Below, one piece after another: positions 1 to 64,000 of a DNA stretch of 64,000 nt. Source of the DNA: Deltaproteobacteria bacterium. GTDB lineage: Bacteria; SAR324; NAC60-12. Numbering within the stretch: position 1 is the first letter of the stretch; every line of letters begins with the position of its first letter. Under the pieces are notes generated by a model. It was not told the origin of the DNA. It saw nothing but the letters and a program-made list of their open reading frames with translations, and searched no databases. Made by a program: the position numbers and the translations under genes. Where the stretch lies: positions 19,274-83,273 of the forward strand of contig JAYOTF010000011.1 in assembly GCA_038150265.1 (NCBI GenBank), written 5' to 3'.

Positions 1-677
1 TGTTCGACCGCCTGGTCTCGCGGGAGATCCTCGAGTTTGCCGCGCCCGGAACCGAGCTGGTTTATGCCGGCAAGAAGAAGGCTCACCACTTCATGCGGCA
101 AGAAGAGATCAACCAGACTCTGGTCTCGCTTGCTCAGGCGGGCAAGCGCGTGGTGCGCCTGAAGGGGGGAGACCCGTTTATCTTTGGACGAGGCGGGGAG
201 GAAATTGAAGCGCTGCTGGAAGCCAACCTGGACTTTGAGGTGGTGCCCGGCATCACGGCCGCGTCCGGATGTGCCACCTATGCTGGCATTCCGCTCACCC
301 ACCGGGACCATGCTCAGTCCTGCACCTTTGTCACCGGACACTCCAAGAAGCCGGACCTCGACATCCGCTGGGAATCGCTGGCCGACCCCCGGCAGACGGT
401 GGTGTTTTACATGGGCCTGAGCAACCTCGAGCTGATCTGCGAGCGCCTCCTTGCTCACGGACGGGCGCCCCAAACGCCTGCTGCAGCCATTCACAGCGGA
501 ACCACCTCTCATCAATCGCTGGTGCTGGGCACGCTGGCCACGCTCCCGGAGGTCACCGAGGCGTCTGAATTCCGGCACCCGACCCTGATCATTGTCGGGG
601 AGGTCGTTGCCCTTCATGAGCGCTTTCAGGCGCATCACACCTACCCCCTCGCCTTGAGTTCCACAAACACCACCTGA
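1..677 (+). CDS. cobA: Uroporphyrinogen-III C-methyltransferase (SUMT/CobA, or C-terminal domain of siroheme synthase CysG), 5' truncated by the window edge
   Basis: Frame is open from nt 3 ([13 protein letters not shown]...[16 protein letters not shown]); motifs [41 protein letters not shown]. Confidence 0.93.
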
Positions 678-733
678 ATGACGGTTGCTCCAACCGCCCC
701 TTGTTTCCTGTTTCTTCCTTCCTGGTTTTCTTC

Positions 734-1669
734 ATGCACTTTCGTTCCCCTCACCCCTTGCTCCTGCTTGGAGTCCTGCTGCTTCCGCATACTGCCTGGG
801 CAGTCCCCTCCTCAGCCTCAGCGACCTGGCCCGCCTGGGTCTGGCTCCTGCTGCTGCTGCTGACCGCCTTTGTGATTGGACTCTTCGGCGTCATGGCGGG
901 CATTGGCGGTGGCGTCCTCTTTGTTCCGTTGGTGAGCAGCTTCTTCCCCTTTCATATTGACTACGTCCGGGGCGCCGGGCTCTTCATTGCCCTGGGGAGT
1001 TCTCTCGCCGCCACGCCGTTCTTGCTGAGGCAGAACCTCGCCAGCCTCAAACTGGCCATGCCGGTGGCCCTGGTCGCCTCGGTCTTCTCCATTGTCGGAG
1101 CCCAGCTGGGCCTCTGGCTATCGGGGCTCGACCCGCGCTACGTTCAGGGGGCACTGGGCGTGACCATCATTGGCATTGGCGCCTTCATGCTGGGGGTCCC
1201 CCCCAACCGGCAGGAGAACCTTCCGGAACTCGACAGCCTGGCCAAACGGCTGGGGCTCTTTGGACACTACCGAGCCGACTCGGGTGAGCTGGCAGACTGG
1301 ACGGTGTTCCGGACGGCAAAGGGGCTGGTGGGGTTCATTGTGGTGGGGCTCGTGGCAGGAATGTTCGGGTTGGGGGCTGGCTGGGCCAACGTCCCGCTGA
1401 TCAACCTGGTGATGGGCGTTCCCCTGAAGGTGGCGGTTGCCACAAGCAACCTCTCCATTTCCATCGCATCTCCCGCGGCCTGGGTGTACCTCAACCAGGG
1501 GGCGGTGCTTCCGGCCCTGGTGGCGCCCTCCATGCTGGGGGTCATGTCGGGCTCCCTGATTGGCTCCCGCCTGCTCCCATACGTCCCCACCTCGGTCATC
1601 CGGAAGATGGTGATCGGCGTTCTCTTTCTCTCAGGTTTTCGCTCCCTACTGAAAGGATTCGGATGGTAA
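734..1669 (+). CDS. Sulfite exporter TauE/SafE family membrane protein
   Basis: Multiple TM segments; GVMAGIGGGVLFVP and duplicated AGMFGLGAGWANVP motifs; KVAVATS. Start taken at ATG 734 (701 is an alternative). Confidence 0.85.
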   Translation: MHFRSPHPLLLLGVLLLPHTAWAVPSSASATWPAWVWLLLLLLTAFVIGLFGVMAGIGGGVLFVPLVSSFFPFHIDYVRGAGLFIALGSSLAATPFLLRQNLASLKLAMPVALVASVFSIVGAQLGLWLSGLDPRYVQGALGVTIIGIGAFMLGVPPNRQENLPELDSLAKRLGLFGHYRADSGELADWTVFRTAKGLVGFIVVGLVAGMFGLGAGWANVPLINLVMGVPLKVAVATSNLSISIASPAAWVYLNQGAVLPALVAPSMLGVMSGSLIGSRLLPYVPTSVIRKMVIGVLFLSGFRSLLKGFGW

Positions 1670-2073
1670 CCTCGACTCCCTCGACTCCCATTGACGAGCA
1701 CCAGGAATATGCCACGGTCCTGACCTGGGGCAACCGCCTTGGGTTGCTCCTGCTCGTGCTCGGTTTTGTCAGCTACGTCACCGGCCTGCTACCGGGCACC
1801 CTCCCCCTGAACGAGTTGCCCCAGCTCTGGTCCCTCCCGCTTCCGGAATTCCTGGCACAGTCTCAAGCGCCTCAGGGCTGGAACTGGCTGACAGTCGCTG
1901 GTAACGGAGATGGCCTGGCCATGATGGGCATCCTCACCCTCGGGTGCATCACGGTGGTCAGCTACAGCTTCCTCGTGGTCCGGTTCCTCCGGACGCGTGA
2001 GACCCTGCGTCTGTGGATGGCATTGGGCGAGATCGCGGTCACTGTGGTGGCCGCTCTGGGGTGGGGGCTTTAG
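1663..2073 (+). CDS. DUF1634-like small membrane protein (usual TauE partner)
   Basis: Three TM segments, overlaps the TauE stop; LPQLWSLPLPEFL...GWNWL...GDGLAMMGI pattern. Confidence 0.7.
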   Translation: MVTSTPSTPIDEHQEYATVLTWGNRLGLLLLVLGFVSYVTGLLPGTLPLNELPQLWSLPLPEFLAQSQAPQGWNWLTVAGNGDGLAMMGILTLGCITVVSYSFLVVRFLRTRETLRLWMALGEIAVTVVAALGWGL

Positions 2074-2075
2074 GA

Positions 2076-2582
2076 CTAAAACGCCTCAGGGCAGTAGTGC
2101 GCGTCAATCGGCGCTCCGGCGCCAGAGACCTCTGGGCCAATTGGGCTCCAGCGCCGGTCTGGGCTCGCCAGAAAGGCAGCAAAATCGGCAGGCACGGATT
2201 CGGGCTCAATCCGGGTCACCCGCTCCAGGTCACACTCATACAGCCGGTACTGAACGATCCACCCCTGGTCCACATCAAGCGCCTGGAGCTGGGCCAGTTG
2301 AAAACGCCGGGGCGGTGTTCCAGCCAGCTCCAGGCTCCGGGAAACACGAGGATTGTCAAAGATGAGGCGGGTGACCGGCTGAAAGAAGAGGTGGGCCACA
2401 TTGTAGAGGTCGGGCTCCCGGATCTCCTGCAGCTCCACAAACTGCGGATGCTGCGCCTCCACGATCTGGCGCATCTGCTCTCCCCACTGCAAGCTGGTCC
2501 GGATGGCATACCCCCACCCCAGCACAATGAGGAGCAGGCTCACCACCTGAACGCGACGGTTGGAGAAGAGCCGGCGGATCAT
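2076..2582 (-). CDS. Hypothetical protein with a single N-terminal TM anchor
   Basis: RRLFSNRR followed by hydrophobic VQVVSLLLIVLGWGYAI; ATGA overlap with the channel gene stop. Confidence 0.65.
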   Translation of the reverse strand: MIRRLFSNRRVQVVSLLLIVLGWGYAIRTSLQWGEQMRQIVEAQHPQFVELQEIREPDLYNVAHLFFQPVTRLIFDNPRVSRSLELAGTPPRRFQLAQLQALDVDQGWIVQYRLYECDLERVTRIEPESVPADFAAFLASPDRRWSPIGPEVSGAGAPIDAHYCPEAF

Positions 2583-5083
2583 TTGCGCATGAATTGCTGA
2601 ACCCGTTGCTTGCCCTTCTCCAGCAGGTGGCTCAGCTCCTCCTGAGGCGCTCCCAGCAGGTGGGAAATCTCTCCCAGCAGCTTCTGCTCTTCCGGAGCAA
2701 AGTCTCGGTCCACCACCGCAATGCTCAGCAGCTCCTCGAGCACCAGGGTGCGATCTTCGTCGCTGATGTCGATCGGCTCCACCTCCGGATGCCGCCCCAA
2801 CAGGATCATCTCTTCGAGCTCCTGAACGTGTTCCGGATTGTCCAGCATCCGGACGGCGCCATGCAGGAAGGTCCGCTCATGCAGGTCGATGGTGTCGTCG
2901 GCCATCACCATGGCGACCACGGCCTTGGCGTACCAGAAGCGGTGCTCGGCATCAAAGTGCTGGAGCAGCTCGGCGCTCAGCTTCGGCCCTTCTTCCTCGT
3001 TGAGCGTCTCCTCCATCTCCCGGAGGACCCGAATCGACTTGAGGACCTTGTGGGCCTGTTCGTTGCCAGAAAGCGCAGACTCCCGGAACCAGTAGTAGGC
3101 CTCCTCCCGGTTCTTCGGCACCCCCTGGCCATTGAAGTTCATGATGCCCAGGTTGTACTTGGCCCGGGCGTGATCCTGAATGGCCGCCTGATGGAACAGC
3201 CGATACGCCTCCCGGAGGTCGCCTCCGGACTTGGTCAGCTCCACCGCCTGCCGAAACCAGTCCTCCGCCTCAGTCGGGTTCTGTGCTCGGACCGCTGCGG
3301 CCTGGGTCATGCGATCAGCGGCTTCATCGGCAAGCAGGGTGTGGTGCTTCTCAAAGAAGCTCTGGTTGCGGATGGTCTCCTCCAGCGCCAGGAAGATGAG
3401 GCTGTCTCCCGCATGCACCATCAGGTCCGGGTGCGGATTGACGATCAACTTGCGGTTGTGGCCACGGAGCAGGCCAACCGGCAGCTGATTCGACTGGCGC
3501 TTCACATTCAGCACCGTCTCCACCCACTTCAAGGAGGCCCAGGAGCTGGAAAGCCGCCGGACAAAGAGGCTCTGGACGTGGGCCTCTTCCGAGAGGATCT
3601 GGGTCACCAGCGTCCCGTACCCTTCGTTGGTCGCCGTCTGAGAGAGGATCGGCGCAATCAGCTCATCCGCCTGCAGGCAGAAGTCGCACCCGACCTTCAT
3701 CAGCTGCACATCAAAATCCGGCTCCCGGTAGCTCGCAATCGTAAAGATCTCGCCGCCGGTTTCCTGCTCCAGACGCAGAACGGCCATCAGGGTCTGTCCA
3801 TCGTGCTGGTGGTCGATGAAGGCCACCTTGGCCTCGGTTGCCCGGGCCTTCCGGAAGGAGGCTTCGCTGTTGGAAACGCCTTCAATCCAGTCCACCTCCA
3901 GGCCTTCCGGAAAGTGCTCCAGGCGGGGGCTTTCCGTGATCACCACCACCCGTTCCCGGGTCCGTGCCTTCTGCAGCTCCCTGAGCAGGCGTTCAATGAA
4001 CATCAGGTTATCGGAGCTGATCACCAGGTGTCCCTCCACCCGCAGGTCTTCCATTCCGGAAATTTCGAGAGCGTGCTCCTCCTGGTCTCCCTTGGGACGA
4101 GTGGCCGGGGGTTGGAGCTGCAGCACCTGTGTGCCCTTGGGCAGCACATGATCGGCCGGAGGATTCACCAGCACCATTTCATCCTCAAACAGCCCGATTG
4201 GCATGACGCCCTGCTCGCTCTTGAGGTGAGCAATCACGTCAATCCAGGCCTTGCCTTCGAGTTCCGGAGAGAGTTCCTGATTGACCAGTCGGTGCCCCTT
4301 GGGCTGGTTGACCACCTCATGCACCCATGCGGGCCCTCCCTGAGACCGGTAGGCCTGCACCATCAGGGGCACATAGACCTCATACGGATCCAGCGCATGG
4401 TCGCACCCAATTTCCTGGAAGTGCTTGCGGTTGCTCTCACCGGTGTACTGCGCCATCGTCACCACCTCCCCGTTGCTGAGGCTCTCCAGCTGCAGCACCG
4501 TCATCAGGGTCAGGCTGTTCTCCTGGTAAGAGACGTATGCAATCTTGGCCTTTTCGGCAGACGCCTTGCGCAGGATGTCAATGCTGTAGCTCTCTCCAGA
4601 GATCCAGGGGAGCTTCTTGTAGCGTGTGGTGATCAGGGGGTGTTCGTCTCCCGGACCAATCAGAGCGACCTTGTTTTGCTCCAGAAACGACTGGTTTTGT
4701 GCCAGGATTTCTTCCATGAAGGTGGGGCTGTCGGAACAAATCAGCACATGATCCTTCTCGGAAACCGGATCCAGCCCACGTTCGCGTCCGCTCTTGAACT
4801 CCTCAAACTTGGCTGTCACCAACGAGACAATGATGGAGAAGTTCACAATCCCGGCCGCCATGACGAGGAAGGTGAAGATCCGCCCCCCCACCGTGATGGG
4901 GGCCATGTCTCCATATCCGACGGTGGTGATGGTCTCCACCGTCCACCAGAGGGCATCAAAGGGGGTGTTGAAGGTGCTGTTTTCGTCTCCCGTCAGGATG
5001 TATTCAAAGAAATAGATCCCGAGGGTGCTGGTGAGCAGCAGCAGCGGCAGCATCACCAAAAAGATAAATCGCGCTTTGTTCAT
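2579..5083 (-). CDS. 2-TM potassium channel with tandem RCK (TrkA-N/C) domains, a Sel1-like repeat and a C-terminal TerB-like domain
   Basis: Pore DALWWTVETITTVGYGDMAP; two Rossmann-like RCK repeats (KDHVLICSD...LRKASAEKAKIA; GHLVISSD...FRKARATEAKVA), each followed by xPxGL...VNP; Sel1 AKYNLGIMNFNGQGVPKNREEAYYWFRESA; TerB-like MVMADDTIDLHE and IAVVDRDFAPEE. Confidence 0.9.
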   Translation of the reverse strand: MNKARFIFLVMLPLLLLTSTLGIYFFEYILTGDENSTFNTPFDALWWTVETITTVGYGDMAPITVGGRIFTFLVMAAGIVNFSIIVSLVTAKFEEFKSGRERGLDPVSEKDHVLICSDSPTFMEEILAQNQSFLEQNKVALIGPGDEHPLITTRYKKLPWISGESYSIDILRKASAEKAKIAYVSYQENSLTLMTVLQLESLSNGEVVTMAQYTGESNRKHFQEIGCDHALDPYEVYVPLMVQAYRSQGGPAWVHEVVNQPKGHRLVNQELSPELEGKAWIDVIAHLKSEQGVMPIGLFEDEMVLVNPPADHVLPKGTQVLQLQPPATRPKGDQEEHALEISGMEDLRVEGHLVISSDNLMFIERLLRELQKARTRERVVVITESPRLEHFPEGLEVDWIEGVSNSEASFRKARATEAKVAFIDHQHDGQTLMAVLRLEQETGGEIFTIASYREPDFDVQLMKVGCDFCLQADELIAPILSQTATNEGYGTLVTQILSEEAHVQSLFVRRLSSSWASLKWVETVLNVKRQSNQLPVGLLRGHNRKLIVNPHPDLMVHAGDSLIFLALEETIRNQSFFEKHHTLLADEAADRMTQAAAVRAQNPTEAEDWFRQAVELTKSGGDLREAYRLFHQAAIQDHARAKYNLGIMNFNGQGVPKNREEAYYWFRESALSGNEQAHKVLKSIRVLREMEETLNEEEGPKLSAELLQHFDAEHRFWYAKAVVAMVMADDTIDLHERTFLHGAVRMLDNPEHVQELEEMILLGRHPEVEPIDISDEDRTLVLEELLSIAVVDRDFAPEEQKLLGEISHLLGAPQEELSHLLEKGKQRVQQFMRK

Positions 5084-5379
5084 GGCATCAGGCTTTTGTG
5101 ACGTTGGATGCCCCTCTGGGTCAACGGCAGGGGGCAGGGGCCCGGACCTGCCTCGTCAGCCTGTGCCTCCGGGGTCTCGGAGGGCACACTCACGTGAGGC
5201 AGCGTCTCAATGGGCGCAGGACCTCTTCCCGATTTTCTTGGGCAACAGGGGAAGGTGCTGTTGTTCTGCACTTCTGCAGAAAGGGCCTCAGGGAGGCCTT
5301 CAGGTCTCGTCTGTTCCAACCAGGAGCGTTGGAACCTGGGGGCACGCGGGAAGTGTCGGCCAGGGGACGGGGTGTTCAT
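5080..5379 (-). other. Possible 99-aa Pro-rich ORF, or structured leader upstream of the channel gene
   Basis: ORF stop overlaps the channel ATG (ATGA), but no recognisable domain; region contains several inverted repeats. Confidence 0.25.
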
Positions 5380-5505
5380 GGGCCTGCAGGGTTCATTCGG
5401 AGCCCACGGGCTCCTCCGGATGGCTCCGTCCAGCGGTTCGGGCCATGGCCGACCACCGAGTCCGGATCACCAACCCGCTTCTGCAGCTTCAGCGCCTGGG
5501 CGGGC

Positions 5506-7026
5506 TCAGTCCAGGTCTCCGAGCGTGATGATCTGATCCGAAGGTGCCAGGACAAAGGAGCGTTCCAGGCTGGGACACCAGTCAATGCGACCGGTTTCCG
5601 TCGACTCCTCGCCATAGAGAATGCCCAAAAACACCTCGCCTTGCGTCTGAGCCGCCAGCACCAGGTCTGCCGTCTCCAGAGAAGCGGTGCTTTCGGGGAA
5701 GAGCGTCTCCACGGTTCGGGAGCGTACGCCCTGGGTTCGGTTTTCCACCAGTTGGGTCCAGAACGGGCTTTGCTCCGGATTCAGCACGGCCCGCAGCAGC
5801 ACCCCCAGGAGCAGGGACTGCGACGACGTCGCCTGAACGCCCACTCGGGCATACGCCGCTTCTTGCCCCCACTGGCGCACCTCCACCACCCAATCCGGAC
5901 GCGCGTCCAGCTGCCGGGCCTGGCGCTGGAGTTGCCGGCAGAGGCGCCACGCCTGAGCCCCTTCATCAGGATTCAGGATCAGCACCGAGGCATACTGATT
6001 CAGCTTCAGAGCCCGGAGGATTTTCGGATCCTGCACATCCAGGGAGCGGACCTTCAGGTTCAGGCCTGGCAGCTGGTGCTGGAGGTCCTGAATGGACTCG
6101 GCGGTCAAGGGCACCCCGGGCTCGGTGAGCACATGCAGAATGGAGCCATCCGGAAGCAACTCGGCAAGCTGTGTCAGCAGAGGCTCGGCCGTACGGGTCC
6201 AGCGCACCACCAGGTGCACCCCCGGACGCAGCACCGGATCCTGCGGCTGCAGACGCGGCACCTGCGAGGTCGCTGGCGTTGCACGAAAATCCAGGGGCGT
6301 TTCGGCCGGCATCCAGATCAAGAGCTCATCCTCGCCCTGAAGCTCGGTGGTGGGCGGAGGCGCAATGAAGATCCGGCCATCCGGAAAGCGAATCCCCACG
6401 GGTTGCCCCTGATAGGCCCGCAGCTGGGCCTCTCCAAAGCGCATGCCCTGCCAGCCGTCTTCCGGAGCATAGCGGCGCAGGTCTCCGGTGTGGCAAAAGC
6501 CCTCCAGGCACCGGGCCTGAAAGTCCGGACGCAGCGAGTTCGCCATCAGCCACCCCTGCAGCTCGCCTTCCACAAAGACGGTGGCATCCGGAAGCCACTC
6601 CAGCACCTGCTGGCGTCCTTCCTCAGTTTCCATCACCACCCCGACGCGTCCCAGGTCGGCGACGGTCAGGATGCTGGCGAGGGTCAGCAGGGTTTCGTCT
6701 TCCGAGGCCTCCGGCAGCACCAACACGCCGACCGGCCCTGCAAGCGGCAACGACTGCAGCAGGTCGCCATCTGACACCTGGCCCGGGATGACCTGTACCG
6801 ACACCGGAAGGTGCGTCTGCAGAGCAGCCACGGCGGCAGACACTTCCAGGACGTCTGTTTCCGGGAGCAGCACAATCTGCTCCAACTCCAGGTTGAGTTG
6901 GCTGAGCCAGCGAAGGAGGCTCACCTGGCGCAGGCTTCCGCCGCAGATCAACAGGCTCTTCGGGGGACGCTGCAGGGCCTCCCAGTTCTCTGTCGCCGTG
7001 ATCGGCTCAAACGGTTCCAGTTCCAT
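5506..7026 (-). CDS. Soluble tandem-RCK protein resembling the CASTOR/POLLUX (DMI1) gating-ring region, with no TM segments
   Basis: KSLLICG start; QPVGIRFPDGRIFIAPP; LRALKLNQYASVLIL; C-terminal LVLAAQTQGEVFLGILY...APSDQIITLG recalls CASTOR/POLLUX C-termini; no long hydrophobic helix. Confidence 0.65.
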   Translation of the reverse strand: MELEPFEPITATENWEALQRPPKSLLICGGSLRQVSLLRWLSQLNLELEQIVLLPETDVLEVSAAVAALQTHLPVSVQVIPGQVSDGDLLQSLPLAGPVGVLVLPEASEDETLLTLASILTVADLGRVGVVMETEEGRQQVLEWLPDATVFVEGELQGWLMANSLRPDFQARCLEGFCHTGDLRRYAPEDGWQGMRFGEAQLRAYQGQPVGIRFPDGRIFIAPPPTTELQGEDELLIWMPAETPLDFRATPATSQVPRLQPQDPVLRPGVHLVVRWTRTAEPLLTQLAELLPDGSILHVLTEPGVPLTAESIQDLQHQLPGLNLKVRSLDVQDPKILRALKLNQYASVLILNPDEGAQAWRLCRQLQRQARQLDARPDWVVEVRQWGQEAAYARVGVQATSSQSLLLGVLLRAVLNPEQSPFWTQLVENRTQGVRSRTVETLFPESTASLETADLVLAAQTQGEVFLGILYGEESTETGRIDWCPSLERSFVLAPSDQIITLGDLD

Positions 7027-7138
7027 GGGTTCAGCGCGGGAAAGAGGGTTGATTCAGGATTGGAGAAAAGTTCTCAGGTCTGGGCAGGGTGAGGACTCTA
7101 AAATTAAGGCCCTTTTCTAGCGAAACCATTCCGGATAA

Positions 7139-8257
7139 TCAAGCTTTGTCACGGGGGAACTGATGAACCCGCGGAATTCGCTCGGTCAGCCCGGTCAGAA
7201 TCTCGTAGGCAATGGTCCCGGTTCGAGACGCCAGTTCCTCAGCCGTCACCTCCTGCGCGCCTTCCTGACCGATCAGCGTGACCCATTCCCCCACTTTGGC
7301 CTCCTCCGGAGTGGCAATCATGAGCTGATCCATGCACACCCGCCCCAGGATCGGGACGCGTTCCTCCCGGAACAGAACCGGCCCGCCATTGGAGAGGTGG
7401 CGTCGGTAGCCATCGCCATACCCGACCGGAAGCGTGGCCACTGGAGTCGGCTCCGTTGCCTGCCACGAGGCGCCATAGCTGACGGTTGCTCCCGGAGGCA
7501 CCGTTTTGCTAAAGGACACCTGCGCCTTGAGTGAAAGCGCCGGCTGAACCGGAACCGTCCGGTGACTCAACGGGTCGGGGTAGACCCCATAGAGCAGCAG
7601 CCCGGGGCGGACGCAGTCGAAGTGCGCGTCCGGAAAGTGCAACACGCCTCCGGAGTTGGCCATGTGCCGCATCGGCAGAGGCTGCCCCAGTTGCTCCCAA
7701 ACCCTTGATACGGCCTCAAAGGCTTCCAGCTGCAACCGATTCATCGGGTGCTCCGGGTCGTCTGAGCAGGCAAAGTGCGAGTAGAGGCCCCGGACGTCCA
7801 CCCAGCGCGAGCGCGCCACCGCCTCCAGCAGAGGCCGGGCCTCTGCCGCCCGCACGCCGGTCCGTTCCATGCCGGTGTCAATCTTGAGCTGAACCGGAAG
7901 TCGGGTCTGGTGTTTCTGTGCCAGCGCCTCCACGGCTTCCAGCATCTGCAGGTTCCCCAGGCTGAAGTCGAGGTGGTGGGTGTAGAAGTGGGGGAGCTGG
8001 TGAGGCTGGTGTCCGCCCAACACCAGGATCGGCGTGGTGATTCCAGCGGTCCGGAGCGCCATGCCTTCTTCCACCAGCGCCACAGCCAGCCACTCCACCC
8101 CCAGGTGTTCGTACCAGCGAGCCACCTCCACCAGGCCATGACCATAGGCGTTGGCCTTGACCACCGCCATCACCTGAGGCGCCCGGACGTGCTGGCGGAT
8201 TGCCCGCAGGTTCGAGGCCAGGGCCGCCATGTCAATGAACGCTGCAGCAGGACGCAT
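7139..8257 (-). CDS. alr: Alanine racemase
   Basis: PLP motif MAVVKANAYGHG, KIDTGMER, SHFACSD, VSYGASW, GYGDGY, GRVCMDQ. Confidence 0.97.
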   Translation of the reverse strand: MRPAAAFIDMAALASNLRAIRQHVRAPQVMAVVKANAYGHGLVEVARWYEHLGVEWLAVALVEEGMALRTAGITTPILVLGGHQPHQLPHFYTHHLDFSLGNLQMLEAVEALAQKHQTRLPVQLKIDTGMERTGVRAAEARPLLEAVARSRWVDVRGLYSHFACSDDPEHPMNRLQLEAFEAVSRVWEQLGQPLPMRHMANSGGVLHFPDAHFDCVRPGLLLYGVYPDPLSHRTVPVQPALSLKAQVSFSKTVPPGATVSYGASWQATEPTPVATLPVGYGDGYRRHLSNGGPVLFREERVPILGRVCMDQLMIATPEEAKVGEWVTLIGQEGAQEVTAEELASRTGTIAYEILTGLTERIPRVHQFPRDKA

Positions 8258-8880
8258 CAGCCGTGCTGACTGTAAAAGCCGAAGATGGCGGCACAGAACA
8301 GCTCAAAGTTCTCCACCTCGGCATCTTCAGCAATGCGCTCCAGGGTTTCCAGGAACGGATCAAAGCCGTAAAACTGCCGAAAGATTTCGGGAATGCGCAC
8401 CCGGATCCTTTGCTCTTGCAGCAGGGGCACCAGTTCATTGACAATCAAGGGAAGGGCTTCTGGCGATTCCCGCAACCGCCGCAGGGTGTGCTGGAAGAAG
8501 CCCTGGACACGGGTGGAGAGGCGCTGCGGATTGCCCGGAAGCTGCGACGAGGCCGGAAACTTCCCCGGCTTGCGCGGAGGCTGCCCCAGCGCAGTGGAGG
8601 CGACCTTGCGTTTGCGGTGGGGGGAATCGGTCGACACCACCCCCAGCCCATAGGCGCCTTCGGCTTCGAGCTTCCGGAACAGCTGGCTCGCTTTCTCGGC
8701 ATTGAGCTCACTCTCCGCATGCGGCGGAGCGATCGTGCGTCCCAGAAACGGATTCTTCCGATTCCGGTACACGCCGTACGTCTCGGCACCAAACTCGTAG
8801 GGCAGGGGCTGCACTCCCTTGATTTTTCCTCCCTCCTGATTGAGGATGAGGGGCACTTTCTCTGAAGGCTTGTCGCTCAT
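8257..8880 (-). CDS. Hypothetical protein
   Basis: 207 aa; TGATG coupling to alr; plausible codon usage; no family recognised. Confidence 0.7.
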   Translation of the reverse strand: MSDKPSEKVPLILNQEGGKIKGVQPLPYEFGAETYGVYRNRKNPFLGRTIAPPHAESELNAEKASQLFRKLEAEGAYGLGVVSTDSPHRKRKVASTALGQPPRKPGKFPASSQLPGNPQRLSTRVQGFFQHTLRRLRESPEALPLIVNELVPLLQEQRIRVRIPEIFRQFYGFDPFLETLERIAEDAEVENFELFCAAIFGFYSQHG

Positions 8881-9004
8881 GATTCAGTTTGGTTCAACAG
8901 CATCCATCTCCCCCTCTGTGGGAAAGTGTGTCACAGTTCTTGCTCGTGGTGTTGGGCAACCTTAAGTTCACCCTCGGCCTACAACGCATGACCCCGGCGA
9001 AACC

Positions 9005-11152
9005 ATGTCGCTAACGAGATTCTACCAGCAAGCGAAAATCCTGCCATTTCTTCTCACCAGTCTTCTGGTCCTCCCCGGGGCTTTGGGCGCACAGGTTGCG
9101 GATTATGCGCAGACGTGGAGCACCGCCCGGGCCGCATTTGTGGCTCAGGAGCCTGAACAGGCCCTGCAGGAGCTGACCCCGCTGCTGCAAAGCGATGCCC
9201 CCTTCACCTGGCAACAGCGCGGGTGGATGCTCGCCGGCAAGAGCCTCCTGGCGCTCGGACGGCCTCAGGAAGCCAAGCAGTGGTTTGAAAAGGTCTCTCT
9301 TCCCGAAAACGAGCATTACGACCTCTGGCTATACTATCGTGCCGAAAGTCACCTGCAGGCTCAAGAGTACGAGCGGGCCTTTTACCTCATGGAGCTGCTG
9401 CTCCAGCACCCGCGTTACGAATCGTACCTCCCCCGCATCCGCCAGTCCCTGGCCCAGCAGGCTCAGGCGCCGGCTGCAGGGACGTACCTGCTGAGCCTGC
9501 TCAACAAACCTGAAAATCACGCCGAGTCCCTGCTGGAAGACGACCGCATTTACCGGCTCTACCTGAAGGCGGCCGAGCAAGCCGGACAGCCCATTCCGGT
9601 GGAACAGCAGCTGCTGGCCTGGAAGAATCCGGGAAGCGAAGCCGCTGCTCGTCAGACCCAGCAGCTCCTGGAGCAGCAGAACACCCCCATCAGCGATGCG
9701 GCCGTCCGGGAGCGTGTGGATGCCCTCCGGCGCCTGCGCGCCCGAGACTACCTCCTGGAGCAACTGCCGCTGCTGATGAAGGGACGGTCTGCCGAGCTGC
9801 AAACGGAACTCGGCAAAATCTACATCCGGACCCTCTTCTACTCGCGGCAGTACTCCAAGATGGTTCGGCATTACCAGCGCAAGGACTTCCGCAAGCGCTA
9901 CGCGGTTCCCGAGGAGACCGAGTACTACTGGATGATGCGGGCCTACCAGCGCCTGAAGCGGACCAAGGACGCCCGCTTCCTGCTCTACAAGCTGGAAGAG
10001 AACCATCCCAACTCCCCCCTCCTGCCCCTGGGTTATGAGCACATGGCCTCCTACTACCAGGGTCAGCGAGAAGCCGAAAATGCCGCCTTCTGGTGGCGCC
10101 GCTTCCTGGAGCGGGTTCCCAAGCACCGCGACCGCGAGGGCATGCTCTGGAACCTGGCCTGGCACCACTCGCGCGGCAAGGGCTTCCTGACCGCCCTCAA
10201 GTACCTGGAGCAGGGCCTTGAAGAAGAAGCGCTGGGGCCCGAAACCCGAGGCAAGTTCCTCTACTGGAGCGGACAGTTTCACCTCAAGCTTCAGCAAAAA
10301 GAAGAAGCCCAGAAGCGCTTTGTGTCCCTCGCCGACACCCTGCCCAACACCTACTACGGCCTCCGGCTCCGGCTGGACCAGCCCAACCTCTTCCCGGCCC
10401 CGCAGCCTCCCAAGGCCCTGGAAGAGCTGGACCTCCAGCTCAGTGAGCGCGAAGCCTCGTTCCTCCAGCACTGCGAGTACCTCTTCGAGGTTCTGGAGTC
10501 GGACCTTGCCGTCTGGCGCCTCCGCCAGGCCTTCCGTGACAAGCCCAGCCAGGCCCTGGTGCTGGAAACCGGAATGGTGCTGCAGCGGTATCACGAGTAC
10601 CACGCGCTTCAGAAGCTGGTTGCCGGCCGTTACATCCAACGCCTGAAGTCGCAGGACGTAGACGGCCAACCCGTCTGGACCATGGTCTTTCCCCGCCCGT
10701 ACTGGGAGCAGGTGCAGCACTATGCTGAAGACGCCGGCATTGACCCCTACTGGGCCCTTGCCATCATGCGGGAAGAGAGCCTCTTTGACCCTCAGGCCGT
10801 CTCCTCGGCCAATGCCATGGGCCTCATGCAGCTCATGCCCGCCACAGCGAAGGACGTGGCCAGCTGGAAGAACATCGACCTGCGCATTCCGGATGACGTC
10901 TTCAATCCTCACATCAATGCCCGCCTCGGCACGAGCTACCTCGGGCACCTCGCCAGTCGGTTTGAGGATGAACTCATCCTCACGGCCGGAAGCTACAACG
11001 CCGGGCCCGGAAACATGGGCAAGTGGCTCAAGCGCATCCGCTTCCACTCCCTCGACGAGTTTGTCGAAGACATTCCCTTTGAAGAGACGCGCAACTACGT
11101 CAAGCGCGTCTACCGGACTTACCAGCTCTACAAGCAGCTCTACCAAGGCTGA
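9005..11152 (+). CDS. slt: Soluble lytic murein transglycosylase (Slt70-like; TPR-like superhelix plus SLT domain)
   Basis: Signal peptide; TPR-like repeats; SLT motifs IMREES, AMGLMQLMPATA, SYNAGPG, ETRNYVKRV. Confidence 0.92.
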   Translation: MSLTRFYQQAKILPFLLTSLLVLPGALGAQVADYAQTWSTARAAFVAQEPEQALQELTPLLQSDAPFTWQQRGWMLAGKSLLALGRPQEAKQWFEKVSLPENEHYDLWLYYRAESHLQAQEYERAFYLMELLLQHPRYESYLPRIRQSLAQQAQAPAAGTYLLSLLNKPENHAESLLEDDRIYRLYLKAAEQAGQPIPVEQQLLAWKNPGSEAAARQTQQLLEQQNTPISDAAVRERVDALRRLRARDYLLEQLPLLMKGRSAELQTELGKIYIRTLFYSRQYSKMVRHYQRKDFRKRYAVPEETEYYWMMRAYQRLKRTKDARFLLYKLEENHPNSPLLPLGYEHMASYYQGQREAENAAFWWRRFLERVPKHRDREGMLWNLAWHHSRGKGFLTALKYLEQGLEEEALGPETRGKFLYWSGQFHLKLQQKEEAQKRFVSLADTLPNTYYGLRLRLDQPNLFPAPQPPKALEELDLQLSEREASFLQHCEYLFEVLESDLAVWRLRQAFRDKPSQALVLETGMVLQRYHEYHALQKLVAGRYIQRLKSQDVDGQPVWTMVFPRPYWEQVQHYAEDAGIDPYWALAIMREESLFDPQAVSSANAMGLMQLMPATAKDVASWKNIDLRIPDDVFNPHINARLGTSYLGHLASRFEDELILTAGSYNAGPGNMGKWLKRIRFHSLDEFVEDIPFEETRNYVKRVYRTYQLYKQLYQG

Positions 11153-11278
11153 CGTCTTCCTCAGCGGCGGGTCCTGAAAACGCTGGACTCGCCCCGGTAA
11201 ATGGGGACAATGCCTGATCAGGCTGTTTGAGGTGCACTGGGTGTTTCAAACTCTTCCCCCCTTTCCCTTAGGAGACAC

Positions 11279-12061
11279 ATGCGCTTTGCGGCACTATCCC
11301 CCGTTGGTTTGCACTACCGGATTTCCGGCAACCCCAGAGGGCCGGCGGTCCTCTTCCTCAATCCCCTTGGTACCGACCTGCGGCTCTGGAACCGGGTCAT
11401 CCCCGGCTTTCAGGAACGCTTCCGGGTGATCCGCATGGACCACCGTGGGCAGGGCCTTTCGGACGCGCCTGCCGGGCCTTACACCGTCTTTGAGATGGCC
11501 GAAGACGTGGCTCGGCTGCTGGATCACCTCGAGATCCGCTCCGCCTCTGTTGTCGGCCTCTCCATCGGAGGCCTGATTGCTCAGGCGCTGGCGACGCTGC
11601 GTCCGGAACTGGTCTTCCGCCTCATCCTCTGTGACACCGGTGCCGTCATTGGAACCCCAGAGGGCTGGGAGGAACGCATCCAGGCCGTCACCTCCGGAGG
11701 GCTGGAAGCCGTTGCGGCCGCCACGCTGGAGCGCTGGCTTCCTGCCGAATACCGACAGGACCACCCGGAAGAAGGGGCCCTCTGGCAAAACCTGCTGCTC
11801 CGGACCTCCAGGCAGGGCTACCTGGGAGCCTGTGCCGCTCTGCGAGACGCCAACCTGACGGAATCCACCCGAGCACTCAGTGTTCCGGCTCTGGTCCTCT
11901 GTGGCTCGGAAGACACGGTCACGCCCCCTTCGCTCGGTGAAGAGCTGGCCGGTCTGATTTCCGGAGCCGAGTTCGACCTCATCGAAGGGGCGGCGCACCT
12001 GCCCTGCCTCGACCGTTCCGAACTGCTGGGGCACCGCATCCGGCAGTTCCTTTCGCGGTAA
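11279..12061 (+). CDS. pcaD: 3-oxoadipate enol-lactonase-like alpha/beta hydrolase
   Basis: NPLGTDLRLW, DHRGQGLSD, nucleophile GLSIGG, GYLGACAALRDANL, AAHL; RBS AGGAG upstream. Confidence 0.8.
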   Translation: MRFAALSPVGLHYRISGNPRGPAVLFLNPLGTDLRLWNRVIPGFQERFRVIRMDHRGQGLSDAPAGPYTVFEMAEDVARLLDHLEIRSASVVGLSIGGLIAQALATLRPELVFRLILCDTGAVIGTPEGWEERIQAVTSGGLEAVAAATLERWLPAEYRQDHPEEGALWQNLLLRTSRQGYLGACAALRDANLTESTRALSVPALVLCGSEDTVTPPSLGEELAGLISGAEFDLIEGAAHLPCLDRSELLGHRIRQFLSR

Positions 12062-12075
12062 CTTCCGGAGGCTCC

Positions 12076-12915
12076 GTGCTCGAATCCGCCCTGCGCCCCT
12101 TTTTGGAACTCGTTGAGCAGCAGACCCCGTTTGTGGCGGTCACGCTCGTCGAGGCCAAGGGCAGCACCCCACAGGATGCCGGCAGCCGGATGCTGGTCAC
12201 CGCCTCCGGACGGCACTGGGGCACGGTCGGTGGCGGACGCATTGAACAGAAGGCGCTCGCCGAGGCTCAGGCGCTGCTCCAGCAGTGGGCGCCTGCTCCC
12301 GAGTTCCGACGCTGGAACCTCAACAAGGACGTGGGCATGACCTGCGGCGGATCCGTTTCGCTGTTCTTTGAGCCCGTCGGGGTGCATCCCTGGCAAATCG
12401 TCATCTATGGCGCCGGACACGTCGCGCAGGCCCTGGTTCCCCTCCTCCTGCCCCTGCCGGCTCAGGTCCTCTGCCTGGATCCCCGCTCCGAGTGGCTCAG
12501 CCAGCTTCCGGAGGCGCCCAACCTGACCCGGCAGCAGGCCCCCGACCTCCCGGAAACGGTGGATCAGGTTTCCCCAGAAGCCTTTGTGCTGTGCCTGACC
12601 TCCGGACACGCCACCGATCGTCCCATCCTCCAGCGCTTTCTGGAGCGTGGCAACCAGGCCTTCCTTGGCGCCATCGGCAGCCGTGCCAAAGCCGCAACGC
12701 TCCGCAAGGAGCTGCAGGCGTCTGGGCTGACCGCGGAGCAAGTCCAGGCCTTTTCCTGTCCGCTGGGCTGGTCGCTGGGCACCAATCATCCGCACGAAAT
12801 TGCCATCAGCATTGCGGCTCAGCTGCTTCATGAACGCGACCAGCGCGCCGGCATTCAGCACCACCGGGTGCCCCTGCCTCCGCGGGAAACCGAGAGCCGC
12901 GACACAGGAATTTGA
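12076..12915 (+). CDS. xdhC: Xanthine dehydrogenase accessory protein XdhC
   Basis: GSTPQDAGSRMLV, GTVGGGRIE, GMTCGG, IYGAGHVAQAL, GAIGSRAK, PHEIAISIAAQL. Confidence 0.92.
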   Translation: MLESALRPFLELVEQQTPFVAVTLVEAKGSTPQDAGSRMLVTASGRHWGTVGGGRIEQKALAEAQALLQQWAPAPEFRRWNLNKDVGMTCGGSVSLFFEPVGVHPWQIVIYGAGHVAQALVPLLLPLPAQVLCLDPRSEWLSQLPEAPNLTRQQAPDLPETVDQVSPEAFVLCLTSGHATDRPILQRFLERGNQAFLGAIGSRAKAATLRKELQASGLTAEQVQAFSCPLGWSLGTNHPHEIAISIAAQLLHERDQRAGIQHHRVPLPPRETESRDTGI

Positions 12916-13030
12916 CCCCGAGCCACGACCGTAGCTTGCTCTCAGTGCGGGAATCCCGCACAATGCACGGTTCGCACAGTGACCCTCGCACAACACCATC
13001 CAGAATTTCCTGTTTCTTCCGTTTCCACTC

Positions 13031-16000
13031 ATGCAGCTTCCGTTTTCCGAAGTCTTTCCCCGGCTCCAGCACGCCTCTGAACTCCTCCACCTCGATGGCC
13101 TGCAGGGCTCCAGCAAGGCCCTGCTCCTGACGCTGCTTCAGCACGTCCGGCAACGTCCGTTTGTCGTCCTTTGCGAGTCCTACGAGGTGGCTGAACGGCT
13201 GCATGCCGACCTGGCCTACTTCAGTGGTCCGGAGGGGCTGCGCTTCTTTCCACATTGGGACGTCCTTCCCTATGACAACTTTTCTCCACACCGTTCGCTC
13301 ACCGCTGAGCGCTTCCAGACCCTGCACGCGCTGCTGCACTCAGAGGCCCGGATTGTCGTCACCACGCCCCATGCGCTCATGCAGAAGCTCATGCCGCGCC
13401 GGGTGTTTGAGGCCGCCACCCTGCGCCTCACTGCGGGGCAGCCGGAGGTGCTGGAGACCCTGACCCGGCTGCTCCGGGAAAGTGGTTACGTGGCCGTGGA
13501 CACCGTGGAGGATCAGGGCGAATTTGGCCTGCATGGGCACATCCTTGACCTCTTTCCAATGGGGGCTCCCCATCCGTATCGCCTGGAGTGGAAGGCGGAA
13601 GACGGCGTGGAGGTGCTGGAGCGCATCCTGCCGTTTGACGTTCAGACCCAGCTCAGCCGCGCTGAAGAAGTGAAGGCCCTGGAGCTGCTGCCGGCTGCCG
13701 AGGTCCTCTTCACCGAAGCCACCCAGCAGAAGGCGCGCCTGGCCCTCAGTGACCGGCGCAAGGACTGCGACCCCCAGGTCTTCCGGAACCTGGACCGGCA
13801 CCTGCGAGAGGCCGAGGTCTTTCCCGGAATGGAATCCCTGGCGCCGCTGTTCTTTGGCGCGCTTGAGACGCTGCTGGACTACCTTCCAGAGGAAGCCCAG
13901 CTCGTGTTTGACGAAGAGGACGTCCTCCACGACCGGGCTGAGCATTTTTACAGCGAGGTCTTCATGGAGTACGAACTCAGCCTGCAGCAAGAACGCCTGA
14001 CGCTGCCACCGGAGCTGCTCTTTCTGGACCACCGCGAATTCAAGCGCCTGGCCGACCAGCGCCTCAACTTCACCCTGCAGGCAGACGAGCCCCGAGAGGC
14101 CTTTGGGCAGCGCCTCCGCCTCCCGTTCACCAACAACCGCAAGCTCCGGGAAGGCTTCCGCGACCAGGCGGCTCTCTCGGCCTCCGGACATGCCGTCCAG
14201 CGCCTCGGGGAGTGGCAGCAGGAAACCCGGCACGTGCTGCTCAATGCCCGGAACCAGACTCAGGCCGATCACTTCCGGATGCTGCTGGAGGACCTCAGTG
14301 TGGAGGCTCACCCCACCGAGCCCAGCATTCATGCCGAAGACTGGCAGGCCTGGCTGCTCGGCCAGACGCTTCCGCAGGCTCCTCAAGGCGGGTTCCCGAT
14401 CTTCCACGGCACCCTCTCGGCCGGCTTTCAGCTCCTCAGCCCCGAGGGCACCGTGCTGTTTGCCCTGGTCACGGAAGAGGAAATCTTTGGCGAAAAGACC
14501 CGCAGCCGCCGGACCCAGCGGGCACAGGTTCAGGCCACCGCGGGCAGCCTGGATGACCTCAAGGAAAACGACCTCGTGGTTCACCTCGACCACGGCATCG
14601 GCCGGTACCGAGGCCTCCAGAAAATTGACGCCGGTGGACAGTCGCACGAGTTCATGCTCCTCACCTTTGCCCGCGACGAAAAGGTCTATGTTCCCATTGG
14701 GAAGTTCCACCTCGTCCAGAAGTACGTCAACCCCGATGGCGGCCCGGCCAAACTCAACAAGCTCGGTGACAAGGTCTGGAAGAAAACCCGGGCCCGCGTC
14801 GCCAAGGCTGTGGAGGACATTGCCGAGGAGCTGGCGGAAATTTATGCGAAGCGCAAGGCCCGGCGCGGAATCGCCTTTGCTCCGGATGACCACGACATGA
14901 AGGAGTTTGAGCTGGGCTTCCCCTTTGAGGAAACACCGGATCAGCTGCAGGCCATTGAGTTGGTCAAGAAGGACATGGAATCCGAGCAGCCCATGGACCG
15001 CCTCATCTGTGGAGACGTGGGGTTTGGCAAAACCGAGATTGCGATGCGGGCCGCGTTCAAGGCCGCCAGCCAGGGCAAGCAGGTGGTGGTGCTCGTGCCC
15101 ACCACCATCCTCGCCCAGCAGCACTACAACTCCTTCCGGAAACGCTTTGCCGATGCGCCCTTCCTCATTGACGTCCTCAGCCGGTTCCGGACCCCAGCCG
15201 AGCAGAAGGAGACGCTCAAGCGCCTCCAGGAGAAGCGCCTTGATGTCCTCATCGGCACCCACCGGCTGCTCTCCAAAGACGTCAAGTTTGCGGACCTGGG
15301 GCTGCTGATTGTCGATGAGGAGCAGCGCTTTGGCGTCAAGCACAAGGAGCGCATCAAGCAGTTCCGGGCCGAGGTAGATGTCCTCACCCTTTCGGCCACT
15401 CCGATTCCCCGGACCCTGCACATGTCGCTGATGGGCATCCGGGACCTGACCATCATCAACACGCCTCCCGCTGACCGGATGGCCATCCGGACCCGGCTGG
15501 TGCAGGCCAACGACTACATCATTCAGGAAGCCGTGGGCCGGGAGATCCGCCGAGGCGGACAGGTGTTCATCGTCCACAATCGCGTGGAGAGCATCTATGA
15601 ATACGGCAACTACCTCCAGCGCATCCTTCCGGAGGTGCGGGTGGTTGTGGGGCACGGACAGATGGGCGAGCACCAGCTGGAGCAGGTGATGATGGACTTC
15701 ATTGAAGGCCGCGCAGATGTGCTGCTTGCCACCACCATCATTGAGTCCGGACTCGACATTCCGCGGGCCAACACCATCATTGTCAACAACGCCGACCACT
15801 TTGGCCTCGCCCAGCTTTACCAGCTTCGGGGCCGGGTGGGGCGCAGCAACGTGCAGGCCTACGCTTACCTGCTTGTGTCTCCCGAGAAAATCCTCAATAG
15901 TATCGCCCGAGAACGGCTGCAGGTGCTGCAGGACCTCAACGACCTCGGCGCCGGCTTCAAGGTGGCTTCCCGAGATCTGGAAATCCGCGGGGCCGGTAAC

Positions 16001-16579
16001 CTGCTGGGCTCGGAGCAGTCGGGGCAGATCGCCAGCGTTGGGCTGGAGCTCTACACGCAGATGGTCGAGCGGGCGGTCAAACGCCTCCAGCAGCAAGACG
16101 CGCCGCAGCTGGAAAGCGAGGACATTCGTGTCAACTTCGACCACATTCCTCAAGAAATTCCAGAGAGCTACATCCGCAGCACCAACCAGCGGCTCTCGCT
16201 TTACAAGGCCCTCGCAGGCCTTCCGGATGAAGAAGCCGTCTGGGAGCTGCGCAATGCCACCGAAAACCGCTTTGGCCCCATGCCTGAGATGATGCTCAAC
16301 CTCTTCAAGCTGGCCCAGATCCGCCTCTGGGCCCAACGGCAGGGCATCACCACCGTGGAGCACCGCAGCCAGGCCATTCGCCTGCAACTGGCTGATGCCG
16401 GACGCATCAACCCGGACCAGCTCATCGCCTGGCTCTCAGAGCCCGACTGCGCCCTGCGGTACATTCCGGAGAACACGCTTGAAGTCCGCAACGTTGCGTC
16501 AAACCTCGATGACATCCTCTTTGAACTTCGGCAGCTTGATCCTCTCTTTCAGCCGGGCACCACGCCCGTTCCCGCCTGA
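13031..16579 (+). CDS. mfd: Transcription-repair coupling factor
   Basis: UvrB-like N-terminus; CarD/RID VVHLDHGIGRY; GDVGFGKTE, DEEQRFGV, QLYQLRGRVGR, DLEIRGAGNLLG; TRCF C-terminal domain. Confidence 0.98.
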   Translation: MQLPFSEVFPRLQHASELLHLDGLQGSSKALLLTLLQHVRQRPFVVLCESYEVAERLHADLAYFSGPEGLRFFPHWDVLPYDNFSPHRSLTAERFQTLHALLHSEARIVVTTPHALMQKLMPRRVFEAATLRLTAGQPEVLETLTRLLRESGYVAVDTVEDQGEFGLHGHILDLFPMGAPHPYRLEWKAEDGVEVLERILPFDVQTQLSRAEEVKALELLPAAEVLFTEATQQKARLALSDRRKDCDPQVFRNLDRHLREAEVFPGMESLAPLFFGALETLLDYLPEEAQLVFDEEDVLHDRAEHFYSEVFMEYELSLQQERLTLPPELLFLDHREFKRLADQRLNFTLQADEPREAFGQRLRLPFTNNRKLREGFRDQAALSASGHAVQRLGEWQQETRHVLLNARNQTQADHFRMLLEDLSVEAHPTEPSIHAEDWQAWLLGQTLPQAPQGGFPIFHGTLSAGFQLLSPEGTVLFALVTEEEIFGEKTRSRRTQRAQVQATAGSLDDLKENDLVVHLDHGIGRYRGLQKIDAGGQSHEFMLLTFARDEKVYVPIGKFHLVQKYVNPDGGPAKLNKLGDKVWKKTRARVAKAVEDIAEELAEIYAKRKARRGIAFAPDDHDMKEFELGFPFEETPDQLQAIELVKKDMESEQPMDRLICGDVGFGKTEIAMRAAFKAASQGKQVVVLVPTTILAQQHYNSFRKRFADAPFLIDVLSRFRTPAEQKETLKRLQEKRLDVLIGTHRLLSKDVKFADLGLLIVDEEQRFGVKHKERIKQFRAEVDVLTLSATPIPRTLHMSLMGIRDLTIINTPPADRMAIRTRLVQANDYIIQEAVGREIRRGGQVFIVHNRVESIYEYGNYLQRILPEVRVVVGHGQMGEHQLEQVMMDFIEGRADVLLATTIIESGLDIPRANTIIVNNADHFGLAQLYQLRGRVGRSNVQAYAYLLVSPEKILNSIARERLQVLQDLNDLGAGFKVASRDLEIRGAGNLLGSEQSGQIASVGLELYTQMVERAVKRLQQQDAPQLESEDIRVNFDHIPQEIPESYIRSTNQRLSLYKALAGLPDEEAVWELRNATENRFGPMPEMMLNLFKLAQIRLWAQRQGITTVEHRSQAIRLQLADAGRINPDQLIAWLSEPDCALRYIPENTLEVRNVASNLDDILFELRQLDPLFQPGTTPVPA

Positions 16580-16588
16580 CCTCCGCTG

Positions 16589-17248
16589 ATGCAACTGCTG
16601 GAATCCTGGATTCGGGAACTCGAAGGCCTGCTGGAGCAGGTCTCTCAGGTGCTGGAAGCCCTCCACACCCTTCCCTTTCACAACGACTGGCCCACGTCGG
16701 CGCCTGGTCAGCTCTATCAGCAGGCGCTGGAAGCCATGGAGGCCACGCTGCTGGCGTTCTGGCATCAGCGCGAGGCACCCATTCAGGAGCTGGAGCAGGC
16801 GGTGCTGACCTGGTTCCTCCGCGATCAGCGTCACCCGGAAGGCGTCCTCCGCAGCTGCCTCCGCTGGAATGAAGCCCTCCTTGAGGCCCTGGCGCCTCTG
16901 GAGCCCAGCCGCAAGGCCGCTGGCTGGTCCGGATTCCTTGAGCATGCCATGCTGCAGGAGCCTCACCTGGTGGCACGCCTCCGGGCGCCAGAAAGTGGCG
17001 TGGCTCCGGAAGCCCGACAGGCCCTGGCGCGTGGCTACCTCGCGTGCATGCAGCCGGTTCATCAGGCGCCACTCAGTCAACTCGGCATCCGCTTCTTCTC
17101 CCTCCTCTCGGCCTTCACACGCCGGAGCGTCTTCCTCCCAGACCTGCACACTCCACTCGGCCAACCCGCCTTCCAGGCCTCACTCGACGCCGCTCAACGC
17201 TGGGAGCGGTTCCAACAGGAATTCCTCCACACGCACCAACTCTCCTGA
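16589..17248 (+). CDS. Hypothetical alpha-helical protein
   Basis: 219 aa, 9 nt after mfd, same codon style. Confidence 0.65.
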   Translation: MQLLESWIRELEGLLEQVSQVLEALHTLPFHNDWPTSAPGQLYQQALEAMEATLLAFWHQREAPIQELEQAVLTWFLRDQRHPEGVLRSCLRWNEALLEALAPLEPSRKAAGWSGFLEHAMLQEPHLVARLRAPESGVAPEARQALARGYLACMQPVHQAPLSQLGIRFFSLLSAFTRRSVFLPDLHTPLGQPAFQASLDAAQRWERFQQEFLHTHQLS

Positions 17249-17291
17249 ACGCCACCCACCTCAAGAAATGCAACGGGTCCCGAAATGAGGC

Positions 17292-17320
17292 TTGACCTGA
17301 CCCTTTGTTATCGATAACAT
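17292..17320 (+). promoter_or_regulatory. Sigma-70 promoter (TTGACC-N17-TAACAT) overlapped by the perfect palindrome TGTTATCGATAACA (17306-17319), a LacI-family GntR-type operator
   Basis: Seen directly; matches the TGTTA-N4-TAACA pattern known for the LacI-family gluconate repressor GntR; lies just upstream of a LacI gene. Confidence 0.8.
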
Positions 17321-17371
17321 CTCGAAATCTCAGGGCGTCCCCGAGGCGTCGGATTTCAACAGAGAGCCCTC

Positions 17372-18382
17372 ATGAACGGAAACGACAAACCGATTCGGAT
17401 GCAAGAGGTCGCCGAGTATGCGGGGGTTTCCATCATGACCGTCTCGCGGGTGCTGCGGAAACCGGAGAAGGTGGCAGAGGGTTCACGCAAGCGGGTGCTG
17501 CAGGCGATTGACGCCCTGGGGTACGTTCCCGACCTCACCGCCGGCGCGCTCTCGTCGAAGCGCAGCCACTTCATTGTGGCGCTGATTCCGATGATGAACA
17601 GCTCCCCGTTTGCCGACACGATGCAGAGCCTCTCGTCGGTCCTCAACGAGGCCGGTTACCAACTGCTCATCGGCAGCACCGACTATGCGCTTGAGAAGGA
17701 AGAGTCGCTGGTCCGGACGCTGCTGGGGCACCGCCCGCAGGGCATGGTTCTGACTGGACGGCAGCACCACCCAGAGGTGTACAAGCACCTGAAGCGCTCT
17801 CAGATTCCGGTGGTGGAGATCTGGGACCTCCCTGACGAGCCCATTGATGGAGCCGTCGGCTACTCCAACTTTGATTGCGGGGTCTGCCTGACCGAATTTC
17901 TGCATGCCAAGGGGCGGCGGAAGATCGGGTTTGCGCTTGCAGAGATGCGAGACGATGACCGAGGCGAGCAGCGCCTGCAGGGCTACCTCGCAACCGTTCA
18001 GCGCCTGGGGCTTCCGGAGCTGGTGGTGCGGGCCGGGCAACCGCCGGTGACCATGGAATTGGGAGGCCGCCTGCTGCAAGACCTCCTCCAGCAGCATCCG
18101 GAAGTCGACTCGGTGATCTGCGTCAGTGACACCCTGGCGATTGGGGTGCTCTCGGAATGCCGGCAGCAGGGACGGCGGGTGCCGGAAGACCTGGCGGTGG
18201 TGGGATTTGGCGACTTCGAAGTGGCCCAGCACACCTCACCTCCGCTGACGACCATCCGGGTGTCCGGGCACGAAATTGGCCGGCAAACCGCACAGCTGCT
18301 GCTGAACCAGATTCAGGCCGGATCCTCGCCCCGCTCCAAAATTGATGTGACCTTTCAGCTAATTGAACGAGGCTCCACCTGA
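17372..18382 (+). CDS. LacI family transcriptional regulator (GntR/IdnR-like subgroup)
   Basis: HTH IRMQEVAEYAGVSIMTVSRVL; LGYVPD..AGALSS; IPVVEIWD; VVGFGD; PPLTTI. Confidence 0.93.
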   Translation: MNGNDKPIRMQEVAEYAGVSIMTVSRVLRKPEKVAEGSRKRVLQAIDALGYVPDLTAGALSSKRSHFIVALIPMMNSSPFADTMQSLSSVLNEAGYQLLIGSTDYALEKEESLVRTLLGHRPQGMVLTGRQHHPEVYKHLKRSQIPVVEIWDLPDEPIDGAVGYSNFDCGVCLTEFLHAKGRRKIGFALAEMRDDDRGEQRLQGYLATVQRLGLPELVVRAGQPPVTMELGGRLLQDLLQQHPEVDSVICVSDTLAIGVLSECRQQGRRVPEDLAVVGFGDFEVAQHTSPPLTTIRVSGHEIGRQTAQLLLNQIQAGSSPRSKIDVTFQLIERGST

Positions 18383-18419
18383 GCCCCGGATTCCGCTTCC
18401 CCTTTGCAGGAGATTGTTC

Positions 18420-18881
18420 ATGAGTTACGAAAAACGCCTTCAGGAACTGGGCATCACGCTTCCGGAAACCCCCACTCCCGTGGCCAACTACGTCCCCGGG
18501 GTCATCACGGGCGACTTGCTGTTCCTCTCCGGACAGGGCCCCCGGAAGCCGGACAACACCTTTGAACTTGGCACCATCGGCGCAGACGTCAGCGTGGAAG
18601 AAGGCTACCAGCATGCTCGCCTGACGGGGCTCTTCCTCCTCTCTGCCGCCCGGAGCATCCTGGGCAGCCTCGACCGGGTGGACCAGGTGGTGAAAATTCT
18701 GGCAATGGTCCGTGCCACCCCGGATTGCCCCGACCAGCCCAAGGTGGCCAATGGTCTGTCAGACCTGATGGTGGAAGTCTTTGGAGACGCCGGACGGCAC
18801 GCCCGTTCCGCTGTGGGCATGGGGTCGCTTCCGAACGGCATGACCTTCGAGGCCGAGGCCATTTTGCGCATCAAGCCATAA
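18420..18881 (+). CDS. RidA/YjgF/YER057c/UK114 family protein
   Basis: LGITLP..P.PVANYVP, LFLSGQGP, ANGLSDLMVEVFGDAGRHARSAVG; RBS GGAGA before ATG 18420. Confidence 0.9.
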   Translation: MSYEKRLQELGITLPETPTPVANYVPGVITGDLLFLSGQGPRKPDNTFELGTIGADVSVEEGYQHARLTGLFLLSAARSILGSLDRVDQVVKILAMVRATPDCPDQPKVANGLSDLMVEVFGDAGRHARSAVGMGSLPNGMTFEAEAILRIKP

Positions 18882-18890
18882 CCGACGGGC

Positions 18891-20786
18891 ATGAGCTCCT
18901 TCTCCTTCTCGGCACGCGTCACCTCCGCCCAGCAGCTGGCCTGTACGCTCCGCAACCACAGCTCAGCGGCCTACCAGGGGTTTCAGCTTGGCCTCAGCCT
19001 GGTCACCGGCGGGGTGGCGGTTTCCGGATGTCGCCTCACGCGTCAGGTGGGAGGCTACTGCGAGGTCGCTCCCGAGCCAGAGGGTCCCCTTGCTCCCGGA
19101 GCCACATGGGAGTTTGTCCTGGCCTACCACGAGGCGGGTTACGTCCCCTTCAACCAGTCGTGGGGACCACAAGGCGTCCACCTCCTCACAGCGCAAGGAG
19201 AGGCCCTTCCGGTGGAAGCCCACCCCCTCGAGTTTCCGGACGTGCCCCCGTTTCCGCAGCTGGACGTGACTCCAGAGGCTCCCGAGCTTCCTCTGATTCC
19301 GCATCCGGAATCCTGGAAGCCGACGGGCACAACCTGCTCGCTTGCTTCCGGAATCACCGTGCTGGAGCCGCTTCCGTTTCCCGACGTTCCGGAGGCCGTG
19401 GACGCGCTCGCTCGACGGTGCGGGTTCTCCCCCCTGCAGGCGAGTTCCCCTTCCGCCTGCCCGCTGACGCTGCACCAGGATGCCTCGCTCGGTCTGGAGG
19501 CCTACTGGCTTGAGATTCACCCGGATCGGCTGGAACTCGGCGCCTCCGGACGCACGGGCGCGCTGTATGGCGGGCTCACCCTGCTGCAGTTGGCCGAAGC
19601 GACCCACCGGAGCCTGCCCTGCGGGCGCCTGGAAGACCAACCTCGGTTTTCGTGGCGTGGGCAGCACCTCGATTGCGCCCGGCACTTCTACGAAGTCGAC
19701 ACCCTCCTTCGGGTGCTGGACCTGATGGCCCTGCTCAAGCTCAACCGCTTCCACTGGCACCTGATTGATGATGAGGCCTTTCGGTTGGAGCTCGAGGGCT
19801 TTCCCGAGCTGGCCGCCCAGACTTCTGCGCGGGGGCATGGCTGTGTGGTGCCCGGCGTGTTTGGCGGCGGCGCCGGTCCCACCGGAAGGGCCTACTCGGC
19901 GGCCGACGTCGAGCGGGTCCGGCAGCACGCCCAGACGCTCGGCATTGAAGTGATGCCGGAGGTGGAGATTCCCGCCCACGCCTGGGCGCTCCTGCAGGTG
20001 TTTCCCGAGCTGCGGGATCCGGAAGACACCAGCCACGAGGTGTCGGTGCAGTGTTACGCGGAAAACGCGATCAACCCGGGACGCGCAGAAACCTGGCGGT
20101 TTTTGGAGAAGCTGCTTCCGGAAGTGCACCAGCTCTTCCCGGATGGCTGGATTCATCTGGGATGCGACGAGTTGCCGCCCGGGACCTGGGAGCGCTCTCC
20201 GGCGGTTGCACGACTCAAGGCCGAACACGGCCTGCACACCACCGAAGATGTTCAGGAGTGGACCATGCAGCGTGCGGCCGCCCTGCTCCAAAAAGCCGGG
20301 GCGCGGGTGGCGGCCTGGGAAGAAGCGGCCCGCGGGCAGCACGGAGGCATCGGTCCGGACACCCTGCTGTTTTCCTGGACGGGACAGGGGCCCGGACTTG
20401 ATGCCGCCCGCCGCGGGTATTCCGTGGTGATGTGTCCGGCTCCGCACACCTACTTCGACCTGGCCCAGACCGCTCATCCTTCGGGGCGAGGCATCAACTG
20501 GGCGGGGACCGTGGGGCTTCGGGACGCCCTGGAGTGGCAGCCGGTTCCTCCGGAGGAGCCTGAGCTGGAAGCCCGCATTCAGGGCGTGCAGGGGCAGCTC
20601 TGGTCAGAGACCATTCTGGACGATCGCATGGTGGAGGCCCTGCTGGCCCCCCGGATTCTGGCCCTGGCCGAAGTGGCCTGGTGTCCGGAAGCACGCAAGC
20701 GGGCGTTCCCGGAGTTTGTGGGAGCCGCCCAGGCGTTTTTACCCTTACTTTCCAAGATGAACTGGGAGTCTCACCCCCTCGTCTGA
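18891..20786 (+). CDS. Glycoside hydrolase family 20 beta-N-acetylhexosaminidase
   Basis: DQPRFSWRGQHLDCARHF, NRFHWHLIDDE, PEVEIPAH, catalytic HLGCDE, GVQGQLWSE; no signal peptide. Confidence 0.93.
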   Translation: MSSFSFSARVTSAQQLACTLRNHSSAAYQGFQLGLSLVTGGVAVSGCRLTRQVGGYCEVAPEPEGPLAPGATWEFVLAYHEAGYVPFNQSWGPQGVHLLTAQGEALPVEAHPLEFPDVPPFPQLDVTPEAPELPLIPHPESWKPTGTTCSLASGITVLEPLPFPDVPEAVDALARRCGFSPLQASSPSACPLTLHQDASLGLEAYWLEIHPDRLELGASGRTGALYGGLTLLQLAEATHRSLPCGRLEDQPRFSWRGQHLDCARHFYEVDTLLRVLDLMALLKLNRFHWHLIDDEAFRLELEGFPELAAQTSARGHGCVVPGVFGGGAGPTGRAYSAADVERVRQHAQTLGIEVMPEVEIPAHAWALLQVFPELRDPEDTSHEVSVQCYAENAINPGRAETWRFLEKLLPEVHQLFPDGWIHLGCDELPPGTWERSPAVARLKAEHGLHTTEDVQEWTMQRAAALLQKAGARVAAWEEAARGQHGGIGPDTLLFSWTGQGPGLDAARRGYSVVMCPAPHTYFDLAQTAHPSGRGINWAGTVGLRDALEWQPVPPEEPELEARIQGVQGQLWSETILDDRMVEALLAPRILALAEVAWCPEARKRAFPEFVGAAQAFLPLLSKMNWESHPLV

Positions 20787-20812
20787 CGAGGCTCTCCAAC
20801 CAGGAGGAATTC

Positions 20813-21736
20813 GTGAATACCCGCACTGCGGCTCGCCCCAATCGCTGGCAGCAGTTTCTGCGCTCTCCCGCCTTCTTTGCGTGGTTGCTGATCCTGCCTG
20901 CGGCCCTCTACCTGATGCTGGTGGTCGCCTGGCCCCTGGTCGAGACCGTCCGCCTGTCGTTTACGAACGCCGGGCTCGGCGGAGAGGAGTACATTGGATG
21001 GGAAAACTACGAAAAGCTCCTCTCCAGCTACTCCTTTCCTCAAATTGTGGGCCGGACCTTTTACTGGATGATCCTCTCCGTCAGCCTCAAGCTGATCCTT
21101 GGGCTGATTGGGGCCACGCTGCTGAATGCCAAGATTCCCGGGCGGGCGCTCTTCCGGGTGCTGGTGATGCCACCGTGGGTGGTGCCGATTGCCATTGGCT
21201 GCATCGGCTGGCTGTGGCTGTACAACGGGCACTTCGGCATTATCTCCGGGGTCCTCATGCGAACCGGTTTGCTCGATGGCCCCTTCGAGTTCCTGGCCTA
21301 CAAGGACAGCGCCTTCTATTCAGCACTTGTGACCGATGTTTGGGTGGGCACCCCGATGGTGACCGTCTTCTTCCTGGCGGCCATGCAGGGGGTGCCGGAA
21401 GACCTCTATGAAGCCGCCTACGTCGATGGTGCCTCCCGCTGGTACCGGTTCCGCCGCATCACGCTGCCCCAGATCATGCCGGTCATTGTGACCATGGCCC
21501 TGCTTTCGGCCATTTGGACCTTCAACTCCTTTGAGATCATCTGGATCCTCACCGAAGGCGGGCCTCGGGGAGCCACCACCACCCTGATCATTGACACCTA
21601 CAAGAAGGCGATTTCGGGATACAAGTTTGGCGTCGGCGCCACCCGAGCGGTGATGGTGGTCCTGCTGCTGTCGGCCTTCTCGCTGCTCTACCTGTGGCTC
21701 CTGAACAAGATCAACCGCCGTTACCAAAACAAGTAA
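20813..21736 (+). CDS. Carbohydrate ABC transporter permease 1
   Basis: EAA loop EDLYEAAYVDGASRWYRFRRITLP; GTG start after AGGAGG. Confidence 0.93.
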   Translation: MNTRTAARPNRWQQFLRSPAFFAWLLILPAALYLMLVVAWPLVETVRLSFTNAGLGGEEYIGWENYEKLLSSYSFPQIVGRTFYWMILSVSLKLILGLIGATLLNAKIPGRALFRVLVMPPWVVPIAIGCIGWLWLYNGHFGIISGVLMRTGLLDGPFEFLAYKDSAFYSALVTDVWVGTPMVTVFFLAAMQGVPEDLYEAAYVDGASRWYRFRRITLPQIMPVIVTMALLSAIWTFNSFEIIWILTEGGPRGATTTLIIDTYKKAISGYKFGVGATRAVMVVLLLSAFSLLYLWLLNKINRRYQNK

Positions 21737-21738
21737 CC

Positions 21739-22578
21739 ATGGAAAAGTACGGATTGGGACAAAAAGTGGCTCTTTATGCGGCCATTGGCGTCTTCCTGAC
21801 CTTCATCCTCCTGCCCTTCTTTGAGATGTTCATGGCGTCGTTGCGCCCGCTGGACCACCTGTTCCGGATGCCGTACCAATTCTGGTCGCCCGACCTTTCG
21901 TTTCAGGCGTACCACGACATCTGGAAAACGGTGCCCAAGCTCCCCCGGTACATCTTCAACAGCATCTTCCTGGCGGTGGTGACCACGCTGCTGTGCATGA
22001 TCTTTGTGGTGCCTGCCGCGTATGCGTATGCGCGTTTTGAGTTCAAGGGCAAGGCCGTCAGCCTCGGGATCTTCCTGGGGGTGAACATGTTTGCCGGCGC
22101 CGTGCTGCTGATTCCGCTTTACAAGCTGCTCCGGACAATGGGGCTGCTCAACACCTACGCGGCCATGATCGTCCCCGGGGCCGCCTTCCTGGTGCCCACC
22201 GGCATCTGGATGCTGAAGGCCTACCTGGAGAAGATTCCGATTGAGCTGGAAGAGTCCGCCTGGGTCGATGGCGCCTCCCGTCTCTACATCCTGAGACGCG
22301 TGGTGCTGCCCCTTGCCGTCCCCGGATTGATTGTCGTTGGGGTGGCCACCTTCATTGGAGCCTATGCCCAGCAGTTCCTCTTTGCCGTGACCTTCAATCA
22401 GAACCGGGACTACATGCCGCTGCCGGCCGGGATCTTTGAGTTCATCGGCTACCAGACGGTGATCTGGAACGAAATGATGGCCGCCAGCATCATCGGCATC
22501 ATTCCGGTGCTGTTCCTGTTCATGTTCTTGCAGAAGTACCTGATGGCGGGCCTCACCGCCGGCGCGTTGAAGTCGTAA
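21739..22578 (+). CDS. Carbohydrate ABC transporter permease 2
   Basis: ELEESAWVDGASR; ends FLQKYLMAGLTAGALK. Confidence 0.93.
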   Translation: MEKYGLGQKVALYAAIGVFLTFILLPFFEMFMASLRPLDHLFRMPYQFWSPDLSFQAYHDIWKTVPKLPRYIFNSIFLAVVTTLLCMIFVVPAAYAYARFEFKGKAVSLGIFLGVNMFAGAVLLIPLYKLLRTMGLLNTYAAMIVPGAAFLVPTGIWMLKAYLEKIPIELEESAWVDGASRLYILRRVVLPLAVPGLIVVGVATFIGAYAQQFLFAVTFNQNRDYMPLPAGIFEFIGYQTVIWNEMMAASIIGIIPVLFLFMFLQKYLMAGLTAGALKS

Positions 22579-22693
22579 CAGCGTGGTCCCTTACCTTCAT
22601 GTGGAGTTGCCTATGGTCTCGTGATGCAGCCTCTAGTTTGCCTTTGCCTCAGGATGAGGCGTTTCTGATGACAACACCATTGAGAGAGTCAAC

Positions 22694-23914
22694 ATGAACC
22701 TCAAACAAGCCTTTGTGCGCTCCGTGCTGATTGGAGCCGGCGCCCTTGCTTTTGCTGGACTCGGTCAGGCTCAGGAGCTGACCTTTGTGATGTGTGGTGG
22801 AGAAGCCCGGGAGGCGGACCAACAGACCATTGATGCCTTCATGAAGGCCCGCCCGGGCGTGAAGGTCAACATGGAAGTCGTTCCGTGGGGAACCTGCCAG
22901 GACAAGTCCATGACCCTCGCCGCCGCAGGCGATCCCGTCAGTGTAGCCTACATGGGCTCCCGTACCCTGAAGCAGCTCGCCGAGAACAACCTGATTGTGC
23001 CAGTCAGCATTCCTGCTGCAGACCAGTCCAACTACCAGCCGGGCATCCTCAAGACCGTCTCGCACATGGGCAAGTTCTGGGGTTTCCCGCACGCCTTCTC
23101 CACCAAGGCGCTGTTCATGAACTGCGACCTCGTGGAGCAGGCCGGGTTGACCTGCCAGGGCCCGAAGACCTGGGATGAGATGTACTCCATGGCCAAGACC
23201 ATCAAGGACAAAACCGGCATCGCCGGAGTCGGTCTTGCGGCCAAGGACTTTGACAACACCATGCATCAGTTCCTGAACTACCTCTACAGCAACGGGGGAC
23301 AGGTCATTGATCCGGACACGAATGAGATCACCCTCAACAGCAAGCAGACTGTCGAGACCCTCGACTTCTACGGCAAGCTCGTGAGTGTGGCTCAGGAAGG
23401 CCCCACCGCTTTTGAGCGCTCCCAGATCAAGGACCTGTTCAACGATGGCAAGGTGGCCATGTACATCGACGGCCCCTGGGGTCGTGGCCAGCACAAGGAA
23501 GGCATGCGGACCATCACGGTGCCGATCCCTGCAGGTCCAAGTGGCGTGAGTGGCACCCTGCTCATCACCGACTCGATTGCCGTGTTCAAGGGAACCGGAC
23601 ACGAGGACCTGGCCATGGAACTCGCCCGGGCCCTTTCGTCTGGAGAGGCCCAGTACAACCTGGACCAGACCTGGGGCCTCACCCCCATCATGAAGTATGA
23701 CGAAGGCATGGTGGCCAATCCCTACTACGCGGGAGACGCGTACTGGAAGGTCTTCATTGACCCGATCACCACCGGGGGTCCGGAGCCTCTGTTTGTGGAC
23801 TACAAGTCCCTGCAGACCGTCATGAACAGCATGATCCAGGGAATCGTCCTTGAAGACGGCAGCGCCGAAGACCTCGTCGCTCAGGCAGCCGAGCAGTTGG
23901 AAGAGTTCAAGTAA
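22694..23914 (+). CDS. Sugar ABC transporter substrate-binding protein (CUT1)
   Basis: Signal peptide ending AQA; PKTWDE; FNDGKVAMYIDGPW. Confidence 0.92.
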   Translation: MNLKQAFVRSVLIGAGALAFAGLGQAQELTFVMCGGEAREADQQTIDAFMKARPGVKVNMEVVPWGTCQDKSMTLAAAGDPVSVAYMGSRTLKQLAENNLIVPVSIPAADQSNYQPGILKTVSHMGKFWGFPHAFSTKALFMNCDLVEQAGLTCQGPKTWDEMYSMAKTIKDKTGIAGVGLAAKDFDNTMHQFLNYLYSNGGQVIDPDTNEITLNSKQTVETLDFYGKLVSVAQEGPTAFERSQIKDLFNDGKVAMYIDGPWGRGQHKEGMRTITVPIPAGPSGVSGTLLITDSIAVFKGTGHEDLAMELARALSSGEAQYNLDQTWGLTPIMKYDEGMVANPYYAGDAYWKVFIDPITTGGPEPLFVDYKSLQTVMNSMIQGIVLEDGSAEDLVAQAAEQLEEFK

Positions 23915-23938
23915 GCCCGAACGCCTTCCGCCCTTCAA

Positions 23939-23967
23939 GCTTCCGGAGCCTCCTGGTTCCGGGGGCT
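23939..23967 (+). terminator. Stem-loop after the binding-protein gene (attenuator or mRNA stabiliser)
   Basis: GCTTCCGGAGCC-tcct-GGTTCCGGGGGC inverted repeat with G-U pairs. Confidence 0.5.
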
Positions 23968-24007
23968 TCCTGACCCAACCCTTTTGCTGACAGACGAGGT
24001 TTTCAGC

Positions 24008-25114
24008 ATGGCCGCTGTAACATTAAAGGCAATCAACAAGCACTTTGGCGCCACTCAGGTCCTGCATGACATCAACCTCGAGATCAACGATAAAGAATTT
24101 GTGGTGTTTGTCGGGCCATCCGGATGCGGGAAAACGACGCTGCTCCGGATCATTGCCGGCCTGGAAGAAGCACCTCAGGGAGAAATCTGGATCGATGGTG
24201 CCGAGGTCTCACAAGCCCGTCCCGTGGAACGGGGCATCTCCATGGTCTTTCAATCATACGCCCTCTACCCGCACCTGACTGTTTTTGAAAACATTGCCTT
24301 TCCGCTCCGGGTCCTCAAGATGCCCGAGCCCGAGCTGCGCCAGCGCGTGGAAGCCGCGGCAGCGACCCTGCAGCTGACCGACCGCCTGCAACACAAACCC
24401 GGGCAGCTCTCTGGAGGACAGCGCCAGCGTGTGGCCATTGGCCGCTCCATTGTTCGGCAACCGAAGGTGTTTCTCTTTGATGAACCCCTCTCCAACCTCG
24501 ATGCCGCGCTCCGTGGAGAAATGCGGGTGGAGCTGTCGAAGCTGCATCAGAACCTGGATGCGACCATGATCTATGTGACCCATGACCAGGTCGAGGCCAT
24601 GACCATGGCCGATCGCATCGTCGTCCTTTCCAGGGGCTGGGTTGAGCAGTTTGGCACCCCCATGGAGCTCTACCACCGTCCCCGGACCAAGTTTGTTGCC
24701 AGCTTCATTGGGCACCCCAAGATGAACTTCATTCCCACCCAGTGCCTCCAGGCGTCCACCTCCGGCGTCTCGGTTGCGCTTCCTGGCGTTGGGACCCTGA
24801 CGCTTCCGGTCGACCCGGAAGCCGGACTGGAAGGACAGGCACTGGAAGTGGGGGTGCGCCCTGAAAACCTGCTCCTGTCCGAGACGGATGAGGGGCTCCC
24901 CATGGAAGTCCAGGTGCTGGAACGCCTGGGCGGCAGCTCCCTCGTCTATGGACGAATTGCCGACACCGACGGCTGCTGCGCCATGCTTCCCGGAGACGCC
25001 CTGGTCCGGGAAGGAGCCACCATTCACCTGAAGGTCGTCCCGGAAGAACTCCACGTCTTTACCGCTTCCGGAATCGCGCTCCGCCGGCAAAAGGTCCCGG
25101 CGGTTCTCCTGTAA
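24008..25114 (+). CDS. Sugar ABC transporter ATP-binding protein (MalK-like)
   Basis: GPSGCGKTT, LSGGQRQRVA, FLFDEPLSNLDA, YVTHDQVEA, TOBE-like tail. Confidence 0.95.
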   Translation: MAAVTLKAINKHFGATQVLHDINLEINDKEFVVFVGPSGCGKTTLLRIIAGLEEAPQGEIWIDGAEVSQARPVERGISMVFQSYALYPHLTVFENIAFPLRVLKMPEPELRQRVEAAAATLQLTDRLQHKPGQLSGGQRQRVAIGRSIVRQPKVFLFDEPLSNLDAALRGEMRVELSKLHQNLDATMIYVTHDQVEAMTMADRIVVLSRGWVEQFGTPMELYHRPRTKFVASFIGHPKMNFIPTQCLQASTSGVSVALPGVGTLTLPVDPEAGLEGQALEVGVRPENLLLSETDEGLPMEVQVLERLGGSSLVYGRIADTDGCCAMLPGDALVREGATIHLKVVPEELHVFTASGIALRRQKVPAVLL

Positions 25115-25136
25115 CCTCAAGTTTGTGCAAAGAACC

Positions 25137-26288
25137 ATGCGTGTCGCAATTGTGGGACTCGGCCTCCGGGCCGGTCATGTCATTGGCCTGATGAAGCAGC
25201 AGCTGCCCGAGCTGGAAGTCGTGGGCTACGTCGATCCCTCTCCATGCGGAATGGAGCGGCTCGGGGAAGCCCAGCCCCAACGGAGCTACCCGGATCTTTC
25301 CGAGATGCTGTCTGACGCCCAGCCCGACCTGCTGTTTGTCGGGTCACCGAACCACCTCCACCTCGAACACATCCGGCTGGGGCTGGAAGCCGGGGTTCAG
25401 GTGTTTGCCGAAAAGCCGGTGGTGACCACCCTGGAAGATACCTTCACCCTGGCTGAGCTGCTGGCGAAGCACGGTCCCGACCGCGTCATGGTTGGGCTGG
25501 TGCTCCGCTACTCGCAGCACATGCGAGACCTCCGGACCGCTCTTGCCGGGGGGATGCTTGGGCCCATCGCCTCGATTGAGGCCAACGAGCACATTGCCCC
25601 GTACCACGGCTCCTTCTTCATGCGCGACTGGCGCCGCAAGGTCGCCTACTCCGGAGGCTTCATGCTGGAGAAGTGCTGCCACGACCTCGACATCTACAAC
25701 ATGGTCACTGCCAGCCGTCCGCAACGGGTTGCCAGCTTCGGAAGCCGCCGGTCCTTTGTTCCCGAGCAGGCGCCGCCTCCGGGCGCACACGATGACGTCT
25801 ATCAGGTCAAGCGGTCCTTCTGGGAAGCAACGGATGACCCGTTTGCTTCCGATGGGGACATCATCGACAACCAAACCGCGCTCATGGAATTCGAGAACGG
25901 CGTCGGCATGACCTTCCACACGAACATCAACACCCCCGACGAGCACCGACGCTTCTGCATCATCGGCGCTCAGGGCATGGCGGAAGGCGACTTCGTTCGG
26001 GGCTTCCTCCGGGTCACGGAAGCGCGGACCGGCAAGCGCCTGATGGACGAGGACTACACCCGGAATGCGGCAGCCAAAACCGCTCACTATGGTGCTGACG
26101 AGTTGATGGTTGCCGACCTCGCGGCCTACCTGAGGGAGGAGCGCGCGGACCTCCCGGTGTCCATTTTGGACGCACTGGAAGCAGGGGTCGTCGCGCTGGA
26201 GCTGGATGCGGCTCGTACCTCTGGAACCGTCCGGGACCTGGCCCCGCTGTGGAAGCGGCTGGACGCCTTTGGGCTGCGAAATGGGTGA
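25137..26288 (+). CDS. Gfo/Idh/MocA family oxidoreductase
   Basis: IVGLGLRAG, GSPNHLH, FAEKP, GGFMLEKCCHDLD. Confidence 0.9.
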   Translation: MRVAIVGLGLRAGHVIGLMKQQLPELEVVGYVDPSPCGMERLGEAQPQRSYPDLSEMLSDAQPDLLFVGSPNHLHLEHIRLGLEAGVQVFAEKPVVTTLEDTFTLAELLAKHGPDRVMVGLVLRYSQHMRDLRTALAGGMLGPIASIEANEHIAPYHGSFFMRDWRRKVAYSGGFMLEKCCHDLDIYNMVTASRPQRVASFGSRRSFVPEQAPPPGAHDDVYQVKRSFWEATDDPFASDGDIIDNQTALMEFENGVGMTFHTNINTPDEHRRFCIIGAQGMAEGDFVRGFLRVTEARTGKRLMDEDYTRNAAAKTAHYGADELMVADLAAYLREERADLPVSILDALEAGVVALELDAARTSGTVRDLAPLWKRLDAFGLRNG

Positions 26289-27186
26289 CTGGCTGTTGAC
26301 GCTGGACGGCGGCGCCACGAACTGCCGGGCCGTTCTCTACCAGGGAGACACCGTTGTTGCCCGGGCCAGCGGCCCAGCAGCCAATGCCTGGTGGGGCGTG
26401 GAAGAAACCGTTCAGAGCATCCACAGCACCTGGGAGGCGGTTGCCGCCCAGGCCGGCCTCTCAACCCGTCCAGAAGACCACCAGGTCCAGCTGGTCGCCG
26501 GACTGGCCGGAGCCGAGCTGCACAGCCTCCGGAGGGCCCTGATCGCACACCTGCCCGGCTTCCAGGACATCCGGATCCTCACCGACGGCTATGCCGCCCT
26601 GATTGGTGCCGGAGAAGGACAGCCCTGCACCCTGATGATCGTGGGAACCGGATCCGTCGTCCACCGCCTGGAAGCCAACGGCCTGAGTCGCATTGCAGGA
26701 GGCTGGGGCATGATTGCCGGAGACCGGGGAAGCGCGGCCTGGATTGGCCTCGAAACCGTTCGGCGCTGGCTCCAGTGGGAAGATGGAAGCCGCTCTCCAG
26801 ACGGAAGCTCCCCCCTCCGTGAGCAGCTCAATCACCTCATTGGCACCTCCCGGGAGGCGCGTCTGGCCTGGCTCAAGGCAGCCAAGCCGGCCGACTACGG
26901 CGCCCTCTCCCGCTGGGTCGTGGAAGCTGCTGCCCAGGGCGATCCCTTCTCCGAGCGCCTGATGCAGCGCGCCACCGAAGAGGTCGCTGACAGCCTCTAC
27001 ACCCTGCTGGATGAAGACGCTCCCGGGTGGGTCTTCCTGGCAGGCGGGCTGGCTGAGACCTTTCAGCAGCGCCTGGAACGTCACCACAACCTCACCGTCA
27101 GCCGCCCCAGGCAAGACGCCAACTACGGCTGCTTCCTGGTCGGACGTGGACGGGCTCCGGAGGAGAGACGGGCCGACGATGCCTGA
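26281..27186 (+). CDS. BadF/BadG/BcrA/BcrD-type sugar kinase (N-acetylglucosamine/glucosamine kinase-like)
   Basis: TLDGGATNCRA, AGLAG, IVGTGS, GGWG..AGDRGSAAWIG. Confidence 0.85.
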   Translation: MGDWLLTLDGGATNCRAVLYQGDTVVARASGPAANAWWGVEETVQSIHSTWEAVAAQAGLSTRPEDHQVQLVAGLAGAELHSLRRALIAHLPGFQDIRILTDGYAALIGAGEGQPCTLMIVGTGSVVHRLEANGLSRIAGGWGMIAGDRGSAAWIGLETVRRWLQWEDGSRSPDGSSPLREQLNHLIGTSREARLAWLKAAKPADYGALSRWVVEAAAQGDPFSERLMQRATEEVADSLYTLLDEDAPGWVFLAGGLAETFQQRLERHHNLTVSRPRQDANYGCFLVGRGRAPEERRADDA

Positions 27187-27790
27187 AATTGCCCCTCGTG
27201 TGCTGGGCCTGACTGGCGGAATCGGCTCCGGAAAGTCAACGGTCGCCCAGTGGTTTGCCGATGCCGGATTCCCCACGCTCAGTGCCGACCGGTTGGGACA
27301 CGAAATCCTGGAGCCCGGGCAGCCGGCTCATGCAGAAATCGTGGCGCATTTTGGATCCCACCTGGTGCTTCCCTCAGGCGCCATCGACCGCTCGCAACTG
27401 GGCGCCCTCGTGTTTGCCGATCCGGAAGCGCTCAAGGCGCTCAATGCCTTCACCCACCCGCGCATTGCGCAAAGGGCTCAGGACGAGGCGCAACGCCTCG
27501 CGTCTGTCCGCGCCGACCACCGGGTTGTGCTGGAGGCGGCGCTGCTGATTGAAGCAAAGTGGCACCACTTCTGCGAAACCGTCTGGGTGGTGGAGGCCCC
27601 CACGGAGCAGGTGCTGGTCCGCCTGCACCTCCGAAACGGCCTCACAGCGGAGCAGGCTCAGGCCCGCATCCAGGCTCAGTTGCCTCCGGACGCCCGGCGC
27701 ACGCATGCGCAGGAAGTGCTCCGCAATGATTCGACACTGGAAGACCTGCACCACCAGTGGTATGCTGCCTTGGAGCGTTGGTTAGCGTAA
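27179..27790 (+). CDS. coaE: Dephospho-CoA kinase
   Basis: GLTGGIGSGKST, IDRSQLGALVF, LNAFTHPRI, EAALLIE. Confidence 0.95.
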   Translation: MPEIAPRVLGLTGGIGSGKSTVAQWFADAGFPTLSADRLGHEILEPGQPAHAEIVAHFGSHLVLPSGAIDRSQLGALVFADPEALKALNAFTHPRIAQRAQDEAQRLASVRADHRVVLEAALLIEAKWHHFCETVWVVEAPTEQVLVRLHLRNGLTAEQAQARIQAQLPPDARRTHAQEVLRNDSTLEDLHHQWYAALERWLA

Positions 27791-27809
27791 CCTGAATCCT
27801 CGGAGGACC

Positions 27810-28748
27810 ATGAGAAAGCACCTGCACCTCGTCGTTGATACCTACCTGCACCCCAGCATTGGGCTGTTCTGGCAACGTCACGGACTCCGCATCATGGAGC
27901 ACCTGGTCCCGAGCGCCTTCTCCTGCACCTCTCGGGGCAACGGGCTGGAGGCGGTCTTTGACAAAGCTGTTCGGGGACGCTCGCGAAAGGTGGTGCTGAT
28001 TGCCACTCCGGACAGCGTCCGCAATGCCTTCAACTGGCTCATGCAGCTGGATCCGGAAGAGCGGGCCTCGGTTCAGGTGGGGTTCTGGCCCCTGACGTCC
28101 CTTGAAGTGGCCACCTGGATGCTTCAGTTTTCCAGCAGCCTTTCCCCCTTTCTGCAGGTGTTCCGAGCCGGGCACACCCTGGCGGTGGATGTGGTGAAGG
28201 CCCAGTACCTCACGGATGAGCTGCACACCACCTACTTCTGGAACGACTTCCTCCTCAGCAGCACCCACCCCTCGGCCCACTCGATCCTCTTCCTCGACGA
28301 TGAGGACTACACCCAGGAAGGCGCGGCCCGCTACCGGATCCGGCACCACGACCAGCCCCTGAGCTCGCTGGCCGCCAACCCCGGGAAGTTCTGCCGGAAC
28401 GACAAGATGCGCCTCTTTGCCTCCGACCCCATGCTGGCCCAGAAGCGGGCCTGGCCCTCCTTGACGCGCCAGGAGCGGCTGGTCCGGACCGCTCGGCAGC
28501 TGGAGATTCAGGGGAACTGGGCGAACCTGGTGCTGCACTCGGTAGACGTCCGGGACGCCGTCCAGTCCATTCACTTCGAGGTGGTGCGTCGGGCGTTTTC
28601 CCTCATTGTGCCGATGATTCCCATTCGGCAGCCCGAGCCCATTCGCGAGCGCCTGCTCTCCCTCCCCGTCCGCAACGTGGCCACCGCCCGGGAGCTTCCG
28701 TCGCGCACCCTGCGTTCCGGAAAGGACAAACCCAACCAGCTTTCCTAG
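27810..28748 (+). CDS. Hypothetical protein, degenerate diacylglycerol-kinase (YegS/DAGK)-like fold
   Basis: Layout recalls DAGK (KVVLIATPDSVRNAFNWL, VGFWPL, late LEIQG..., FEVV..AFSLIVP), but the GGDG motif is absent; RBS GGAGG. Confidence 0.55.
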   Translation: MRKHLHLVVDTYLHPSIGLFWQRHGLRIMEHLVPSAFSCTSRGNGLEAVFDKAVRGRSRKVVLIATPDSVRNAFNWLMQLDPEERASVQVGFWPLTSLEVATWMLQFSSSLSPFLQVFRAGHTLAVDVVKAQYLTDELHTTYFWNDFLLSSTHPSAHSILFLDDEDYTQEGAARYRIRHHDQPLSSLAANPGKFCRNDKMRLFASDPMLAQKRAWPSLTRQERLVRTARQLEIQGNWANLVLHSVDVRDAVQSIHFEVVRRAFSLIVPMIPIRQPEPIRERLLSLPVRNVATARELPSRTLRSGKDKPNQLS

Positions 28749-28864
28749 CCCCTCGGCTTCGCGTCAGGAAGCGCCTCGGACAAAGATCCGCTTGAGCTTC
28801 CTGATGTTCCTACCTAAACTAGTTAGTTTTTGTCAACTTCAGCCATTAAAAGAGCGAACACATC

Positions 28865-29972
28865 ATGTTGAACGAGGAGATCACCAGTAAGATCGACGAG
28901 TTGGCAGAGCGTGTGGAGAGCCTAGAAGGGTATCTTTGAAGTCGCGAGCAAGCGAACGCGGCTGGAAGAGCTAGAGGCCCTCACCACCGAAGACAACTTT
29001 TGGGAACGTCACCAGGACGAGCGAACCCCCATCCTGAAGGAAAAATCCGCGCTTGAGGGCGTGGTTCAGGAGTGGGACCGCGTCCGGGGCATGCGGGACG
29101 ACCTGGAGACCGCGACCGAGCTGTACCGTGAGGAAGAGGATCCGGACCTGCTGCAGGAAATCACCCAGACCAGCCAAAGCCTGGAGACGCAGCTGGATGC
29201 CATGGAAATCCTGGGGCTGTTCTCTGGAGACAACGACACGAGCGATGCCATTGTCACCATTCACCCCGGAGCCGGCGGCACCGAATCCACCGACTGGGCG
29301 TCCATGCTGTACAACATGTACCTCAAGTGGGCCCAGGAAGAGAGCTACAAAACAGAGCTGCTGGACCTCCTTCCTGGCGAAGAGGCGGGCATCAAGTCCG
29401 CGACCTTTGCCGTGAAGGGGCAATACGCCTATGGCAAGCTCAAGGCCGAGGTGGGCGTGCACCGGCTGGTCCGGATTTCTCCATTTGATGCCCAAAAGCG
29501 TCGGCACACGTCGTTTGCGTCGGTGTTTGTCTATGCGGATGTGGATGAGGAGATTGAGATCGACATCCGTCCGGACGAGCTGAAGGTCGATACCTACCGG
29601 GCCAGCGGCGCCGGAGGCCAGCACGTCAATACCACCGACTCAGCCGTGCGCATCACGCACCTGCCTTCCGGAATCGTGGTGCAGTGCCAGAATGAACGGT
29701 CGCAGCACAAGAACCGGGCGACCGCCATGAAGATGCTCAAGGCCCGGCTCTATGACCTCCAGCAGCAGGAGCTGAACAAGGAGAAGGAAGAGGCCAACAG
29801 CAAGAAGCAGGACATCGCCTGGGGCAGTCAGATCCGCAGCTACGTCCTCCATCCCTATCAGATGGTGAAGGATCACCGGACCGGTTGTGAGACCGGAAAC
29901 TCGCAGGCCGTGCTCCAGGGCGGCGCCCTGAACCCCTTCATCAAGGCAGCCCTTTCCCAGAAGGTCTGCTGA
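28865..29972 (+). CDS. prfB: Peptide chain release factor 2, expressed by a programmed +1 frameshift at CTT-TGA (28934-28939)
   Basis: ATG 28865 gives [24 protein letters not shown] then TGA; the +1 frame continues [13 protein letters not shown]... into the ORF carrying SPF (RISPFD) and GGQ (GAGGQHVN). Confidence 0.96.
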
Positions 29973-30014
29973 ATGCCAACGGGCAGCCCCCTGCCCCCCA
30001 AGAGAGAGTCAGAA

Positions 30015-30509
30015 ATGGCCGCAAGTTTTTCCTTTGATATTGTTTGTGAAGTCGATGCCCAGGAGGTCTCCAACGCCGTGGATCAGGCGCAACGGGAGAT
30101 CACCAACCGCTACGACTTCAAGGGCACCAGCTGCGCCATCGACTTTGAACGTGGCGACATGGTCCTCAAGCTCACAGCAGATGATGAGATGAAGCTCGAC
30201 ACCGTCCGCGACATCCTCCTCAGCAAGCTCCTGAAGCGCAACGTTCCGGTGAAGTCCCTGGTCTACGGAAAGGCCGAGCCCTCCGGAAAGGTGCTCAAGC
30301 AGGAGATCACCATTCAGCAGGGCCTGAGCAAGGAGCAGTGCAAGACCCTCAACGTGCTCATCAAGAACACCAAGCTGAAGGTCCAGTCCCAAATTCAGGG
30401 GGAAGCCGTCCGGGTCTCGGGAAAGAGCAAGGACGACCTGCAGAGCATCATGAACGAAATCAAGGCCAAGGACCTGGACTTTGATGTGCAGTTCACGAAC
30501 TACCGCTGA
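30015..30509 (+). CDS. yajQ: YajQ family nucleotide/c-di-GMP-binding protein
   Basis: SFDIV.EVD.QEV.NAVDQA.REI.NRYDFKG; KVQSQIQG..VRVSGKSKDDLQ; ends QFTNYR. Confidence 0.95.
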   Translation: MAASFSFDIVCEVDAQEVSNAVDQAQREITNRYDFKGTSCAIDFERGDMVLKLTADDEMKLDTVRDILLSKLLKRNVPVKSLVYGKAEPSGKVLKQEITIQQGLSKEQCKTLNVLIKNTKLKVQSQIQGEAVRVSGKSKDDLQSIMNEIKAKDLDFDVQFTNYR

Positions 30510-30520
30510 AGAAGGCTCTC

Positions 30521-30555
30521 CGGCTGGCTGCTCTCACAGCTGAGAAGGCCAGCCG
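30521..30555 (+). terminator. Hairpin downstream of yajQ
   Basis: CGGCTGGC...CTCA-cagc-TGAG...GCCAGCCG inverted repeat; no U-tract. Confidence 0.45.
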
Positions 30556-30773
30556 TCAAGATTGCATAAAAGCGCACCAAAATGTCCCAAATTGTTAAGT
30601 TTTGACCGCAATTTCCGGGGTCTTCTTCAAACATCCCCTGCAATATCAAAACGTTAACTTTTTGACCGCCTCCCAACTCCTCCGAATTTTCAACCGCACC
30701 CCCTCATTGCTTTTCTGACACAGATCAGGGAAGATAACAGTTCGCATTCGCAGGATAGGTGGCATCAGGTCTG

Positions 30774-30797
30774 TGCCGGGGTCAATTGACCCCGGCA
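30774..30797. terminator. Perfect 24-bp palindrome downstream of the NCS2 permease
   Basis: TGCCGGGGTCAATTGACCCCGGCA, 8 nt after the minus-strand stop. Confidence 0.55.
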
Positions 30798-30805
30798 GCG
30801 CGGGA

Positions 30806-32125
30806 TCAGTCTTCTTCAGGGAGCAGCAGGTTCAGCAGAATCGAGATGATGGCGACCGGCAACAGTCCGGAGGTCATCAGCACCTTGAGGTTCGCGGGCA
30901 CATGTTGCAGGGCAGAAGGAACCGACTGCAGCCCCAGTCCCACCGAAAGCGCCACCGCCAGAATCACCATGTTGCGGCGGCTCCACTTGACGTCGCTGAG
31001 GATGTTCAGTCCGGCGCTCACGACCATCCCAAACATCACGATCACGCCTCCTCCCAGCACCGAGATCGGCATGGACGCAATGATGGCCCCGATCTTGGGC
31101 ACCAGCCCGCAGATGATGAGGAACACGCCTCCAATGGTGACAATGGTGCGACTCATCACCCCCGTCAAGGAAATGAGTCCGACGTTCTGACTGAAGGACG
31201 TATTGGGCAAGCCTCCGAAGATGCCGGCAATCGCGGTTCCAAGTCCGTCGGCAAAGGTCCCCCCACTGAGTTCGCGGTTGGTCGCTTCACGGTTCGCTCC
31301 GCCCTTGGTGATTCCGGAGATGTCCCCAACGGTCTCAATCGCACTCACCACCGCCATCAGGCACATCCCGATCACGGCTGCAGCATTGATCTCAAAGCCG
31401 TACTTGAACGGCACCGGGACCTCAAACCAGCCCGCCCGGGCGATGCCCCCAAAGTTCACTTCTCCCAGCAGCATGGCCACCAGGTAGCCGGCAACCAGTC
31501 CGACCAGAATCGCTGCGCTCGAGAGGACGCCCTTCGAGGAAAACTTCACCCCCAGGGCCACAACCACCACCGTCAGCGCCATGGTCCAGTTGGTCAAGCT
31601 TCCAAATTCCGGTTTCCCCATGAGGGGGACCCCGCCTGCGGCATACTGAATGCCCACCGGAATCAGGGCCAAACCAATGGCCATCACCACCACACCCGTG
31701 ACCAGAGGCGGTAGCCAGTTCCGGATCTTGCTGATGACGGTTCCCAGCAGCGTGTGAAAGACCCCGCCCAGGAAAATGGCGCCAAAGAGCGCTCCCATGC
31801 CCGCCGTTTTCACAATCGGGATCATCACGGGAATGAACGCAAAGCTGGTCCCCTGCATCACGGGCAGGCGGGCGCCAACGGGTCCGATGCCGACCGTCTG
31901 AAAGAGGGTCGCAATGCCGGCAAACAGCATCGACATCTGGATCAGGAAGACGAGGTCGGGAGAGCCGAAACTGTATCCGGCCGCCAGCCCCACGATAATT
32001 GCCGGTGTGAAGTTGCTCACAAACATGGCAAGGACGTGCTGCAGTCCCAAGGGAATGGCCTTGGAAAGCGGGGGCACAAAGTCTGGATCCCTTAGCTGTT
32101 CGGGGGTGATGGTGTCGTTACTCAT
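30806..32125 (-). CDS. Nucleobase:cation symporter-2 (xanthine/uric acid permease)
   Basis: GLQHVLAMF, GARLPVMQGTSFAF, NAT signature TSFSQNVGLISLTG; RBS AGGAG. Confidence 0.95.
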   Translation of the reverse strand: MSNDTITPEQLRDPDFVPPLSKAIPLGLQHVLAMFVSNFTPAIIVGLAAGYSFGSPDLVFLIQMSMLFAGIATLFQTVGIGPVGARLPVMQGTSFAFIPVMIPIVKTAGMGALFGAIFLGGVFHTLLGTVISKIRNWLPPLVTGVVVMAIGLALIPVGIQYAAGGVPLMGKPEFGSLTNWTMALTVVVVALGVKFSSKGVLSSAAILVGLVAGYLVAMLLGEVNFGGIARAGWFEVPVPFKYGFEINAAAVIGMCLMAVVSAIETVGDISGITKGGANREATNRELSGGTFADGLGTAIAGIFGGLPNTSFSQNVGLISLTGVMSRTIVTIGGVFLIICGLVPKIGAIIASMPISVLGGGVIVMFGMVVSAGLNILSDVKWSRRNMVILAVALSVGLGLQSVPSALQHVPANLKVLMTSGLLPVAIISILLNLLLPEED

Positions 32126-32245
32126 TGTCAATCTCCTGAAGCGGGAGGTTTCAAGGAGCGCACTGACGGGGGAGCGAGCCAGAAGCGATTCCCAGAATGA
32201 TGAGCCTGGGGACAGGCTCGGACAGGTGCCTTGCGGCACAAAAAC

Positions 32246-32755
32246 TCATGGAGGCGGCAAAAGGAGCTTCTCCAGTCGCAGGTGGGTGATCTGGATCTGT
32301 TCCGCTGCTGCGGTGCCCAGCTCCTGCTGGCGATCCGATCCCAGCCGCGCGGTGAGGAGGGTCAGCAGCTCCGTCGCTGATTTTCCGGAGGCACAGACGA
32401 TGTAGATGAAGCCGAACTTCTGTTCATACTCGGCATTCTTCAAGGCCATCTCCGCCTTGATCCGTTCATCAGCACTCTGCATGCCTGCCTGCTCTCGGGA
32501 GGTCCAGGAGGCGGTGTTTTGTGCCACCTCCGGAGGCTTGCTGGCGCCAATGCGAGGGTGTGCCGCAAAGGCCTCCAGCCAGTCGGCTTCTTCCATCTGC
32601 TGCCAAACGGCCTCCGCTTGCTCGTGCAGGGCCTCGGCGCTGGCAAAGGGCCGGCACGCCAGCATGCCAGCCACCCAGCGCTGCGCTCCGCAGCACTTCT
32701 GCAGCGCTTCCGCACAGGCGGCGTCCGGAAGCGCGTTCAGTTCCTCAATCGTCAT
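32246..32755 (-). CDS. uraD: OHCU decarboxylase
   Basis: LEAFAAHPRIG, S.REQAG, NAEYEQKFGFIYIVCASGKS, EQIQITHLRL. Confidence 0.93.
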   Translation of the reverse strand: MTIEELNALPDAACAEALQKCCGAQRWVAGMLACRPFASAEALHEQAEAVWQQMEEADWLEAFAAHPRIGASKPPEVAQNTASWTSREQAGMQSADERIKAEMALKNAEYEQKFGFIYIVCASGKSATELLTLLTARLGSDRQQELGTAAAEQIQITHLRLEKLLLPPP

Positions 32756-34179
32756 CAGTTTCGTCGTGCCTCTACAATTTTCCGGAAGGACCCGGCCTGG
32801 ATTTCTTCCACTGTCACGCCAGCGGCTTCCACATCTTCCGGATCAATGGCCCCGGAATTCAGGGCTCGGAAGAAGAAGTTCAGCAGCCCCTGTCCGGTGG
32901 CCGCATCATCAAAGACGTCTCCACTCAGGGTCGCCTTGGACGCCTGTTCCACAAAGTTCCTCAGCCGGGTGGTCGACTCCTGAACCTGCTCCAGGAAGAA
33001 CGCCGCACACGCCGCATACCGTACGGGAATTTGCGCCGGATGCAAGTCCCATCCCTGATAAAATCCATGAGCCAGGGAGCGCCGGACGTGTCCGTAGCTG
33101 AGCCGCCACGCTCGGTGGACGGTCTCCAGGTTTTCCCGGACCTGCACCGGCGACAGGGAGTCTCCCCGGTGTGGCGCCACGGGCATGATGTTCGTTGCGC
33201 CGTCGGACAGAAAGATTCCCGTGCCACCAAACGCCACCTTCATGACGTGCCGAGCGAAGTCACACACGGCACTGTCCATCTTCTGGTAGGCGGCAATGAG
33301 GTCGCAGGACGCGGTGTAGTCGTAGGTCCCGAAGTGTGCCCCAATGCAGCGACCGCGCGCCGCGTTGGCAATCTTCCGGGCGGTGACTTCTCCGTTCGCA
33401 TTGAAGACCGACTGCGTGGTCTCGATCATCACTTCCATCTTCAGGGTCCCCGGGGCCAGGCCCTTTTCGGCTTCAAACACCTCAAACAGCTCCACCAGCG
33501 CCGCGGCTTGCTCCGGAACCTCCACCTTCGGCAGCGTCACCACAAAGTTTTCCGGAAGCGCCCCTCCGGATTCTTCCAGCAGCGTGCTGAGGAACAGGTC
33601 CAGCGTCCGGATGCCCCGGTCGGAAAACTCGCGGTTGAACGGCTTGATGCGGATGCCAATGAAGGGGGGCAAGAGGCCCTGCTTCATGCCAGAGACCACC
33701 TCCTTGGCGCCCTGCACCGCAACGGCGTCTTCCTCCTCATCCGGACGGATGCCGAAGCCATCTTCGTAGTCGAGCCGGAAGTCTTCCACCGCCTCGCGTT
33801 CCAGCTTCTTGACCACCTGGGCATACACGCGCCACGCCAGCCACACCGGTTGATTGGCCGGAGAAACGCCCCGGTCTTCGACATCCTGCACCAGGGCTTC
33901 TACCTCGCTCTGGCGGGTCGGCAGCGTCTCGGCTCCAGCAAGTCCGAGCGCCTGCGCAAACACAACAAAGTTTGGAGCGTAGTCCTGCAGATTCCGGATG
34001 GCAAGTGTTCCCATCTTGGCGGCCAATTCCGCCTTGAAGAGGTGGGCGCCTCCGTAGATCGTGTGCACCGGTTGGCGGGCGAGGGACTTGCCCGGGTAGT
34101 CGAGGTTGAACTGCTGGTTGGCTTCAGACAGACGGCTCAGCGTGGAGCCAATGCGTTCGGGAGTAAGCGTTCGCGTCAT
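32755..34179 (-). CDS. CitE/HpcH/malate-synthase superfamily enzyme (DUF6986-like)
   Basis: RQPVHTIYGGAHLF, EDFRLDYEDGFG, IRIKPF, TLPKV, VMIET, HFGTYDYTAS, QGWDLHPAQ. Confidence 0.8.
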   Translation of the reverse strand: MTRTLTPERIGSTLSRLSEANQQFNLDYPGKSLARQPVHTIYGGAHLFKAELAAKMGTLAIRNLQDYAPNFVVFAQALGLAGAETLPTRQSEVEALVQDVEDRGVSPANQPVWLAWRVYAQVVKKLEREAVEDFRLDYEDGFGIRPDEEEDAVAVQGAKEVVSGMKQGLLPPFIGIRIKPFNREFSDRGIRTLDLFLSTLLEESGGALPENFVVTLPKVEVPEQAAALVELFEVFEAEKGLAPGTLKMEVMIETTQSVFNANGEVTARKIANAARGRCIGAHFGTYDYTASCDLIAAYQKMDSAVCDFARHVMKVAFGGTGIFLSDGATNIMPVAPHRGDSLSPVQVRENLETVHRAWRLSYGHVRRSLAHGFYQGWDLHPAQIPVRYAACAAFFLEQVQESTTRLRNFVEQASKATLSGDVFDDAATGQGLLNFFFRALNSGAIDPEDVEAAGVTVEEIQAGSFRKIVEARRN

Positions 34180-34204
34180 AACAGTCTCGGTTGGGAAAAA
34201 AGAG

Positions 34205-35218
34205 TTAAATGGCCTTGGTGCCAAGGATGCGCAAGCGACTGACCCCCCCATCTGGGTAGATGCTGAGGCGGATGTGCGTCACGGGGCCGAGCTCCTCGAG
34301 CTCTTCCTCAAAGAAGTGCTGGGCATCGGCCTCCAGCTTCACTTCCGTGAGCAGGGGCCTCCACGGCAGGTCTGCCGCCTCCCAGCTCTCGGGGTTCATG
34401 CCCTCCGGAAGGTTGAGGGCTTCCAGGCTGCAGCGGTCCGGGTAGTTGCCCTTGAAGTGGGCGGTGTCGACTTCCACTTTCTGGACAAACCCGGCACAGG
34501 CGAGGCGGAGGATGGCCCAGTCGTTTCCGGGTTCGCGGCGCCGGCGGGTTTCCCAACCGTCTCCCATGTTGATGCCGCGTCCGGGAGCCACCAGGTTGTC
34601 CATGTGCCCAAAGTGCTGGTCGTTGCAGGCGAGGGCCTTGCCTCCGAGGCGGGACGACGCCAGGTCGATCACCTCGTCCAGGCCAATGGCCTTCCAGTCC
34701 ACCGAAGGTTCCCCATACACCCGCAGGCGCGCCACGCCTCCGTCGGGGTAGATGTGCAGGCGGATGTGGGTCCAGCGCTGGGAGTTCTTGATCTCAAAGA
34801 AGTTTTGGGTGTTCCCCTCCAGTGGCGACTTGGGGAGCAGCTCCGTCCAGGTGGTCGACTCATCCGGATCGCCCGCAAGCTCACAGGCTTCAACCGAAGC
34901 AAACGGAGGGAAGTTCCCCGTGAAGTGATTGGTGTCAATGTCGAGCGCATGGATGCGTCCGGGCGCGCCCAGGCGGAGGGTGCACCAGTCGTGTCCGGGA
35001 GTGCGCTTGCGGCGTGACTCCCAGCCATCCATCCACTTGCCGTGGTCATCAAACTTTCCCGGAATGAAGATGCCCCGTCCGGGCTTGATGAGGTTTTCCT
35101 TGGCGGCAAAGAAGTCATCCGTGGCATCCAGCACGACCGTATCCAGCCGCTCTTCGGCCAGGTTGAGGAAGCGTTGGGAGTAGCGATCGTCGTGCGGGTT
35201 TTCAATAAAGAGTTCCAT
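34205..35218 (-). CDS. alc: Allantoicase
   Basis: Two allantoicase repeats: MDGWESRRKR...DTNHFTGN...IYPDGGVARLR and GDGWETRRRR...DTAHFKGNYP...PDGGVSRLR. Confidence 0.96.
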   Translation of the reverse strand: MELFIENPHDDRYSQRFLNLAEERLDTVVLDATDDFFAAKENLIKPGRGIFIPGKFDDHGKWMDGWESRRKRTPGHDWCTLRLGAPGRIHALDIDTNHFTGNFPPFASVEACELAGDPDESTTWTELLPKSPLEGNTQNFFEIKNSQRWTHIRLHIYPDGGVARLRVYGEPSVDWKAIGLDEVIDLASSRLGGKALACNDQHFGHMDNLVAPGRGINMGDGWETRRRREPGNDWAILRLACAGFVQKVEVDTAHFKGNYPDRCSLEALNLPEGMNPESWEAADLPWRPLLTEVKLEADAQHFFEEELEELGPVTHIRLSIYPDGGVSRLRILGTKAI

Positions 35219-35224
35219 AGGGGC

Positions 35225-35911
35225 TCAGCTGAAGTATTCCGGATGTTGATGCTGAAGGGTTTCGATGTGCGACAGCACATCGGTGAGGTGCTTCTGGAGG
35301 GCCTGTGCCGCCTGCTCCGGATGATGGGCGGCAATGGCTTCAAAGAGCGCGCGGTGCTGGTGAACGATTTGCTCCAGGTACTGCGGCAGGGCGTACGTCA
35401 GGACCCGGACTCGGTCCAGCTGCAGCTTGGCGCTGTCGATGACGCGCCAGACCTTCTCCGAGTGCCCGACCCCGGCAATGAGGCGGTGAAACTCCTGATC
35501 CAGCCGGTACAGCTCCTCGGTGTTCGCACGCTCCAGGCAAAACTGCTGGTTCCGGAGGTTGAACTCCAGGGCTTCCACCTGCTCGGCAGCAATCGACTCG
35601 GCAGCATGCTGCACCGTTGCAGCCTCCATCGTCATCCGGATGAAGTGATCTTCTCGGACGTCCTGCAGGTTGATCCGAGACACAAAGGTGCCCCGCTGCG
35701 GCAGAATCTCCACCAGGCCTTCGTAACTCAAGCGCTGGCAGGCTTCCCGAATCGGAGTCCGGGACACCCCAAAACGCTGGCAGAGGTCCTTCTCCGGAAT
35801 CGCTTCCCCCGGACGAAGCTGAAACCCAATGATCTCTTCACGCAAGATTGCATGAATCTGCTCCACCGTGTTCTGGCGGGGGTTCAGCTTCAACGCAGGA
35901 ACCGATGACAC
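35225..35911 (-). CDS. GntR (FadR/FCD) family transcriptional regulator
   Basis: LRPGEAIPEKDLCQRFGVSRTPIREA; FCD DQEFH...HQHRALFEAI; GTG start after AGGAG. Confidence 0.92.
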   Translation of the reverse strand: MSSVPALKLNPRQNTVEQIHAILREEIIGFQLRPGEAIPEKDLCQRFGVSRTPIREACQRLSYEGLVEILPQRGTFVSRINLQDVREDHFIRMTMEAATVQHAAESIAAEQVEALEFNLRNQQFCLERANTEELYRLDQEFHRLIAGVGHSEKVWRVIDSAKLQLDRVRVLTYALPQYLEQIVHQHRALFEAIAAHHPEQAAQALQKHLTDVLSHIETLQHQHPEYFS

Positions 35912-35970
35912 AGCGCTCCTCCCAACTCCAAGCAACTCGTTCACAGAATCAAGTAACAATTTTCTTGATA

Positions 35971-36019
35971 CTTGTATACTAGTTTGTAACGATTATGCCC
36001 AGTTTCCGCTGCTTGTCAA
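35971..36019 (-). promoter_or_regulatory. Sigma-70 promoter TTGACA-N16-CATAAT with a downstream near-palindrome CTTGTATACTAG (35971-35982), candidate GntR operator
   Basis: Seen directly; a TGTATAC-type core is typical of FadR-subfamily sites; adjacent to the GntR gene. Confidence 0.6.
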
Positions 36020-36051
36020 GGGTTCCGTGCAGGAAGAATGAAATCGGGGGC

Positions 36052-36957
36052 TCAGGGGCGATGATGCGTGTGCCAGTGCTGGGCGATCTCGGCGCGTTGA
36101 CAGAGCCACACACGGTCGTGTCCCTGCACGTAGTCGAGAAACCGGGCCAGGGCGGCTGCCCGTCCGGGACGTCCCACCAGCCGGCAGTGCAGGCCAACGC
36201 TCATCATTTTGGGAGCGGTTGCTCCTTCGGCATACAGGGTATCGAAGGAATCCTTGAGGTAGGTGAAGAACTGGTCTCCGGAGTTGAAGCCCTGGTTGGT
36301 GGCAAAGCGCATGTCGTTCGCATCCAGCGTGTAGGGCACAATGAGGTGGGGCTTGCCCTCCAGGCCCTCGACCCAGTAAGGTAGGTCGTCGGCATAGGAG
36401 TCCGCATCATAAAGCAGGTCTCCGGCTTCTTCGAGGAGGATCCGACGGGTGTTGGGTCCGGTCCGTCCGATGTACCAGCCGAGAGGAGCCGAGCCGGTGA
36501 CGCGGGTGTGAACCTCCAGGGCCTGGCGAATGTGGGCGCGTTCCTCGGCTTCCGGAAGGTACTGGTAGTCAATCCATCGGTAGCCGTGTGAGGCGATCTC
36601 CCAGCCGGCTTCCTGCATGCCCGCCACGGCTTCCGGGTTGCGCTCCAGGGCCATGGCGACGCCATAGACGGTGACCGGGATCTGGCGTTCCGTGAAGAGG
36701 CGGTGGAGCCGCCAGAAGCCCGCGCGGCTGCCAAACTCGTAGATCGATTCCATGTTCATGTGGCGGACGCCTTCCAGGGCCTGAGCGCCAACGATTTCGG
36801 AGAGAAACGCTTCAGAGGCGCGGTCTCCGTGCAGGATGCAGTTTTCACCACCTTCCTCGTAATTGATCACAAACTGCACGGCAACTCGGGCGTCCCCCGG
36901 CCACTGTGGGTGAGGCGTGTGGCGTCCGTAACCAATCATGTCTCGTGGATACGTCAT
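36052..36957 (-). CDS. puuE: Allantoinase PuuE (polysaccharide deacetylase fold)
   Basis: YPRDMIGYG, VQFVINYEEGGE, ESIYEFGSRAGFWR, MMSVGLHCRLVGRPGR. Confidence 0.95.
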   Translation of the reverse strand: MTYPRDMIGYGRHTPHPQWPGDARVAVQFVINYEEGGENCILHGDRASEAFLSEIVGAQALEGVRHMNMESIYEFGSRAGFWRLHRLFTERQIPVTVYGVAMALERNPEAVAGMQEAGWEIASHGYRWIDYQYLPEAEERAHIRQALEVHTRVTGSAPLGWYIGRTGPNTRRILLEEAGDLLYDADSYADDLPYWVEGLEGKPHLIVPYTLDANDMRFATNQGFNSGDQFFTYLKDSFDTLYAEGATAPKMMSVGLHCRLVGRPGRAAALARFLDYVQGHDRVWLCQRAEIAQHWHTHHRP

Positions 36958-37094
36958 GAGAGTGTCCTTTCTGGTTGAGAGTAAAAAAAGCTGTGAGGAG
37001 AGTATCCGCAATCGTTCCTGACGTGCAACTAAAATTGCGTCCGGACGAGGCCACGTCTCCTCACCCCCTGAACCACCCTTAACGAGTGACTGCT

Positions 37095-38291
37095 ATGGAA
37101 ACCTACTTGCTGGACTGGGCCAACCTGCTCATCCGTTGGCTGCACCTCATTGCCGGCATCGCCTGGATCGGCTCGTCCTTCTACTTTGTGATGCTGGACC
37201 TCTCGCTGCAGCCTCCGAAGAAGCCAGAGGACGCGGCGCGTGGGGTTTCCGGCGAGCTCTGGGCGGTTCATGGCGGAGGGTTTTACGTCAGCCAGAAGTT
37301 CATGACTGGCCCCAAGGGGGAGCCCCTGAGCGACAACCTGCACTGGACGAAGTACGAGTCCTACACCACCTTGCTGTCTGGACTGGCCCTGATGGCGATC
37401 ATCTACTGGTTTGGTGCCAACTCGTACCTGATTGACCCGCGGGTGATGGAGTTGACGCAGACGCAGGCGATTGGCCTCAGCGTGGCCTTCCTGATCGGTG
37501 GGTGGGTCGTCTACGACGGCCTGTGCCGCCTCCTCGTGGGAAAGGACACCCTGCTGGCGGCAGTGGTGTTTGTCTTCATCATGGCGGCCAACTACGCCCT
37601 CTTCCACCTCTTCAGCGCACGAGCCGCCTTTCTGCATGTGGGGGCCATGATGGGCGTGTCGATGGTGGCCAACGTGTACTTTCACATCATTCCGGGCCAG
37701 GAGAAGATGGTGGGGCAGATTCGCCGCGGTGAAGAGGTGGACCCCACCCCCGGAATCATCGGCAAGCAGCGTTCGGTGCACAACACGTACTTCACGCTTC
37801 CGGTGCTGTTCATCATGATCAGCAACCACTACCCGATGACCTACAGCCACGAAATGGGGTGGCTGGTGCTGGGCCTGATCATGATGGCTGGGGTGCTGGT
37901 GCGGCAGTTCTTTGTGCTCCGGCACACCGGAAACGTCCAGTGGTGGCTTCCGGTTGCAGGCAGCGCGTTGATCGTGGCGGTGATCGTGTGGCTCCAGCCC
38001 GCCACCATCGATGGCTCCGCGCATCCGCAGGTGAGCATGACCCAGCTGCAGGGCGTCCTCAACCAGCGCTGCACCGTGTGCCATGCGGCTCAGCCCACGC
38101 AGCCCGGTTTTGCCCAGCCGCCCAAGGGCGTGATGCTGGAAACCGCCACCCAGATTCAGCAGCATGCGCCCAAGATCGCGGAGACGGTTGCGAGCGGGTA
38201 CATGCCCCTTGGAAACCTGACGGGCATCACCGATGACGAACGGCAACTGATTGCCACCTGGTACGCCCAGTTCACTGCAGCTTCCAACTGA
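37095..38291 (+). CDS. puuD: Urate hydroxylase PuuD (membrane domain plus cytochrome c)
   Basis: RWLHLIAGIAWIGSSFYF, WAVHGGGFY, KQRSVHNTYFTLPV, SNHYP; C-terminal CTVCH heme motif. Confidence 0.95.
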   Translation: METYLLDWANLLIRWLHLIAGIAWIGSSFYFVMLDLSLQPPKKPEDAARGVSGELWAVHGGGFYVSQKFMTGPKGEPLSDNLHWTKYESYTTLLSGLALMAIIYWFGANSYLIDPRVMELTQTQAIGLSVAFLIGGWVVYDGLCRLLVGKDTLLAAVVFVFIMAANYALFHLFSARAAFLHVGAMMGVSMVANVYFHIIPGQEKMVGQIRRGEEVDPTPGIIGKQRSVHNTYFTLPVLFIMISNHYPMTYSHEMGWLVLGLIMMAGVLVRQFFVLRHTGNVQWWLPVAGSALIVAVIVWLQPATIDGSAHPQVSMTQLQGVLNQRCTVCHAAQPTQPGFAQPPKGVMLETATQIQQHAPKIAETVASGYMPLGNLTGITDDERQLIATWYAQFTAASN

Positions 38292-38834
38292 ATGACCATG
38301 CCTCCGGAAATCCACTACCGCGCTGATGCGGCCTTCACGACAGAAGACGATGCCCAGCTCCGGCACCTGCTCACCACCTGCTTCACCAAGCCGCAGGACC
38401 AGATCTTTCAGCAGCAGCGCTACTTCCGGGAGCCCTATGCGCACCGCTGGGTGATCCCCGGACCACCCCCAACGCTTTGGGCGCACGTGGGCCTGCACCT
38501 GAAGGAGGTCCGGACTCGAGAGCAGGGGTTTCCGATTGGGGGAATCTGTGAGGTCTGCGTCCATCCGGAGGTTCGGGGACGCGGCTACGTTCGGGAAATG
38601 CTCAAGGTCGTGCACGCCTGGGAAGCCGCAGCAGGCCTGCCCTTTTCCCTGCTCTTTGGAGAGCCCTCGGTGTATCAGTCCAGCGGCTACCGAGAGGTCC
38701 GGAACCTGGTGTACCACCCGCAGGGCGGAGCGTGGACGGAAGAAGCGGTGGTGCCCTTGCCGGTGATGGTCCGGACTTTGGGGGAGCAACCGTGGCCCGA
38801 GGAGACCGTGTTTCTCCCCGGACCCAAGTTTTAG
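38292..38834 (+). CDS. GNAT family acetyltransferase
   Basis: GGICEVCVHPEVRGRGY motif A; YQSSGY. Confidence 0.85.
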   Translation: MTMPPEIHYRADAAFTTEDDAQLRHLLTTCFTKPQDQIFQQQRYFREPYAHRWVIPGPPPTLWAHVGLHLKEVRTREQGFPIGGICEVCVHPEVRGRGYVREMLKVVHAWEAAAGLPFSLLFGEPSVYQSSGYREVRNLVYHPQGGAWTEEAVVPLPVMVRTLGEQPWPEETVFLPGPKF

Positions 38835-38901
38835 GCGACGCTAGCGCGAGGGGTGAGGCCCGTTTGCGGTCGCGTCGTGCCGCCTGCCTGAAGCACGGGC
38901 A

Positions 38902-39864
38902 TCAGCCCTTGAGCTTGGCCACACTTTCCTCAAGAGCCGGGAGTGCCTTGAAGAGGTCACCCACGATGCCATAATCCGCGACCTTGAAGATTGGGGCATC
39001 CGCGTCCTTGTTGACGGCAACCACAATTTTTGAATCGGACATGCCCGCGAGGTGCTGGATCGCTCCGGAGATGCCGAGGGCCACATAAAGCTGCGGCTTC
39101 ACCTGCGTTCCGGTCTGGCCCACCTGGTGCTTGTGAGGCAGCCACCCGGCGTCACACACCGCCCGGGACGCCCCGAGCGCCGCCCCCAGCTGCTGGGTCA
39201 GCGGGCGGGCTTTTTCTGCCCCTTCCGGACCGCCCACCCCACGTCCCACCGACACCACGACAGGCGCATCCGTCAGTGAGATTTCGTTGCTTTCCTCCAC
39301 TTCCACCCCCAGGGTCTGGAGGCGGGCGTCGGCTTCCGGCACCGTCAGGGCGACTGTGTTCGCCGCGCAGGCAGGCTGGTCGTTCAGGGCAAAGCTGCCC
39401 CCGCGGATGCTGAGGACCTTGACGCCACTGTGCTTGAAGCGGCTCTTCTGAATCAGCTTGGTTGCCATGCAGGGCCGCTCCACCGTCACGGTTTCGCCGT
39501 CAACGGTCACCCCCGTGACGTCACTCAAGGCACCGACGCCGAGGCGCGCGGCCACCCGGGGCGTGAGGTCTCGTCCCATCTCAGAAGAGTTGAGCCAGAC
39601 CATGGAGGCTCCGGACTGCTGGGCCGCATCGGCCACCGCCTGAGTGTAGGAAAGGGTGTGGTAGATCGCCAGGGAGGCGGCATCGGCGACATAAACCGTC
39701 TGGGCGCCCAGTCCGGCGGCCACATCGGCTTCTCCAGCCACCCCTTCACCGATCAGGACCGCATCAGCCGGAATTCCCAGCCGACCGGCTTCACTGAGCA
39801 GTTCCTTGGTGCCTTCCTTGAGTGCACCGTTCTTGAATTCAGCAACAACCAGAATTTTGGACAT
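38902..39864 (-). CDS. etfA: Electron transfer flavoprotein alpha subunit
   Basis: [46 protein letters not shown]. Confidence 0.96.
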
Positions 39865-39874
39865 GGGGTTCCTT

Positions 39875-40660
39875 TCAGGCAAAGAGGGAGGTCGAGTCTT
39901 TCAGTAGCTGCATCACTTGCGGGACGGTTTCGGCTTCGTCTCCTTCAAACTTTCGCCCCTCCTTCTGCAGCTGTGGCGTCTCGTACCCCAGGGTTTCGAT
40001 CATCACCCCATCGGTGCTCAGGAGGCTTGCGTCCAGGCCCAGGGAGTCGAGCGCCACTTCTTCCATGGGCTTCTTCTTCGCCATCATGATGCCTCGCATG
40101 GAGGCGAGCCGGGCTTCCGCCATGCTGTCGTTGACGGTCGCCAGTCCGGGGAGGGCCATCTTGAAGATTTCGGTGCCGGCATCGCCCTTGCGGCGCAGGG
40201 TGACTTCTGAATCAGAAAGGTCGGAAAAGCCGGTGATGTTGGTCACCTGAGGCAGGTTGAGGAACTCGGCCAGCATGGTGGGGGTGAGTCCGGAATCGGA
40301 ATCCTGGGCCTGCTTTCCTGCCAGAATGAGGTCGTAAGAGCGGCCTTCCAGCACCTTTGCCAGAACGCTGGCCGTCTGAAAGGAGTCCCAGCCGTCTGTG
40401 GAATCACAGGACACGTGGAGGGCCTTGTGGGCGCCGATCGCGAGCGCCTTGCGGAGGGCTTCCTGCACCCGAGCAGGTCCGATGGACAGCACGGTGACTT
40501 CTCCGCCAGCGGCTTCGGTCATCTGAAGAGCGGCTTCCAGTGCCGTTTCATCCCAGCCCCCAATGACCCAGCTCACGCCATCTTCCACGAGGGCCCCATC
40601 GTTCACCTTGATGTTCAGCGCAACATCCGGGGTTTGCTTGATCAGTACAATGATATCCAT
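39875..40660 (-). CDS. etfB: Electron transfer flavoprotein beta subunit
   Basis: IVLIKQTPD, ALEAAL, LILAGKQAQDSD, RLASMRGIMMAKKKP. Confidence 0.95.
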   Translation of the reverse strand: MDIIVLIKQTPDVALNIKVNDGALVEDGVSWVIGGWDETALEAALQMTEAAGGEVTVLSIGPARVQEALRKALAIGAHKALHVSCDSTDGWDSFQTASVLAKVLEGRSYDLILAGKQAQDSDSGLTPTMLAEFLNLPQVTNITGFSDLSDSEVTLRRKGDAGTEIFKMALPGLATVNDSMAEARLASMRGIMMAKKKPMEEVALDSLGLDASLLSTDGVMIETLGYETPQLQKEGRKFEGDEAETVPQVMQLLKDSTSLFA

Positions 40661-40814
40661 GTTCAACTCTGCTGCAGGAGGCGGCCTGGACCGAGCAGGA
40701 AGGGTCCACCGCGTGTTGTCAGTGATGAGAGAAATGGAAGACAGGCTCCCACTTCAGAGGACGGTTATGAGCCTTTCAGTGTAACGGATTGCGCAGGCTG
40801 ATGCTACTGTTGCT

Positions 40815-41345
40815 TCAGGTGGATTCCAGGACTGGAATGGGGATGAGGCGGAAGGCGTGTCCGGTCGCCTGAAAGAACTGCTCCAGCGCCTCCCGCGAAA
40901 GCTGCAGGGTGCTGGTATTGATCAGCGGGTGACAGAGGATGAAGCGTTCCTGCCAGAGGTCTTCATCAATCAGCACCTCCACCTGCTGCGTTTCATCATG
41001 AAAGAGCCCCAGCAAACTCACGGATCCCGGCTCCAGACCGAGGTGCTCCCTGAGGCGTTCCGGAGAGGCAAAGCTCAGCTTGCTGGAACCCGTCACGGCA
41101 GAGAGCCGCTTCAGGTCCACCCGCTTGTCTTCCTCCACCGTCACCAAAAAGTGCCGCTCGCCTTTTTTGTCCCGGAGAAAGAGGTTCTTGGTCTTCCCGC
41201 CTTCCATGTCTGGACAGAGCACCTTCGATTCTTCCACCGTAAAGACGGCAGGGTGATCAAAGCGGGTGTAGGCCAGGTCATGCGCATTCAGGAAGGCATA
41301 CAGGTCAGAAACACGAGCGTCAGGGGGAGGGGGAGCGGTGGGCAT
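40815..41345 (-). CDS. ProX/PrdX-type YbaK-family aminoacyl-tRNA deacylase
   Basis: HPAVFTVEES, TKNLFLRDKKG, LSFASPE, PGSVS, HPLINT. Confidence 0.9.
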   Translation of the reverse strand: MPTAPPPPDARVSDLYAFLNAHDLAYTRFDHPAVFTVEESKVLCPDMEGGKTKNLFLRDKKGERHFLVTVEEDKRVDLKRLSAVTGSSKLSFASPERLREHLGLEPGSVSLLGLFHDETQQVEVLIDEDLWQERFILCHPLINTSTLQLSREALEQFFQATGHAFRLIPIPVLEST

Positions 41346-41348
41346 GAT

Positions 41349-42116
41349 TCAGTAGTTGGCTTCTTCGACTTCTTGCATTTGTTCCATGAAGCGCTGGACG
41401 GCTTCAGTGAGCGCCGACCGCATTTCGGCGCGCTCTTCAGGGTCGGCACACTGCAGGATCTGCTCCGCGTAGGTCGTCAGCTGCTGCAGGGACTCATGAA
41501 GCTGCGCGTCGTCCATGCGGTAGTACCAATCGGACGCCGACTCTTCCGGCTCCGGCTCCGGAATCGCCAGGGACTGTTCTTCCTTGTGGCGCTTCAGGGT
41601 TTCCCGAAGCTCCCGGATGGACGGGGCCGCCTTCTCCCCGCGGGCTTCATTCCAGATGCGCTCACGCTCTTCCGGCGTATCGCAGCTGCTCAGGAGGTAG
41701 GCGCCAGAGGCGGTGTAGCGTCCAATGAGCTCGGGCTGCTCCGCGTAGGTTTCGGCCACCTTGCGACACTGCATGGCCGAGGAGTAGGGCATGTTGATGT
41801 TTTCGGCGTACCACGACTTGACCTGCTCCGTGGTGAGTCCGGACTTCCGCAGAGCCTTGTGCAGCGCACACAGGTGCAGGCCCAGCTGAAAGTAGTCATC
41901 GGCAATGTTGTCGATGTAGCGGTTGATCTGGTCCACCACCAGCTTCATCCGCTCCGTGCCTTCATCGACATTCTCGGGGTGGAGGTCGAGTTCCGGAACA
42001 AAGAAGTTGCTGCGGTGGACGTTCCCTGGAGGCGTGACGGGGTCCAGCAGGTCCCGGGAGCCCTCGCGCTCAATGCTGGACTGCGGCTTGAGTTCGATGT
42101 TAAGTCCCTTGGCCAT
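41349..42116 (-). CDS. Uncharacterised ParA partner, DUF3102-like helical protein
   Basis: Overlaps the parA stop; core INRYIDNIADDYFQLGLHL...KSWYAENINMPYSSAMQCRKVA resembles the DUF3102 pattern; no ParB GxRR motif. Confidence 0.7.
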   Translation of the reverse strand: MAKGLNIELKPQSSIEREGSRDLLDPVTPPGNVHRSNFFVPELDLHPENVDEGTERMKLVVDQINRYIDNIADDYFQLGLHLCALHKALRKSGLTTEQVKSWYAENINMPYSSAMQCRKVAETYAEQPELIGRYTASGAYLLSSCDTPEERERIWNEARGEKAAPSIRELRETLKRHKEEQSLAIPEPEPEESASDWYYRMDDAQLHESLQQLTTYAEQILQCADPEERAEMRSALTEAVQRFMEQMQEVEEANY

Positions 42117-42894
42117 GGCTCCGTCGCTCCTTTTCCCGTTGTGCAATGCGGCGCATGATCTCCTTGCAGAGGGCGTCATACATGTAGGCGCCGCGGGTTC
42201 GCCCGCCCCGGTAGTCGAAGATGTTCTGGTGAAACGCCGGGGCTTCCTGAATGGAAACGCTTTCCTCAATGTGGTGCTCAAACATCAGCTCCGGCCAGCG
42301 TTCCTGCAGCCCCTTGCGGATGGTCTGAGACAAATTGGTCCGGGGGTTGTAGCGGGTGATGGCGACCCCCAGGACCTCGGCCTTGCACTGCCCCAGCGAC
42401 TGCTTCTGGAACTCGGCAATGTACTCCATGATCTGGTCGCAGCCGCTGTACCCGAGGTAATCGGTCACCACCGGCACAATGATGTAATCGACGTACATCA
42501 GCAGGTTCCGGCTCAGGTCGCTCCAGCTGGGGGCGGTGTCGACAATCACGATCCCCTGTGCAATGGGCGCCAGGATTTCTTGCAGCAGGACATCCTTCTG
42601 ACGGGCTTGTGCCAGCAGCTGAGTCGCCTCCACAATGTCCGTGCCTCCGGACGGGAGGAAGTGGAAGTGCTTGTCGAGGGTGAGGAAGTCGAAGGTCTTG
42701 ACGCGACCGAGGATGATGTTTGCGAGGTTGCAGACGTGATCGCGCTGAAAAATCGTCGTCACGTTCGCCTGAACATCGGAATCGATCAGCAGCACTTCTC
42801 GACGGGCCTTGGCAATCCGGGCCGCCAGGTTCACAGAAAGGCTGGTCTTGGCCTGTCCACCTTTCATGGACATCACAGCGATTTTGATGCTCAC
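42100..42894 (-). CDS. ParA/Soj family ATPase with deviant Walker A (KGGQAKT)
   Basis: KIAVMSMKGGQAKTS, LLIDSDVQAN, VIVDTAP, IIVPV, SIQEAP; GTG start after GGAG. Confidence 0.9.
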   Translation of the reverse strand: MSIKIAVMSMKGGQAKTSLSVNLAARIAKARREVLLIDSDVQANVTTIFQRDHVCNLANIILGRVKTFDFLTLDKHFHFLPSGGTDIVEATQLLAQARQKDVLLQEILAPIAQGIVIVDTAPSWSDLSRNLLMYVDYIIVPVVTDYLGYSGCDQIMEYIAEFQKQSLGQCKAEVLGVAITRYNPRTNLSQTIRKGLQERWPELMFEHHIEESVSIQEAPAFHQNIFDYRGGRTRGAYMYDALCKEIMRRIAQREKERRSHGQGT

Positions 42895-43102
42895 GCAGCT
42901 CCAGGGAGAGGTACTTGAATGCTTGGACGCAAAATTTACGAAAATAGCAACGTCCGGTCAAAAGACAAGCTGACTCACCATGGTCGGCAAAAACCCGCTT
43001 GCGGGAAGGCGGACTCCCTCTTGGCGTTCGCCCCGACCCGTGGCAGAATGGGAGGCTTGGTCCCCCGCCTCTCCCTCAATTTTCTTCCGGAAGGACGCTG
43101 AC

Positions 43103-44632
43103 ATGGATTTCCTCAAACGACTTGGACTCGACCCCCTGCTTTCTGGGGCCGTCACCGGCGCGACGCCTCACCCCTGCACCGGCCCCACCCTGACGGTCAC
43201 ATCGCCGATTGACGGGCGCGAGCTGGCACAGGTCCAGCAGGCCAGCGCAGCCGAGTACGAGGTCCTGGTCCAGCAGGCGCAGGAGGCCTTCCTCCAGTGG
43301 CGCACCCTCCCCGCTCCGCAGCGCGGCGAAGTCGTCCGACAGATCGGAGACGCCGTCCGGGCTCACAAGCAGGACCTCGGCGCACTCGTGTCCTGGGAGG
43401 TCGGCAAGATCACGCAAGAGGGAGAAGGCGAGGTGCAGGAAATGATCGACATCTGCGACTTCGCCGTTGGGCTGTCTCGGCAGCTGTATGGCCTCACCAT
43501 GACCTCCGAGCGTCCGGGGCACCGCATGTTTGAACAGTGGCACCCGCTGGGGCCCATCGGCATCGTCACGGCGTTCAACTTCCCGGTCGCGGTGTGGTCC
43601 TGGAACGCCATGATTGCCGCAGTGTGTGGCAACACGATGATCTGGAAGCCCAGCCCCAAGGCGCCCCTGTGTGCCCTGGCGCTTCAGAAAATTGCCGGGC
43701 AGGTGCTGGAGCGCAACGGGCTGCCGGCCGGAGTCTTCACCACCCTCGTCGGCACCAATGAGGACATCGCCGCTCGCCTGGTCGACGACCCGCGGATTCC
43801 GCTCATCTCGGCCACGGGTTCCACCGCGATGGGGCAGGTCGTCGGCCAGAAGGTCGCGGCTCGGCTCGGACGCTCGCTGCTCGAGCTCGGAGGCAACAAC
43901 GCCATCATCGTCACCCCCAGCGCCGACCTCAAGATCGCCATTCCCGGAATCGTCTTTGGCGCAGTCGGCACCTGCGGGCAACGCTGCACCAGCACCCGGC
44001 GCCTGATCATCCACGACTCCATCTACGAGACGGTCAAGGAGCGCCTGGTCCGGGCCTACCAGCAGCTGGACGACCGCATTGGCGACCCCACTCAGCCCGG
44101 CACCCTGATCGGCCCCATGATTGACGACGCTGCCGTGGACCGCTTCCTGGAGGCCATCGCCGCCCTTCAGGCGGCAGGAGGCACCCTGCTGCATGGCGGT
44201 GAACGCCTCTCCGGAATGCCCTCCGGACGCTACGTCCGCCCTGCGCTGGCGGAAGCAGAAAACGCGTGGCCCGTGGTGCAGCAAGAAACGTTTGGGCCCC
44301 TGCTCTACCTCATCCGCTACCACACGCTGGAGGAAGCCCTGGCCCTGCAGAACGGCGTGCCCCAGGGGCTTTCCTCCGCCATCTTCACTCAGAATTTGCT
44401 GGAGTCCGAGCAGTTCCTCAGCGCCTCCGGATCCGACTGCGGGCTCGCCAACGTCAACATTGGCACCTCCGGAGCTGAAATCGGCGGGGCCTTTGGAGGC
44501 GAAAAGGAAACCGGCGGTGGACGGGAGTCCGGATCCGACGCCTGGAAGGCTTACATGCGGCGGCAGACCAATACCCTCAACTACTCCTCGGCCCTCCCCC
44601 TGGCGCAGGGCATCCGCTTTGACCTCGAGTGA
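43103..44632 (+). CDS. Aldehyde dehydrogenase, ALDH7/piperideine-6-carboxylate dehydrogenase-like
   Basis: EGEGEVQEMIDICDFAVGLSRQLYG, LELGGNNA, GQRCTSTRR, GAFGGEKETGGGRESGSD, LPLAQGI. Confidence 0.93.
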   Translation: MDFLKRLGLDPLLSGAVTGATPHPCTGPTLTVTSPIDGRELAQVQQASAAEYEVLVQQAQEAFLQWRTLPAPQRGEVVRQIGDAVRAHKQDLGALVSWEVGKITQEGEGEVQEMIDICDFAVGLSRQLYGLTMTSERPGHRMFEQWHPLGPIGIVTAFNFPVAVWSWNAMIAAVCGNTMIWKPSPKAPLCALALQKIAGQVLERNGLPAGVFTTLVGTNEDIAARLVDDPRIPLISATGSTAMGQVVGQKVAARLGRSLLELGGNNAIIVTPSADLKIAIPGIVFGAVGTCGQRCTSTRRLIIHDSIYETVKERLVRAYQQLDDRIGDPTQPGTLIGPMIDDAAVDRFLEAIAALQAAGGTLLHGGERLSGMPSGRYVRPALAEAENAWPVVQQETFGPLLYLIRYHTLEEALALQNGVPQGLSSAIFTQNLLESEQFLSASGSDCGLANVNIGTSGAEIGGAFGGEKETGGGRESGSDAWKAYMRRQTNTLNYSSALPLAQGIRFDLE

Positions 44633-44743
44633 CGGAAAAACACGGCTGGCTCATGACAGGGTCAGCCGGATCTGATACGGTTGCGTCTGGTGCGTCCCGG
44701 CACCTTCCTCAAGCCCTTCACCTTATTTGTCCATGGAACCGAA

Positions 44744-47700
44744 ATGACGCTTCGCCTCCCTGCTCTGATTGGCAACAAATCGACCATTGAGAAGCAACTG
44801 AATGCCCTCAGCCTGGTCCAAAAGGAGCTGCTGGTCAACCTGATGCTGGTTAACGAATCCATCTCCAAGTCGAACCTGTTTGCCAAGATGTCAACGGTCT
44901 TGTTCAGCGAAGACACGAGGAACCGTACCAAGCTCTACAAGGCTTGGGAACAACTTGAGCGCGACGGATGGTTTCAGAGGGGAGAGTTCAACAAGCAGGC
45001 CCTGCTCACACCCTTTGCTCGAGGAGCGGCGCGAGTCATTGGCCGCAGCCATCCGGACCTGGCCAAGGCCTCTGCCCTTTACCGGAAGCACCGACAGTCT
45101 CATTGGGGCTGGTGGGCCACCCAGTACCACCTCGATCTGGACGACAGTGAGGAGCGGTGGCTGCTGGGAGACCCGGAAGGGATCGAGGCACTCTTGAACA
45201 AGCTGGAAGCAGGACCGTCTCAGGCGACGAAGCCGTCGAAAGAGCGGGATGAAGAGATCGAGGCCCTCCTGAGCAAACTGTCAACGGACCCCATTCAGTC
45301 GATCAAGCGGGATGAAGAGGTGGATGAAGAGCTTCGCCTCGAAATCGAAATCAACGTCATGGAGCTGCTGCTCAACCCCTGGATTCCGGAGCAGTTTTCC
45401 CAATTGAGTGTTCCGCATCAGTTCCGAATGCTGCACATGGCGCTCAACTCGTTTGTCACCCTGGAGTTCCCGGTGGCCCAGGAGGTCTTCGAGTACGCAG
45501 AGAGCCTGCTCCATCACGTCTCATCCGGAGGAGCCATTCTGGCGGGATCTCTGGCAATCGTGTACCTGAGGCAAGGACGCTGGGAGCAGGCAAACGCGCT
45601 TCTGAATGCCCTGCCTCAGGACCACTTCACGTACTGGCAGGGACGCGGCACCCTGGAGTTCATGAGGGGCAATTATGCCGAAGCGCTGGACGCCTACCAG
45701 CAGGGCTTTCCGCTGTTCAACAGGGGCATCCGAGGACGCAAGCACCCCCTTCCCGGCCTCGCAGGAAACCTGATGCCCCTTGCCATGATTGGCGCTGACC
45801 CGGAAAAGGGCATTGATGCGGCCGTCGGTTTTTTGCAAAAGCTGGCGCTGACGGGACGCCCCTTTCTGAAGACGCTCCAAAGCAACCTGACCGCGACGGT
45901 GCCCAAGTTGACGGATCGGGACATGGAGCCGGACATCAGCGCCCGGTGGCTGAATCTTTTCCTGGGCTACTGGAGCGGAGACACCCAAAAACGACCTTAC
46001 CTCTCTGACCCGCTTCTCCAGACATTTCAGGCCCATCAATTCGTCTGGGACCTCAGTCAGTTGGTCCACCTGCAGCACGCCACCAAGGAGCCTCCGTTTA
46101 CCTCTCCCAGGGGGTTCGCCAAGCATGGTTTTGGCAACCTGACCGAACTGCGTCCCAAGGAAGAAGAATGGGAGCGCACCCTCAAAACCCTCTCGGCCTT
46201 TGGAAAGGCGCGCTCAGTCTCGGCCACCAGGAAGACTCAGCAAAAACGCCTGGCTTGGGTGATCGACATTCGAGGAGAAGGGATCACGCCAGTGGCCCAG
46301 ATCCTCAACAAATCCGGAAACTGGACGGGCGGACGAGCCGTTGCGCTGAAGCGCCTGAAGAACGGCCTGCCCTTCATGGAGGAGCAGGACTACCAGGTCG
46401 CCTCCCAGGTCCGGGAGTACCACCACTACTACGGAGCCAGGGAGTATGAGTTGCCCTTTGAGAAGGCGATTCCGCTGCTGGTGGGGCACCCCCTGCTGTT
46501 TCAGACAGGCGCTACGGAACTGCCCCTGGAACTGGTCGCAGGCACTCCGGAACTGCTCGTGCAGGAAACCGCCAAGGGCTACCAGATCAAATTCCCCTAC
46601 CAGCTCAAGTCAGACTCCTCAGTCGTCTTGCAGAAGGAGACCCCCACCCGTTACCGAGTGATTTCCTTCTCTCAGGAGCAGCTTGATTTGCTGGGAGCGG
46701 TTGAGCAAAAATCCGTGACCATTCCGCTGGCAGGAAAGGAGAAACTGACCCAGGCTCTGGAAAACCTGAGCCCCATCATTTCCATCACCTCTCCGCTTGG
46801 CATTGGCGAAGAGGACCTCCCGGAGGTTCCGCCCAGCACTCGGATTCATGCGCACCTGCTTCCGCTGGGCGAGGGGCTCCGGTTGGAGTTGCTGGTGCGC
46901 CCCCTCGGCGACGGAGGCCCCTACACGCAACCCGGACGGGGCAGCACCCTCTGGATTGGAGAGGTCGACCAGGAACGCAAGCGGACGAAACGGTCGCTGA
47001 AGAAGGAACAGCAGGAGTACAACAGGGTGCTGGCCCAGGCTCCCCTCCTCAGCGAGTGGCCTCATGAGCAAGGCGAGTGGCGCTTTGAGGCCCCGGAAGA
47101 CTGCCTGGAGATCCTTCAGGAACTGCAGGAGCTCGGCGAGCAGGTGCAGGTGGAGTGGCCGGAAGGACAGAAGCTCAAGCTGTCTCGGCTGGTCGACTTT
47201 GAAAACCTGGCGCTGCGCATCAAGCGCCACCGAGACTGGTTTCAGGTGGAAGGAGAGCTTCGGCTCAGCGACGAGCAAACGCTGTCGCTGCAGGTCCTGC
47301 TGAATCACCTCAAGCAACGCAGGGGCCGATTTGTCCCGATTGGCGACCAGGAGTTCCTCACCCTCACCGACCAGTTCCGCAAACGCCTGGAGGAGCTTGA
47401 TGCCTTTACCGAACGCTCCGGAAACCAACTCCGGCTGCCCGACTTTGCGGCTCCGGCTCTGGAGGACTGGGTGGAGTCGGTGGGAGCCCTGGAGGCTGAT
47501 CCTTCGTGGAAGGAACGGCTGAACAAGCTGCGGGACGCCCAGAGCCTGAACCCGGCGGTGCCGTCTACCCTGCGAGCGCAGCTGCGGGATTACCAGCAGG
47601 AGGGCTTCACGTGGCTCACGCGTCTGGCCCACTGGGACGCAGGCGCCTGCCTGGCCGATGACATGGGGTTGGGAAAAACCGTGCAGGCCATTGCATCGAT

Positions 47701-48961
47701 GCTTGAGCGGGCTCCGCAGGGTCCGGCCCTGGTCCTGGCCCCGGCCTCGGTGGCCATCAACTGGACCCGGGAAATTGAAAAATTTGCTCCCACCCTCAGG
47801 CCCGTGCTGCTCGCCTCAGAAAACCGTCAGCAGGTTGTGCAGGAAGCGGGCGCCTTCGACGTCATCATCAGCAGCTACGGCCTGTTGCCTCAGGAAACCG
47901 AAACGCTGTGCAGCCGACGCTGGCGGACCCTGGTGCTTGATGAGGCGCAGGCCATCAAGAACGCGGCCACCAAGCGCTCTCAGTCGGTGATGAAGCTGGA
48001 GGCCGACTTCCGCATTGCCACCACCGGCACGCCTCTGGAAAACCACCTGGGCGAGCTGTGGAACCTGTTCCGCTTCCTGAACCCCGGCCTGCTGGGGTCT
48101 CGGGAACGCTTCCAGGAGCGCTTTGCCGGCCCGATTGAACGGGACCACGATGCAGAAACCCGGCAGCGCCTCCGCAAGCTGATCCGCCCCTTCATCCTCC
48201 GGCGCCTCAAGCACGAGGTGCTGGACGAACTTCCGCCCAAAACCGAGATTGTCCTCACCGTTGAGCTCAGCCCCGAGGAGCGGGTGTTTTATGAAGCGCT
48301 GCGGCAAAAGGCCCTTGAGGACCTTGAGAACACCTCCCAGCAACCTCCCGGCGCCCGAAATCTGCAGATCCTTGCCGAAATCACACGGCTCCGCCGAGCC
48401 TGCTGCCACCCGAAACTCGTGCTTCCGGAGACGCGGCTTCCGGGCTCAAAGCTGACCCTGTTTCAGGAGGTCCTCGGGGAGCTGCTGGCCAACCGGCACA
48501 AGGTCCTGGTCTTCAGCCAGTTTGTGGCCCACCTCGACATTCTGAGGGAGCACCTTCAGCAACACTCCATTGCTTATCAGTACCTTGACGGAAGCACGCC
48601 TCAGAAGCAGCGGCAGCAGGCCATTGATGCCTTTCAGAAGGGAGAGGGAGAGGTGTTTCTCATCAGCCTCAAGGCGGGAGGAACCGGCCTGAACCTGACG
48701 GCAGCCGATTATGTGATTCACATGGACCCCTGGTGGAACCCGGCAGTGGAGGATCAGGCTTCCGATCGGGCCCACCGCATGGGGCAGGAGCGCCCGGTGA
48801 CGATCTACCGGTTAGTCACTCAGGGAACCATTGAGGAGCAGATCGTCAGCCTCCACCATGAAAAGCGGGACCTTGCCAACAGCCTCCTCGAGGGCAGCGA
48901 CCGTCTCCATCGCCTCTCTCCGGAAGCCCTCCTGCAGCTCCTCAAGGAGGATCCGGCGTGA
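44744..48961 (+). CDS. SNF2/SWI2 family helicase with a long TPR-containing N-terminus
   Basis: LADDMGLGKT, DEAQAIKN, TGTPLENHLGELW, FILRRLK, SLKAGGTGLNLT, QASDRAHRMGQ. Start uncertain (44681 or 44744). Confidence 0.93.
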   Translation: MTLRLPALIGNKSTIEKQLNALSLVQKELLVNLMLVNESISKSNLFAKMSTVLFSEDTRNRTKLYKAWEQLERDGWFQRGEFNKQALLTPFARGAARVIGRSHPDLAKASALYRKHRQSHWGWWATQYHLDLDDSEERWLLGDPEGIEALLNKLEAGPSQATKPSKERDEEIEALLSKLSTDPIQSIKRDEEVDEELRLEIEINVMELLLNPWIPEQFSQLSVPHQFRMLHMALNSFVTLEFPVAQEVFEYAESLLHHVSSGGAILAGSLAIVYLRQGRWEQANALLNALPQDHFTYWQGRGTLEFMRGNYAEALDAYQQGFPLFNRGIRGRKHPLPGLAGNLMPLAMIGADPEKGIDAAVGFLQKLALTGRPFLKTLQSNLTATVPKLTDRDMEPDISARWLNLFLGYWSGDTQKRPYLSDPLLQTFQAHQFVWDLSQLVHLQHATKEPPFTSPRGFAKHGFGNLTELRPKEEEWERTLKTLSAFGKARSVSATRKTQQKRLAWVIDIRGEGITPVAQILNKSGNWTGGRAVALKRLKNGLPFMEEQDYQVASQVREYHHYYGAREYELPFEKAIPLLVGHPLLFQTGATELPLELVAGTPELLVQETAKGYQIKFPYQLKSDSSVVLQKETPTRYRVISFSQEQLDLLGAVEQKSVTIPLAGKEKLTQALENLSPIISITSPLGIGEEDLPEVPPSTRIHAHLLPLGEGLRLELLVRPLGDGGPYTQPGRGSTLWIGEVDQERKRTKRSLKKEQQEYNRVLAQAPLLSEWPHEQGEWRFEAPEDCLEILQELQELGEQVQVEWPEGQKLKLSRLVDFENLALRIKRHRDWFQVEGELRLSDEQTLSLQVLLNHLKQRRGRFVPIGDQEFLTLTDQFRKRLEELDAFTERSGNQLRLPDFAAPALEDWVESVGALEADPSWKERLNKLRDAQSLNPAVPSTLRAQLRDYQQEGFTWLTRLAHWDAGACLADDMGLGKTVQAIASMLERAPQGPALVLAPASVAINWTREIEKFAPTLRPVLLASENRQQVVQEAGAFDVIISSYGLLPQETETLCSRRWRTLVLDEAQAIKNAATKRSQSVMKLEADFRIATTGTPLENHLGELWNLFRFLNPGLLGSRERFQERFAGPIERDHDAETRQRLRKLIRPFILRRLKHEVLDELPPKTEIVLTVELSPEERVFYEALRQKALEDLENTSQQPPGARNLQILAEITRLRRACCHPKLVLPETRLPGSKLTLFQEVLGELLANRHKVLVFSQFVAHLDILREHLQQHSIAYQYLDGSTPQKQRQQAIDAFQKGEGEVFLISLKAGGTGLNLTAADYVIHMDPWWNPAVEDQASDRAHRMGQERPVTIYRLVTQGTIEEQIVSLHHEKRDLANSLLEGSDRLHRLSPEALLQLLKEDPA
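45182..45331 (+). repeat. Imperfect in-frame 75-bp tandem duplication inside the SNF2 gene
   Basis: IEALLNKLEAGPSQATKPSKERDEE / IEALLSKLSTDPIQSIKRDEEVDEE; ATCGAGGC and GGATGAAGAG recur. Confidence 0.75.
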
Positions 48962-48988
48962 AGCACCGACTCCGGACCGCAGATGCCA

Positions 48989-49516
48989 TCAATTACTGGA
49001 GGTGAAGTACGAGGTGAACAGCTGCGGGTCCAGCGTGCCGGAGTAGGCATACAGCTCCGGACCCTTGTCAAGAAGCCGGATGCTCAGCTCTAACGCACCG
49101 CCCGAAGCGAAGTGTTCCTTCATCTCAGACATGTGCCGCTGGAAGGCCCTGCGGTAAGCCTCCGGGTTGAAGGTCCGATTGAGAAACACGTTGTACAGCT
49201 CCGGATCTCGAAACGCAGGCAGCAACGCATCTCCTCGATCGTTTGCCACGAACGGATAGGTTTTTGCCTCCCCATCGAAGGAAATCTGTACCTCGTAGTG
49301 CGCTCCCGGCTCAAAGGTTTCCTCCTGACGGTGCCCCACCAAGTAGGAAAAGCCCTTGAATGCGGCCAAATAGTACCCGTCACTGAGACTCGCATAAAGA
49401 AACTCCTTGGTCTGCTGCGTCTGCGGGTCCTGACGCTTGTACACCTCCCACTTTGCATTCTGTGCCCAGAGCAAGGTGGGCACGCTCAGTAGGAGCACCA
49501 ATATTCCCTTCCACAT
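48989..49516 (-). CDS. Secreted hypothetical protein
   Basis: Signal peptide MWKGILVLLLSVPTLLWA; RBS AAGGGG; lower GC than neighbouring genes. Confidence 0.75.
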   Translation of the reverse strand: MWKGILVLLLSVPTLLWAQNAKWEVYKRQDPQTQQTKEFLYASLSDGYYLAAFKGFSYLVGHRQEETFEPGAHYEVQISFDGEAKTYPFVANDRGDALLPAFRDPELYNVFLNRTFNPEAYRRAFQRHMSEMKEHFASGGALELSIRLLDKGPELYAYSGTLDPQLFTSYFTSSN

Positions 49517-49696
49517 CGCTATCCCCTTTCCAGTTATTGAGTTTGTGTGGCAGGAAGAGTAGTGAATTCATCCGCACTTTTCAAACATTTTTTAACCATG
49601 AAAACAGATATTTGGCTAAGGCCTGAACACATCTTTCCTCCAGGGAAAATCGAGTGCCGGTAATTTTACAAAAATCCAGCAGCCGCTCCTCCGTAC

Positions 49697-49866
49697 CCCA
49701 TTTTGTCCTACCCTCCCAAGGCTCCTAAAAATGTCATTTTGAGACAAGCAGATACAGGCACCCGGACCTTCACTCAAATGTCCTCGTGAGAAAATCCGGT
49801 CAAAATTTTTGGTGGATCGGACAAAAAGCCCTCAGAGGTCCGGGACAAAATGGGACAAAACAGGAC
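49697..49866. repeat. Cluster of GG(A/T)CAAAA motifs including a 10-bp-phased tandem repeat
   Basis: Copies at 49701-49708 (reverse), 49798, 49819, 49843 and 49853; GGGACAAAAT-GGGACAAAAC-AGGAC. Confidence 0.6.
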
Positions 49867-49970
49867 GAAGGCGGAAGCAGCCCCCTGGGCCGCGTTGCGC
49901 TCGCGGCTCCGGGAAGGCCGATGTCACAGGAAACGGGCCCAGGGAGGAGAGTCGGAAGGGCGCTGGGCCT

Positions 49971-50825
49971 TCAGAAGAATTCAGATCCCAGGCGGAGGAT
50001 CAGGAGGCCGAGGAAGACCAGAAGTGCCGCCAGCAGCTGTCTTGGGTCAAAGCGCTCCTTGAGGAGCACCACGCCCAGGAGGGGAGTCAGCACCACGCTC
50101 GTCTCCCGGATGGAAGCCACCAGCGGGACGGGAGCATGAGCCATGGAATAGATCACCAGCCCGTAGGCGGTGGAGGAGAACACGCCTGCCAGGAGGCTGC
50201 CCCACCCCGCCTGCCGCACCCTGGCTCGGAACACCGGACCACGGCGCCACCAGGCCAGCAGCACCGCGGGAGGCGCTTCCCAGAAGATCAGCCAGCCGAT
50301 GTACGCGCCCTCGCTTCCGGACAGCCGGACGCCCGCCCCATCCACCAGCGTGTAGGCGGCAATGAAGCCACCGGTTCCCAGCGCATACGCCACGCCCTTC
50401 CAGTGAAACGCCTGCGGGCCACGGCGCAGCACCAGGCTAAAGAGCCCCAGCGAGATCACGCCCACGCCCACCCCTTCCGAGACCGTCAGTTGATCCGGAA
50501 GCCACACCAGGGCCAGCACCGTTGTCAACAGAGGCGCCGAGCCCCGGGCCAGTGGGTACACCTGCCCCAGCCCCCCATGCGCATAGGCCTGAATCAGAAA
50601 AAGGTTGTACCCGATGTGCAGCAGCACGGAAGCCAGGATGTGAGGCCAGCTCTCCGGATGCGGCAAGGGCAGCGGTCCGAGCAGAAGCGGTGTCACCAGC
50701 ACTGCTGGCACCAGGTGCAGCACCGCCAGGCTCACCAGCCGGTCCTCGCTCCGCTTGAGCAGCAGGTTCCAGGTTCCGTGAAGAACCGCCGCCAAGAGCA
50801 CCAGACCCAAAATTTCGTTGCTCAT
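49971..50825 (-). CDS. DMT/EamA family transporter
   Basis: AAVLHGTWNLLLK, GQVYPLARGSAP, IAAYTLVDG, ASIRETSVV, LLKERF; about 10 TM segments. Confidence 0.92.
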   Translation of the reverse strand: MSNEILGLVLLAAVLHGTWNLLLKRSEDRLVSLAVLHLVPAVLVTPLLLGPLPLPHPESWPHILASVLLHIGYNLFLIQAYAHGGLGQVYPLARGSAPLLTTVLALVWLPDQLTVSEGVGVGVISLGLFSLVLRRGPQAFHWKGVAYALGTGGFIAAYTLVDGAGVRLSGSEGAYIGWLIFWEAPPAVLLAWWRRGPVFRARVRQAGWGSLLAGVFSSTAYGLVIYSMAHAPVPLVASIRETSVVLTPLLGVVLLKERFDPRQLLAALLVFLGLLILRLGSEFF

Positions 50826-51087
50826 GAGGTTCCGCAAGCATGGCCCCTCCTCACGTCCCAACCCCATGTTTCGGACGCCTGAAGCAGCAGCAGGCTCCTC
50901 TAGTGTACGGCTTCTCTTCCGAAAGCACAATCGTGCTGTAAAAAATCACAAAAATTCCGTTTGCCCCCAGAGACCGCCGAATGTGGGGAGGGATTTCTGA
51001 AATTCATTTGCGATCTGTTAGCGTTTGCGATACAAACATCATCTTTAAGCCTCGTTCCCCTGAAACCTCATTTTTTGGAGTCGCCCC

Positions 51088-52164
51088 ATGAGCACCCAAC
51101 GCCGTACTCGCTTGACCCGACGATCCTTCCTCCAGGGCCTGGGGGCCGTGGCCGCAGGCCTCACCTTCTTGCCTCAGGAAGGCTGGAGCGCCGAAGAGAA
51201 GAAGCTGAACTTCTACAACTGGGACACCTACATTGGGGAAACCACGCTGCAGGACTTCCTGGATGCCACCGGGGTGGAAGTGTCCATGGACCTCTTTGCC
51301 GACAACGATGAGCTGTTTGCCAAGCTCAAGGAAGGCAACCCGGGGTACGATGTCATTGTGCCCACCAACGATTTTGTCGAGCGGATGATCCGGGCCAACA
51401 TGCTGATGAAGATCGACCGCGCGAAGATTCCGAACTTCAAGAACCTTGATCCGGCTTTCCAGGACGCCGCCTTTGATCCTCAGCGGACCTACAGCCTCCC
51501 CTACATGTGGGGCACCATCGGCATCGGCTACCGCAAGTCCCGGGTCTCTCAGGTCCCCACCAGCTGGGCCGCGCTCTTCAACTCCCCGGAGTACTCCGGA
51601 CGCATCTCCCTCATCAACAGCCCCTCCGAGACGCTGCCGGTGGTGCTCAAGTACCTCGGACACTCCCTCAACTCCACCGACCCGGCGGCCATCAAGGAAG
51701 CCGAGGAGATGCTCACCCGGCAAAAGGAGCACATCAAGGTCTTTGCCGAGGACAATGGACAGGACCTGCTGCTTTCGGGAGACGTGGACCTGGCCATGGA
51801 GTACAATGGCGACATCATCCAGGTTCAGGAAGAGGACGACGACATCGGCTTCATTGTTCCTGATGAAGGAACCCTCGTGTGGCAAGACTGCCTCTGCATT
51901 CCCACCGGTGCCCCGCACCCGGAAAATGCCCACGCCTTCATGAACTACCTCCTGGACGCCGAAGCGGGCGCCCTGATCGCCGACTACATCCAGTATGCGA
52001 CCCCGAACGCGGCGGCCAAGGCCAGGATGTCGAGCGAGTACCAGAACAACCCGGCCATCTTTCCCACAGACGCCGTGCTCCAGCGCAGCGAATCGGCAAA
52101 GTACCGGGGTGAGGCAACGCAACGCCTGTTTGACGAGGCCTGGACACGCATCTCCGCGTCCTGA
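51088..52164 (+). CDS. potD: Polyamine ABC transporter substrate-binding protein (PotD/PotF family) with a Tat signal
   Basis: TRRSFLQG twin-arginine motif; LNFYNWDTYI, GYDVIVP, PYMWGTIGIGY. Confidence 0.9.
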   Translation: MSTQRRTRLTRRSFLQGLGAVAAGLTFLPQEGWSAEEKKLNFYNWDTYIGETTLQDFLDATGVEVSMDLFADNDELFAKLKEGNPGYDVIVPTNDFVERMIRANMLMKIDRAKIPNFKNLDPAFQDAAFDPQRTYSLPYMWGTIGIGYRKSRVSQVPTSWAALFNSPEYSGRISLINSPSETLPVVLKYLGHSLNSTDPAAIKEAEEMLTRQKEHIKVFAEDNGQDLLLSGDVDLAMEYNGDIIQVQEEDDDIGFIVPDEGTLVWQDCLCIPTGAPHPENAHAFMNYLLDAEAGALIADYIQYATPNAAAKARMSSEYQNNPAIFPTDAVLQRSESAKYRGEATQRLFDEAWTRISAS

Positions 52165-52176
52165 GCCTTCCTAACT

Positions 52177-52200
52177 CGGGGGGCCTCGCCCCCCTCGTTT
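52177..52200 (+). terminator. Hairpin with a short U-run after the binding-protein gene
   Basis: CGGGGGGC-ctc-GCCCCCCTCG-TTT. Confidence 0.45.
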
Positions 52201-52229
52201 GACCACCCTCTCACTGGTGGACCTCCATC

Positions 52230-53147
52230 GTGGATTCCTGGCGCCGTGCTCCTCGCGTGTTCTGGGCTCTTGGCCTGCCGCCAACCTTCTGGCTGGTCGC
52301 CTTCTTCCTCGCCCCCCTCGGCCTCATCTGGGGCCTCAGCTTTGGGGAAAAGCAAGGCATTGTCGAAGTGGCCATCACCGGGACACTGGACAACTACATC
52401 CGGGCCCTCCAGCCCATCTACCTGCAGATCTTCCTCAAGTCGTTCTGGTACGCCGGGCTGACCACCTTCTTCTGCCTCGTTGTTGCCTTTCCCACCGCCC
52501 TCACCATCACCTTCGCCTCCGACCGCTGGAAGCCCATCCTCCTCCTGCTCGTCATCCTTCCGTTCTGGACCAACCTCCTCATCCGGACCTATGCCCTGAT
52601 TGCGGTGCTGCGGACCAACGGGTACCTCAACGACCTGCTCGAGGTGTTCTGGACGGCCGGAGACGGTTTCCTGACCCTGCTGGGCCTGGGGGACTGGCAA
52701 CTGCTGGGCGCCCGCTTCAATCCACTGGAGCTGCTCTACAACAACTTCGCGGTGGTGTACGGGCTCGTTTACGTCCACCTGCCGTTCATGGTCCTGCCCC
52801 TTTATGCCGCCCTGGACCGCCTGGACCGCAGTTACATTGAAGCCAGCCTCGACCTCGGCGCCAGCCAGTGGCGCACGTTCCGGTCCATCATCATTCCGCT
52901 GGCGCTCCCGGGCATCATCTCTGGCGTCATCATCACCTTCATCCCAGCGCTGGGTTCCTACCTGACCCCAGACCTGCTTGGAGGAACCGACAGCCAGATG
53001 ATCGCCAACGTCATTGAACGTCAGTTCAAGTCTGCCAATGACTGGCCCTTTGGCGCCGCTCTCTCCTTCTTGCTGATGTACCTGACCTTCTTTGCGCTCG
53101 CCGTCCGGGCGGTCTACAGCCGCCGCTCGGGATTGGAGGCCTCATGA
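52230..53147 (+). CDS. potB: Polyamine ABC transporter permease (PotB-like)
   Basis: LPFWTNLLIRTYA, LPFMVLPLY, EASLDLGA, DWPFGAA. Confidence 0.9.
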   Translation: MDSWRRAPRVFWALGLPPTFWLVAFFLAPLGLIWGLSFGEKQGIVEVAITGTLDNYIRALQPIYLQIFLKSFWYAGLTTFFCLVVAFPTALTITFASDRWKPILLLLVILPFWTNLLIRTYALIAVLRTNGYLNDLLEVFWTAGDGFLTLLGLGDWQLLGARFNPLELLYNNFAVVYGLVYVHLPFMVLPLYAALDRLDRSYIEASLDLGASQWRTFRSIIIPLALPGIISGVIITFIPALGSYLTPDLLGGTDSQMIANVIERQFKSANDWPFGAALSFLLMYLTFFALAVRAVYSRRSGLEAS

Positions 53148-53992
53148 AGCCCCGCACGCCCATGGGTCCGCTCGACTACGGACGCCGCACCTGGATGCGC
53201 CTGACGCTGCTCGCCACGTTTGTGTTCCTCTATGCGCCCATCGCGACCCTGGTGGCGTTCAGCTTCAACGACAGCCGCCGCAACATTGTCTGGCGCGGCT
53301 TCACCTTCAAGTACTACGGCAAGGCAGCGGGAAACGCTTCCCTCATGGAAGCCTTTGGCAACTCCCTGACCATCGCCTTCCTCAGCACCGCGGTCAGTGT
53401 CCTCCTCGGCACCCTGATTGCGGTGCTGCTCTGGCGGTTCCGGTTTCCCGGCAAGGCGGTGTACGAAGGGGCCATGTCGTTGCCGATTGTGATTCCGGAA
53501 ATCTGCATGGGGGTGGCGATGCTCGCCTTCTTCTCTCGTGTGGGCTGGCCCTCCGACCTGCCCTGGCCCCTGAACCTGGGCGCCATCACCATCGCCCACA
53601 TCTCCTTCAGCTTCCCCTTTGTTTCAGTCGTGGTCCGGGCCCGGCTCAGCAGCTTCAACCGCGAGCTGGAGGAAGCCGCCAAGGACCTGGGCGCAACCGA
53701 GTGGCAGGCCTTTCGCGATGTCCTCATTCCGCACATGAAGCCCGGCCTCATCGCGGGGGCGCTGCTGGCCTTCACGCTGTCGCTCGATGACTTTGTCATC
53801 ACCTTCTTCACCTCCGGACCCGACACGGTGACCTTCCCGATCAAGATCTACTCGATGATCCGCTTCTCGGTGACTCCGGAAGTCAACGCGGCTTCCACCG
53901 CTCTGATCGTCCTCACCCTCCTCCTCACGACCCTGGCCCTGTGGTACCAGAACCGCAGCGGCGAAAAACTGGAAGACTCTGCACATGGCTGA
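53144..53992 (+). CDS. potC: Polyamine ABC transporter permease (PotC-like)
   Basis: FLYAPI...FSFN, LEEAAKDLGA, AFTLSLDDFVITFF, PEVNAAST. Confidence 0.9.
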   Translation: MKPRTPMGPLDYGRRTWMRLTLLATFVFLYAPIATLVAFSFNDSRRNIVWRGFTFKYYGKAAGNASLMEAFGNSLTIAFLSTAVSVLLGTLIAVLLWRFRFPGKAVYEGAMSLPIVIPEICMGVAMLAFFSRVGWPSDLPWPLNLGAITIAHISFSFPFVSVVVRARLSSFNRELEEAAKDLGATEWQAFRDVLIPHMKPGLIAGALLAFTLSLDDFVITFFTSGPDTVTFPIKIYSMIRFSVTPEVNAASTALIVLTLLLTTLALWYQNRSGEKLEDSAHG

Positions 53993-55070
53993 AGCTCCTG
54001 TCATTCTGGAAATCCAGGATGTGGTCAAACGCTTTGGCAGCACCACCGCTGTCGATCACGTCTCCCTGCAGATCCGGGAAGGCGAGTTCTTTGCCCTCCT
54101 CGGCCCCTCCGGATGTGGGAAGACCACCTTGCTCCGGATGCTGGCCGGCTTTGAATTTCCGACCGAGGGCCACATTGCCATTGACGGAAAGCCCAGCCAG
54201 GACCTTCCTCCCAACCGCCGCCCTGTCAACATGGTCTTCCAGTCCTACGCCGTCTTCCCCCACATGAAGGTCGCCGACAACGTGGCCTATGGCCTGCGGG
54301 TGAGCGGGGTCTCGGAGCAGGAGGTCGGCCCACGGGTTCAGGAAGCCCTTGGGCTGGTGAAGCTCGACGGCTACGGCTCCCGGATGCCGGACCAGCTCTC
54401 TGGTGGTCAGCGGCAGCGGGTGGCCCTGGCCCGGGCGCTCGTGAAGCGTCCTCGGGTGCTGCTTCTTGACGAGCCCCTCTCCGCCCTGGACGCCAAGCTC
54501 CGGGAGGCCATGCAGCTAGAACTGGTGCGGCTGCAGCAGGCCGTCGGGATCACCTTTGTGATCGTCACCCACGACCAGGATGAAGCCCTCTCCATGGCCG
54601 ACCGCATTGCGGTCATGGAAGCCGGACACGTCCGCCAGGTCGCTCCTCCCAGTGTGCTCTACGAATCTCCCAACTGCCGATTCGTTGCCGACTTCATCGG
54701 GCGCATGAACCTCCTGCCCGGAGAGGTCCAGGGGCACGAAAACGGCATGCTGGCGGTTCAGACCGAGCGCTTCGGGTCCCTCCTCATTCCGCATCCGGAG
54801 GCGTTGCAGGGCAAGCTGTACCTGGCCGTCCGGCCCGAGAAGGTCCGGGTCTCGCCAGAACCGCTTCCGGCGCCCCAGCTTTCGTTCCGGGGCTGCGTGG
54901 AGGCCATCATCTACCATGGCAGCGAGAGCCACCTGTTCCTGAAGACCGAAGCCGGCCCCACGGTTGCTGCCACGCAGCTCAACCCAAGCCGCCACGCCCC
55001 ACGCTACGCCAAGGGCGACACCCTCTGGATCGGCTGGGCTCCTGAAGACACCCTGGTCCTGCCCGAGTAA
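53985..55070 (+). CDS. potA: Polyamine ABC transporter ATP-binding protein
   Basis: GPSGCGKTT, RRPVNMVFQSYA, LSGGQRQRVALARA, LLLDEPLSALDAKLR. Confidence 0.92.
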   Translation: MAEAPVILEIQDVVKRFGSTTAVDHVSLQIREGEFFALLGPSGCGKTTLLRMLAGFEFPTEGHIAIDGKPSQDLPPNRRPVNMVFQSYAVFPHMKVADNVAYGLRVSGVSEQEVGPRVQEALGLVKLDGYGSRMPDQLSGGQRQRVALARALVKRPRVLLLDEPLSALDAKLREAMQLELVRLQQAVGITFVIVTHDQDEALSMADRIAVMEAGHVRQVAPPSVLYESPNCRFVADFIGRMNLLPGEVQGHENGMLAVQTERFGSLLIPHPEALQGKLYLAVRPEKVRVSPEPLPAPQLSFRGCVEAIIYHGSESHLFLKTEAGPTVAATQLNPSRHAPRYAKGDTLWIGWAPEDTLVLPE

Positions 55071-55099
55071 CGCTTTCCTTCACTTCATTGAGATGGTTG

Positions 55100-55690
55100 A
55101 TGATTCCCCAACACCTCACGCTTCGGCTCCCTGACTGGGTGGCCGGCTTTATTGCTGAATTCACCTTCCCGCTGGCTTCCAACGAGGAGCGCATGCGCTT
55201 CGTGCTGGCCCTGACGGAACGCAACATCCGGGAGCAAACAGGAGGGCCCTTTGGCGCCGCTGTCTTTGAGCGAGTTTCCGGAAACCTGGTGTCAGTCGGC
55301 GTGAACGTGGTGGTCGCACAAGGCTGCTCAGCAGCACATGCTGAAATGATGGCCCTGATGCTGGCGCAACAGCAGTGCGGGAGCTTCGACCTCGCGGCCG
55401 AGTCCCTTCCGGACCATCAGTTGGTGACCAGCGGGAAGATGTGTGCCATGTGCCTGGGGAACGTCTGCTGGTCGGGAGTCAAAGAGGTGGTCTCTGCCGC
55501 TGAGCCTGAGGATGTGGAGTCGCTGACGGGCTTCGATGAAGGCCCCACACCTGCGGACTACAATGCTCAGCTGGAACGCCGGGGCATCCGCATCCTTCCG
55601 GAGGTGCTGCGGGAAGAAGGCCGCCGGGTGCTGCAGCTTTATGTGGAACAGGGAGGCACCATCTACAACCCGGCCCGCGCGACCTCCTGA
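55100..55690 (+). CDS. Zinc-dependent nucleoside/nucleobase deaminase (CDA fold, guanine deaminase-like)
   Basis: GGPFGAAVF, AHAE, MCAMC, GFDEG. Confidence 0.88.
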   Translation: MIPQHLTLRLPDWVAGFIAEFTFPLASNEERMRFVLALTERNIREQTGGPFGAAVFERVSGNLVSVGVNVVVAQGCSAAHAEMMALMLAQQQCGSFDLAAESLPDHQLVTSGKMCAMCLGNVCWSGVKEVVSAAEPEDVESLTGFDEGPTPADYNAQLERRGIRILPEVLREEGRRVLQLYVEQGGTIYNPARATS

Positions 55691-55804
55691 GCCACGCGGC
55701 TCCTGCCCCAGGCTGCGGCTGGCTTCCCAGCCTTGCAGGGCAATCGCATGAAACAAATGGCTGGACGAATGGGCTTGGCGGTTGGTGCGGACTGCCGCTT
55801 CGTG

Positions 55805-55831
55805 GTCATCCCAGCGCAGGCTGGGATCCAG
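55805..55831 (+). repeat. REP/RPE-like palindromic element (single arm)
   Basis: GTCATCCCAGC-GCAG-GCTGGGATCCAG resembles the widespread GTCATTCCCGCGnAGGCGGGAATCCAG repeat. Confidence 0.5.
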
Positions 55832-55975
55832 TCTGTGAACCGAGTGCCGTCGATTCATTGATGGCTCCAGCGAGGGAACCTCTCCAGCGAGTCACTCCTA
55901 ATTTTTTCAGGATCAGCAGGTGGCTTCCCTTCATGCGATTGCCCGGCCCGGCCTTGGCCTTCCTGCCATTTTCGT

Positions 55976-56806
55976 CTACGATTCTGTGAATGAACGGATG
56001 AGACGCTGCAACTCCGTGGCATCTCGGGCGGTGGTACACGCGTCCGGAGTGCCTGCCATCTCGCACAGCACCTGCTGAAGCGGCCCGTCTTCTGAAACGC
56101 CAAAACCGATGGTCCGGACCACCACCTCTGGAAACCGCTGACGGGCCTGCAGCACCTGCTGGAGGGTGAAGCCGGAGAGCTGGTCATCCTGGCCATCGGC
56201 CAGGACCACCACCACCTGCCGACGTCGAGCGCCATCCGGGACCTGGTACGCGGAGCTCTGGAAGTAGTTCACGGCCTTGTGCACGGCCTGGTAGAGGTTG
56301 GTGCCGCCCCGCGTCTCCAGCCCGTCCAGCTGCTTCAGGAGGTGGTTCCGGACTGGGGAATCGGAGGAGCCAATCGGCTCAAACACCACCTCGCGAGCCG
56401 TCGCGGGCACTTCCGGAGAGTTGGGAAGCTGCGTGATCCGAGCATTGAAGGTCCAGAGCTGAAAGCGGGTGCCGGGCTGCATGTTCCGGGCAAAGTACCC
56501 CAGGGCTTCCCGGGCGGCGTCCCACTTGCTTTGCTTCTGTCCGGAAAGGTAGGCGTCCATGGAGCCCGAGGCATCGAGCAGGAAGATCACATCGGAAATC
56601 GACAGCGGTTCCGGAACCACCGGCGGAGGTTCGGGTTCCGGCTCGGGTTCCGGGGGCAGCGGTGGAGGCGGAGGCAAAACAGGAGGAGGCACCACCTCCG
56701 GAGCCGGGGGCTTGGGGGGTGGGGGTGGCGTCACAAAGAAGTCGGTGCCCTGAGCCCACAAGGAGGAGGCGCTGAGGAGCGCCAGCAGCATGATGAAAAA
56801 ACGCAT
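55976..56806 (-). CDS. Secreted von Willebrand factor A domain protein with a Pro-rich linker
   Basis: Signal peptide; PPPPP/PEPEPE tract; MIDAS motif LLDASGSM, GGTNL, LADGQD. Confidence 0.88.
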   Translation of the reverse strand: MRFFIMLLALLSASSLWAQGTDFFVTPPPPPKPPAPEVVPPPVLPPPPPLPPEPEPEPEPPPVVPEPLSISDVIFLLDASGSMDAYLSGQKQSKWDAAREALGYFARNMQPGTRFQLWTFNARITQLPNSPEVPATAREVVFEPIGSSDSPVRNHLLKQLDGLETRGGTNLYQAVHKAVNYFQSSAYQVPDGARRRQVVVVLADGQDDQLSGFTLQQVLQARQRFPEVVVRTIGFGVSEDGPLQQVLCEMAGTPDACTTARDATELQRLIRSFTES

Positions 56807-56826
56807 TGCTTGAATCACAGACGAAA

Positions 56827-57981
56827 GTGAACGATTTTATCTACCTTGACCACAATGCCACAACCCCGTTGCTTCCGGAAGCCCGGGACGCCATCGTCGA
56901 GGCGCTGGAAACCTTTGGCAACCCCTCCAGCCCACACCAGGCGGGGCGGGCGGCCCGGACGCTGCTGGAAGGCGCCCGGAAGCGCATTGCCCGTCGTCTG
57001 GGCGTCTCCACACAGGAGGTCCTCTTCACGAGCGGAGGCAGCGAGAGCAACAACACCGTCCTCCAGCAGGTCGCCCTGGGCTCCGGAGCGCGGCACCTGA
57101 TCACGTCGGCAGTCGAGCACCCGTCTGTTCTGGAACCGGCCCAGGCCATGAACCGGCTTCCGGAGGTCGCGGCCACCCAGCTTCCGGTCAATGCCCAGGG
57201 GCAGGTGCCTCCGGAGGCCCTCGCCGACCAGCTTCGTCCGGAAACACGGCTGGTGTCGGTGATGGCGGCCAACAACGAAACCGGGGCGCTTCAGCCGCTG
57301 GCCGCCCTCTCCGAAATGTGCCGGTCTCAGCAGATCGGGTTTCACAGCGACGTCACTCAGGCGCTGGGCAAGCAGGCCCTCAACTGGGAGCTGCTTGATT
57401 ATGCCACCGCAGCTGCCCATAAGCTAGGGGGGCCCAAAGGAATCGGGATGCTCTACGTCCGCAAGCAAACGCCCCTGCACCCGCTCATCTGGGGAGGCAA
57501 GCAGGAGCGCGTCCGCCGTGCAGGCACCGAAAGCGTGGCCCTGGCCTGTGGCTTTGCGGTGGCGCTGGAGTGGTTCCTGGACCGTCAGGAGGCCCTGCAG
57601 GCCCAGTTCCGGGAAGCCCGGCAGCGGCTGCTGCCTCAGGTGGAGGCGCTCCCCGGGTACTTCCGGAACAGTCCGCCCGACACCGACTGCCTCGCCCACA
57701 CCCTCAACTTTGGCATCGAGGGCGTGAGCGCCGAGACGCTGCTGATTTCGCTCGATCTTGACGGCATCGGTGTGTCTACTGGTTCCGCTTGTTCCTCAGG
57801 CGCTCTGGAAGCAAGCCCGGTGCTGCTGGCCCAGGGCCGCACCCGTGAGCAGGCCCGGTCCAGCCTCCGGGTCAGCTGGGGCTGGAACACGCCTCCAGAT
57901 GCGCTGGAGGCCCTGGGGACCCGGCTGTCCCACCACGTTCACCGCTTACTGAAGAAGAGACCATGTCATTCCGCTGGCTGA
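56827..57981 (+). CDS. Cysteine desulfurase (IscS/NifS group I)
   Basis: IYLDHNATTP, GNPSS, FTSGGSESNN, AHKLGGPKG, RAGTE, catalytic STGSACSSG. Confidence 0.93.
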   Translation: MNDFIYLDHNATTPLLPEARDAIVEALETFGNPSSPHQAGRAARTLLEGARKRIARRLGVSTQEVLFTSGGSESNNTVLQQVALGSGARHLITSAVEHPSVLEPAQAMNRLPEVAATQLPVNAQGQVPPEALADQLRPETRLVSVMAANNETGALQPLAALSEMCRSQQIGFHSDVTQALGKQALNWELLDYATAAAHKLGGPKGIGMLYVRKQTPLHPLIWGGKQERVRRAGTESVALACGFAVALEWFLDRQEALQAQFREARQRLLPQVEALPGYFRNSPPDTDCLAHTLNFGIEGVSAETLLISLDLDGIGVSTGSACSSGALEASPVLLAQGRTREQARSSLRVSWGWNTPPDALEALGTRLSHHVHRLLKKRPCHSAG

Positions 57982-58160
57982 TCCTGCTTGCCCTGTTGAC
58001 CCTGCTGAGCGGGTGCGCGATCCGGTCGTACAATGCGGCCAACTACGAAGCCTGCCTTCCGGAGCTGGAAGCCGACCGGCAGGCCCGGCAGGCCGACTTC
58101 TTCTCCTACACCCCGGAGCGCTTCGACGAATGCCGAGCGCCGGCGCGCTATGGAGACTGA
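57963..58160 (+). CDS. Small lipoprotein
   Basis: Lipobox LSGC after a hydrophobic leader; two additional Cys residues. Confidence 0.7.
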   Translation: MSFRWLILLALLTLLSGCAIRSYNAANYEACLPELEADRQARQADFFSYTPERFDECRAPARYGD

Positions 58161-58164
58161 GCCC

Positions 58165-58479
58165 ATGAAACCGGTGTGGACCCTCCTCATCCTGCTGCTG
58201 CTGAGCAGCCCGGCGTGGAGCCAGGAAGCCGGGACGCCGTCTTATGGCACCGTCAACCGCCCCCTGAACTACCAGGCCCTCCGGCAGCGGGTGGAATCGG
58301 CCCCGGCCTATGAGCGCCTCAAGAAGGTGCTGGCCACCCTCGACAACGACAGCCTCTTGCCGCCTCCGCCCAGGAATCAGTTCGACTACAAGTCGATGCT
58401 GCGCTACGTGGAGCAGTACCGCAAGAGCCCGCCCCCCATCCGAGACGACCTCAAGACGGTCTACCCCAACCGCCCCTGA
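58165..58479 (+). CDS. Small secreted hypothetical protein
   Basis: Signal peptide MKPVWTLLILLLLSSPAWS; RBS GGAGA. Confidence 0.65.
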   Translation: MKPVWTLLILLLLSSPAWSQEAGTPSYGTVNRPLNYQALRQRVESAPAYERLKKVLATLDNDSLLPPPPRNQFDYKSMLRYVEQYRKSPPPIRDDLKTVYPNRP

Positions 58480-58521
58480 ATTCCGGGGCAAACTTGCTGC
58501 GAAAAAAGGGTCGCTTTTCCC

Positions 58522-58548
58522 TAAAGTTTTCCCGGGAGAAGCCGATAA
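58522..58548 (+). promoter_or_regulatory. Sigma-28 (FliA) promoter
   Basis: TAAAGTTT-N11-GCCGATAA (TAAA-N15-GCCGATAA), the exact consensus, 45 nt upstream of the flagellin gene. Confidence 0.92.
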
Positions 58549-58593
58549 GGGAAGGGAACGTGGGACACTCCCGCCCCTAACGACCGTAAGACC

Positions 58594-60207
58594 ATGAAGA
58601 TTCGCAACAACGTCGCCTCGCTGAATGCCCTCCGCCACGCGAATGAAAACTTTCGCAACATCAGCGGCTCCATTGAAAAGCTCAGCTCCGGAATGGCCAT
58701 CAACCGTGGCTCTGACGGACCCGCCTCGCTCATCAACTCCGAGCGGCTGCGAGGCAACATCGTGGGCCTGCAGCAGGCCTATGCGAATGGACAGGTCTCG
58801 GTTTCCCTGCTCCAGACGGCTGAAGGCGCCCTCAACGAGATCAGCAACATCCTCATCCAGCTCAAGCAGCTCAGCGTCCATGCCGCCAACGAGGCCGTGA
58901 ACGACGAGTACATGCTGGAAGCGGATCAGATGGAGATCGACAACCTCCTCGGCTCCATTGACCGGATTGTGCAGAACACCACCTTTTCCGGTCGCAAGCT
59001 CCTCACCGGCGACCTGGGCGTGGACGGTGTGGCCGTGGGCAACAACCTCGAATTCGTGGCGGCCACCACCGAAACCCAGTCTTCTCCGGGCAAGGGCTAC
59101 GAAGTGGACATCTCCCGCGTCGCCACCCGCTCGCACCTCAAGGGCACCGAGCCCCTCACCGTGGACAACTTCGGTGACGGCATCATCCTCCTCGTCAATG
59201 AGAACGGACGCAACTCCGAGCTGAACACGCAGGAAGACAAGCAGCTGAACAGCGACATTTCCAAGATCCTCAAGGACCACCGCGAGAGCCCGGACATCCT
59301 CGATGCCGAGACGGCTTCCGAGCAAATCCGCGGCATCGTCGTCCGGGCCATGCAGAAGCGGATGGAGCGAGACGGCGTCAATGTCGACGTCCTGGAAGGC
59401 CCCGACCAGACCCTGCTGTTCCGGCACCGCGAGTTCGGTGACCACACGTCCTTCACCGTCACCTGCAACCTCCCCGGCATTGTGGGCCCGGAGCGCAACA
59501 TGGCGACCCCGTCCGAAGCCGGACAGGACGTCGCGGGAACCATCAACGGCGACACGGCCGAAGGACATGGTCAGGAGCTGACCGCCCTCGCAGGTTCCAC
59601 CGCTGAAGGCCTGAAGATCCGCTACGACCGCGAGATCGGCCTCAAGGAAGTGCCGGTGCTTGATGAAAGTGGCGAGCAGGTGGGCACTGAATTCATTCAG
59701 GAAACCCAGGATGAAGTGGTGGGCAGCCCCAGCAACCCGGTCATTGAAGGCTACATCCACGTCTCTCAGCAGTCTCAGGAATTCAGCCTCGGCCCCCGTC
59801 CGAAGCAAAACGCCTCCATCTCCATCGGCAACGTCCGGACCAACAAGCTCGGACAGGGCGTGGACAACGACAGCCGCTTCCGGAACCTTTCGGAGATTGA
59901 CGTCCGGGACCTCCAAGGCGCCAAGGATTCGACTCAGGTGATTGAGAAGGCGATTGATGAGATCAGCACCCTCCGGGGACGCATTGGTGCCTTCCAGAAG
60001 CACACCATGGAGCGGGGATTGAGCAGCTTGAAGGTGGCCGAAGAGAACAACGTGGCCGGCGAGTCGAAGATTCGCGACACGGACGTCGCGGAAGAGATGT
60101 CCAAGCTGACGAGCAACCAGATCATGTTCCAGGCCAGCCAGGCCATGCTGGCGCAAGCCAATCAGATGCCTGAGAAGGTCCTCTCCCTCATGCAGCCTCA
60201 GGGCTGA
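58594..60207 (+). CDS. fliC: Flagellin
   Basis: N-domain EKLSSG.AIN...LLQTAEGALNE; C-domain AIDEISTLRGRIGAFQ, ESKIRDTDVAEEM, AMLAQANQMP. Confidence 0.93.
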   Translation: MKIRNNVASLNALRHANENFRNISGSIEKLSSGMAINRGSDGPASLINSERLRGNIVGLQQAYANGQVSVSLLQTAEGALNEISNILIQLKQLSVHAANEAVNDEYMLEADQMEIDNLLGSIDRIVQNTTFSGRKLLTGDLGVDGVAVGNNLEFVAATTETQSSPGKGYEVDISRVATRSHLKGTEPLTVDNFGDGIILLVNENGRNSELNTQEDKQLNSDISKILKDHRESPDILDAETASEQIRGIVVRAMQKRMERDGVNVDVLEGPDQTLLFRHREFGDHTSFTVTCNLPGIVGPERNMATPSEAGQDVAGTINGDTAEGHGQELTALAGSTAEGLKIRYDREIGLKEVPVLDESGEQVGTEFIQETQDEVVGSPSNPVIEGYIHVSQQSQEFSLGPRPKQNASISIGNVRTNKLGQGVDNDSRFRNLSEIDVRDLQGAKDSTQVIEKAIDEISTLRGRIGAFQKHTMERGLSSLKVAEENNVAGESKIRDTDVAEEMSKLTSNQIMFQASQAMLAQANQMPEKVLSLMQPQG

Positions 60208-60216
60208 TCCTGCCTG

Positions 60217-60239
60217 GCCGAGGTCCTCTGGGCCTCGGC
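60217..60239. terminator. Hairpin between the convergent flagellin and oxidoreductase genes
   Basis: GCCGAGGTCC-tct-GGGCCTCGGC. Confidence 0.55.
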
Positions 60240-60246
60240 ACGTGCC

Positions 60247-61500
60247 TCAGGCTCCGGTGGAGCCGAAATCATAAAGAATCGCTTCAGCCGCCCGGCGTCC
60301 GGAACGCATGGCTCCCTGCAGAGACGCGTGCTCGCGGTGATCGCCACAGACGAACAGACCCGCGTCCACCTTCACGGGCTTCTCCAGCCGGTTTCGCGGG
60401 CCTGCAGGGTGCGCCGGGAGGGCCTGAGCCAGGTCGTAGTGCCGCAGCAGCTCCCAGTCCTGGATGCCGGAGCCGTACCAGCCTTCCAGCTGCGTCCGGA
60501 CGGCTGCTTCAGTCGCCTCCACGCTTTCCTGCGGGTCAATCACCGACACCGAAATCAGCTCCTTCCCGGCGGGCGCCAGCGCTTCCGAGACCCGGCTCAT
60601 GACCGCCACATTGTTGACGGGTCCCGAGTCCTCGCCGTTGAGGATCAGCAGGGAATCCGCCTCCGGAGGCTTCGGCGCCGAGAAGTAGTAGCACACCACC
60701 CGATTCCACTCAGCCTCCGGACTGCCCGGCACCAGCCGGTGCGCCTCGGTGCCATCGGTGGCAACCACCACCTGATCGGCCTCACGGACGGTGCCATCGG
60801 CGAGCACCACGGCTCCGGAGCGGACCTCCTGCACAGGCGTCTCGTACTCCACGGTGTCCGGGGGGAGGCACTGCACCAGCTGCTCCGGAATCTGCCCCAT
60901 GCCCAGCGCAGGCACAGCGGTTTGTCCGGATGCAAACATCTTGAAGGTAAAGTCGAGCATCCGGGCGCTGGTCGCCAGCTCAGGCTCCAGGAAGATGCCC
61001 CGGTAAAACGGAGCCAGGAAGCCGGTGATCATCTCGTCACTAAAGCCACGCTCGCGGAAGGCGTCCCGGGTGGAGCGATCCGGTTTCTGGAAGACCTCAT
61101 GCAGGCTGGCGCGCTTCACTTCATTGCGGAAGCGGAACAGGCTCCAGCGGTCCTGCCAGTTTCCCAGCATGGGGCTCAGGTGCTCCAGCGCGTCCAGTGG
61201 CGCCCGCCACGGATCGGCAATGCGGTACCGGGTGCCCTGGCGCCAGAGGATGGCCCCCGGCTGGAAGGCCTTGAGCTTGAGGGCGGGGTAGTCCAGCAAC
61301 CGCTGCGCTTCAGGGTACGCCGTGAGGAGCACCTGAAAGCCACGGTCCAGCCGAAAGCCGTGGACCTCATCGGTCCGGACCCGCCCCCCCGGTGCATCGG
61401 AGGCTTCCAGAATGGTGACCTCGCGCCCACCGCGGTGTAGGTGAATGGCAGCCGCCAATCCGGCCACTCCCGCTCCCACAATGATGACTCTTGAACTCAC
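60247..61500 (-). CDS. FAD-dependent oxidoreductase (flavin amine oxidase/phytoene desaturase-like)
   Basis: IIVGAGVAGL, EASDAPGGRVRTD, LDRGFQV, VCGDH..ASLQGAMRSG; GTG start after AGGAG. Confidence 0.9.
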   Translation of the reverse strand: MSSRVIIVGAGVAGLAAAIHLHRGGREVTILEASDAPGGRVRTDEVHGFRLDRGFQVLLTAYPEAQRLLDYPALKLKAFQPGAILWRQGTRYRIADPWRAPLDALEHLSPMLGNWQDRWSLFRFRNEVKRASLHEVFQKPDRSTRDAFRERGFSDEMITGFLAPFYRGIFLEPELATSARMLDFTFKMFASGQTAVPALGMGQIPEQLVQCLPPDTVEYETPVQEVRSGAVVLADGTVREADQVVVATDGTEAHRLVPGSPEAEWNRVVCYYFSAPKPPEADSLLILNGEDSGPVNNVAVMSRVSEALAPAGKELISVSVIDPQESVEATEAAVRTQLEGWYGSGIQDWELLRHYDLAQALPAHPAGPRNRLEKPVKVDAGLFVCGDHREHASLQGAMRSGRRAAEAILYDFGSTGA

Positions 61501-61767
61501 CCGGGTCTCCTGACTGTCAAGGGTTGAACACGGCCTCCACACGTTGGGGCTGGGGAGGGATCCAGCCTGAAAAATCCTGAACCAGCACCCTAAGGGATCA
61601 GGCGCAAAAGGAAAGGCCAATCGCCCCCACTTCACCGGGGCCTCCTGTGCTTTCAGGACCCGCTTGAGGAATGCCACGAAGGTGAGAGAATGAAAACCTG
61701 CCCGCCGGTTTCTGGCCCGAAGAGCCGGCAGTGGCCCCCTTCAACCCTTTCCAGCAGGAGCCGTGTG

Positions 61768-62373
61768 ATGGCGTTTCGATCCCTCTTTCCCTTCCTCCTT
61801 GCCGTAGCCGTGTGGGTGGCTGCTTCCGGATGCAGCAGCAACCAGGCCGCCGTTCAGGATGGAACCCGCCTGGATGATCAACCCGAGTGGGTGCAAACGC
61901 TGGGAGACTACTCCACCAACTTCCCCGGAAAGGAAGGCATTGGCGCCGTGGCCAGCGCTCCGGGCTCCAGGCTGGGGAGTCAGGTGCAGCGTGAAGACGC
62001 CCTCCTCGCTGCCCGCAACGAGCTGGCAACCCGCATCAAGGCCCGCGTCCGGAGCGTCCTGTCCAGCACACGGCAGCGCCTGCTGGAGCAAGGGGTGGAA
62101 GAGGCGGAGGAGCTGGGAACCGTCAACACCCAAAACGCGGTGCAGCAGCGCGTGGATGAGAACCTGATCGGCTCGCGTGTGATCAAGCAGTGGAAGGATC
62201 CGGACAGCGGAGAGCTGTACGTGTGGGTGGTGCTTGATGGCGAAGGCCTGGCGCAGATGCGCAGCGCCATTCAGCGGGAGGTGATGGACCAACGCCTGGC
62301 CAAGGCCCGGGACCAGCACCGGCAGATGCTCAAGGAAGCCTTTGACACCGAGATGGAGCAGTTGACCCAGTGA
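61768..62373 (+). CDS. LPP20-family-like lipoprotein
   Basis: Lipobox ASGC; PEWV...QREDALLAARNELA...LIGSRVIKQWKDPDSGELYVWV. Confidence 0.75.
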   Translation: MAFRSLFPFLLAVAVWVAASGCSSNQAAVQDGTRLDDQPEWVQTLGDYSTNFPGKEGIGAVASAPGSRLGSQVQREDALLAARNELATRIKARVRSVLSSTRQRLLEQGVEEAEELGTVNTQNAVQQRVDENLIGSRVIKQWKDPDSGELYVWVVLDGEGLAQMRSAIQREVMDQRLAKARDQHRQMLKEAFDTEMEQLTQ

Positions 62374-62900
62374 GCCGCCGCCTCTTCCTCTGCCTGCTGC
62401 TGATGCTGCTGGTCGCCTCCGAAAGCCTTGCCGAGGCGCCGCAGGTGCGCTTTCGCCTCCGGAGCCTCAGTGGGGAGCGCTTTGACTCTCAGCAGGCTCA
62501 GGGCCCCATGATCCTTTCGTTCTTCTTCACCCGCTGCCCACCGTGTCTGGAAGAGATGCCGGCGCTGCTCCGGAAGGTCACGTCGTTGCCCACCCCGGTC
62601 CACCTCCTCTTCGTCAACCCCTATGTCCCGGAGCTGGGCATCACGGAGGCGCCCGATACCGAACGCAGCATCCGCCGCTTTGCCCAGCAGCTCGGGATTC
62701 CGGAGTCGGTGGTCTACTTTGATGAGCTGGGCTCGGTGACCCGGCGCTTCACGCGCGCCCACCTCTTTCCTCAGGCTCAGGCGTATGGAACGCTCCTGCT
62801 CTTCCCCAGCCTGGTGGTGCTGAAGGCCGACGGGACGGTGCAGTGGGTGCAGGAAGGATCGGCCCCGGACTTTCTGGAGCAACTGGAAGCGGCCTTATGA
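62370..62900 (+). CDS. Exported TlpA/redoxin family thiol-disulfide oxidoreductase
   Basis: Signal peptide; FFFTRCPPCLEEMP (CxxC); cis-Pro region FPSLVVLKADGTV. Confidence 0.85.
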   Translation: MSRRLFLCLLLMLLVASESLAEAPQVRFRLRSLSGERFDSQQAQGPMILSFFFTRCPPCLEEMPALLRKVTSLPTPVHLLFVNPYVPELGITEAPDTERSIRRFAQQLGIPESVVYFDELGSVTRRFTRAHLFPQAQAYGTLLLFPSLVVLKADGTVQWVQEGSAPDFLEQLEAAL

Positions 62901-63826
62901 AGTACGGCGTGGGGCTCAGCCTCTTCCTCTTGCTGGGGTGCACGGCCCCGGAGCGGCCTGGCGTTTCCGAACGACTTGCCGCGTCGGAGCAGCAGCACCA
63001 GGCCCAGCTCAACGAGGCCTTTGCGCCCCCGGCCCCCTCCCGCCCTGAGCCCGTGTCTCGCGCGGCGGCCGGACCTCCCGCCTGGAGCCAGGCGTTTCCG
63101 GAGAGCTGCCAGGCAACCGAGTGGTGCGGGTTCGCCGTTGTGGACGCCTGTGCCACTCCGTTTGCGTGCCGCAATGAAGCCGAGCTTCAGGCCAGCCGCG
63201 ACCTGCTCTGCAGCATCTCCTCGCGCATCCGCGACCGCACCATCCGCCGCACCCAGCGCACCCTCACCGAGTCTGGCGAGGAAACCGGGGTGCTGACCTA
63301 CTCGCAGGAGGTGCGGGAACGCTGCGCCGATGTCCCGCTCCGGGAAGTGCGCTTTGAGCACGCCTACTGGGAGGCTCAGCAGCAGCACTTCACGCTGGCG
63401 CGCATGCTCCGTCCCCCTCCGCCTCCTCCCGCATCAGAAGCAAGGCCCACCCGCCTGTTCCGGGTGGCCCCTGGGTTTTCGGAAGCGCCGATTCTGAAGG
63501 ATTGGTTACAGGAGGAAGGACGGTTGGCAGCAGTGGAAGCGACGGAGGCGTGGACGCTTGGGGCGTCCGTGGCGTATGAACTGAAACCGCATGACGGGAC
63601 GCTCTTTCATGGCACTGCCACCGCCACCCTGACCCTGACCCTGGAGCATCCGGATGCGCCTCCTCGCTCAGAGCGGCGCTGGGTCATCCGGCGCCTGCTT
63701 GTGCCCAACCCGGAAACCCTCTCCGCCGCCCAACGTGCCGAAGCCCAGGAGAAGACCCTCCGCAAGGGCCTCTCTGAATTCCGGGCTGAACTGCTCGCAT
63801 TTCTGCAGGGGGATGCCCTGAAATAA
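62897..63826 (+). CDS. Cys-rich lipoprotein with an LPP20-like region
   Basis: Lipobox LLGC; PPAWS...RNEAELQASRDL..SISSRI; six further Cys residues; ATGA overlap with the redoxin gene. Confidence 0.65.
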   Translation: MKYGVGLSLFLLLGCTAPERPGVSERLAASEQQHQAQLNEAFAPPAPSRPEPVSRAAAGPPAWSQAFPESCQATEWCGFAVVDACATPFACRNEAELQASRDLLCSISSRIRDRTIRRTQRTLTESGEETGVLTYSQEVRERCADVPLREVRFEHAYWEAQQQHFTLARMLRPPPPPPASEARPTRLFRVAPGFSEAPILKDWLQEEGRLAAVEATEAWTLGASVAYELKPHDGTLFHGTATATLTLTLEHPDAPPRSERRWVIRRLLVPNPETLSAAQRAEAQEKTLRKGLSEFRAELLAFLQGDALK

Positions 63827-64000
63827 AGATTCCCGATCCGCTCCCCCCAGACGCCTCCACCAGGCTCCCGCATCCCCATCGGGGGACCCGAGGCACCCGG
63901 AATTGGCAGCTTCCAGCCATCATGTGGCTCAGTGCCGAGAAACATGACAAGCCCTCAAAGAAGCGGCATGAAACCATGCGACCACTCCCTTGACAGATAC

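Follow-up and report, generated by a model that had tools for sequence, protein, structure and literature searches.

The HIP-type word TCCGGA in a SAR324-labelled clade, with helically phased copies and a lineage-specific phasing sign

The closest described systems are the highly iterated palindromes (HIPs) of cyanobacteria, namely HIP1 (GCGATCGC) and the alternate words GGCGCC, rCCGGy and GCsGC (Elhai 2015, PMC4390886; Xu, Lawrence & Durand 2018, PMC5861425; PMC13756078). According to Elhai (2015, PMC4390886), one-letter deviations from HIP1 are concentrated at the first and last positions, and a methyltransferase of matching specificity is present where a HIP is abundant. HIP1 sites and their constituent codons were reported to be better conserved than controls, and quasi-periods of 10-90 kb were described (Xu et al. 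2018, PMC5861425). A phylogenetic link between HIP1 abundance and the genes for type IV pili and competence has also been described, in a paper which refers to transformation being improved in a methylation-dependent manner (Rodriguez-Cruz et al. 2026, PMC13756078). Two further systems involve the DNA helix: SeqA of E. coli, a protein that recognises Dam-marked GATC sites when two of them lie on the same face (Chung et al. 2009, PMC2691817), and the helically phased A-tracts of prokaryotes, whose 10-11 bp signal has been attributed to DNA curvature or packing (PMC3940949). The DNA uptake sequences of Neisseriaceae and Pasteurellaceae (PMC1939737) are another related system.

The 64,000-nt stretch of DNA analysed here (the window) belongs to a genome of 3.39 Mb in 87 contigs with a completeness of 97.8% (G000), and the named records nearest to it carry the label Deltaproteobacteria or SAR324 cluster. 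TCCGGA is a HIP-type word of one SAR324-labelled clade. Like the HIPs, it is a short GC-rich palindrome and the top hexamer, present in many-fold excess in all frames and between genes; it is lineage-specific, its sites and constituent codons are better conserved than controls (in one genome pair), its outer-letter variants are enriched and are the only variants sharing its phasing, and the genome possesses an orphan methyltransferase, MT-A, a candidate enzyme which is also found in non-enriched genomes. Unlike HIP1, it occurs in another phylum, is a different word and neither HIP1 nor a HIP1 derivative, and has a helical period of 10.5 bp, which extends over some 260 bp and whose sign depends on the lineage, the periods reported for HIP1 being 10-90 kb. 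It also differs from the HIPs in its density of 2.9 hexamers per kb, compared to roughly one HIP per kb, and in its fast site turnover. The word has 0 occurrences in the main text of Elhai 2015 (PMC4390886).

The window contains 198 copies (3.1 per kb), compared to 23.66 ± 4.21 in dinucleotide-preserving shuffles, none of 100 of which reached this number (maximum 35). The excess reported in an earlier note made by eye is therefore real and even in density across the window: all six positions listed there as examples hold the word, and its estimate of about 30 sites in the first 10 kb is close to the 32 counted, although its GC content of about 65% was slightly too high (60-65% in the window, 61.2% in the genome). 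The copies are spread evenly over ordinary chromosomal genes, with the largest gap being 1,263 bp. In the whole genome, TCCGGA ranks first among hexamers by count with 9,711 copies (2.86 per kb), while the same-composition controls AGGCCT, the reversed word, and ACCGGT have 1,639 and 745, which corresponds to ratios of 5.9x and 13x. TCCGG is followed by A in 54% of cases, and TCCGGA makes up 23.8% of all CCGG. The observed-to-expected ratios (O/E) under Markov models of orders 0 to 4 are 8.7, 7.6, 3.95, 2.39 and 1.22. The fourth-order check proposed in the note thus leaves an excess (9,711 observed, 7,959 expected, Poisson z 19.6), weakened only nominally because this model is over-conditioned, taking the counts of the motif's own pentamers TCCGG and CCGGA as given. 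The density in 5-kb windows of the genome is even (mean 14.5, variance 16.5, minimum 3), and the 87-contig assembly showed no long-range oscillation over distances of up to 3 kb. A dispersed repeat of the REP or MITE type was rejected, as the flanks carry at most 0.076 bit per position and 8,659 of the 9,711 sites lie inside called CDSs.

Genes were called by our own crude ORF scoring; Pfam domains were found on 28 of the 32 called window ORFs tested. By these calls, 191 window sites are coding (51/51/89 in phases 0, 1 and 2) and seven are non-coding (Table 1). Synonymous-codon shuffling, the codon-preserving check put forward in the note, kept the excess both in the window CDSs (190 copies compared to 46.2 ± 6.0 in 500 shuffles, maximum 67) and in those of the genome (8,659 compared to 2,093 ± 45; 4.1x, z=147), and under codon permutation it amounts to 6.9x in the genome CDSs. 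Each phase is enriched 3.3-5.0x, with 2,035/2,417/4,207 copies observed and 530/728/836 after synonymous shuffling. TCCGGA occupies 8,659 of the 21,155 positions compatible with the encoded protein (41%), compared to 8-11% expected from codon usage. In 146 kb of strict intergenic DNA there are 327 copies (O/E 5.7) and 56 of AGGCCT. The codon phases assigned in the note to the sites at 264, 1308 and 1222 (0, 1 and 2, respectively) were correct, and so was its view that no single dipeptide explains the motif, the excess being found in all three phases and between genes. Even the dipeptide composition is affected: the bias elevates Ser-Gly, Pro-Glu and Pro-Asp, whose values are 1.41/1.64/1.37 in this genome, 1.22-1.72 in four other enriched genomes and 1.13/1.33/0.98 in 100 kb of a non-enriched sister genus, g2.

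Table 1 Positions of TCCGGA copies and of the marker gene in the window.
Feature	Position	Strand	Basis or remark
198 TCCGGA copies	1..64000	.	counts and gene content
TCCGGA, codon phase 0 (TCC-GGA, Ser-Gly)	264..269	+	own gene calls
TCCGGA, codon phase 1 (xTC-CGG-Axx)	1308..1313	+	own gene calls
TCCGGA, codon phase 2 (xxT-CCG-GAx, x-Pro-Asp/Glu)	1222..1227	+	commonest phase, 89/191 coding window sites
Two non-coding TCCGGA, starts 5415 and 5461	5415..5466	.	own gene calls
Remaining non-coding window TCCGGA	starts 7130, 12064, 23942, 37040, 48971		own gene calls
mfd, 12 TCCGGA copies	13031..16579	+	marker for family tree and relatives' loci
Three TCCGGA, spacings 43 and 41 bp (about four helical turns each)	19304..19393	.	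same-face spacing example
Cluster of four TCCGGA, spacings 39, 14 and 41 bp	33512..33611	.	site positions

The four genera with the strong excess, g1 (this genus), g12, g11 and g4, make up a single monophyletic clade, which has an SH-aLRT value of 99 in a quick tree of 25 Mfd rows. The sister of this clade is g2, which lacks the excess, with the word at 1.3% of permissive positions (6/453). The trait is clade-wide and vertical. The earlier note had spoken of a lineage-specific iterated motif, and this description is borne out, with neither codons nor dipeptides providing an explanation. A related family nearly purges the word, its genome G057 having 15 TCCGGA and 975 ACCGGT, and TCCGGA-specific proteins therefore probably circulate in the class.

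Turnover was followed in one species pair of the genus, G000 and G002, which share 82% nucleotide identity (62% at third positions). A TCCGGA site is retained between them with a frequency of 0.52-0.64, and a permissive position that is not a site in one species is TCCGGA in the other with a probability of 0.13-0.29. In the conservation test, which rests on this one genome pair, S is 0.472 for the 1,027 TCCGGA sites, compared to 0.342 for the 2,445 sites of 23 control palindromes and 0.310 for the 3,215 of one-off variants, and all four constituent codons are better conserved inside the word than outside it. As individual sites come and go quickly, it is the density and relative placement that are maintained and not particular sites. 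The outer one-off variants CCCGGA, ACCGGA and GCCGGA are the commonest neighbours (O/E 2.28, 1.94 and 1.44), the inner ones having values of mostly 0.85-1.74 with the exception of the TA-containing TACGGA (2.0). Our data show a genome-wide fixation bias keeping the exact duplex hexamer at about 41% of protein-permissive positions; the divergence data are compatible alike with selection, biased repair or gene conversion.

The spacing of the copies in G000 has its top spectral peak at 10.5 bp. Against a null that reassigns the occupied positions at random to permissive ones of the same gene and phase, the phasing power is 1,377 compared to 132 ± 58, a value reached by none of 300 permutations. 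All four distance bands, the farthest ending at 263 bp, show significant phasing (0/200 each), with the best period of 10.49. The signal is genome-wide: the window alone shows none, 31 of its 61 pairs being in phase and 30 not. Elsewhere, the observed power was reached by 0/200 nulls in G013, 0/300 in G018 and 3/300 in G002. No significant periodicity was detected in G001, another member of this genus (259/300 nulls reach the observed power), where the sole sign of phasing is the number of pairs 40-43 and 45-48 bp apart, 42 and 77. Across whole genomes, these two counts are 149/84 in G000, 327/163 in g11 (six genomes summed), 68/40 in g4 (three genomes) and 23/181 in g12 (three genomes), including 0/35 in G031, where 0 same-face pairs were found and about 31 expected, so that such pairs are nearly excluded in g12. 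Integer helical turns are peaks in G000, G002 and G018 and are avoided in g12, and the phase angles are -23° in G000, -5° in G018 and -175° in G013. Outer-letter variants (NCCGGA/TCCGGN) share the phasing of TCCGGA, following whichever phase the lineage has, with normalised powers of 13.0 at -15° in G000 and 17.1 at -171° in G013. In these two genomes the power is at most 2.2, and phasing with TCCGGA is absent, for variants with an inner letter changed, for other words containing CCGG and for control palindromes. The sign of the phasing is thus lineage-specific, with the copies on the same face in g1, g11 and g4 and on the opposite face in g12.

As to its cause, we lean, at somewhat less than even confidence, towards a HIP-type word with a fixation bias, read on a face of the helix by a putative chromosome-shaping protein. 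From the phasing of the copies with the 10.5-bp helix we infer that the word is read on double-stranded DNA, by a factor that would sense the helix face, and since an intrinsic property of DNA should not differ in sign by lineage, the flip points to a lineage-specific protein partner. The most likely reader would be a dimeric protein, present in abundance, that binds or bends DNA and so packs or shapes the chromosome. By analogy with SeqA on Dam-marked GATC, its targets may be copies carrying a mark set by MT-A, the orphan found order-wide. SeqA is the best mechanistic analogy for the same-face spacing in g1 and g11, although no SeqA (PF03925) or MutH (PF02976) homologue was detected and the opposite-face rule of g12 has no SeqA counterpart. 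To our knowledge, GATC does not fill 40% of its permissive positions. Searches for reader candidates gave no match to SeqA or histone-fold families, and no reader protein was found among the families searched; genes like Bse634I and NgoMIV were not found either, these two being weak blanks as the control genomes had no match. The suggestion of chromosome organisation in the note stands in spirit, owing to the 10.5-bp phasing. Any deep structural role sits uneasily with a sign that flips both within a genus and between sister genera.

Next in plausibility, though unlikely, is a ratchet of the kind in Elhai's HIP model, in which site-directed repair or gene conversion would let the word build up neutrally. 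A methyltransferase would mark TCCGGA or its core, a methyl- or site-directed nuclease would bias mismatch correction toward the full word, and no function would be involved. Dcm/Vsr very-short-patch repair raises CCWGG-related words in E. coli, and the likeness is that methyltransferase-linked repair bias can enrich its target word genome-wide. The fast turnover, with the gain probability given above, and the predominance of outer variants fit such a ratchet, and so does the independence of site retention from a neighbour in phase (0.42 compared to 0.44, p=0.75), in a comparison that is underpowered. It is also favoured by the conservation of an orphan type-II-like methyltransferase. G000 has two SPPY methyltransferases, of which MT-B is confined to G000 and G001, while MT-A (type II DNA methyltransferase model, 9.6e-36) is an orphan conserved order-wide in 48 of 61 relatives, and at its locus in G002 no restriction gene was seen among ORFs of at least 150 aa, in a search leaving out the family of the neighbour. 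MT-A is, by its sequence, a candidate writer of a mark on TCCGGA. Its presence does not track the excess: it was found in 7 of 9 g2 genomes, where occupancy is only 1.3%, and in 18 of 19 f2 genomes, and was not found in g7 or g10. The search for an orphan methyltransferase recommended in the note yielded this candidate, which also occurs in relatives without the excess. Unlike the Dcm/Vsr system, G000 has no match to C5 cytosine methyltransferases (PF00145) or Vsr (PF03852), for which control matches were obtained in nine and three reference genomes, respectively; MutH and type I N6 methyltransferase (PF02384) were not found in it either. The deamination neighbours are not depleted, with O/E values of 1.51 for TCTGGA/TCCAGA and 1.00 for TTCGGA/TCCGAA. 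The methylation-directed repair of VSP type offered in the note, with its Vsr-like nuclease, is therefore not supported as stated. A blind ratchet predicts neither 10.5-bp phasing over 260 bp nor the near-total same-face exclusion in g12.

It is improbable, more so than the ratchet, that TCCGGA serves to mark DNA as self, be it in natural transformation or wherever else self is told from non-self, with (methylated) TCCGGA-rich DNA being favoured in uptake or in survival after uptake. Uptake sequences of Neisseriaceae and Pasteurellaceae (DUS/USS) are 9-12 nt long and non-palindromic, and we know of no helical phasing in them. TCCGGA resembles them as a genome-wide, even, lineage-specific short word occurring about once or more per kb, also inside genes, and differs in being a palindromic hexamer with uninformative flanks. 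The 2026 HIP1 proposal (PMC13756078), the presence of ComEC in G000, the even density and the near purge of the same word in G057 speak for a watermark. However, ComEC does not discriminate the enriched relatives, as it is present in 48 of 49, enriched or not, including g2, and helical phasing with a sign flip is not predicted. The use in DNA uptake suggested in the note is neither favoured nor contradicted by these results. Nor were motif-poor foreign islands seen for contrast: even the sparsest 5-kb windows contain 3 to 8 sites, and about 1.1-1.25 per kb remain in the sparsest regions examined, so that motif depletion, proposed in the note as a flag for foreign DNA, flagged nothing.

Slightly less credible still is a purely mechanical origin without a specific reader, in which TCCGGA is anisotropically bendable and its frequency and phasing result from selection for curvature or supercoiling. 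Phase coherence to about 260 bp at 10.49 bp would suit it, this distance being about the limit at which torsional stiffness keeps helix faces aligned and beyond the reach of direct protein-protein contact. DNA mechanics are identical everywhere, yet the sign in g12 is opposite to that in g1 and g11; the sister genus g2 lives without the word, and the choice of TCCGGA over ACCGGT is left unexplained. TCCGGA gives a helical-period signal as phased A-tracts do, but its periodic element is one exact GC-rich palindrome with a sign that flips between genera, and AA/TT and A-tracts have no 10.5-bp relation to it, so this is not a general curvature code.

An RNA-level signal is highly improbable as an explanation. 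UCCGGA is self-complementary and copies in one transcript could pair; pairs 11-16 bp apart, which would form hairpin loops of 5-10 nt, are indeed depleted to 0.19-0.38 of the permutation null, and copies become sparser near start codons (1.1-1.4 per kb within 30 bp). Pairing is insufficient as the main cause because the intergenic excess is almost equally strong, including between divergent genes (1.93 per kb), and because a period of 10.5 bp would not follow from RNA pairing. An artefact of composition, codons or dipeptides, or a short repeat dispersed in the genome, deserves practically no credence, being favoured just by the fourth-order ratio, which comes from a model using the motif's own pentamers, and refuted by the codon shuffle and permutation, the intergenic excess and the same-composition control counts, along with flanks devoid of information.

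The reading by a chromosome-shaping protein can be taken further, more doubtfully: TCCGGA may be a letter of a sequence-encoded, helically phased chromosome-packing code, with an abundant protein binding or bending each copy, possibly via a methyl mark, in an assembly whose geometry has flipped between the same face (g1, g11, g4) and alternate faces (g12), while a related family purges the word. If true, it would be the first example from bacteria of one particular DNA word being spread throughout genes to position a chromatin-like reader, and would provide a physical read-out for the 30-year-old HIP puzzle, in a clade of widespread, uncultured bacteria in which the signal is chromosome-wide and fills about four in ten of the places that the proteins permit.

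The window contains 198 copies of the hexamer TCCGGA, against 23.66 ± 4.21 in dinucleotide-preserving shuffles, none of 100 of which reached the observed count. The earlier note had estimated about 30 copies in the first 10 kb, where 32 were counted, and the six sites and three codon-phase assignments cited there as examples are all correct. The window lies within contig C11 of an assembly (G000) of 3.39 Mb in 87 contigs with 61.2% GC, in which TCCGGA is the commonest of all hexamers with 9,711 copies, or 2.86 per kb, compared to 745 copies of ACCGGT, a control of the same composition and the same core. The observed/expected ratio (O/E) is 8.7, 7.6, 3.95, 2.39 and 1.22 at Markov orders 0, 1, 2, 3 and 4, respectively. 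At the fourth order the excess claimed previously is thus kept (7,959 expected, Poisson z 19.6) but shrinks to 1.22-fold; this model is over-conditioned, because it takes as fixed the counts of TCCGG and CCGGA, which are themselves products of the motif. An A comes next in 54% of TCCGG, and TCCGGA accounts for 23.8% of all CCGG. Each flanking position carries at most 0.076 bit of information, so the word is an exact hexamer and not a piece of a longer repeat, and a dispersed repeat is excluded.

The density is even along the genome, with a mean of 14.5, a variance of 16.5 and a minimum of 3 in 619 windows of 5 kb, and the poorest regions examined still hold about 1.1–1.25 TCCGGA per kb. Motif depletion had been proposed as a mark of foreign DNA, but no motif-poor islands were found in G000, and the contig bearing a retron-methyltransferase set has a normal density of 3.0 per kb, for which reason the set is regarded as long resident. 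Among other words, CTAG palindromes are very rare in this genome (O/E 0.09 for CCTAGG, 0.11 for ACTAGT and 0.13 for TCTAGA), as is CATATG (0.09), and GTAC is the most over-represented tetramer (2.57).

Genes were called by a simple procedure based on ORFs and codon scores (2,709 genes, 87.5% coding), and Pfam domains place 28 of the 32 window ORFs tested among ordinary housekeeping genes, with matches that include Mfd, alanine racemase, RF2, allantoicase, ETF and flagellin. Coding sequences contain 8,659 sites, distributed as 2,035, 2,417 and 4,207 in phases 0, 1 and 2, compared to 2,093 ± 45 (530, 728 and 836) after synonymous shuffling with 20 shuffles per gene and 1,262 ± 38 after whole-codon permutation. 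The coding sequences of the window alone contain 190 sites, the corresponding values from 500 shuffles being 46.2 ± 6.0 with a maximum of 67. The 146 kb of short gaps that separate called genes contain 327 TCCGGA (O/E 5.7) and 56 copies of the control AGGCCT. The excess therefore survives a codon-preserving shuffle in all three phases, and the earlier statement that the sites fall in every codon phase and between genes, with no single dipeptide as the cause, is confirmed. TCCGGA is present at 8,659 of the 21,155 positions where the amino acid sequence permits it (41%), although codon usage predicts 8–11%; the occupancy is 33% for Ser-Gly, 38% for [FLIV]-Arg-[A-start codon] and 48% for x-Pro-Asp/Glu. 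The shuffles, the occupancy, the intergenic excess and the control words AGGCCT and ACCGGT exclude an artefact of codons, dipeptides or composition. Over-use is also seen for the dipeptides SG, PE and PD themselves, with O/E of 1.41, 1.64 and 1.37 in G000 and 1.36–1.50, 1.59–1.72 and 1.22–1.39 in four other enriched genomes; the values in a 100-kb sample of the non-enriched sister genus g2 are 1.13, 1.33 and 0.98, at an occupancy of 6/453. TCCGGA therefore presses on protein sequence.

TCCGGA was counted across the whole genomes of 60 relatives, alongside its reversed word AGGCCT as a control.

Ratio of TCCGGA to AGGCCT in genera (g) and families (f) related to the analysed genome
Group	Genomes	TCCGGA/AGGCCT
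g1 (own genus)	3/3	3.9–5.9
g12	3/3	14–30
g11	10/10	6–32
g4	3/3	3.0–8.4
g3, g6, g7, g10	6	1.8–4.7
g2	9/9	0.84–1.20
g5, g8, g9	3	0.9–1.4
f2	19	0.13–2.0
f3	5	0.010–0.14

In a quick maximum-likelihood Mfd tree of 25 rows, from which the partial loci L018, L026, L027, L029 and L030 were left out, g1, g12, g11 and g4 form one clade (SH-aLRT 99), sister to g2. The strong excess is therefore one inherited trait of this clade, which spans 42–62% GC, and the suggestion of a lineage-specific iterated motif is borne out, the sister genus being without excess. In family f3 (G056–G060) the word is almost purged: the 3.1-Mb genome G057 contains 15 TCCGGA but 1,435 AGGCCT and 975 ACCGGT, and G059 contains 76, 1,619 and 1,908, respectively. 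Since ACCGGT stays common, the purge is specific to TCCGGA. The word is nearly purged in three members of f2 too, namely G023 and the single-contig genomes G021 and G026 (1.6–1.7 Mb), the latter two with 40 and 37 copies. The purge resembles the avoidance of a word that is cut by a TCCGGA-specific restriction enzyme, within the same class that hyper-accumulates the word elsewhere.

Among named records, those nearest to the window proteins carry the labels 'uncultured bacterium' or 'Deltaproteobacteria bacterium' (Mfd, 94% and 77% identity) and 'SAR324 cluster bacterium', and at least half of the sampled words of a 7-kb stretch were found in six runs from three studies, these being estuary and aquatic metagenomes. 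Some IMG/VR viral contigs (loci L329, L323, L371, L379 and L326/L341) match the TCCGGA richness of G000, L329 with 52 TCCGGA and no AGGCCT in 20 kb and L323 with 46 in 20 kb at 38% GC. Only 4 of 428 viral ORFs of at least 120 aa from 13 tested loci match the DNA of the enriched clade, at 32–35% identity, so no host link to the clade is drawn.

The turnover of sites was followed between G000 and its congener G002, which are collinear across 381 kb with 82% nucleotide identity (91, 95 and 62% at codon positions 1, 2 and 3). At positions permissive in both, a G000 site is also a site in G002 with a probability of 0.52–0.64, a G000 non-site is a G002 site with a probability of 0.13–0.29, and alternative spellings of the same dipeptides are less often kept (0.05–0.55). 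In the conservation tests applied to HIP1, the cyanobacterial highly iterated palindrome, by Xu et al., the conservation S of TCCGGA is 0.472 (1,027 coding sites), compared to 0.342 (2,445) for 23 control palindromes of equal GC and 0.310 (3,215) for one-off variants. Each of the four constituent codons is kept more often within the motif than outside it (TCC.579/.537, GGA.579/.463, CGG.664/.518, CCG.617/.478). Judging from this divergence, the sites appear to be in dynamic equilibrium and maintained by a fixation bias, for which selection and biased repair would look alike. A repair ratchet that serves no function, after the model of Elhai, is considered unlikely, though the strongest of the alternatives.

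The methylation-directed repair proposed earlier is not supported in a Dcm/Vsr form, which is excluded, since the 97.8%-complete G000 gave no match to C5 methyltransferase, Vsr or MutH; the MutH route was likewise rejected. Type I N6 methyltransferase, SeqA and histone fold searches of G000 were also negative, as were those for Bse634I-type and NgoMIV-type nucleases, the latter two run without a positive control. The search for a methyltransferase with a Vsr-like nuclease yielded instead two methyltransferases with an SPPY motif, MT-A and MT-B, neither of which tracks the excess.

Coordinates of candidate genes outside the window and of features within it
Feature	Location	Strand	Description
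Release factor 2 ORF	window 29061-29972	+	begins at position 38 of the PCRF profile; as would be expected with the usual programmed +1 frameshift of prfB immediately before it
Purine-breakdown cluster	window 30806-38291		xanthine/uracil permease, DUF6986 (malate-synthase-like), allantoicase, polysaccharide deacetylase-like protein, urate oxidase N-terminal family protein
SNF2-family helicase	window 44681-48961	+	1,426 aa; first ~970 residues without Pfam match at E<=1e-5
Retron-type set	C45 ~40-4560, outside the window (L140/L173)		reverse transcriptase, then MT-B and a 311-aa protein of no known family
MT-B	C45		258 aa, SPPY; PF01555 at 1.5e-22
MT-A	C51:248-1387		cut by contig end
MT-A orthologue of G002	L144:451-2643		730 aa

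MT-B adjoins a retron-type reverse transcriptase (PADLOC RT_XIII 6.4e-70, Pfam RVT_1 1e-19), and the whole set is also present in the congener G001 at 71% identity. Apart from a fragment in G002, matches to MT-B were confined to G000 and G001, where they are full-length, and MT-B was rejected as the cause. The conserved orphan MT-A has the motif order FxGxG...SPPY and scores 9.6e-36 against a type II DNA methyltransferase model; at the G002 locus no restriction gene was seen among ORFs of at least 150 aa, the family of the neighbouring gene lying outside the search. Homologues were found in 48 of 61 relatives, including 7/9 in g2 and 18/19 in f2, and none in f3 (0/5), g7 or g10. As MT-A occurs both with and without the excess, its presence does not explain the trait. 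Its core aligns collinearly and gap-free across the order, and the N-terminus of the G002 orthologue consists of about 320 aa with approximately 34% Arg/Lys, 26% Asp/Glu and many near-repeats like EDRPRREDRPRY. The open frame of this extension measures 96–321 aa in the enriched genera, 0–48 aa in g2, g5 and g9, and 102–120 aa in two f2 genera, which is a lead only, as the lengths are open-frame upper bounds and the kin are not independent. ComEC was rejected as an explanation, since its distribution does not separate enriched from non-enriched relatives, and this also counts against a self-DNA or uptake watermark, lately proposed for HIP1 in an excerpt of PMC13756078, which we regard as rather improbable.

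The strongest peak in the spectrum of pair distances between G000 sites lies at 10.5 bp and exceeds the codon period. Its power is 1,377 compared to 132 ± 58 under a permutation null, in which occupied permissive positions are reshuffled within gene and codon phase so that protein-level periodicity is retained. Pairs 11–16 bp apart fall to 0.19–0.38 of this null, and peaks of 1.2–1.36 are located at about 31, 42, 52, 63 and 73 bp, that is, at integer helical turns. The phasing is significant in each of four consecutive bands of 63 bp, out to 263 bp (0/200 each), with a phase of -15° to -33° and a best period of 10.49 bp, and is not significant in the permutation test for the bands at 264–452 bp.

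Helical phasing of TCCGGA and whole-genome pair counts at distances d of 40–43 and 45–48 bp
Genomes	DNA tested	Permutations reaching observed power	Period (bp)	Phase	d=40-43 / d=45-48
G000 (g1)	whole genome	0/300	10.5	-23°	149 / 84
G002 (g1)	400 kb	3/300	10.6	-55° (-23° at 10.5)	79 / 56
G001 (g1)	800 kb	259/300, not significant			42 / 77
G018 (g11)	394 kb	0/300	10.55	-5°	
G013 (g12)	793 kb	0/200	10.5	-175°	
g11, 6 genomes					327 / 163
g4, 3 genomes					68 / 40
g12, 3 genomes					23 / 181 (G031 0 / 35, ~31 expected)
f2, 19 genomes					34 / 39

Of the five genomes put through the permutation test, four show the helical period. In G018 pairs at about 21 and 31 bp are 5–7 times as dense as the baseline, and in G013 integer-turn pairs are nearly absent (0.0–0.3 at 30–34 bp) and half-integer turns are favoured (1.4–2.0). 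Variants with one changed outer letter share the phasing with TCCGGA and follow, in every lineage, the phase peculiar to it; no phasing with TCCGGA is seen for inner variants, other CCGG words, control palindromes, AA/TT or A-tracts. No nucleosome-like longer periods were detected up to 3 kb, the window alone is too small to show the phasing (31 in-phase and 30 out-of-phase pairs), and site retention did not differ with neighbour phase in an underpowered comparison.

Phasing under a protein-preserving null means that TCCGGA matters on duplex DNA, where neighbouring sites 'see' each other's helix face. The reading that we tentatively favour, by analogy with SeqA, is a chromosome-packing or shaping reader of TCCGGA, possibly acting with a methyl mark; a putative protein partner with lineage-specific geometry would sense the helix face of the word. 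SeqA prefers same-face GATC pairs, according to an excerpt of PMC2691817. The sign of the phase changes between genera, and this speaks for a partner protein of differing geometry rather than for a property of the DNA alone; bare DNA mechanics seems a shade less probable than the watermark. Genome-wide, the site density dips to 1.1–1.4 per kb close to start codons (within 30 bp) and is back at about 3 per kb at +120. This dip and the depletion of pairs at 11–16 bp are both what one would expect if mRNA hairpins of the type UCCGGA:UCCGGA are avoided. RNA pairing of UCCGGA copies is a very improbable account of the trait.

Highly iterated palindromes of cyanobacteria have, to our knowledge, been known for three decades with no agreed function. 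TCCGGA resembles them in its over-representation, its occurrence in all frames and in intergenic DNA, its conservation above controls and its outer-letter deviants. It differs from HIP1 in phylum and in word, the methyltransferases here are only candidates, and its periodicity is helical, whereas that of HIP1 is on a scale of 10–90 kb, as given in an excerpt of PMC5861425. In the literature searched, no publication joined TCCGGA and SAR324, and none of the papers listed dealt with a bacterial TCCGGA excess. The permutation-controlled phasing test, the coherence length of about 260 bp and the phase inversion between genera are new, as are the monophyly of the trait with g2 as its sister-genus control, the estimates of turnover, the gene searches that came out negative and the TCCGGA-specific purge in a related family.

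The clade thus provides an independent HIP-like case in another phylum, and its relatives include abundant marine lineages labelled SAR324. It offers two handles that HIP1 lacks. One is the 10.5-bp pair correlation over about 260 bp, from which it follows that sensing of the word takes place face by face on duplex DNA; the other is a natural experiment, with g2 free of the excess, one genus in the opposite phase and a related family almost purged. Given these contrasts among relatives, the reader and the writer should be findable by phylogenetic profiling, and the hypothesis is testable in vitro with synthetic arrays. Because the motif shifts the dipeptide usage of the proteome, it also matters for codon models, binning and host prediction.

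Follow-up and report, generated by a model that had tools for sequence, protein, structure and literature searches.

The locus described here is read, with modest confidence, as one autonomous K+ channel accompanied by two recent, lineage-specific neighbours, that is, as three real genes found together only in one small lineage. The genes lie on the minus strand of the window (the whole 64,000-nucleotide stretch of DNA that was analysed), and their coordinates are collected with those of their domains in Table 1. All three reading frames are co-oriented and intact, and are listed at exactly the positions and lengths given in the original prediction. The architectures that it had described were recovered as well: P0002 as a channel-RCK-RCK-Sel1-TerB fusion with an intact TVGYG filter (Pfam domains and the motif at residue 54), P0001 as a membrane-less tandem-RCK protein of the CASTOR/POLLUX type (hydropathy, BLASTP to a paralogue and a Foldseek TM score of 0.81), and P0003 as an ATGA-coupled protein with a single TM segment. 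Comparison with the sister species G002 yielded dN/dS values of 0.074 for P0001, 0.080 for P0002 and 0.126 for P0003, beside 0.02-0.12 for the flanking genes; all three genes are real and under purifying selection. Recent horizontal transfer was considered and rejected, there being no compositional sign of it: the GC3 of the locus genes (0.76-0.79) is typical of the genome and inside its range. A 99-aa ORF at 5080-5379 was also rejected as a gene, as it has no Pfam family and its alignment with G002 is gapped, some of the gaps not being multiples of three. PADLOC returned no matches for any of the three proteins, NCBIfam nothing for P0001 or P0003, and an Rfam search of positions 1500-9200 nothing near the gathering score. 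Transmembrane segments were called with a crude hydropathy script.

Table 1. Features of the three-gene locus, by position in the window
Feature	Position	Strand	Description
P0001, ring gene	5506..7026	-	506 aa; cytosolic tandem-RCK protein with predicted CASTOR/DMI1 gating-ring fold, without pore
P0002, channel gene	2579..5083	-	834 aa; K+ channel with tandem RCK, Sel1 repeat and TerB
P0003, small-protein gene	2076..2582	-	168 aa; orphan single-pass membrane protein, start overlapping the P0002 stop
P0001/P0002 spacer	5084..5505	-	422 bp; three islands conserved with G002
P0002 pore module	4805..5038	-	residues 16-93; Ion_trans_2, E 5.8e-16
TVGYG filter of P0002	4910..4924	-	residues 54-58; motif position
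P0002 tandem RCK pair	3314..4756	-	about residues 110-330 and 345-590; Pfam
P0002 C-terminal tail	2633..3169	-	Sel1 at residues 639-674, best TerB stretch 774-817; Pfam

As judged from its sequence, P0002 is a 2-TM TVGYG K+ channel with two RCK domains per chain. The filter, which reads TVGYGD from residue 54, is flanked on either side by a hydrophobic segment (residues 3-30 and 62-93, hydropathy script). In addition to the Ion_trans_2 pore, Pfam detected TrkA_N in two stretches (E 2.2e-13), Castor_Poll_mid at residues 238-326, within RCK1 (E 6.1e-8), Sel1 (E 1.3e-12) and TerB (E 8e-8), and placed Slo-like_RCK at residues 110-190, TrkA_N at 365-467 and, below cut-off, TrkA_C at 534-571. The MthK match to P0002 covers residues 43-326 (E 4e-18), and together with the two TrkA_N stretches and Slo-like_RCK it places the RCK domains directly after the inner helix; the internal repeat of the RCK part is visible by tblastn. 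As there are two RCK domains in each chain, four chains would, by analogy with GsuK and BK, build their own ring of eight RCK domains. Channel relatives and three bestrophin fusions share this conserved tail at 49-50% identity; it has also been transferred to a bestrophin.

The identity of P0001 was established less directly. No Pfam family matched it above cut-off (Castor_Poll_mid scored 15 bits vs the 26.7 needed), and BLASTP against P0002 gave no significant match (E 0.11). By BLASTP, residues 25-504 do align (25% identity, E 4e-27) to the stretch 136-655 of a CASTOR-like paralogue of 658 aa, encoded on contig C32 of the same genome and itself recognised by Castor_Poll_mid (E 6.9e-27) and by similarity to LjCASTOR (E 1.1e-54). 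In the fold check set beforehand, which asked whether the product of 5506-7026 has the predicted RCK fold, the AlphaFold2 model of P0001 (pLDDT 83.7, pTM 0.81) was matched by Foldseek to the gating rings of LjCASTOR (6o7a/6o6j, TM 0.81 over about 511 columns) and MtDMI1 (7vm8, TM 0.79). By alignment and model, P0001 corresponds to the whole tandem-RCK portion that a CASTOR/DMI1-type channel has in the cytoplasm, the membrane module of roughly 135 aa being absent. Neither the hydropathy script nor the AlphaFold2 model gave a TM segment, and the sole marginal hydrophobic stretch (residues 113-132) is placed by the model inside a helix and strand of the Rossmann fold. The open frame around P0001 extends to only 515 aa, the upstream alanine racemase gene (alr) being 112 bp away, and no detached CASTOR-type pore module was found elsewhere in the genome.

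The residues that bind Ca2+ in LjCASTOR are poorly kept in P0001. In a MAFFT alignment, the ANES motif is replaced by QLNL and the (E/D)DDS motif by PAET; in LjCASTOR these two motifs hold the Ca(III)-site residues A342, S345, D553 and D554 as well as E552, which acts as a Ca(II) ligand through its backbone. The G002 orthologue differs yet again at both positions, so that the motifs are degenerate in both proteins. The acid E493 of the LjCASTOR Ca(II) site lies opposite Asp182 of P0001 in the BLASTP alignment and opposite Leu183 in the MAFFT alignment, and this disagreement leaves the fate of the position ambiguous. The GxGxxG nucleotide motif is absent, the corresponding sequence reading ICGGSLRQ, and TrkA_N was not detected by Pfam. 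P0001 is compositionally native and extremely diverged: its branch lies more than 8 changes per column from all other rows of the tree, which could not place it, this being the longest branch and the midpoint root falling on it.

Relatives of P0001 outside this locus almost always carry a pore. Predicted N-terminal TM segments were present at 129 of the 132 CASTOR-like loci sampled elsewhere, comprising 51/52 in metagenomes and 78/80 in genomes. The metagenome scan, seeded with P0055 and P0022, gave 73 loci, of which the 52 near-complete ones were analysed and 21 partial ones left out; ORFs of 617-700 aa with 2-4 hydrophobic segments were found at 51, and no ORF at the remaining one. The genome scan, seeded with P0059 and P0098, gave 80 loci, 78 with ORFs of at least 600 aa and N-terminal hydrophobic segments, the two exceptions being a frameshifted full-length gene (L133) and a 440-aa frame left out of the reading (L141). 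Several database proteins of 520-540 aa (P0022, P0055 and P0059) start with M and have no TM segments; the own loci of the seed proteins P0022, P0055 and P0059/P0098 were not recovered by the scans, and these proteins are pore-less only as database entries. The original prediction had regarded a pore on every homologue as a mark of truncation. The detectable homologues are indeed nearly all pore-bearing, the G002 orthologue excepted, but the P0001 gene is intact and under purifying selection, and is for this reason considered a derived pore-less form and not a broken truncation.

The genomic neighbours of CASTOR-like genes were also inspected. In genus g12, a CASTOR-like gene lies directly upstream of a bestrophin-Sel1-TerB gene, at a distance of 8-9 bp in two of three species; this gene encodes the pore and is orthologous to the C32 paralogue rather than to P0001. 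Since the g12 pair adds to the locus described here, a CASTOR-type gene stands beside a gene for a Sel1-TerB-tailed channel in 2 of the 12 genera with a CASTOR-like match, which is more than would be expected by chance, although the adjacency was noticed post hoc. An HMM of the tail, run against 8617 frames from 153 CASTOR-like loci of other phyla, found no Sel1-TerB tails.

The start of P0003 overlaps the stop of P0002 in the sequence ATGA at 2579-2582, which argues for co-expression, and P0003 would here be co-translated with the channel. The protein has one hydrophobic segment, at its N terminus (residues 13-31), and no family in Pfam, NCBIfam or PADLOC; its model (pLDDT 74.8) found no Foldseek match at E <= 0.001, and the ESM Atlas gave no usable match. 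It is an orphan, predicted to consist of a membrane helix at the N terminus and a small, beta-rich domain in the periplasm. The only homologue beyond G002 is in genome G020 (36% identity), where it lies on a contig without a channel and overlaps the start of a 338-aa gene of no identified family. Because this relative is coupled to a different gene, P0003 is probably no dedicated channel subunit.

The original prediction had expected the three genes to co-occur in other genomes. The trio was present in only one of 60 related genomes, that of G002, in the same order and orientation; with protein identities of 82-90% to the three genes G002 is a close sister species, and at that distance shared synteny means little. 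G001, the third species of the genus, has the channel alone (71% identity) in a different context, and gave no match with the P0001 query. Within the bacterial family, about 21 of the 36 other genomes encode a full-length member of the channel family; one-piece matches were obtained in 20/36, the G010 match is in two pieces within one 842-aa frame, and in G024 the channel is cut by the contig end. Ten further channel loci (L024 to L033), taken with flanks of at most about 1.5 kb, gave no match to P0001 or P0003, and at the four where ORFs were called (L024, L025, L031 and L033, the last three from three other genera with flanks of 1.3-1.5 kb) neither neighbour stands beside the channel. As the channels of relatives stand without either protein, the channel family does not need P0001 or P0003. 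Word-index searches returned only the sister-species orthologues of P0001 and P0003, and among 1.84 billion cluster representatives P0001 had one orthologue cluster, the next match being at E 2e-20, and 90 weak matches. The pairing is real but confined to two sister species, and a working partnership is at most a candidate reading. As regards the original proposal that P0001 is a trans-acting ring and P0003 an auxiliary subunit for the neighbouring channel, the comparison gives it no support beyond adjacency, and none of the results contradicts a coupling.

The ring gene begins 112 bp after alr but ends 422 bp before the channel gene. The spacer between ring and channel genes is identical to that of G002 in 233 of 456 alignment columns (51%) and includes three islands of higher identity (92%) at 5334-5369 (33/36), 5242-5264 (22/24) and 5222-5233 (11/12). 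Its sequence is unique in the genome, no Rfam family reached the gathering score within it, and no consensus promoter or terminator was recognised there, the scan for such signals having returned terminator-like sites at chance number. Separate regulation of the channel from the ring gene is plausible on this layout. The gene content after alr is different in each of the other genera inspected.

Under the favoured reading of an autonomous channel with two recent neighbours, a tetramer of P0002 would gate with its own ring while the Sel1-TerB tail would take some input. P0001 would most likely form a free, soluble tetrameric ring that probably no longer senses Ca2+ in the CASTOR way; like TrkA, KtrA and KhtT, it would have a partner on which it acts in trans. 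By adjacency the neighbouring channel is the most obvious candidate for this partner, at a probability well short of even; mixed assemblies of P0001 and the channel are structurally not absurd, as RCK1 of P0002 also scores as Castor_Poll_mid. It is unlikely that all three proteins form one complex, in which the P0001 ring would dock in trans on the channel (e.g., on the Sel1-TerB tail or under the channel's ring) and tune its gating, with P0003 as an auxiliary subunit. Sel1 repeats are protein-binding modules, and such a complex would agree with the co-orientation and order kept in G000 and G002, with the ATGA coupling of P0003 to the channel, with purifying selection on all three genes and with the second, independent adjacency of CASTOR-like and Sel1-TerB (bestrophin) genes in g12. 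However, the trio occurs in 1/60 related genomes, G001 and three other genera have the channel without the partners, P0002 already possesses a full RCK pair, the channel gene is set apart from the ring gene by a 422-bp spacer that includes conserved islands, the G020 relative of P0003 is coupled to the 338-aa gene instead, the g12 CASTOR gene is the C32 orthologue with a pore, and no Sel1-TerB tail lies near the CASTOR-like genes at the 153 loci of other phyla. The wider proposal, that a free CASTOR-type ring docks in trans on a Sel1-TerB-tailed channel as a two-tier ring, that P0003 resembles a beta-subunit, and that a general CASTOR-ring/TerB-tail signalling link underlies the repeated placements (K+ channel, bestrophin), is in our judgement quite improbable.

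Two further readings assign P0001 to other partners or other work. It is very unlikely that the C32 paralogue, a CASTOR-like channel with its own pore, is regulated by P0001 or takes it into its assembly in the way that MthK takes in a soluble RCK. The paralogue has the same fold and domain order, and one pore-bearing copy is retained in the genome, but the two share only 25% identity across a very long branch, their genes are on different contigs, and G001 has no match to the P0001 query. Moreover, according to PMC6697748, a tetramer of tandem-RCK chains already suffices for a full ring. Another reading, to which we give little probability, is that P0001 no longer serves ion transport and has become a soluble binding or scaffold protein of Rossmann type, its gene being transcribed together with the alr operon or after it and standing next to the channel by accident; the loss of the conserved ligand motifs, the extreme divergence, the shorter distance to alr than to the channel gene and the variable gene after alr in other genera all point this way. 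On the other side stand the retention of the whole two-RCK architecture, with a TM score of 0.81 to a gating ring, the strong purifying selection over the full length of the gene, and the failure of every family library to suggest another function. Service to an orphan TrkH was considered for P0001 and rejected, as the TrkH of this genome has its own tandem TrkA.

Soluble RCK rings that gate in trans are already known (TrkA, KtrA, KhtT), and CASTOR/DMI1-type rings are pore-fused in all but three of the 132-locus sample; an intact, selected pore-less copy would indicate that a CASTOR-type ring can be released from its channel. P0001, being small and soluble, lends itself to the question of what a ring of this type binds after the loss of the LjCASTOR-type Ca2+-ligand motifs. 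If it acts on the neighbouring channel, it would represent a new layer of K+ channel regulation and offer a way into the so far unexplained role of the Sel1-TerB tail; otherwise the locus would be a lineage-specific curiosity of two uncultivated species.

Several known systems can be set beside this locus. In GsuK and BK the gating ring of eight RCK domains is built from the channel's own chains. In P0002, too, two RCK domains come after a 2-TM pore with TVGYG; GsuK (PDB 4gx0), a tandem-RCK K+ channel, is, unlike P0002, not known to carry a Sel1-TerB tail. MthK produces from an internal start a soluble RCK, an identical copy of the tethered one without which the ring would be incomplete; a free RCK unit beside a pore-tethered one is also seen here, but P0001 has its own gene and is a tandem RCK of unrelated lineage. 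TrkA, KtrA and KhtT are cytosolic RCK proteins that lack a pore, assemble into rings and control in trans the gating of a membrane protein distinct from themselves; TrkA is a tandem as well. P0001 is similarly a cytosolic RCK protein without a pore, but its fold match to the TrkA structures 4j9v, 4j9u and 4g65 is far weaker (TM 0.43-0.45), it lacks GxGxxG, and the gene beside it encodes no ring-less transporter but a channel that already contains an RCK pair. Compared with the LjCASTOR and MtDMI1 rings (6o7a, 6o6j, 6o7c and 7vm8), the P0001 chain is without the membrane pore and has degenerate Ca2+-ligand motifs, and its homology, at 17-19% identity to the plant proteins, is traceable via the bacterial paralogue; the modelled arrangement of its RCK pair is the same as theirs, with TM scores of 0.79-0.81 over about 510 columns.

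The locus lies on contig C11 of a 3.39-Mb genome in 87 contigs, and the three co-oriented genes of the original prediction are all present as minus-strand ORFs: the tandem-RCK protein P0001, the K+ channel P0002 and the small single-pass protein P0003. The alanine racemase gene alr ends 112 bp before the P0001 start, P0001 and P0002 have a 422-bp spacer between them, and the P0002 stop and P0003 start overlap as ATGA. On the downstream side, TauE and a weak DUF1634 match that falls below the cut-off are convergent with the trio. The upstream orf207 (dN/dS 0.043) is overlap-coupled to alr, and an SLT/TPR transglycosylase gene diverges from it. This orf207-alr-SLT block is kept across genera, being whole in another species of the genus (G001) and in G013 and present as the orf207-alr pair in G005; despite it, the gene content after alr is different in each genus compared.

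Features of the locus and Pfam domains of P0002 (G002, sister species)
Feature	Position	Strand	Remark
P0003	2076-2582	minus	168-aa ORF
P0002	2579-5083	minus	834-aa ORF
Spacer island 3	5222-5233	minus	11/12 identical to G002
Spacer island 2	5242-5264	minus	22/24 identical to G002
Spacer island 1	5334-5369	minus	33/36 identical to G002
P0001	5506-7026	minus	506-aa ORF
alr	7139-8257	minus	alanine racemase, upstream of P0001
orf207	8257-8880	minus	207 aa, no Pfam family; upstream on same strand
Ion_trans_2	P0002 residues 16-93		Pfam E 5.8e-16
Slo-like_RCK	P0002 residues 110-190		Pfam
Castor_Poll_mid	P0002 residues 238-326		Pfam E 6.1e-8
TrkA_N, two stretches	P0002		Pfam E 2.2e-13
Sel1	P0002 residues 639-674		Pfam E 1.3e-12
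TerB	P0002 residues 774-817		Pfam E 8e-8

Pfam returned nothing above threshold for P0001, with Castor_Poll_mid sub-threshold only, and the best match in a PDB sequence search was no better than E 0.5. The same genome encodes a pore-bearing CASTOR-like paralogue on contig C32, a 658-aa protein with N-terminal hydrophobic segments (Castor_Poll_mid E 6.9e-27; E 1.1e-54 to LjCASTOR). Because residues 25-504 of P0001 align by BLASTP to residues 136-655 of this paralogue (25% identity, E 4e-27), P0001 corresponds to the entire cytoplasmic part from the first Rossmann strand. When an AlphaFold2 model of P0001 made from a 31-row alignment (pLDDT 83.7, pTM 0.81) was searched with Foldseek, the top ranks were the LjCASTOR ring structures 6o7a, 6o6j and 6o7c (TM 0.78-0.81) and the MtDMI1 ring 7vm8 (TM 0.79); BK/Slo rings (~0.6) and TrkA and GsuK (~0.45) ranked lower. 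As modeled, P0001 is structurally a CASTOR/DMI1 ring, in agreement with its earlier description as a membrane-less CASTOR/POLLUX-type RCK protein. It departs from the family on three counts: it has no pore, scores under the Pfam threshold and lacks the LjCASTOR-type Ca2+-ligand motifs.

In PMC6697748, the LjCASTOR Ca2+ ligands are given as D442 for Ca(I), E493 and backbone atoms including E552 for Ca(II), and A342, S345, D553 and D554 for Ca(III). Transferred through a HMMER alignment of the C32 paralogue with 6o6j (numbering: chain index + 309), these ligands belong to the ANES, GxE(F/I)Y and A(E/D)DDS motifs of the family, which most homologues in the 31-row alignment retain. In that alignment the ANES position reads QLNL in P0001 and QLEL in its orthologue, and the DDDS position PAET and PAHV, respectively; the acid at the E493 position of P0001 is ambiguous, being Asp182 by BLASTP and one residue off by MAFFT. 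Ca(I) is not family-wide, since the C32 paralogue itself lacks D442 and D444. P0001 would thus appear to keep the CASTOR fold and probably ring assembly, and to have lost the CASTOR-type Ca2+ sites.

The G002 orthologue of P0001 is also 506 aa long, with 86% identity. Ratios of dN/dS against G002 are 0.074 for P0001, 0.080 for P0002, 0.126 for P0003 and 0.12 for alr, all of them rough because dS is 0.8-1.2 and near saturation. Together with a GC3 of 0.77, within the usual range of the genome, the dN/dS values indicate that P0001 is a maintained native gene and not a decaying fragment. The tree gives no origin for it, as the branch of P0001 and its orthologue is over 8 changes per column away from all other rows.

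The open frame of P0001 measures 515 aa, that of its G002 orthologue 538 aa, and a tblastn search with the first 140 residues of the C32 paralogue found no other CASTOR-type pore module in the genome. P0001 matches occur in 22 of 61 genomes (the window's own included), in frames of 612-688 aa apart from the orthologous pair and a 271-aa frame containing a stop. Of 1.84 billion representative proteins searched, a single cluster was close, the G002 orthologue, the next match being at E 2e-20; the long database matches carry an N-terminal extension, since their own residue ~310 onward pairs with P0001 residue 183. Further pore-less lineages were sought with Met-initiated database proteins of 520-540 aa as seeds. 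In metagenomes, 51 of the 52 loci analysed (out of 73 returned) were 617-700-aa ORFs with 2-4 hydrophobic segments, and 78 of the 80 genome loci had lengths of 600 aa or more and N-terminal hydrophobic segments, one exception being a full-length gene with a frameshift. With a pore in 129 of 132 loci, the pore-bearing form is the rule. The frameshifted gene, from Streptomyces smyrnaeus DSM 42105 (L133 5480-7503), has its pore module in a 189-aa frame (5480-6049) overlapping the start of a 510-aa RCK frame (5971-7503), and could reflect a sequencing error or a pseudogene. Public collections also hold CASTOR-like proteins of 522-544 aa (P0022, P0055 and P0059/P0098) with a Met start and no hydrophobic N-terminus, one of which its source names a KhtT-type regulatory subunit and another of which is from a Vicinamibacterales MAG; these seeds, whose own loci lie outside the scan results, may be more pore-less forms or mis-called starts.

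The original reading of the channel domains was correct: Pfam identifies the pore, RCK, Sel1 and TerB domains of P0002, and its TVGYGD filter begins at residue 54. MthK is the nearest solved sequence to its pore and RCK1 (E 4e-18, residues 43-326). Of 36 further genomes in the bacterial family, 20 hold full-length, one-piece relatives (39-90% identity) that cover the query from residue 3 to 824 or beyond; the match in G010 falls in two pieces of a single 842-aa frame and that in G024 is interrupted by a contig end. The best matches comprise the channel-RCK part only, to about residue 585, in the five genomes of the same class and also in three from the window's family (G004, G006 and G008), and the sister family (19 genomes) is matched by single domains only. 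The Sel1-TerB tail is strongly conserved among channel relatives and is also found, at 50% identity, on a Bestrophin_2 protein in three species of another genus, g12; the bestrophin of the genome under study (C5) has no such tail. This genome carries a second channel copy on contig C64 (L037 413-2947; 48% identity) with the same domain order and a TVGFG filter, and an ADP-ribosylglycohydrolase gene (2994-3995) begins 47 bp past its coding end. In G001, a second channel-Sel1-TerB paralogue (C8:14931-17396) is followed after 220 bp by a same-strand TrkH gene (17616-18914), and a 146-aa ORF (L039 5639-6079, plus strand), by eye akin to a stand-alone TerB-like domain, is convergent to the channel orthologue, 28 bp from its end.

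The original prediction joined the three genes in one potassium channel system, with P0001 as a free gating ring acting in trans and P0003 as an auxiliary subunit. The trio is identical in order and orientation in G002, and P0002 and P0003 are ATGA-coupled; this much of the proposed partnership stands, but the trio is confined to two sister species and the partnership itself is unproven. Gene-neighbourhood conservation went against it: of 60 related genomes, just 1 has a P0001 orthologue and 2 have a P0003 homologue, and G001, the genus's third species, with a genome 96% complete, carries the channel (71% identity) in an unrelated context and matches neither P0001 nor P0003. Nine other-genus channel loci (L025-L033; ORFs read in L025, L031 and L033) likewise gave no tblastn match to P0001 or P0003, and the genes that follow alr differ each time across genera. 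The only distant relative of P0003 found is a 172-aa protein in G020 (L042 494-2016; 36% identity) that shares its two Cys and N-terminal helix; its gene runs into the start of a 338-aa gene, and the G020 channels lie on other contigs. That 338-aa gene is by eye efflux adaptor or membrane-fusion protein-like, and a 270-aa protein gene precedes the P0003 relative.

The spacer before P0002 matches that of G002 in 233 of 456 columns (51%). Its three islands, 140-285 nt upstream of the P0002 start and the first flanked by CCTGG...CCAGG, occur once in the genome and have no Rfam match; to judge from the sequence they fit a regulatory region belonging to the channel gene itself, possibly its own promoter, operator or leader, which also counts against coupling to P0001. 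A second adjacency of a CASTOR-type gene and a Sel1-TerB-tailed channel favors coupling: in g12 the Bestrophin_2-Sel1-TerB gene comes next after a CASTOR-like gene with a pore, the gap being 8-9 bp in two of the species but 581 bp in the other. That CASTOR gene, however, is an orthologue of the C32 paralogue (56% identity) and not of P0001, and a search of the sequence flanking 153 CASTOR-like loci in other phyla found no Sel1-TerB tail. Judged by the coordinates of the listed matches, 5 of the 22 genomes that contain a CASTOR-like match, or 2 of 12 genera, have a CASTOR-type gene beside a Sel1-TerB-tailed channel gene. The g12 ion-channel clusters (L034 43-6081, L035 861-5878 and L036 676-6144, in G019, G023 and G013) run pentapeptide-repeat/Ion_trans_2 (343 aa), CMD-family, CASTOR-like (657-674 aa) and Bestrophin_2-Sel1-TerB (566 aa). 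Coupling of P0001 with the neighboring channel is therefore unlikely, at perhaps one chance in four, and a complex of all three proteins a little less likely still; on balance three-gene coupling is possible but unsupported. The observation of the locus is confirmed and its interpretation partly supported.

Literature searches found nothing joining TerB, Sel1 and a potassium channel, nothing on a potassium channel in SAR324, and, by listing, nothing related on Castor_Poll_mid and only a preprint on defence systems for TerB with ion channels. Among the titles listed on the CASTOR gating ring, RCK and Ca2+, none points to a bacterial pore-less form. On searches of this scope, a pore-less CASTOR-type ring is not known to have been described before. 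In function, a free RCK ring is most like TrkA, KtrA and KhtT, whose nucleotide motif and partner features P0001 lacks, and the genome already encodes TrkH and a tandem TrkA. The soluble RCK of MthK is a copy of its tethered domain, whereas P0001 has no significant similarity to P0002 (E 0.11). With CASTOR/DMI1 it shares the ring fold, but has neither the pore nor the LjCASTOR-type Ca2+-ligand motifs; the new element here is a CASTOR-type ring gene that is intact and under selection, lacks a pore, has degenerate motifs and is restricted to two sister species.
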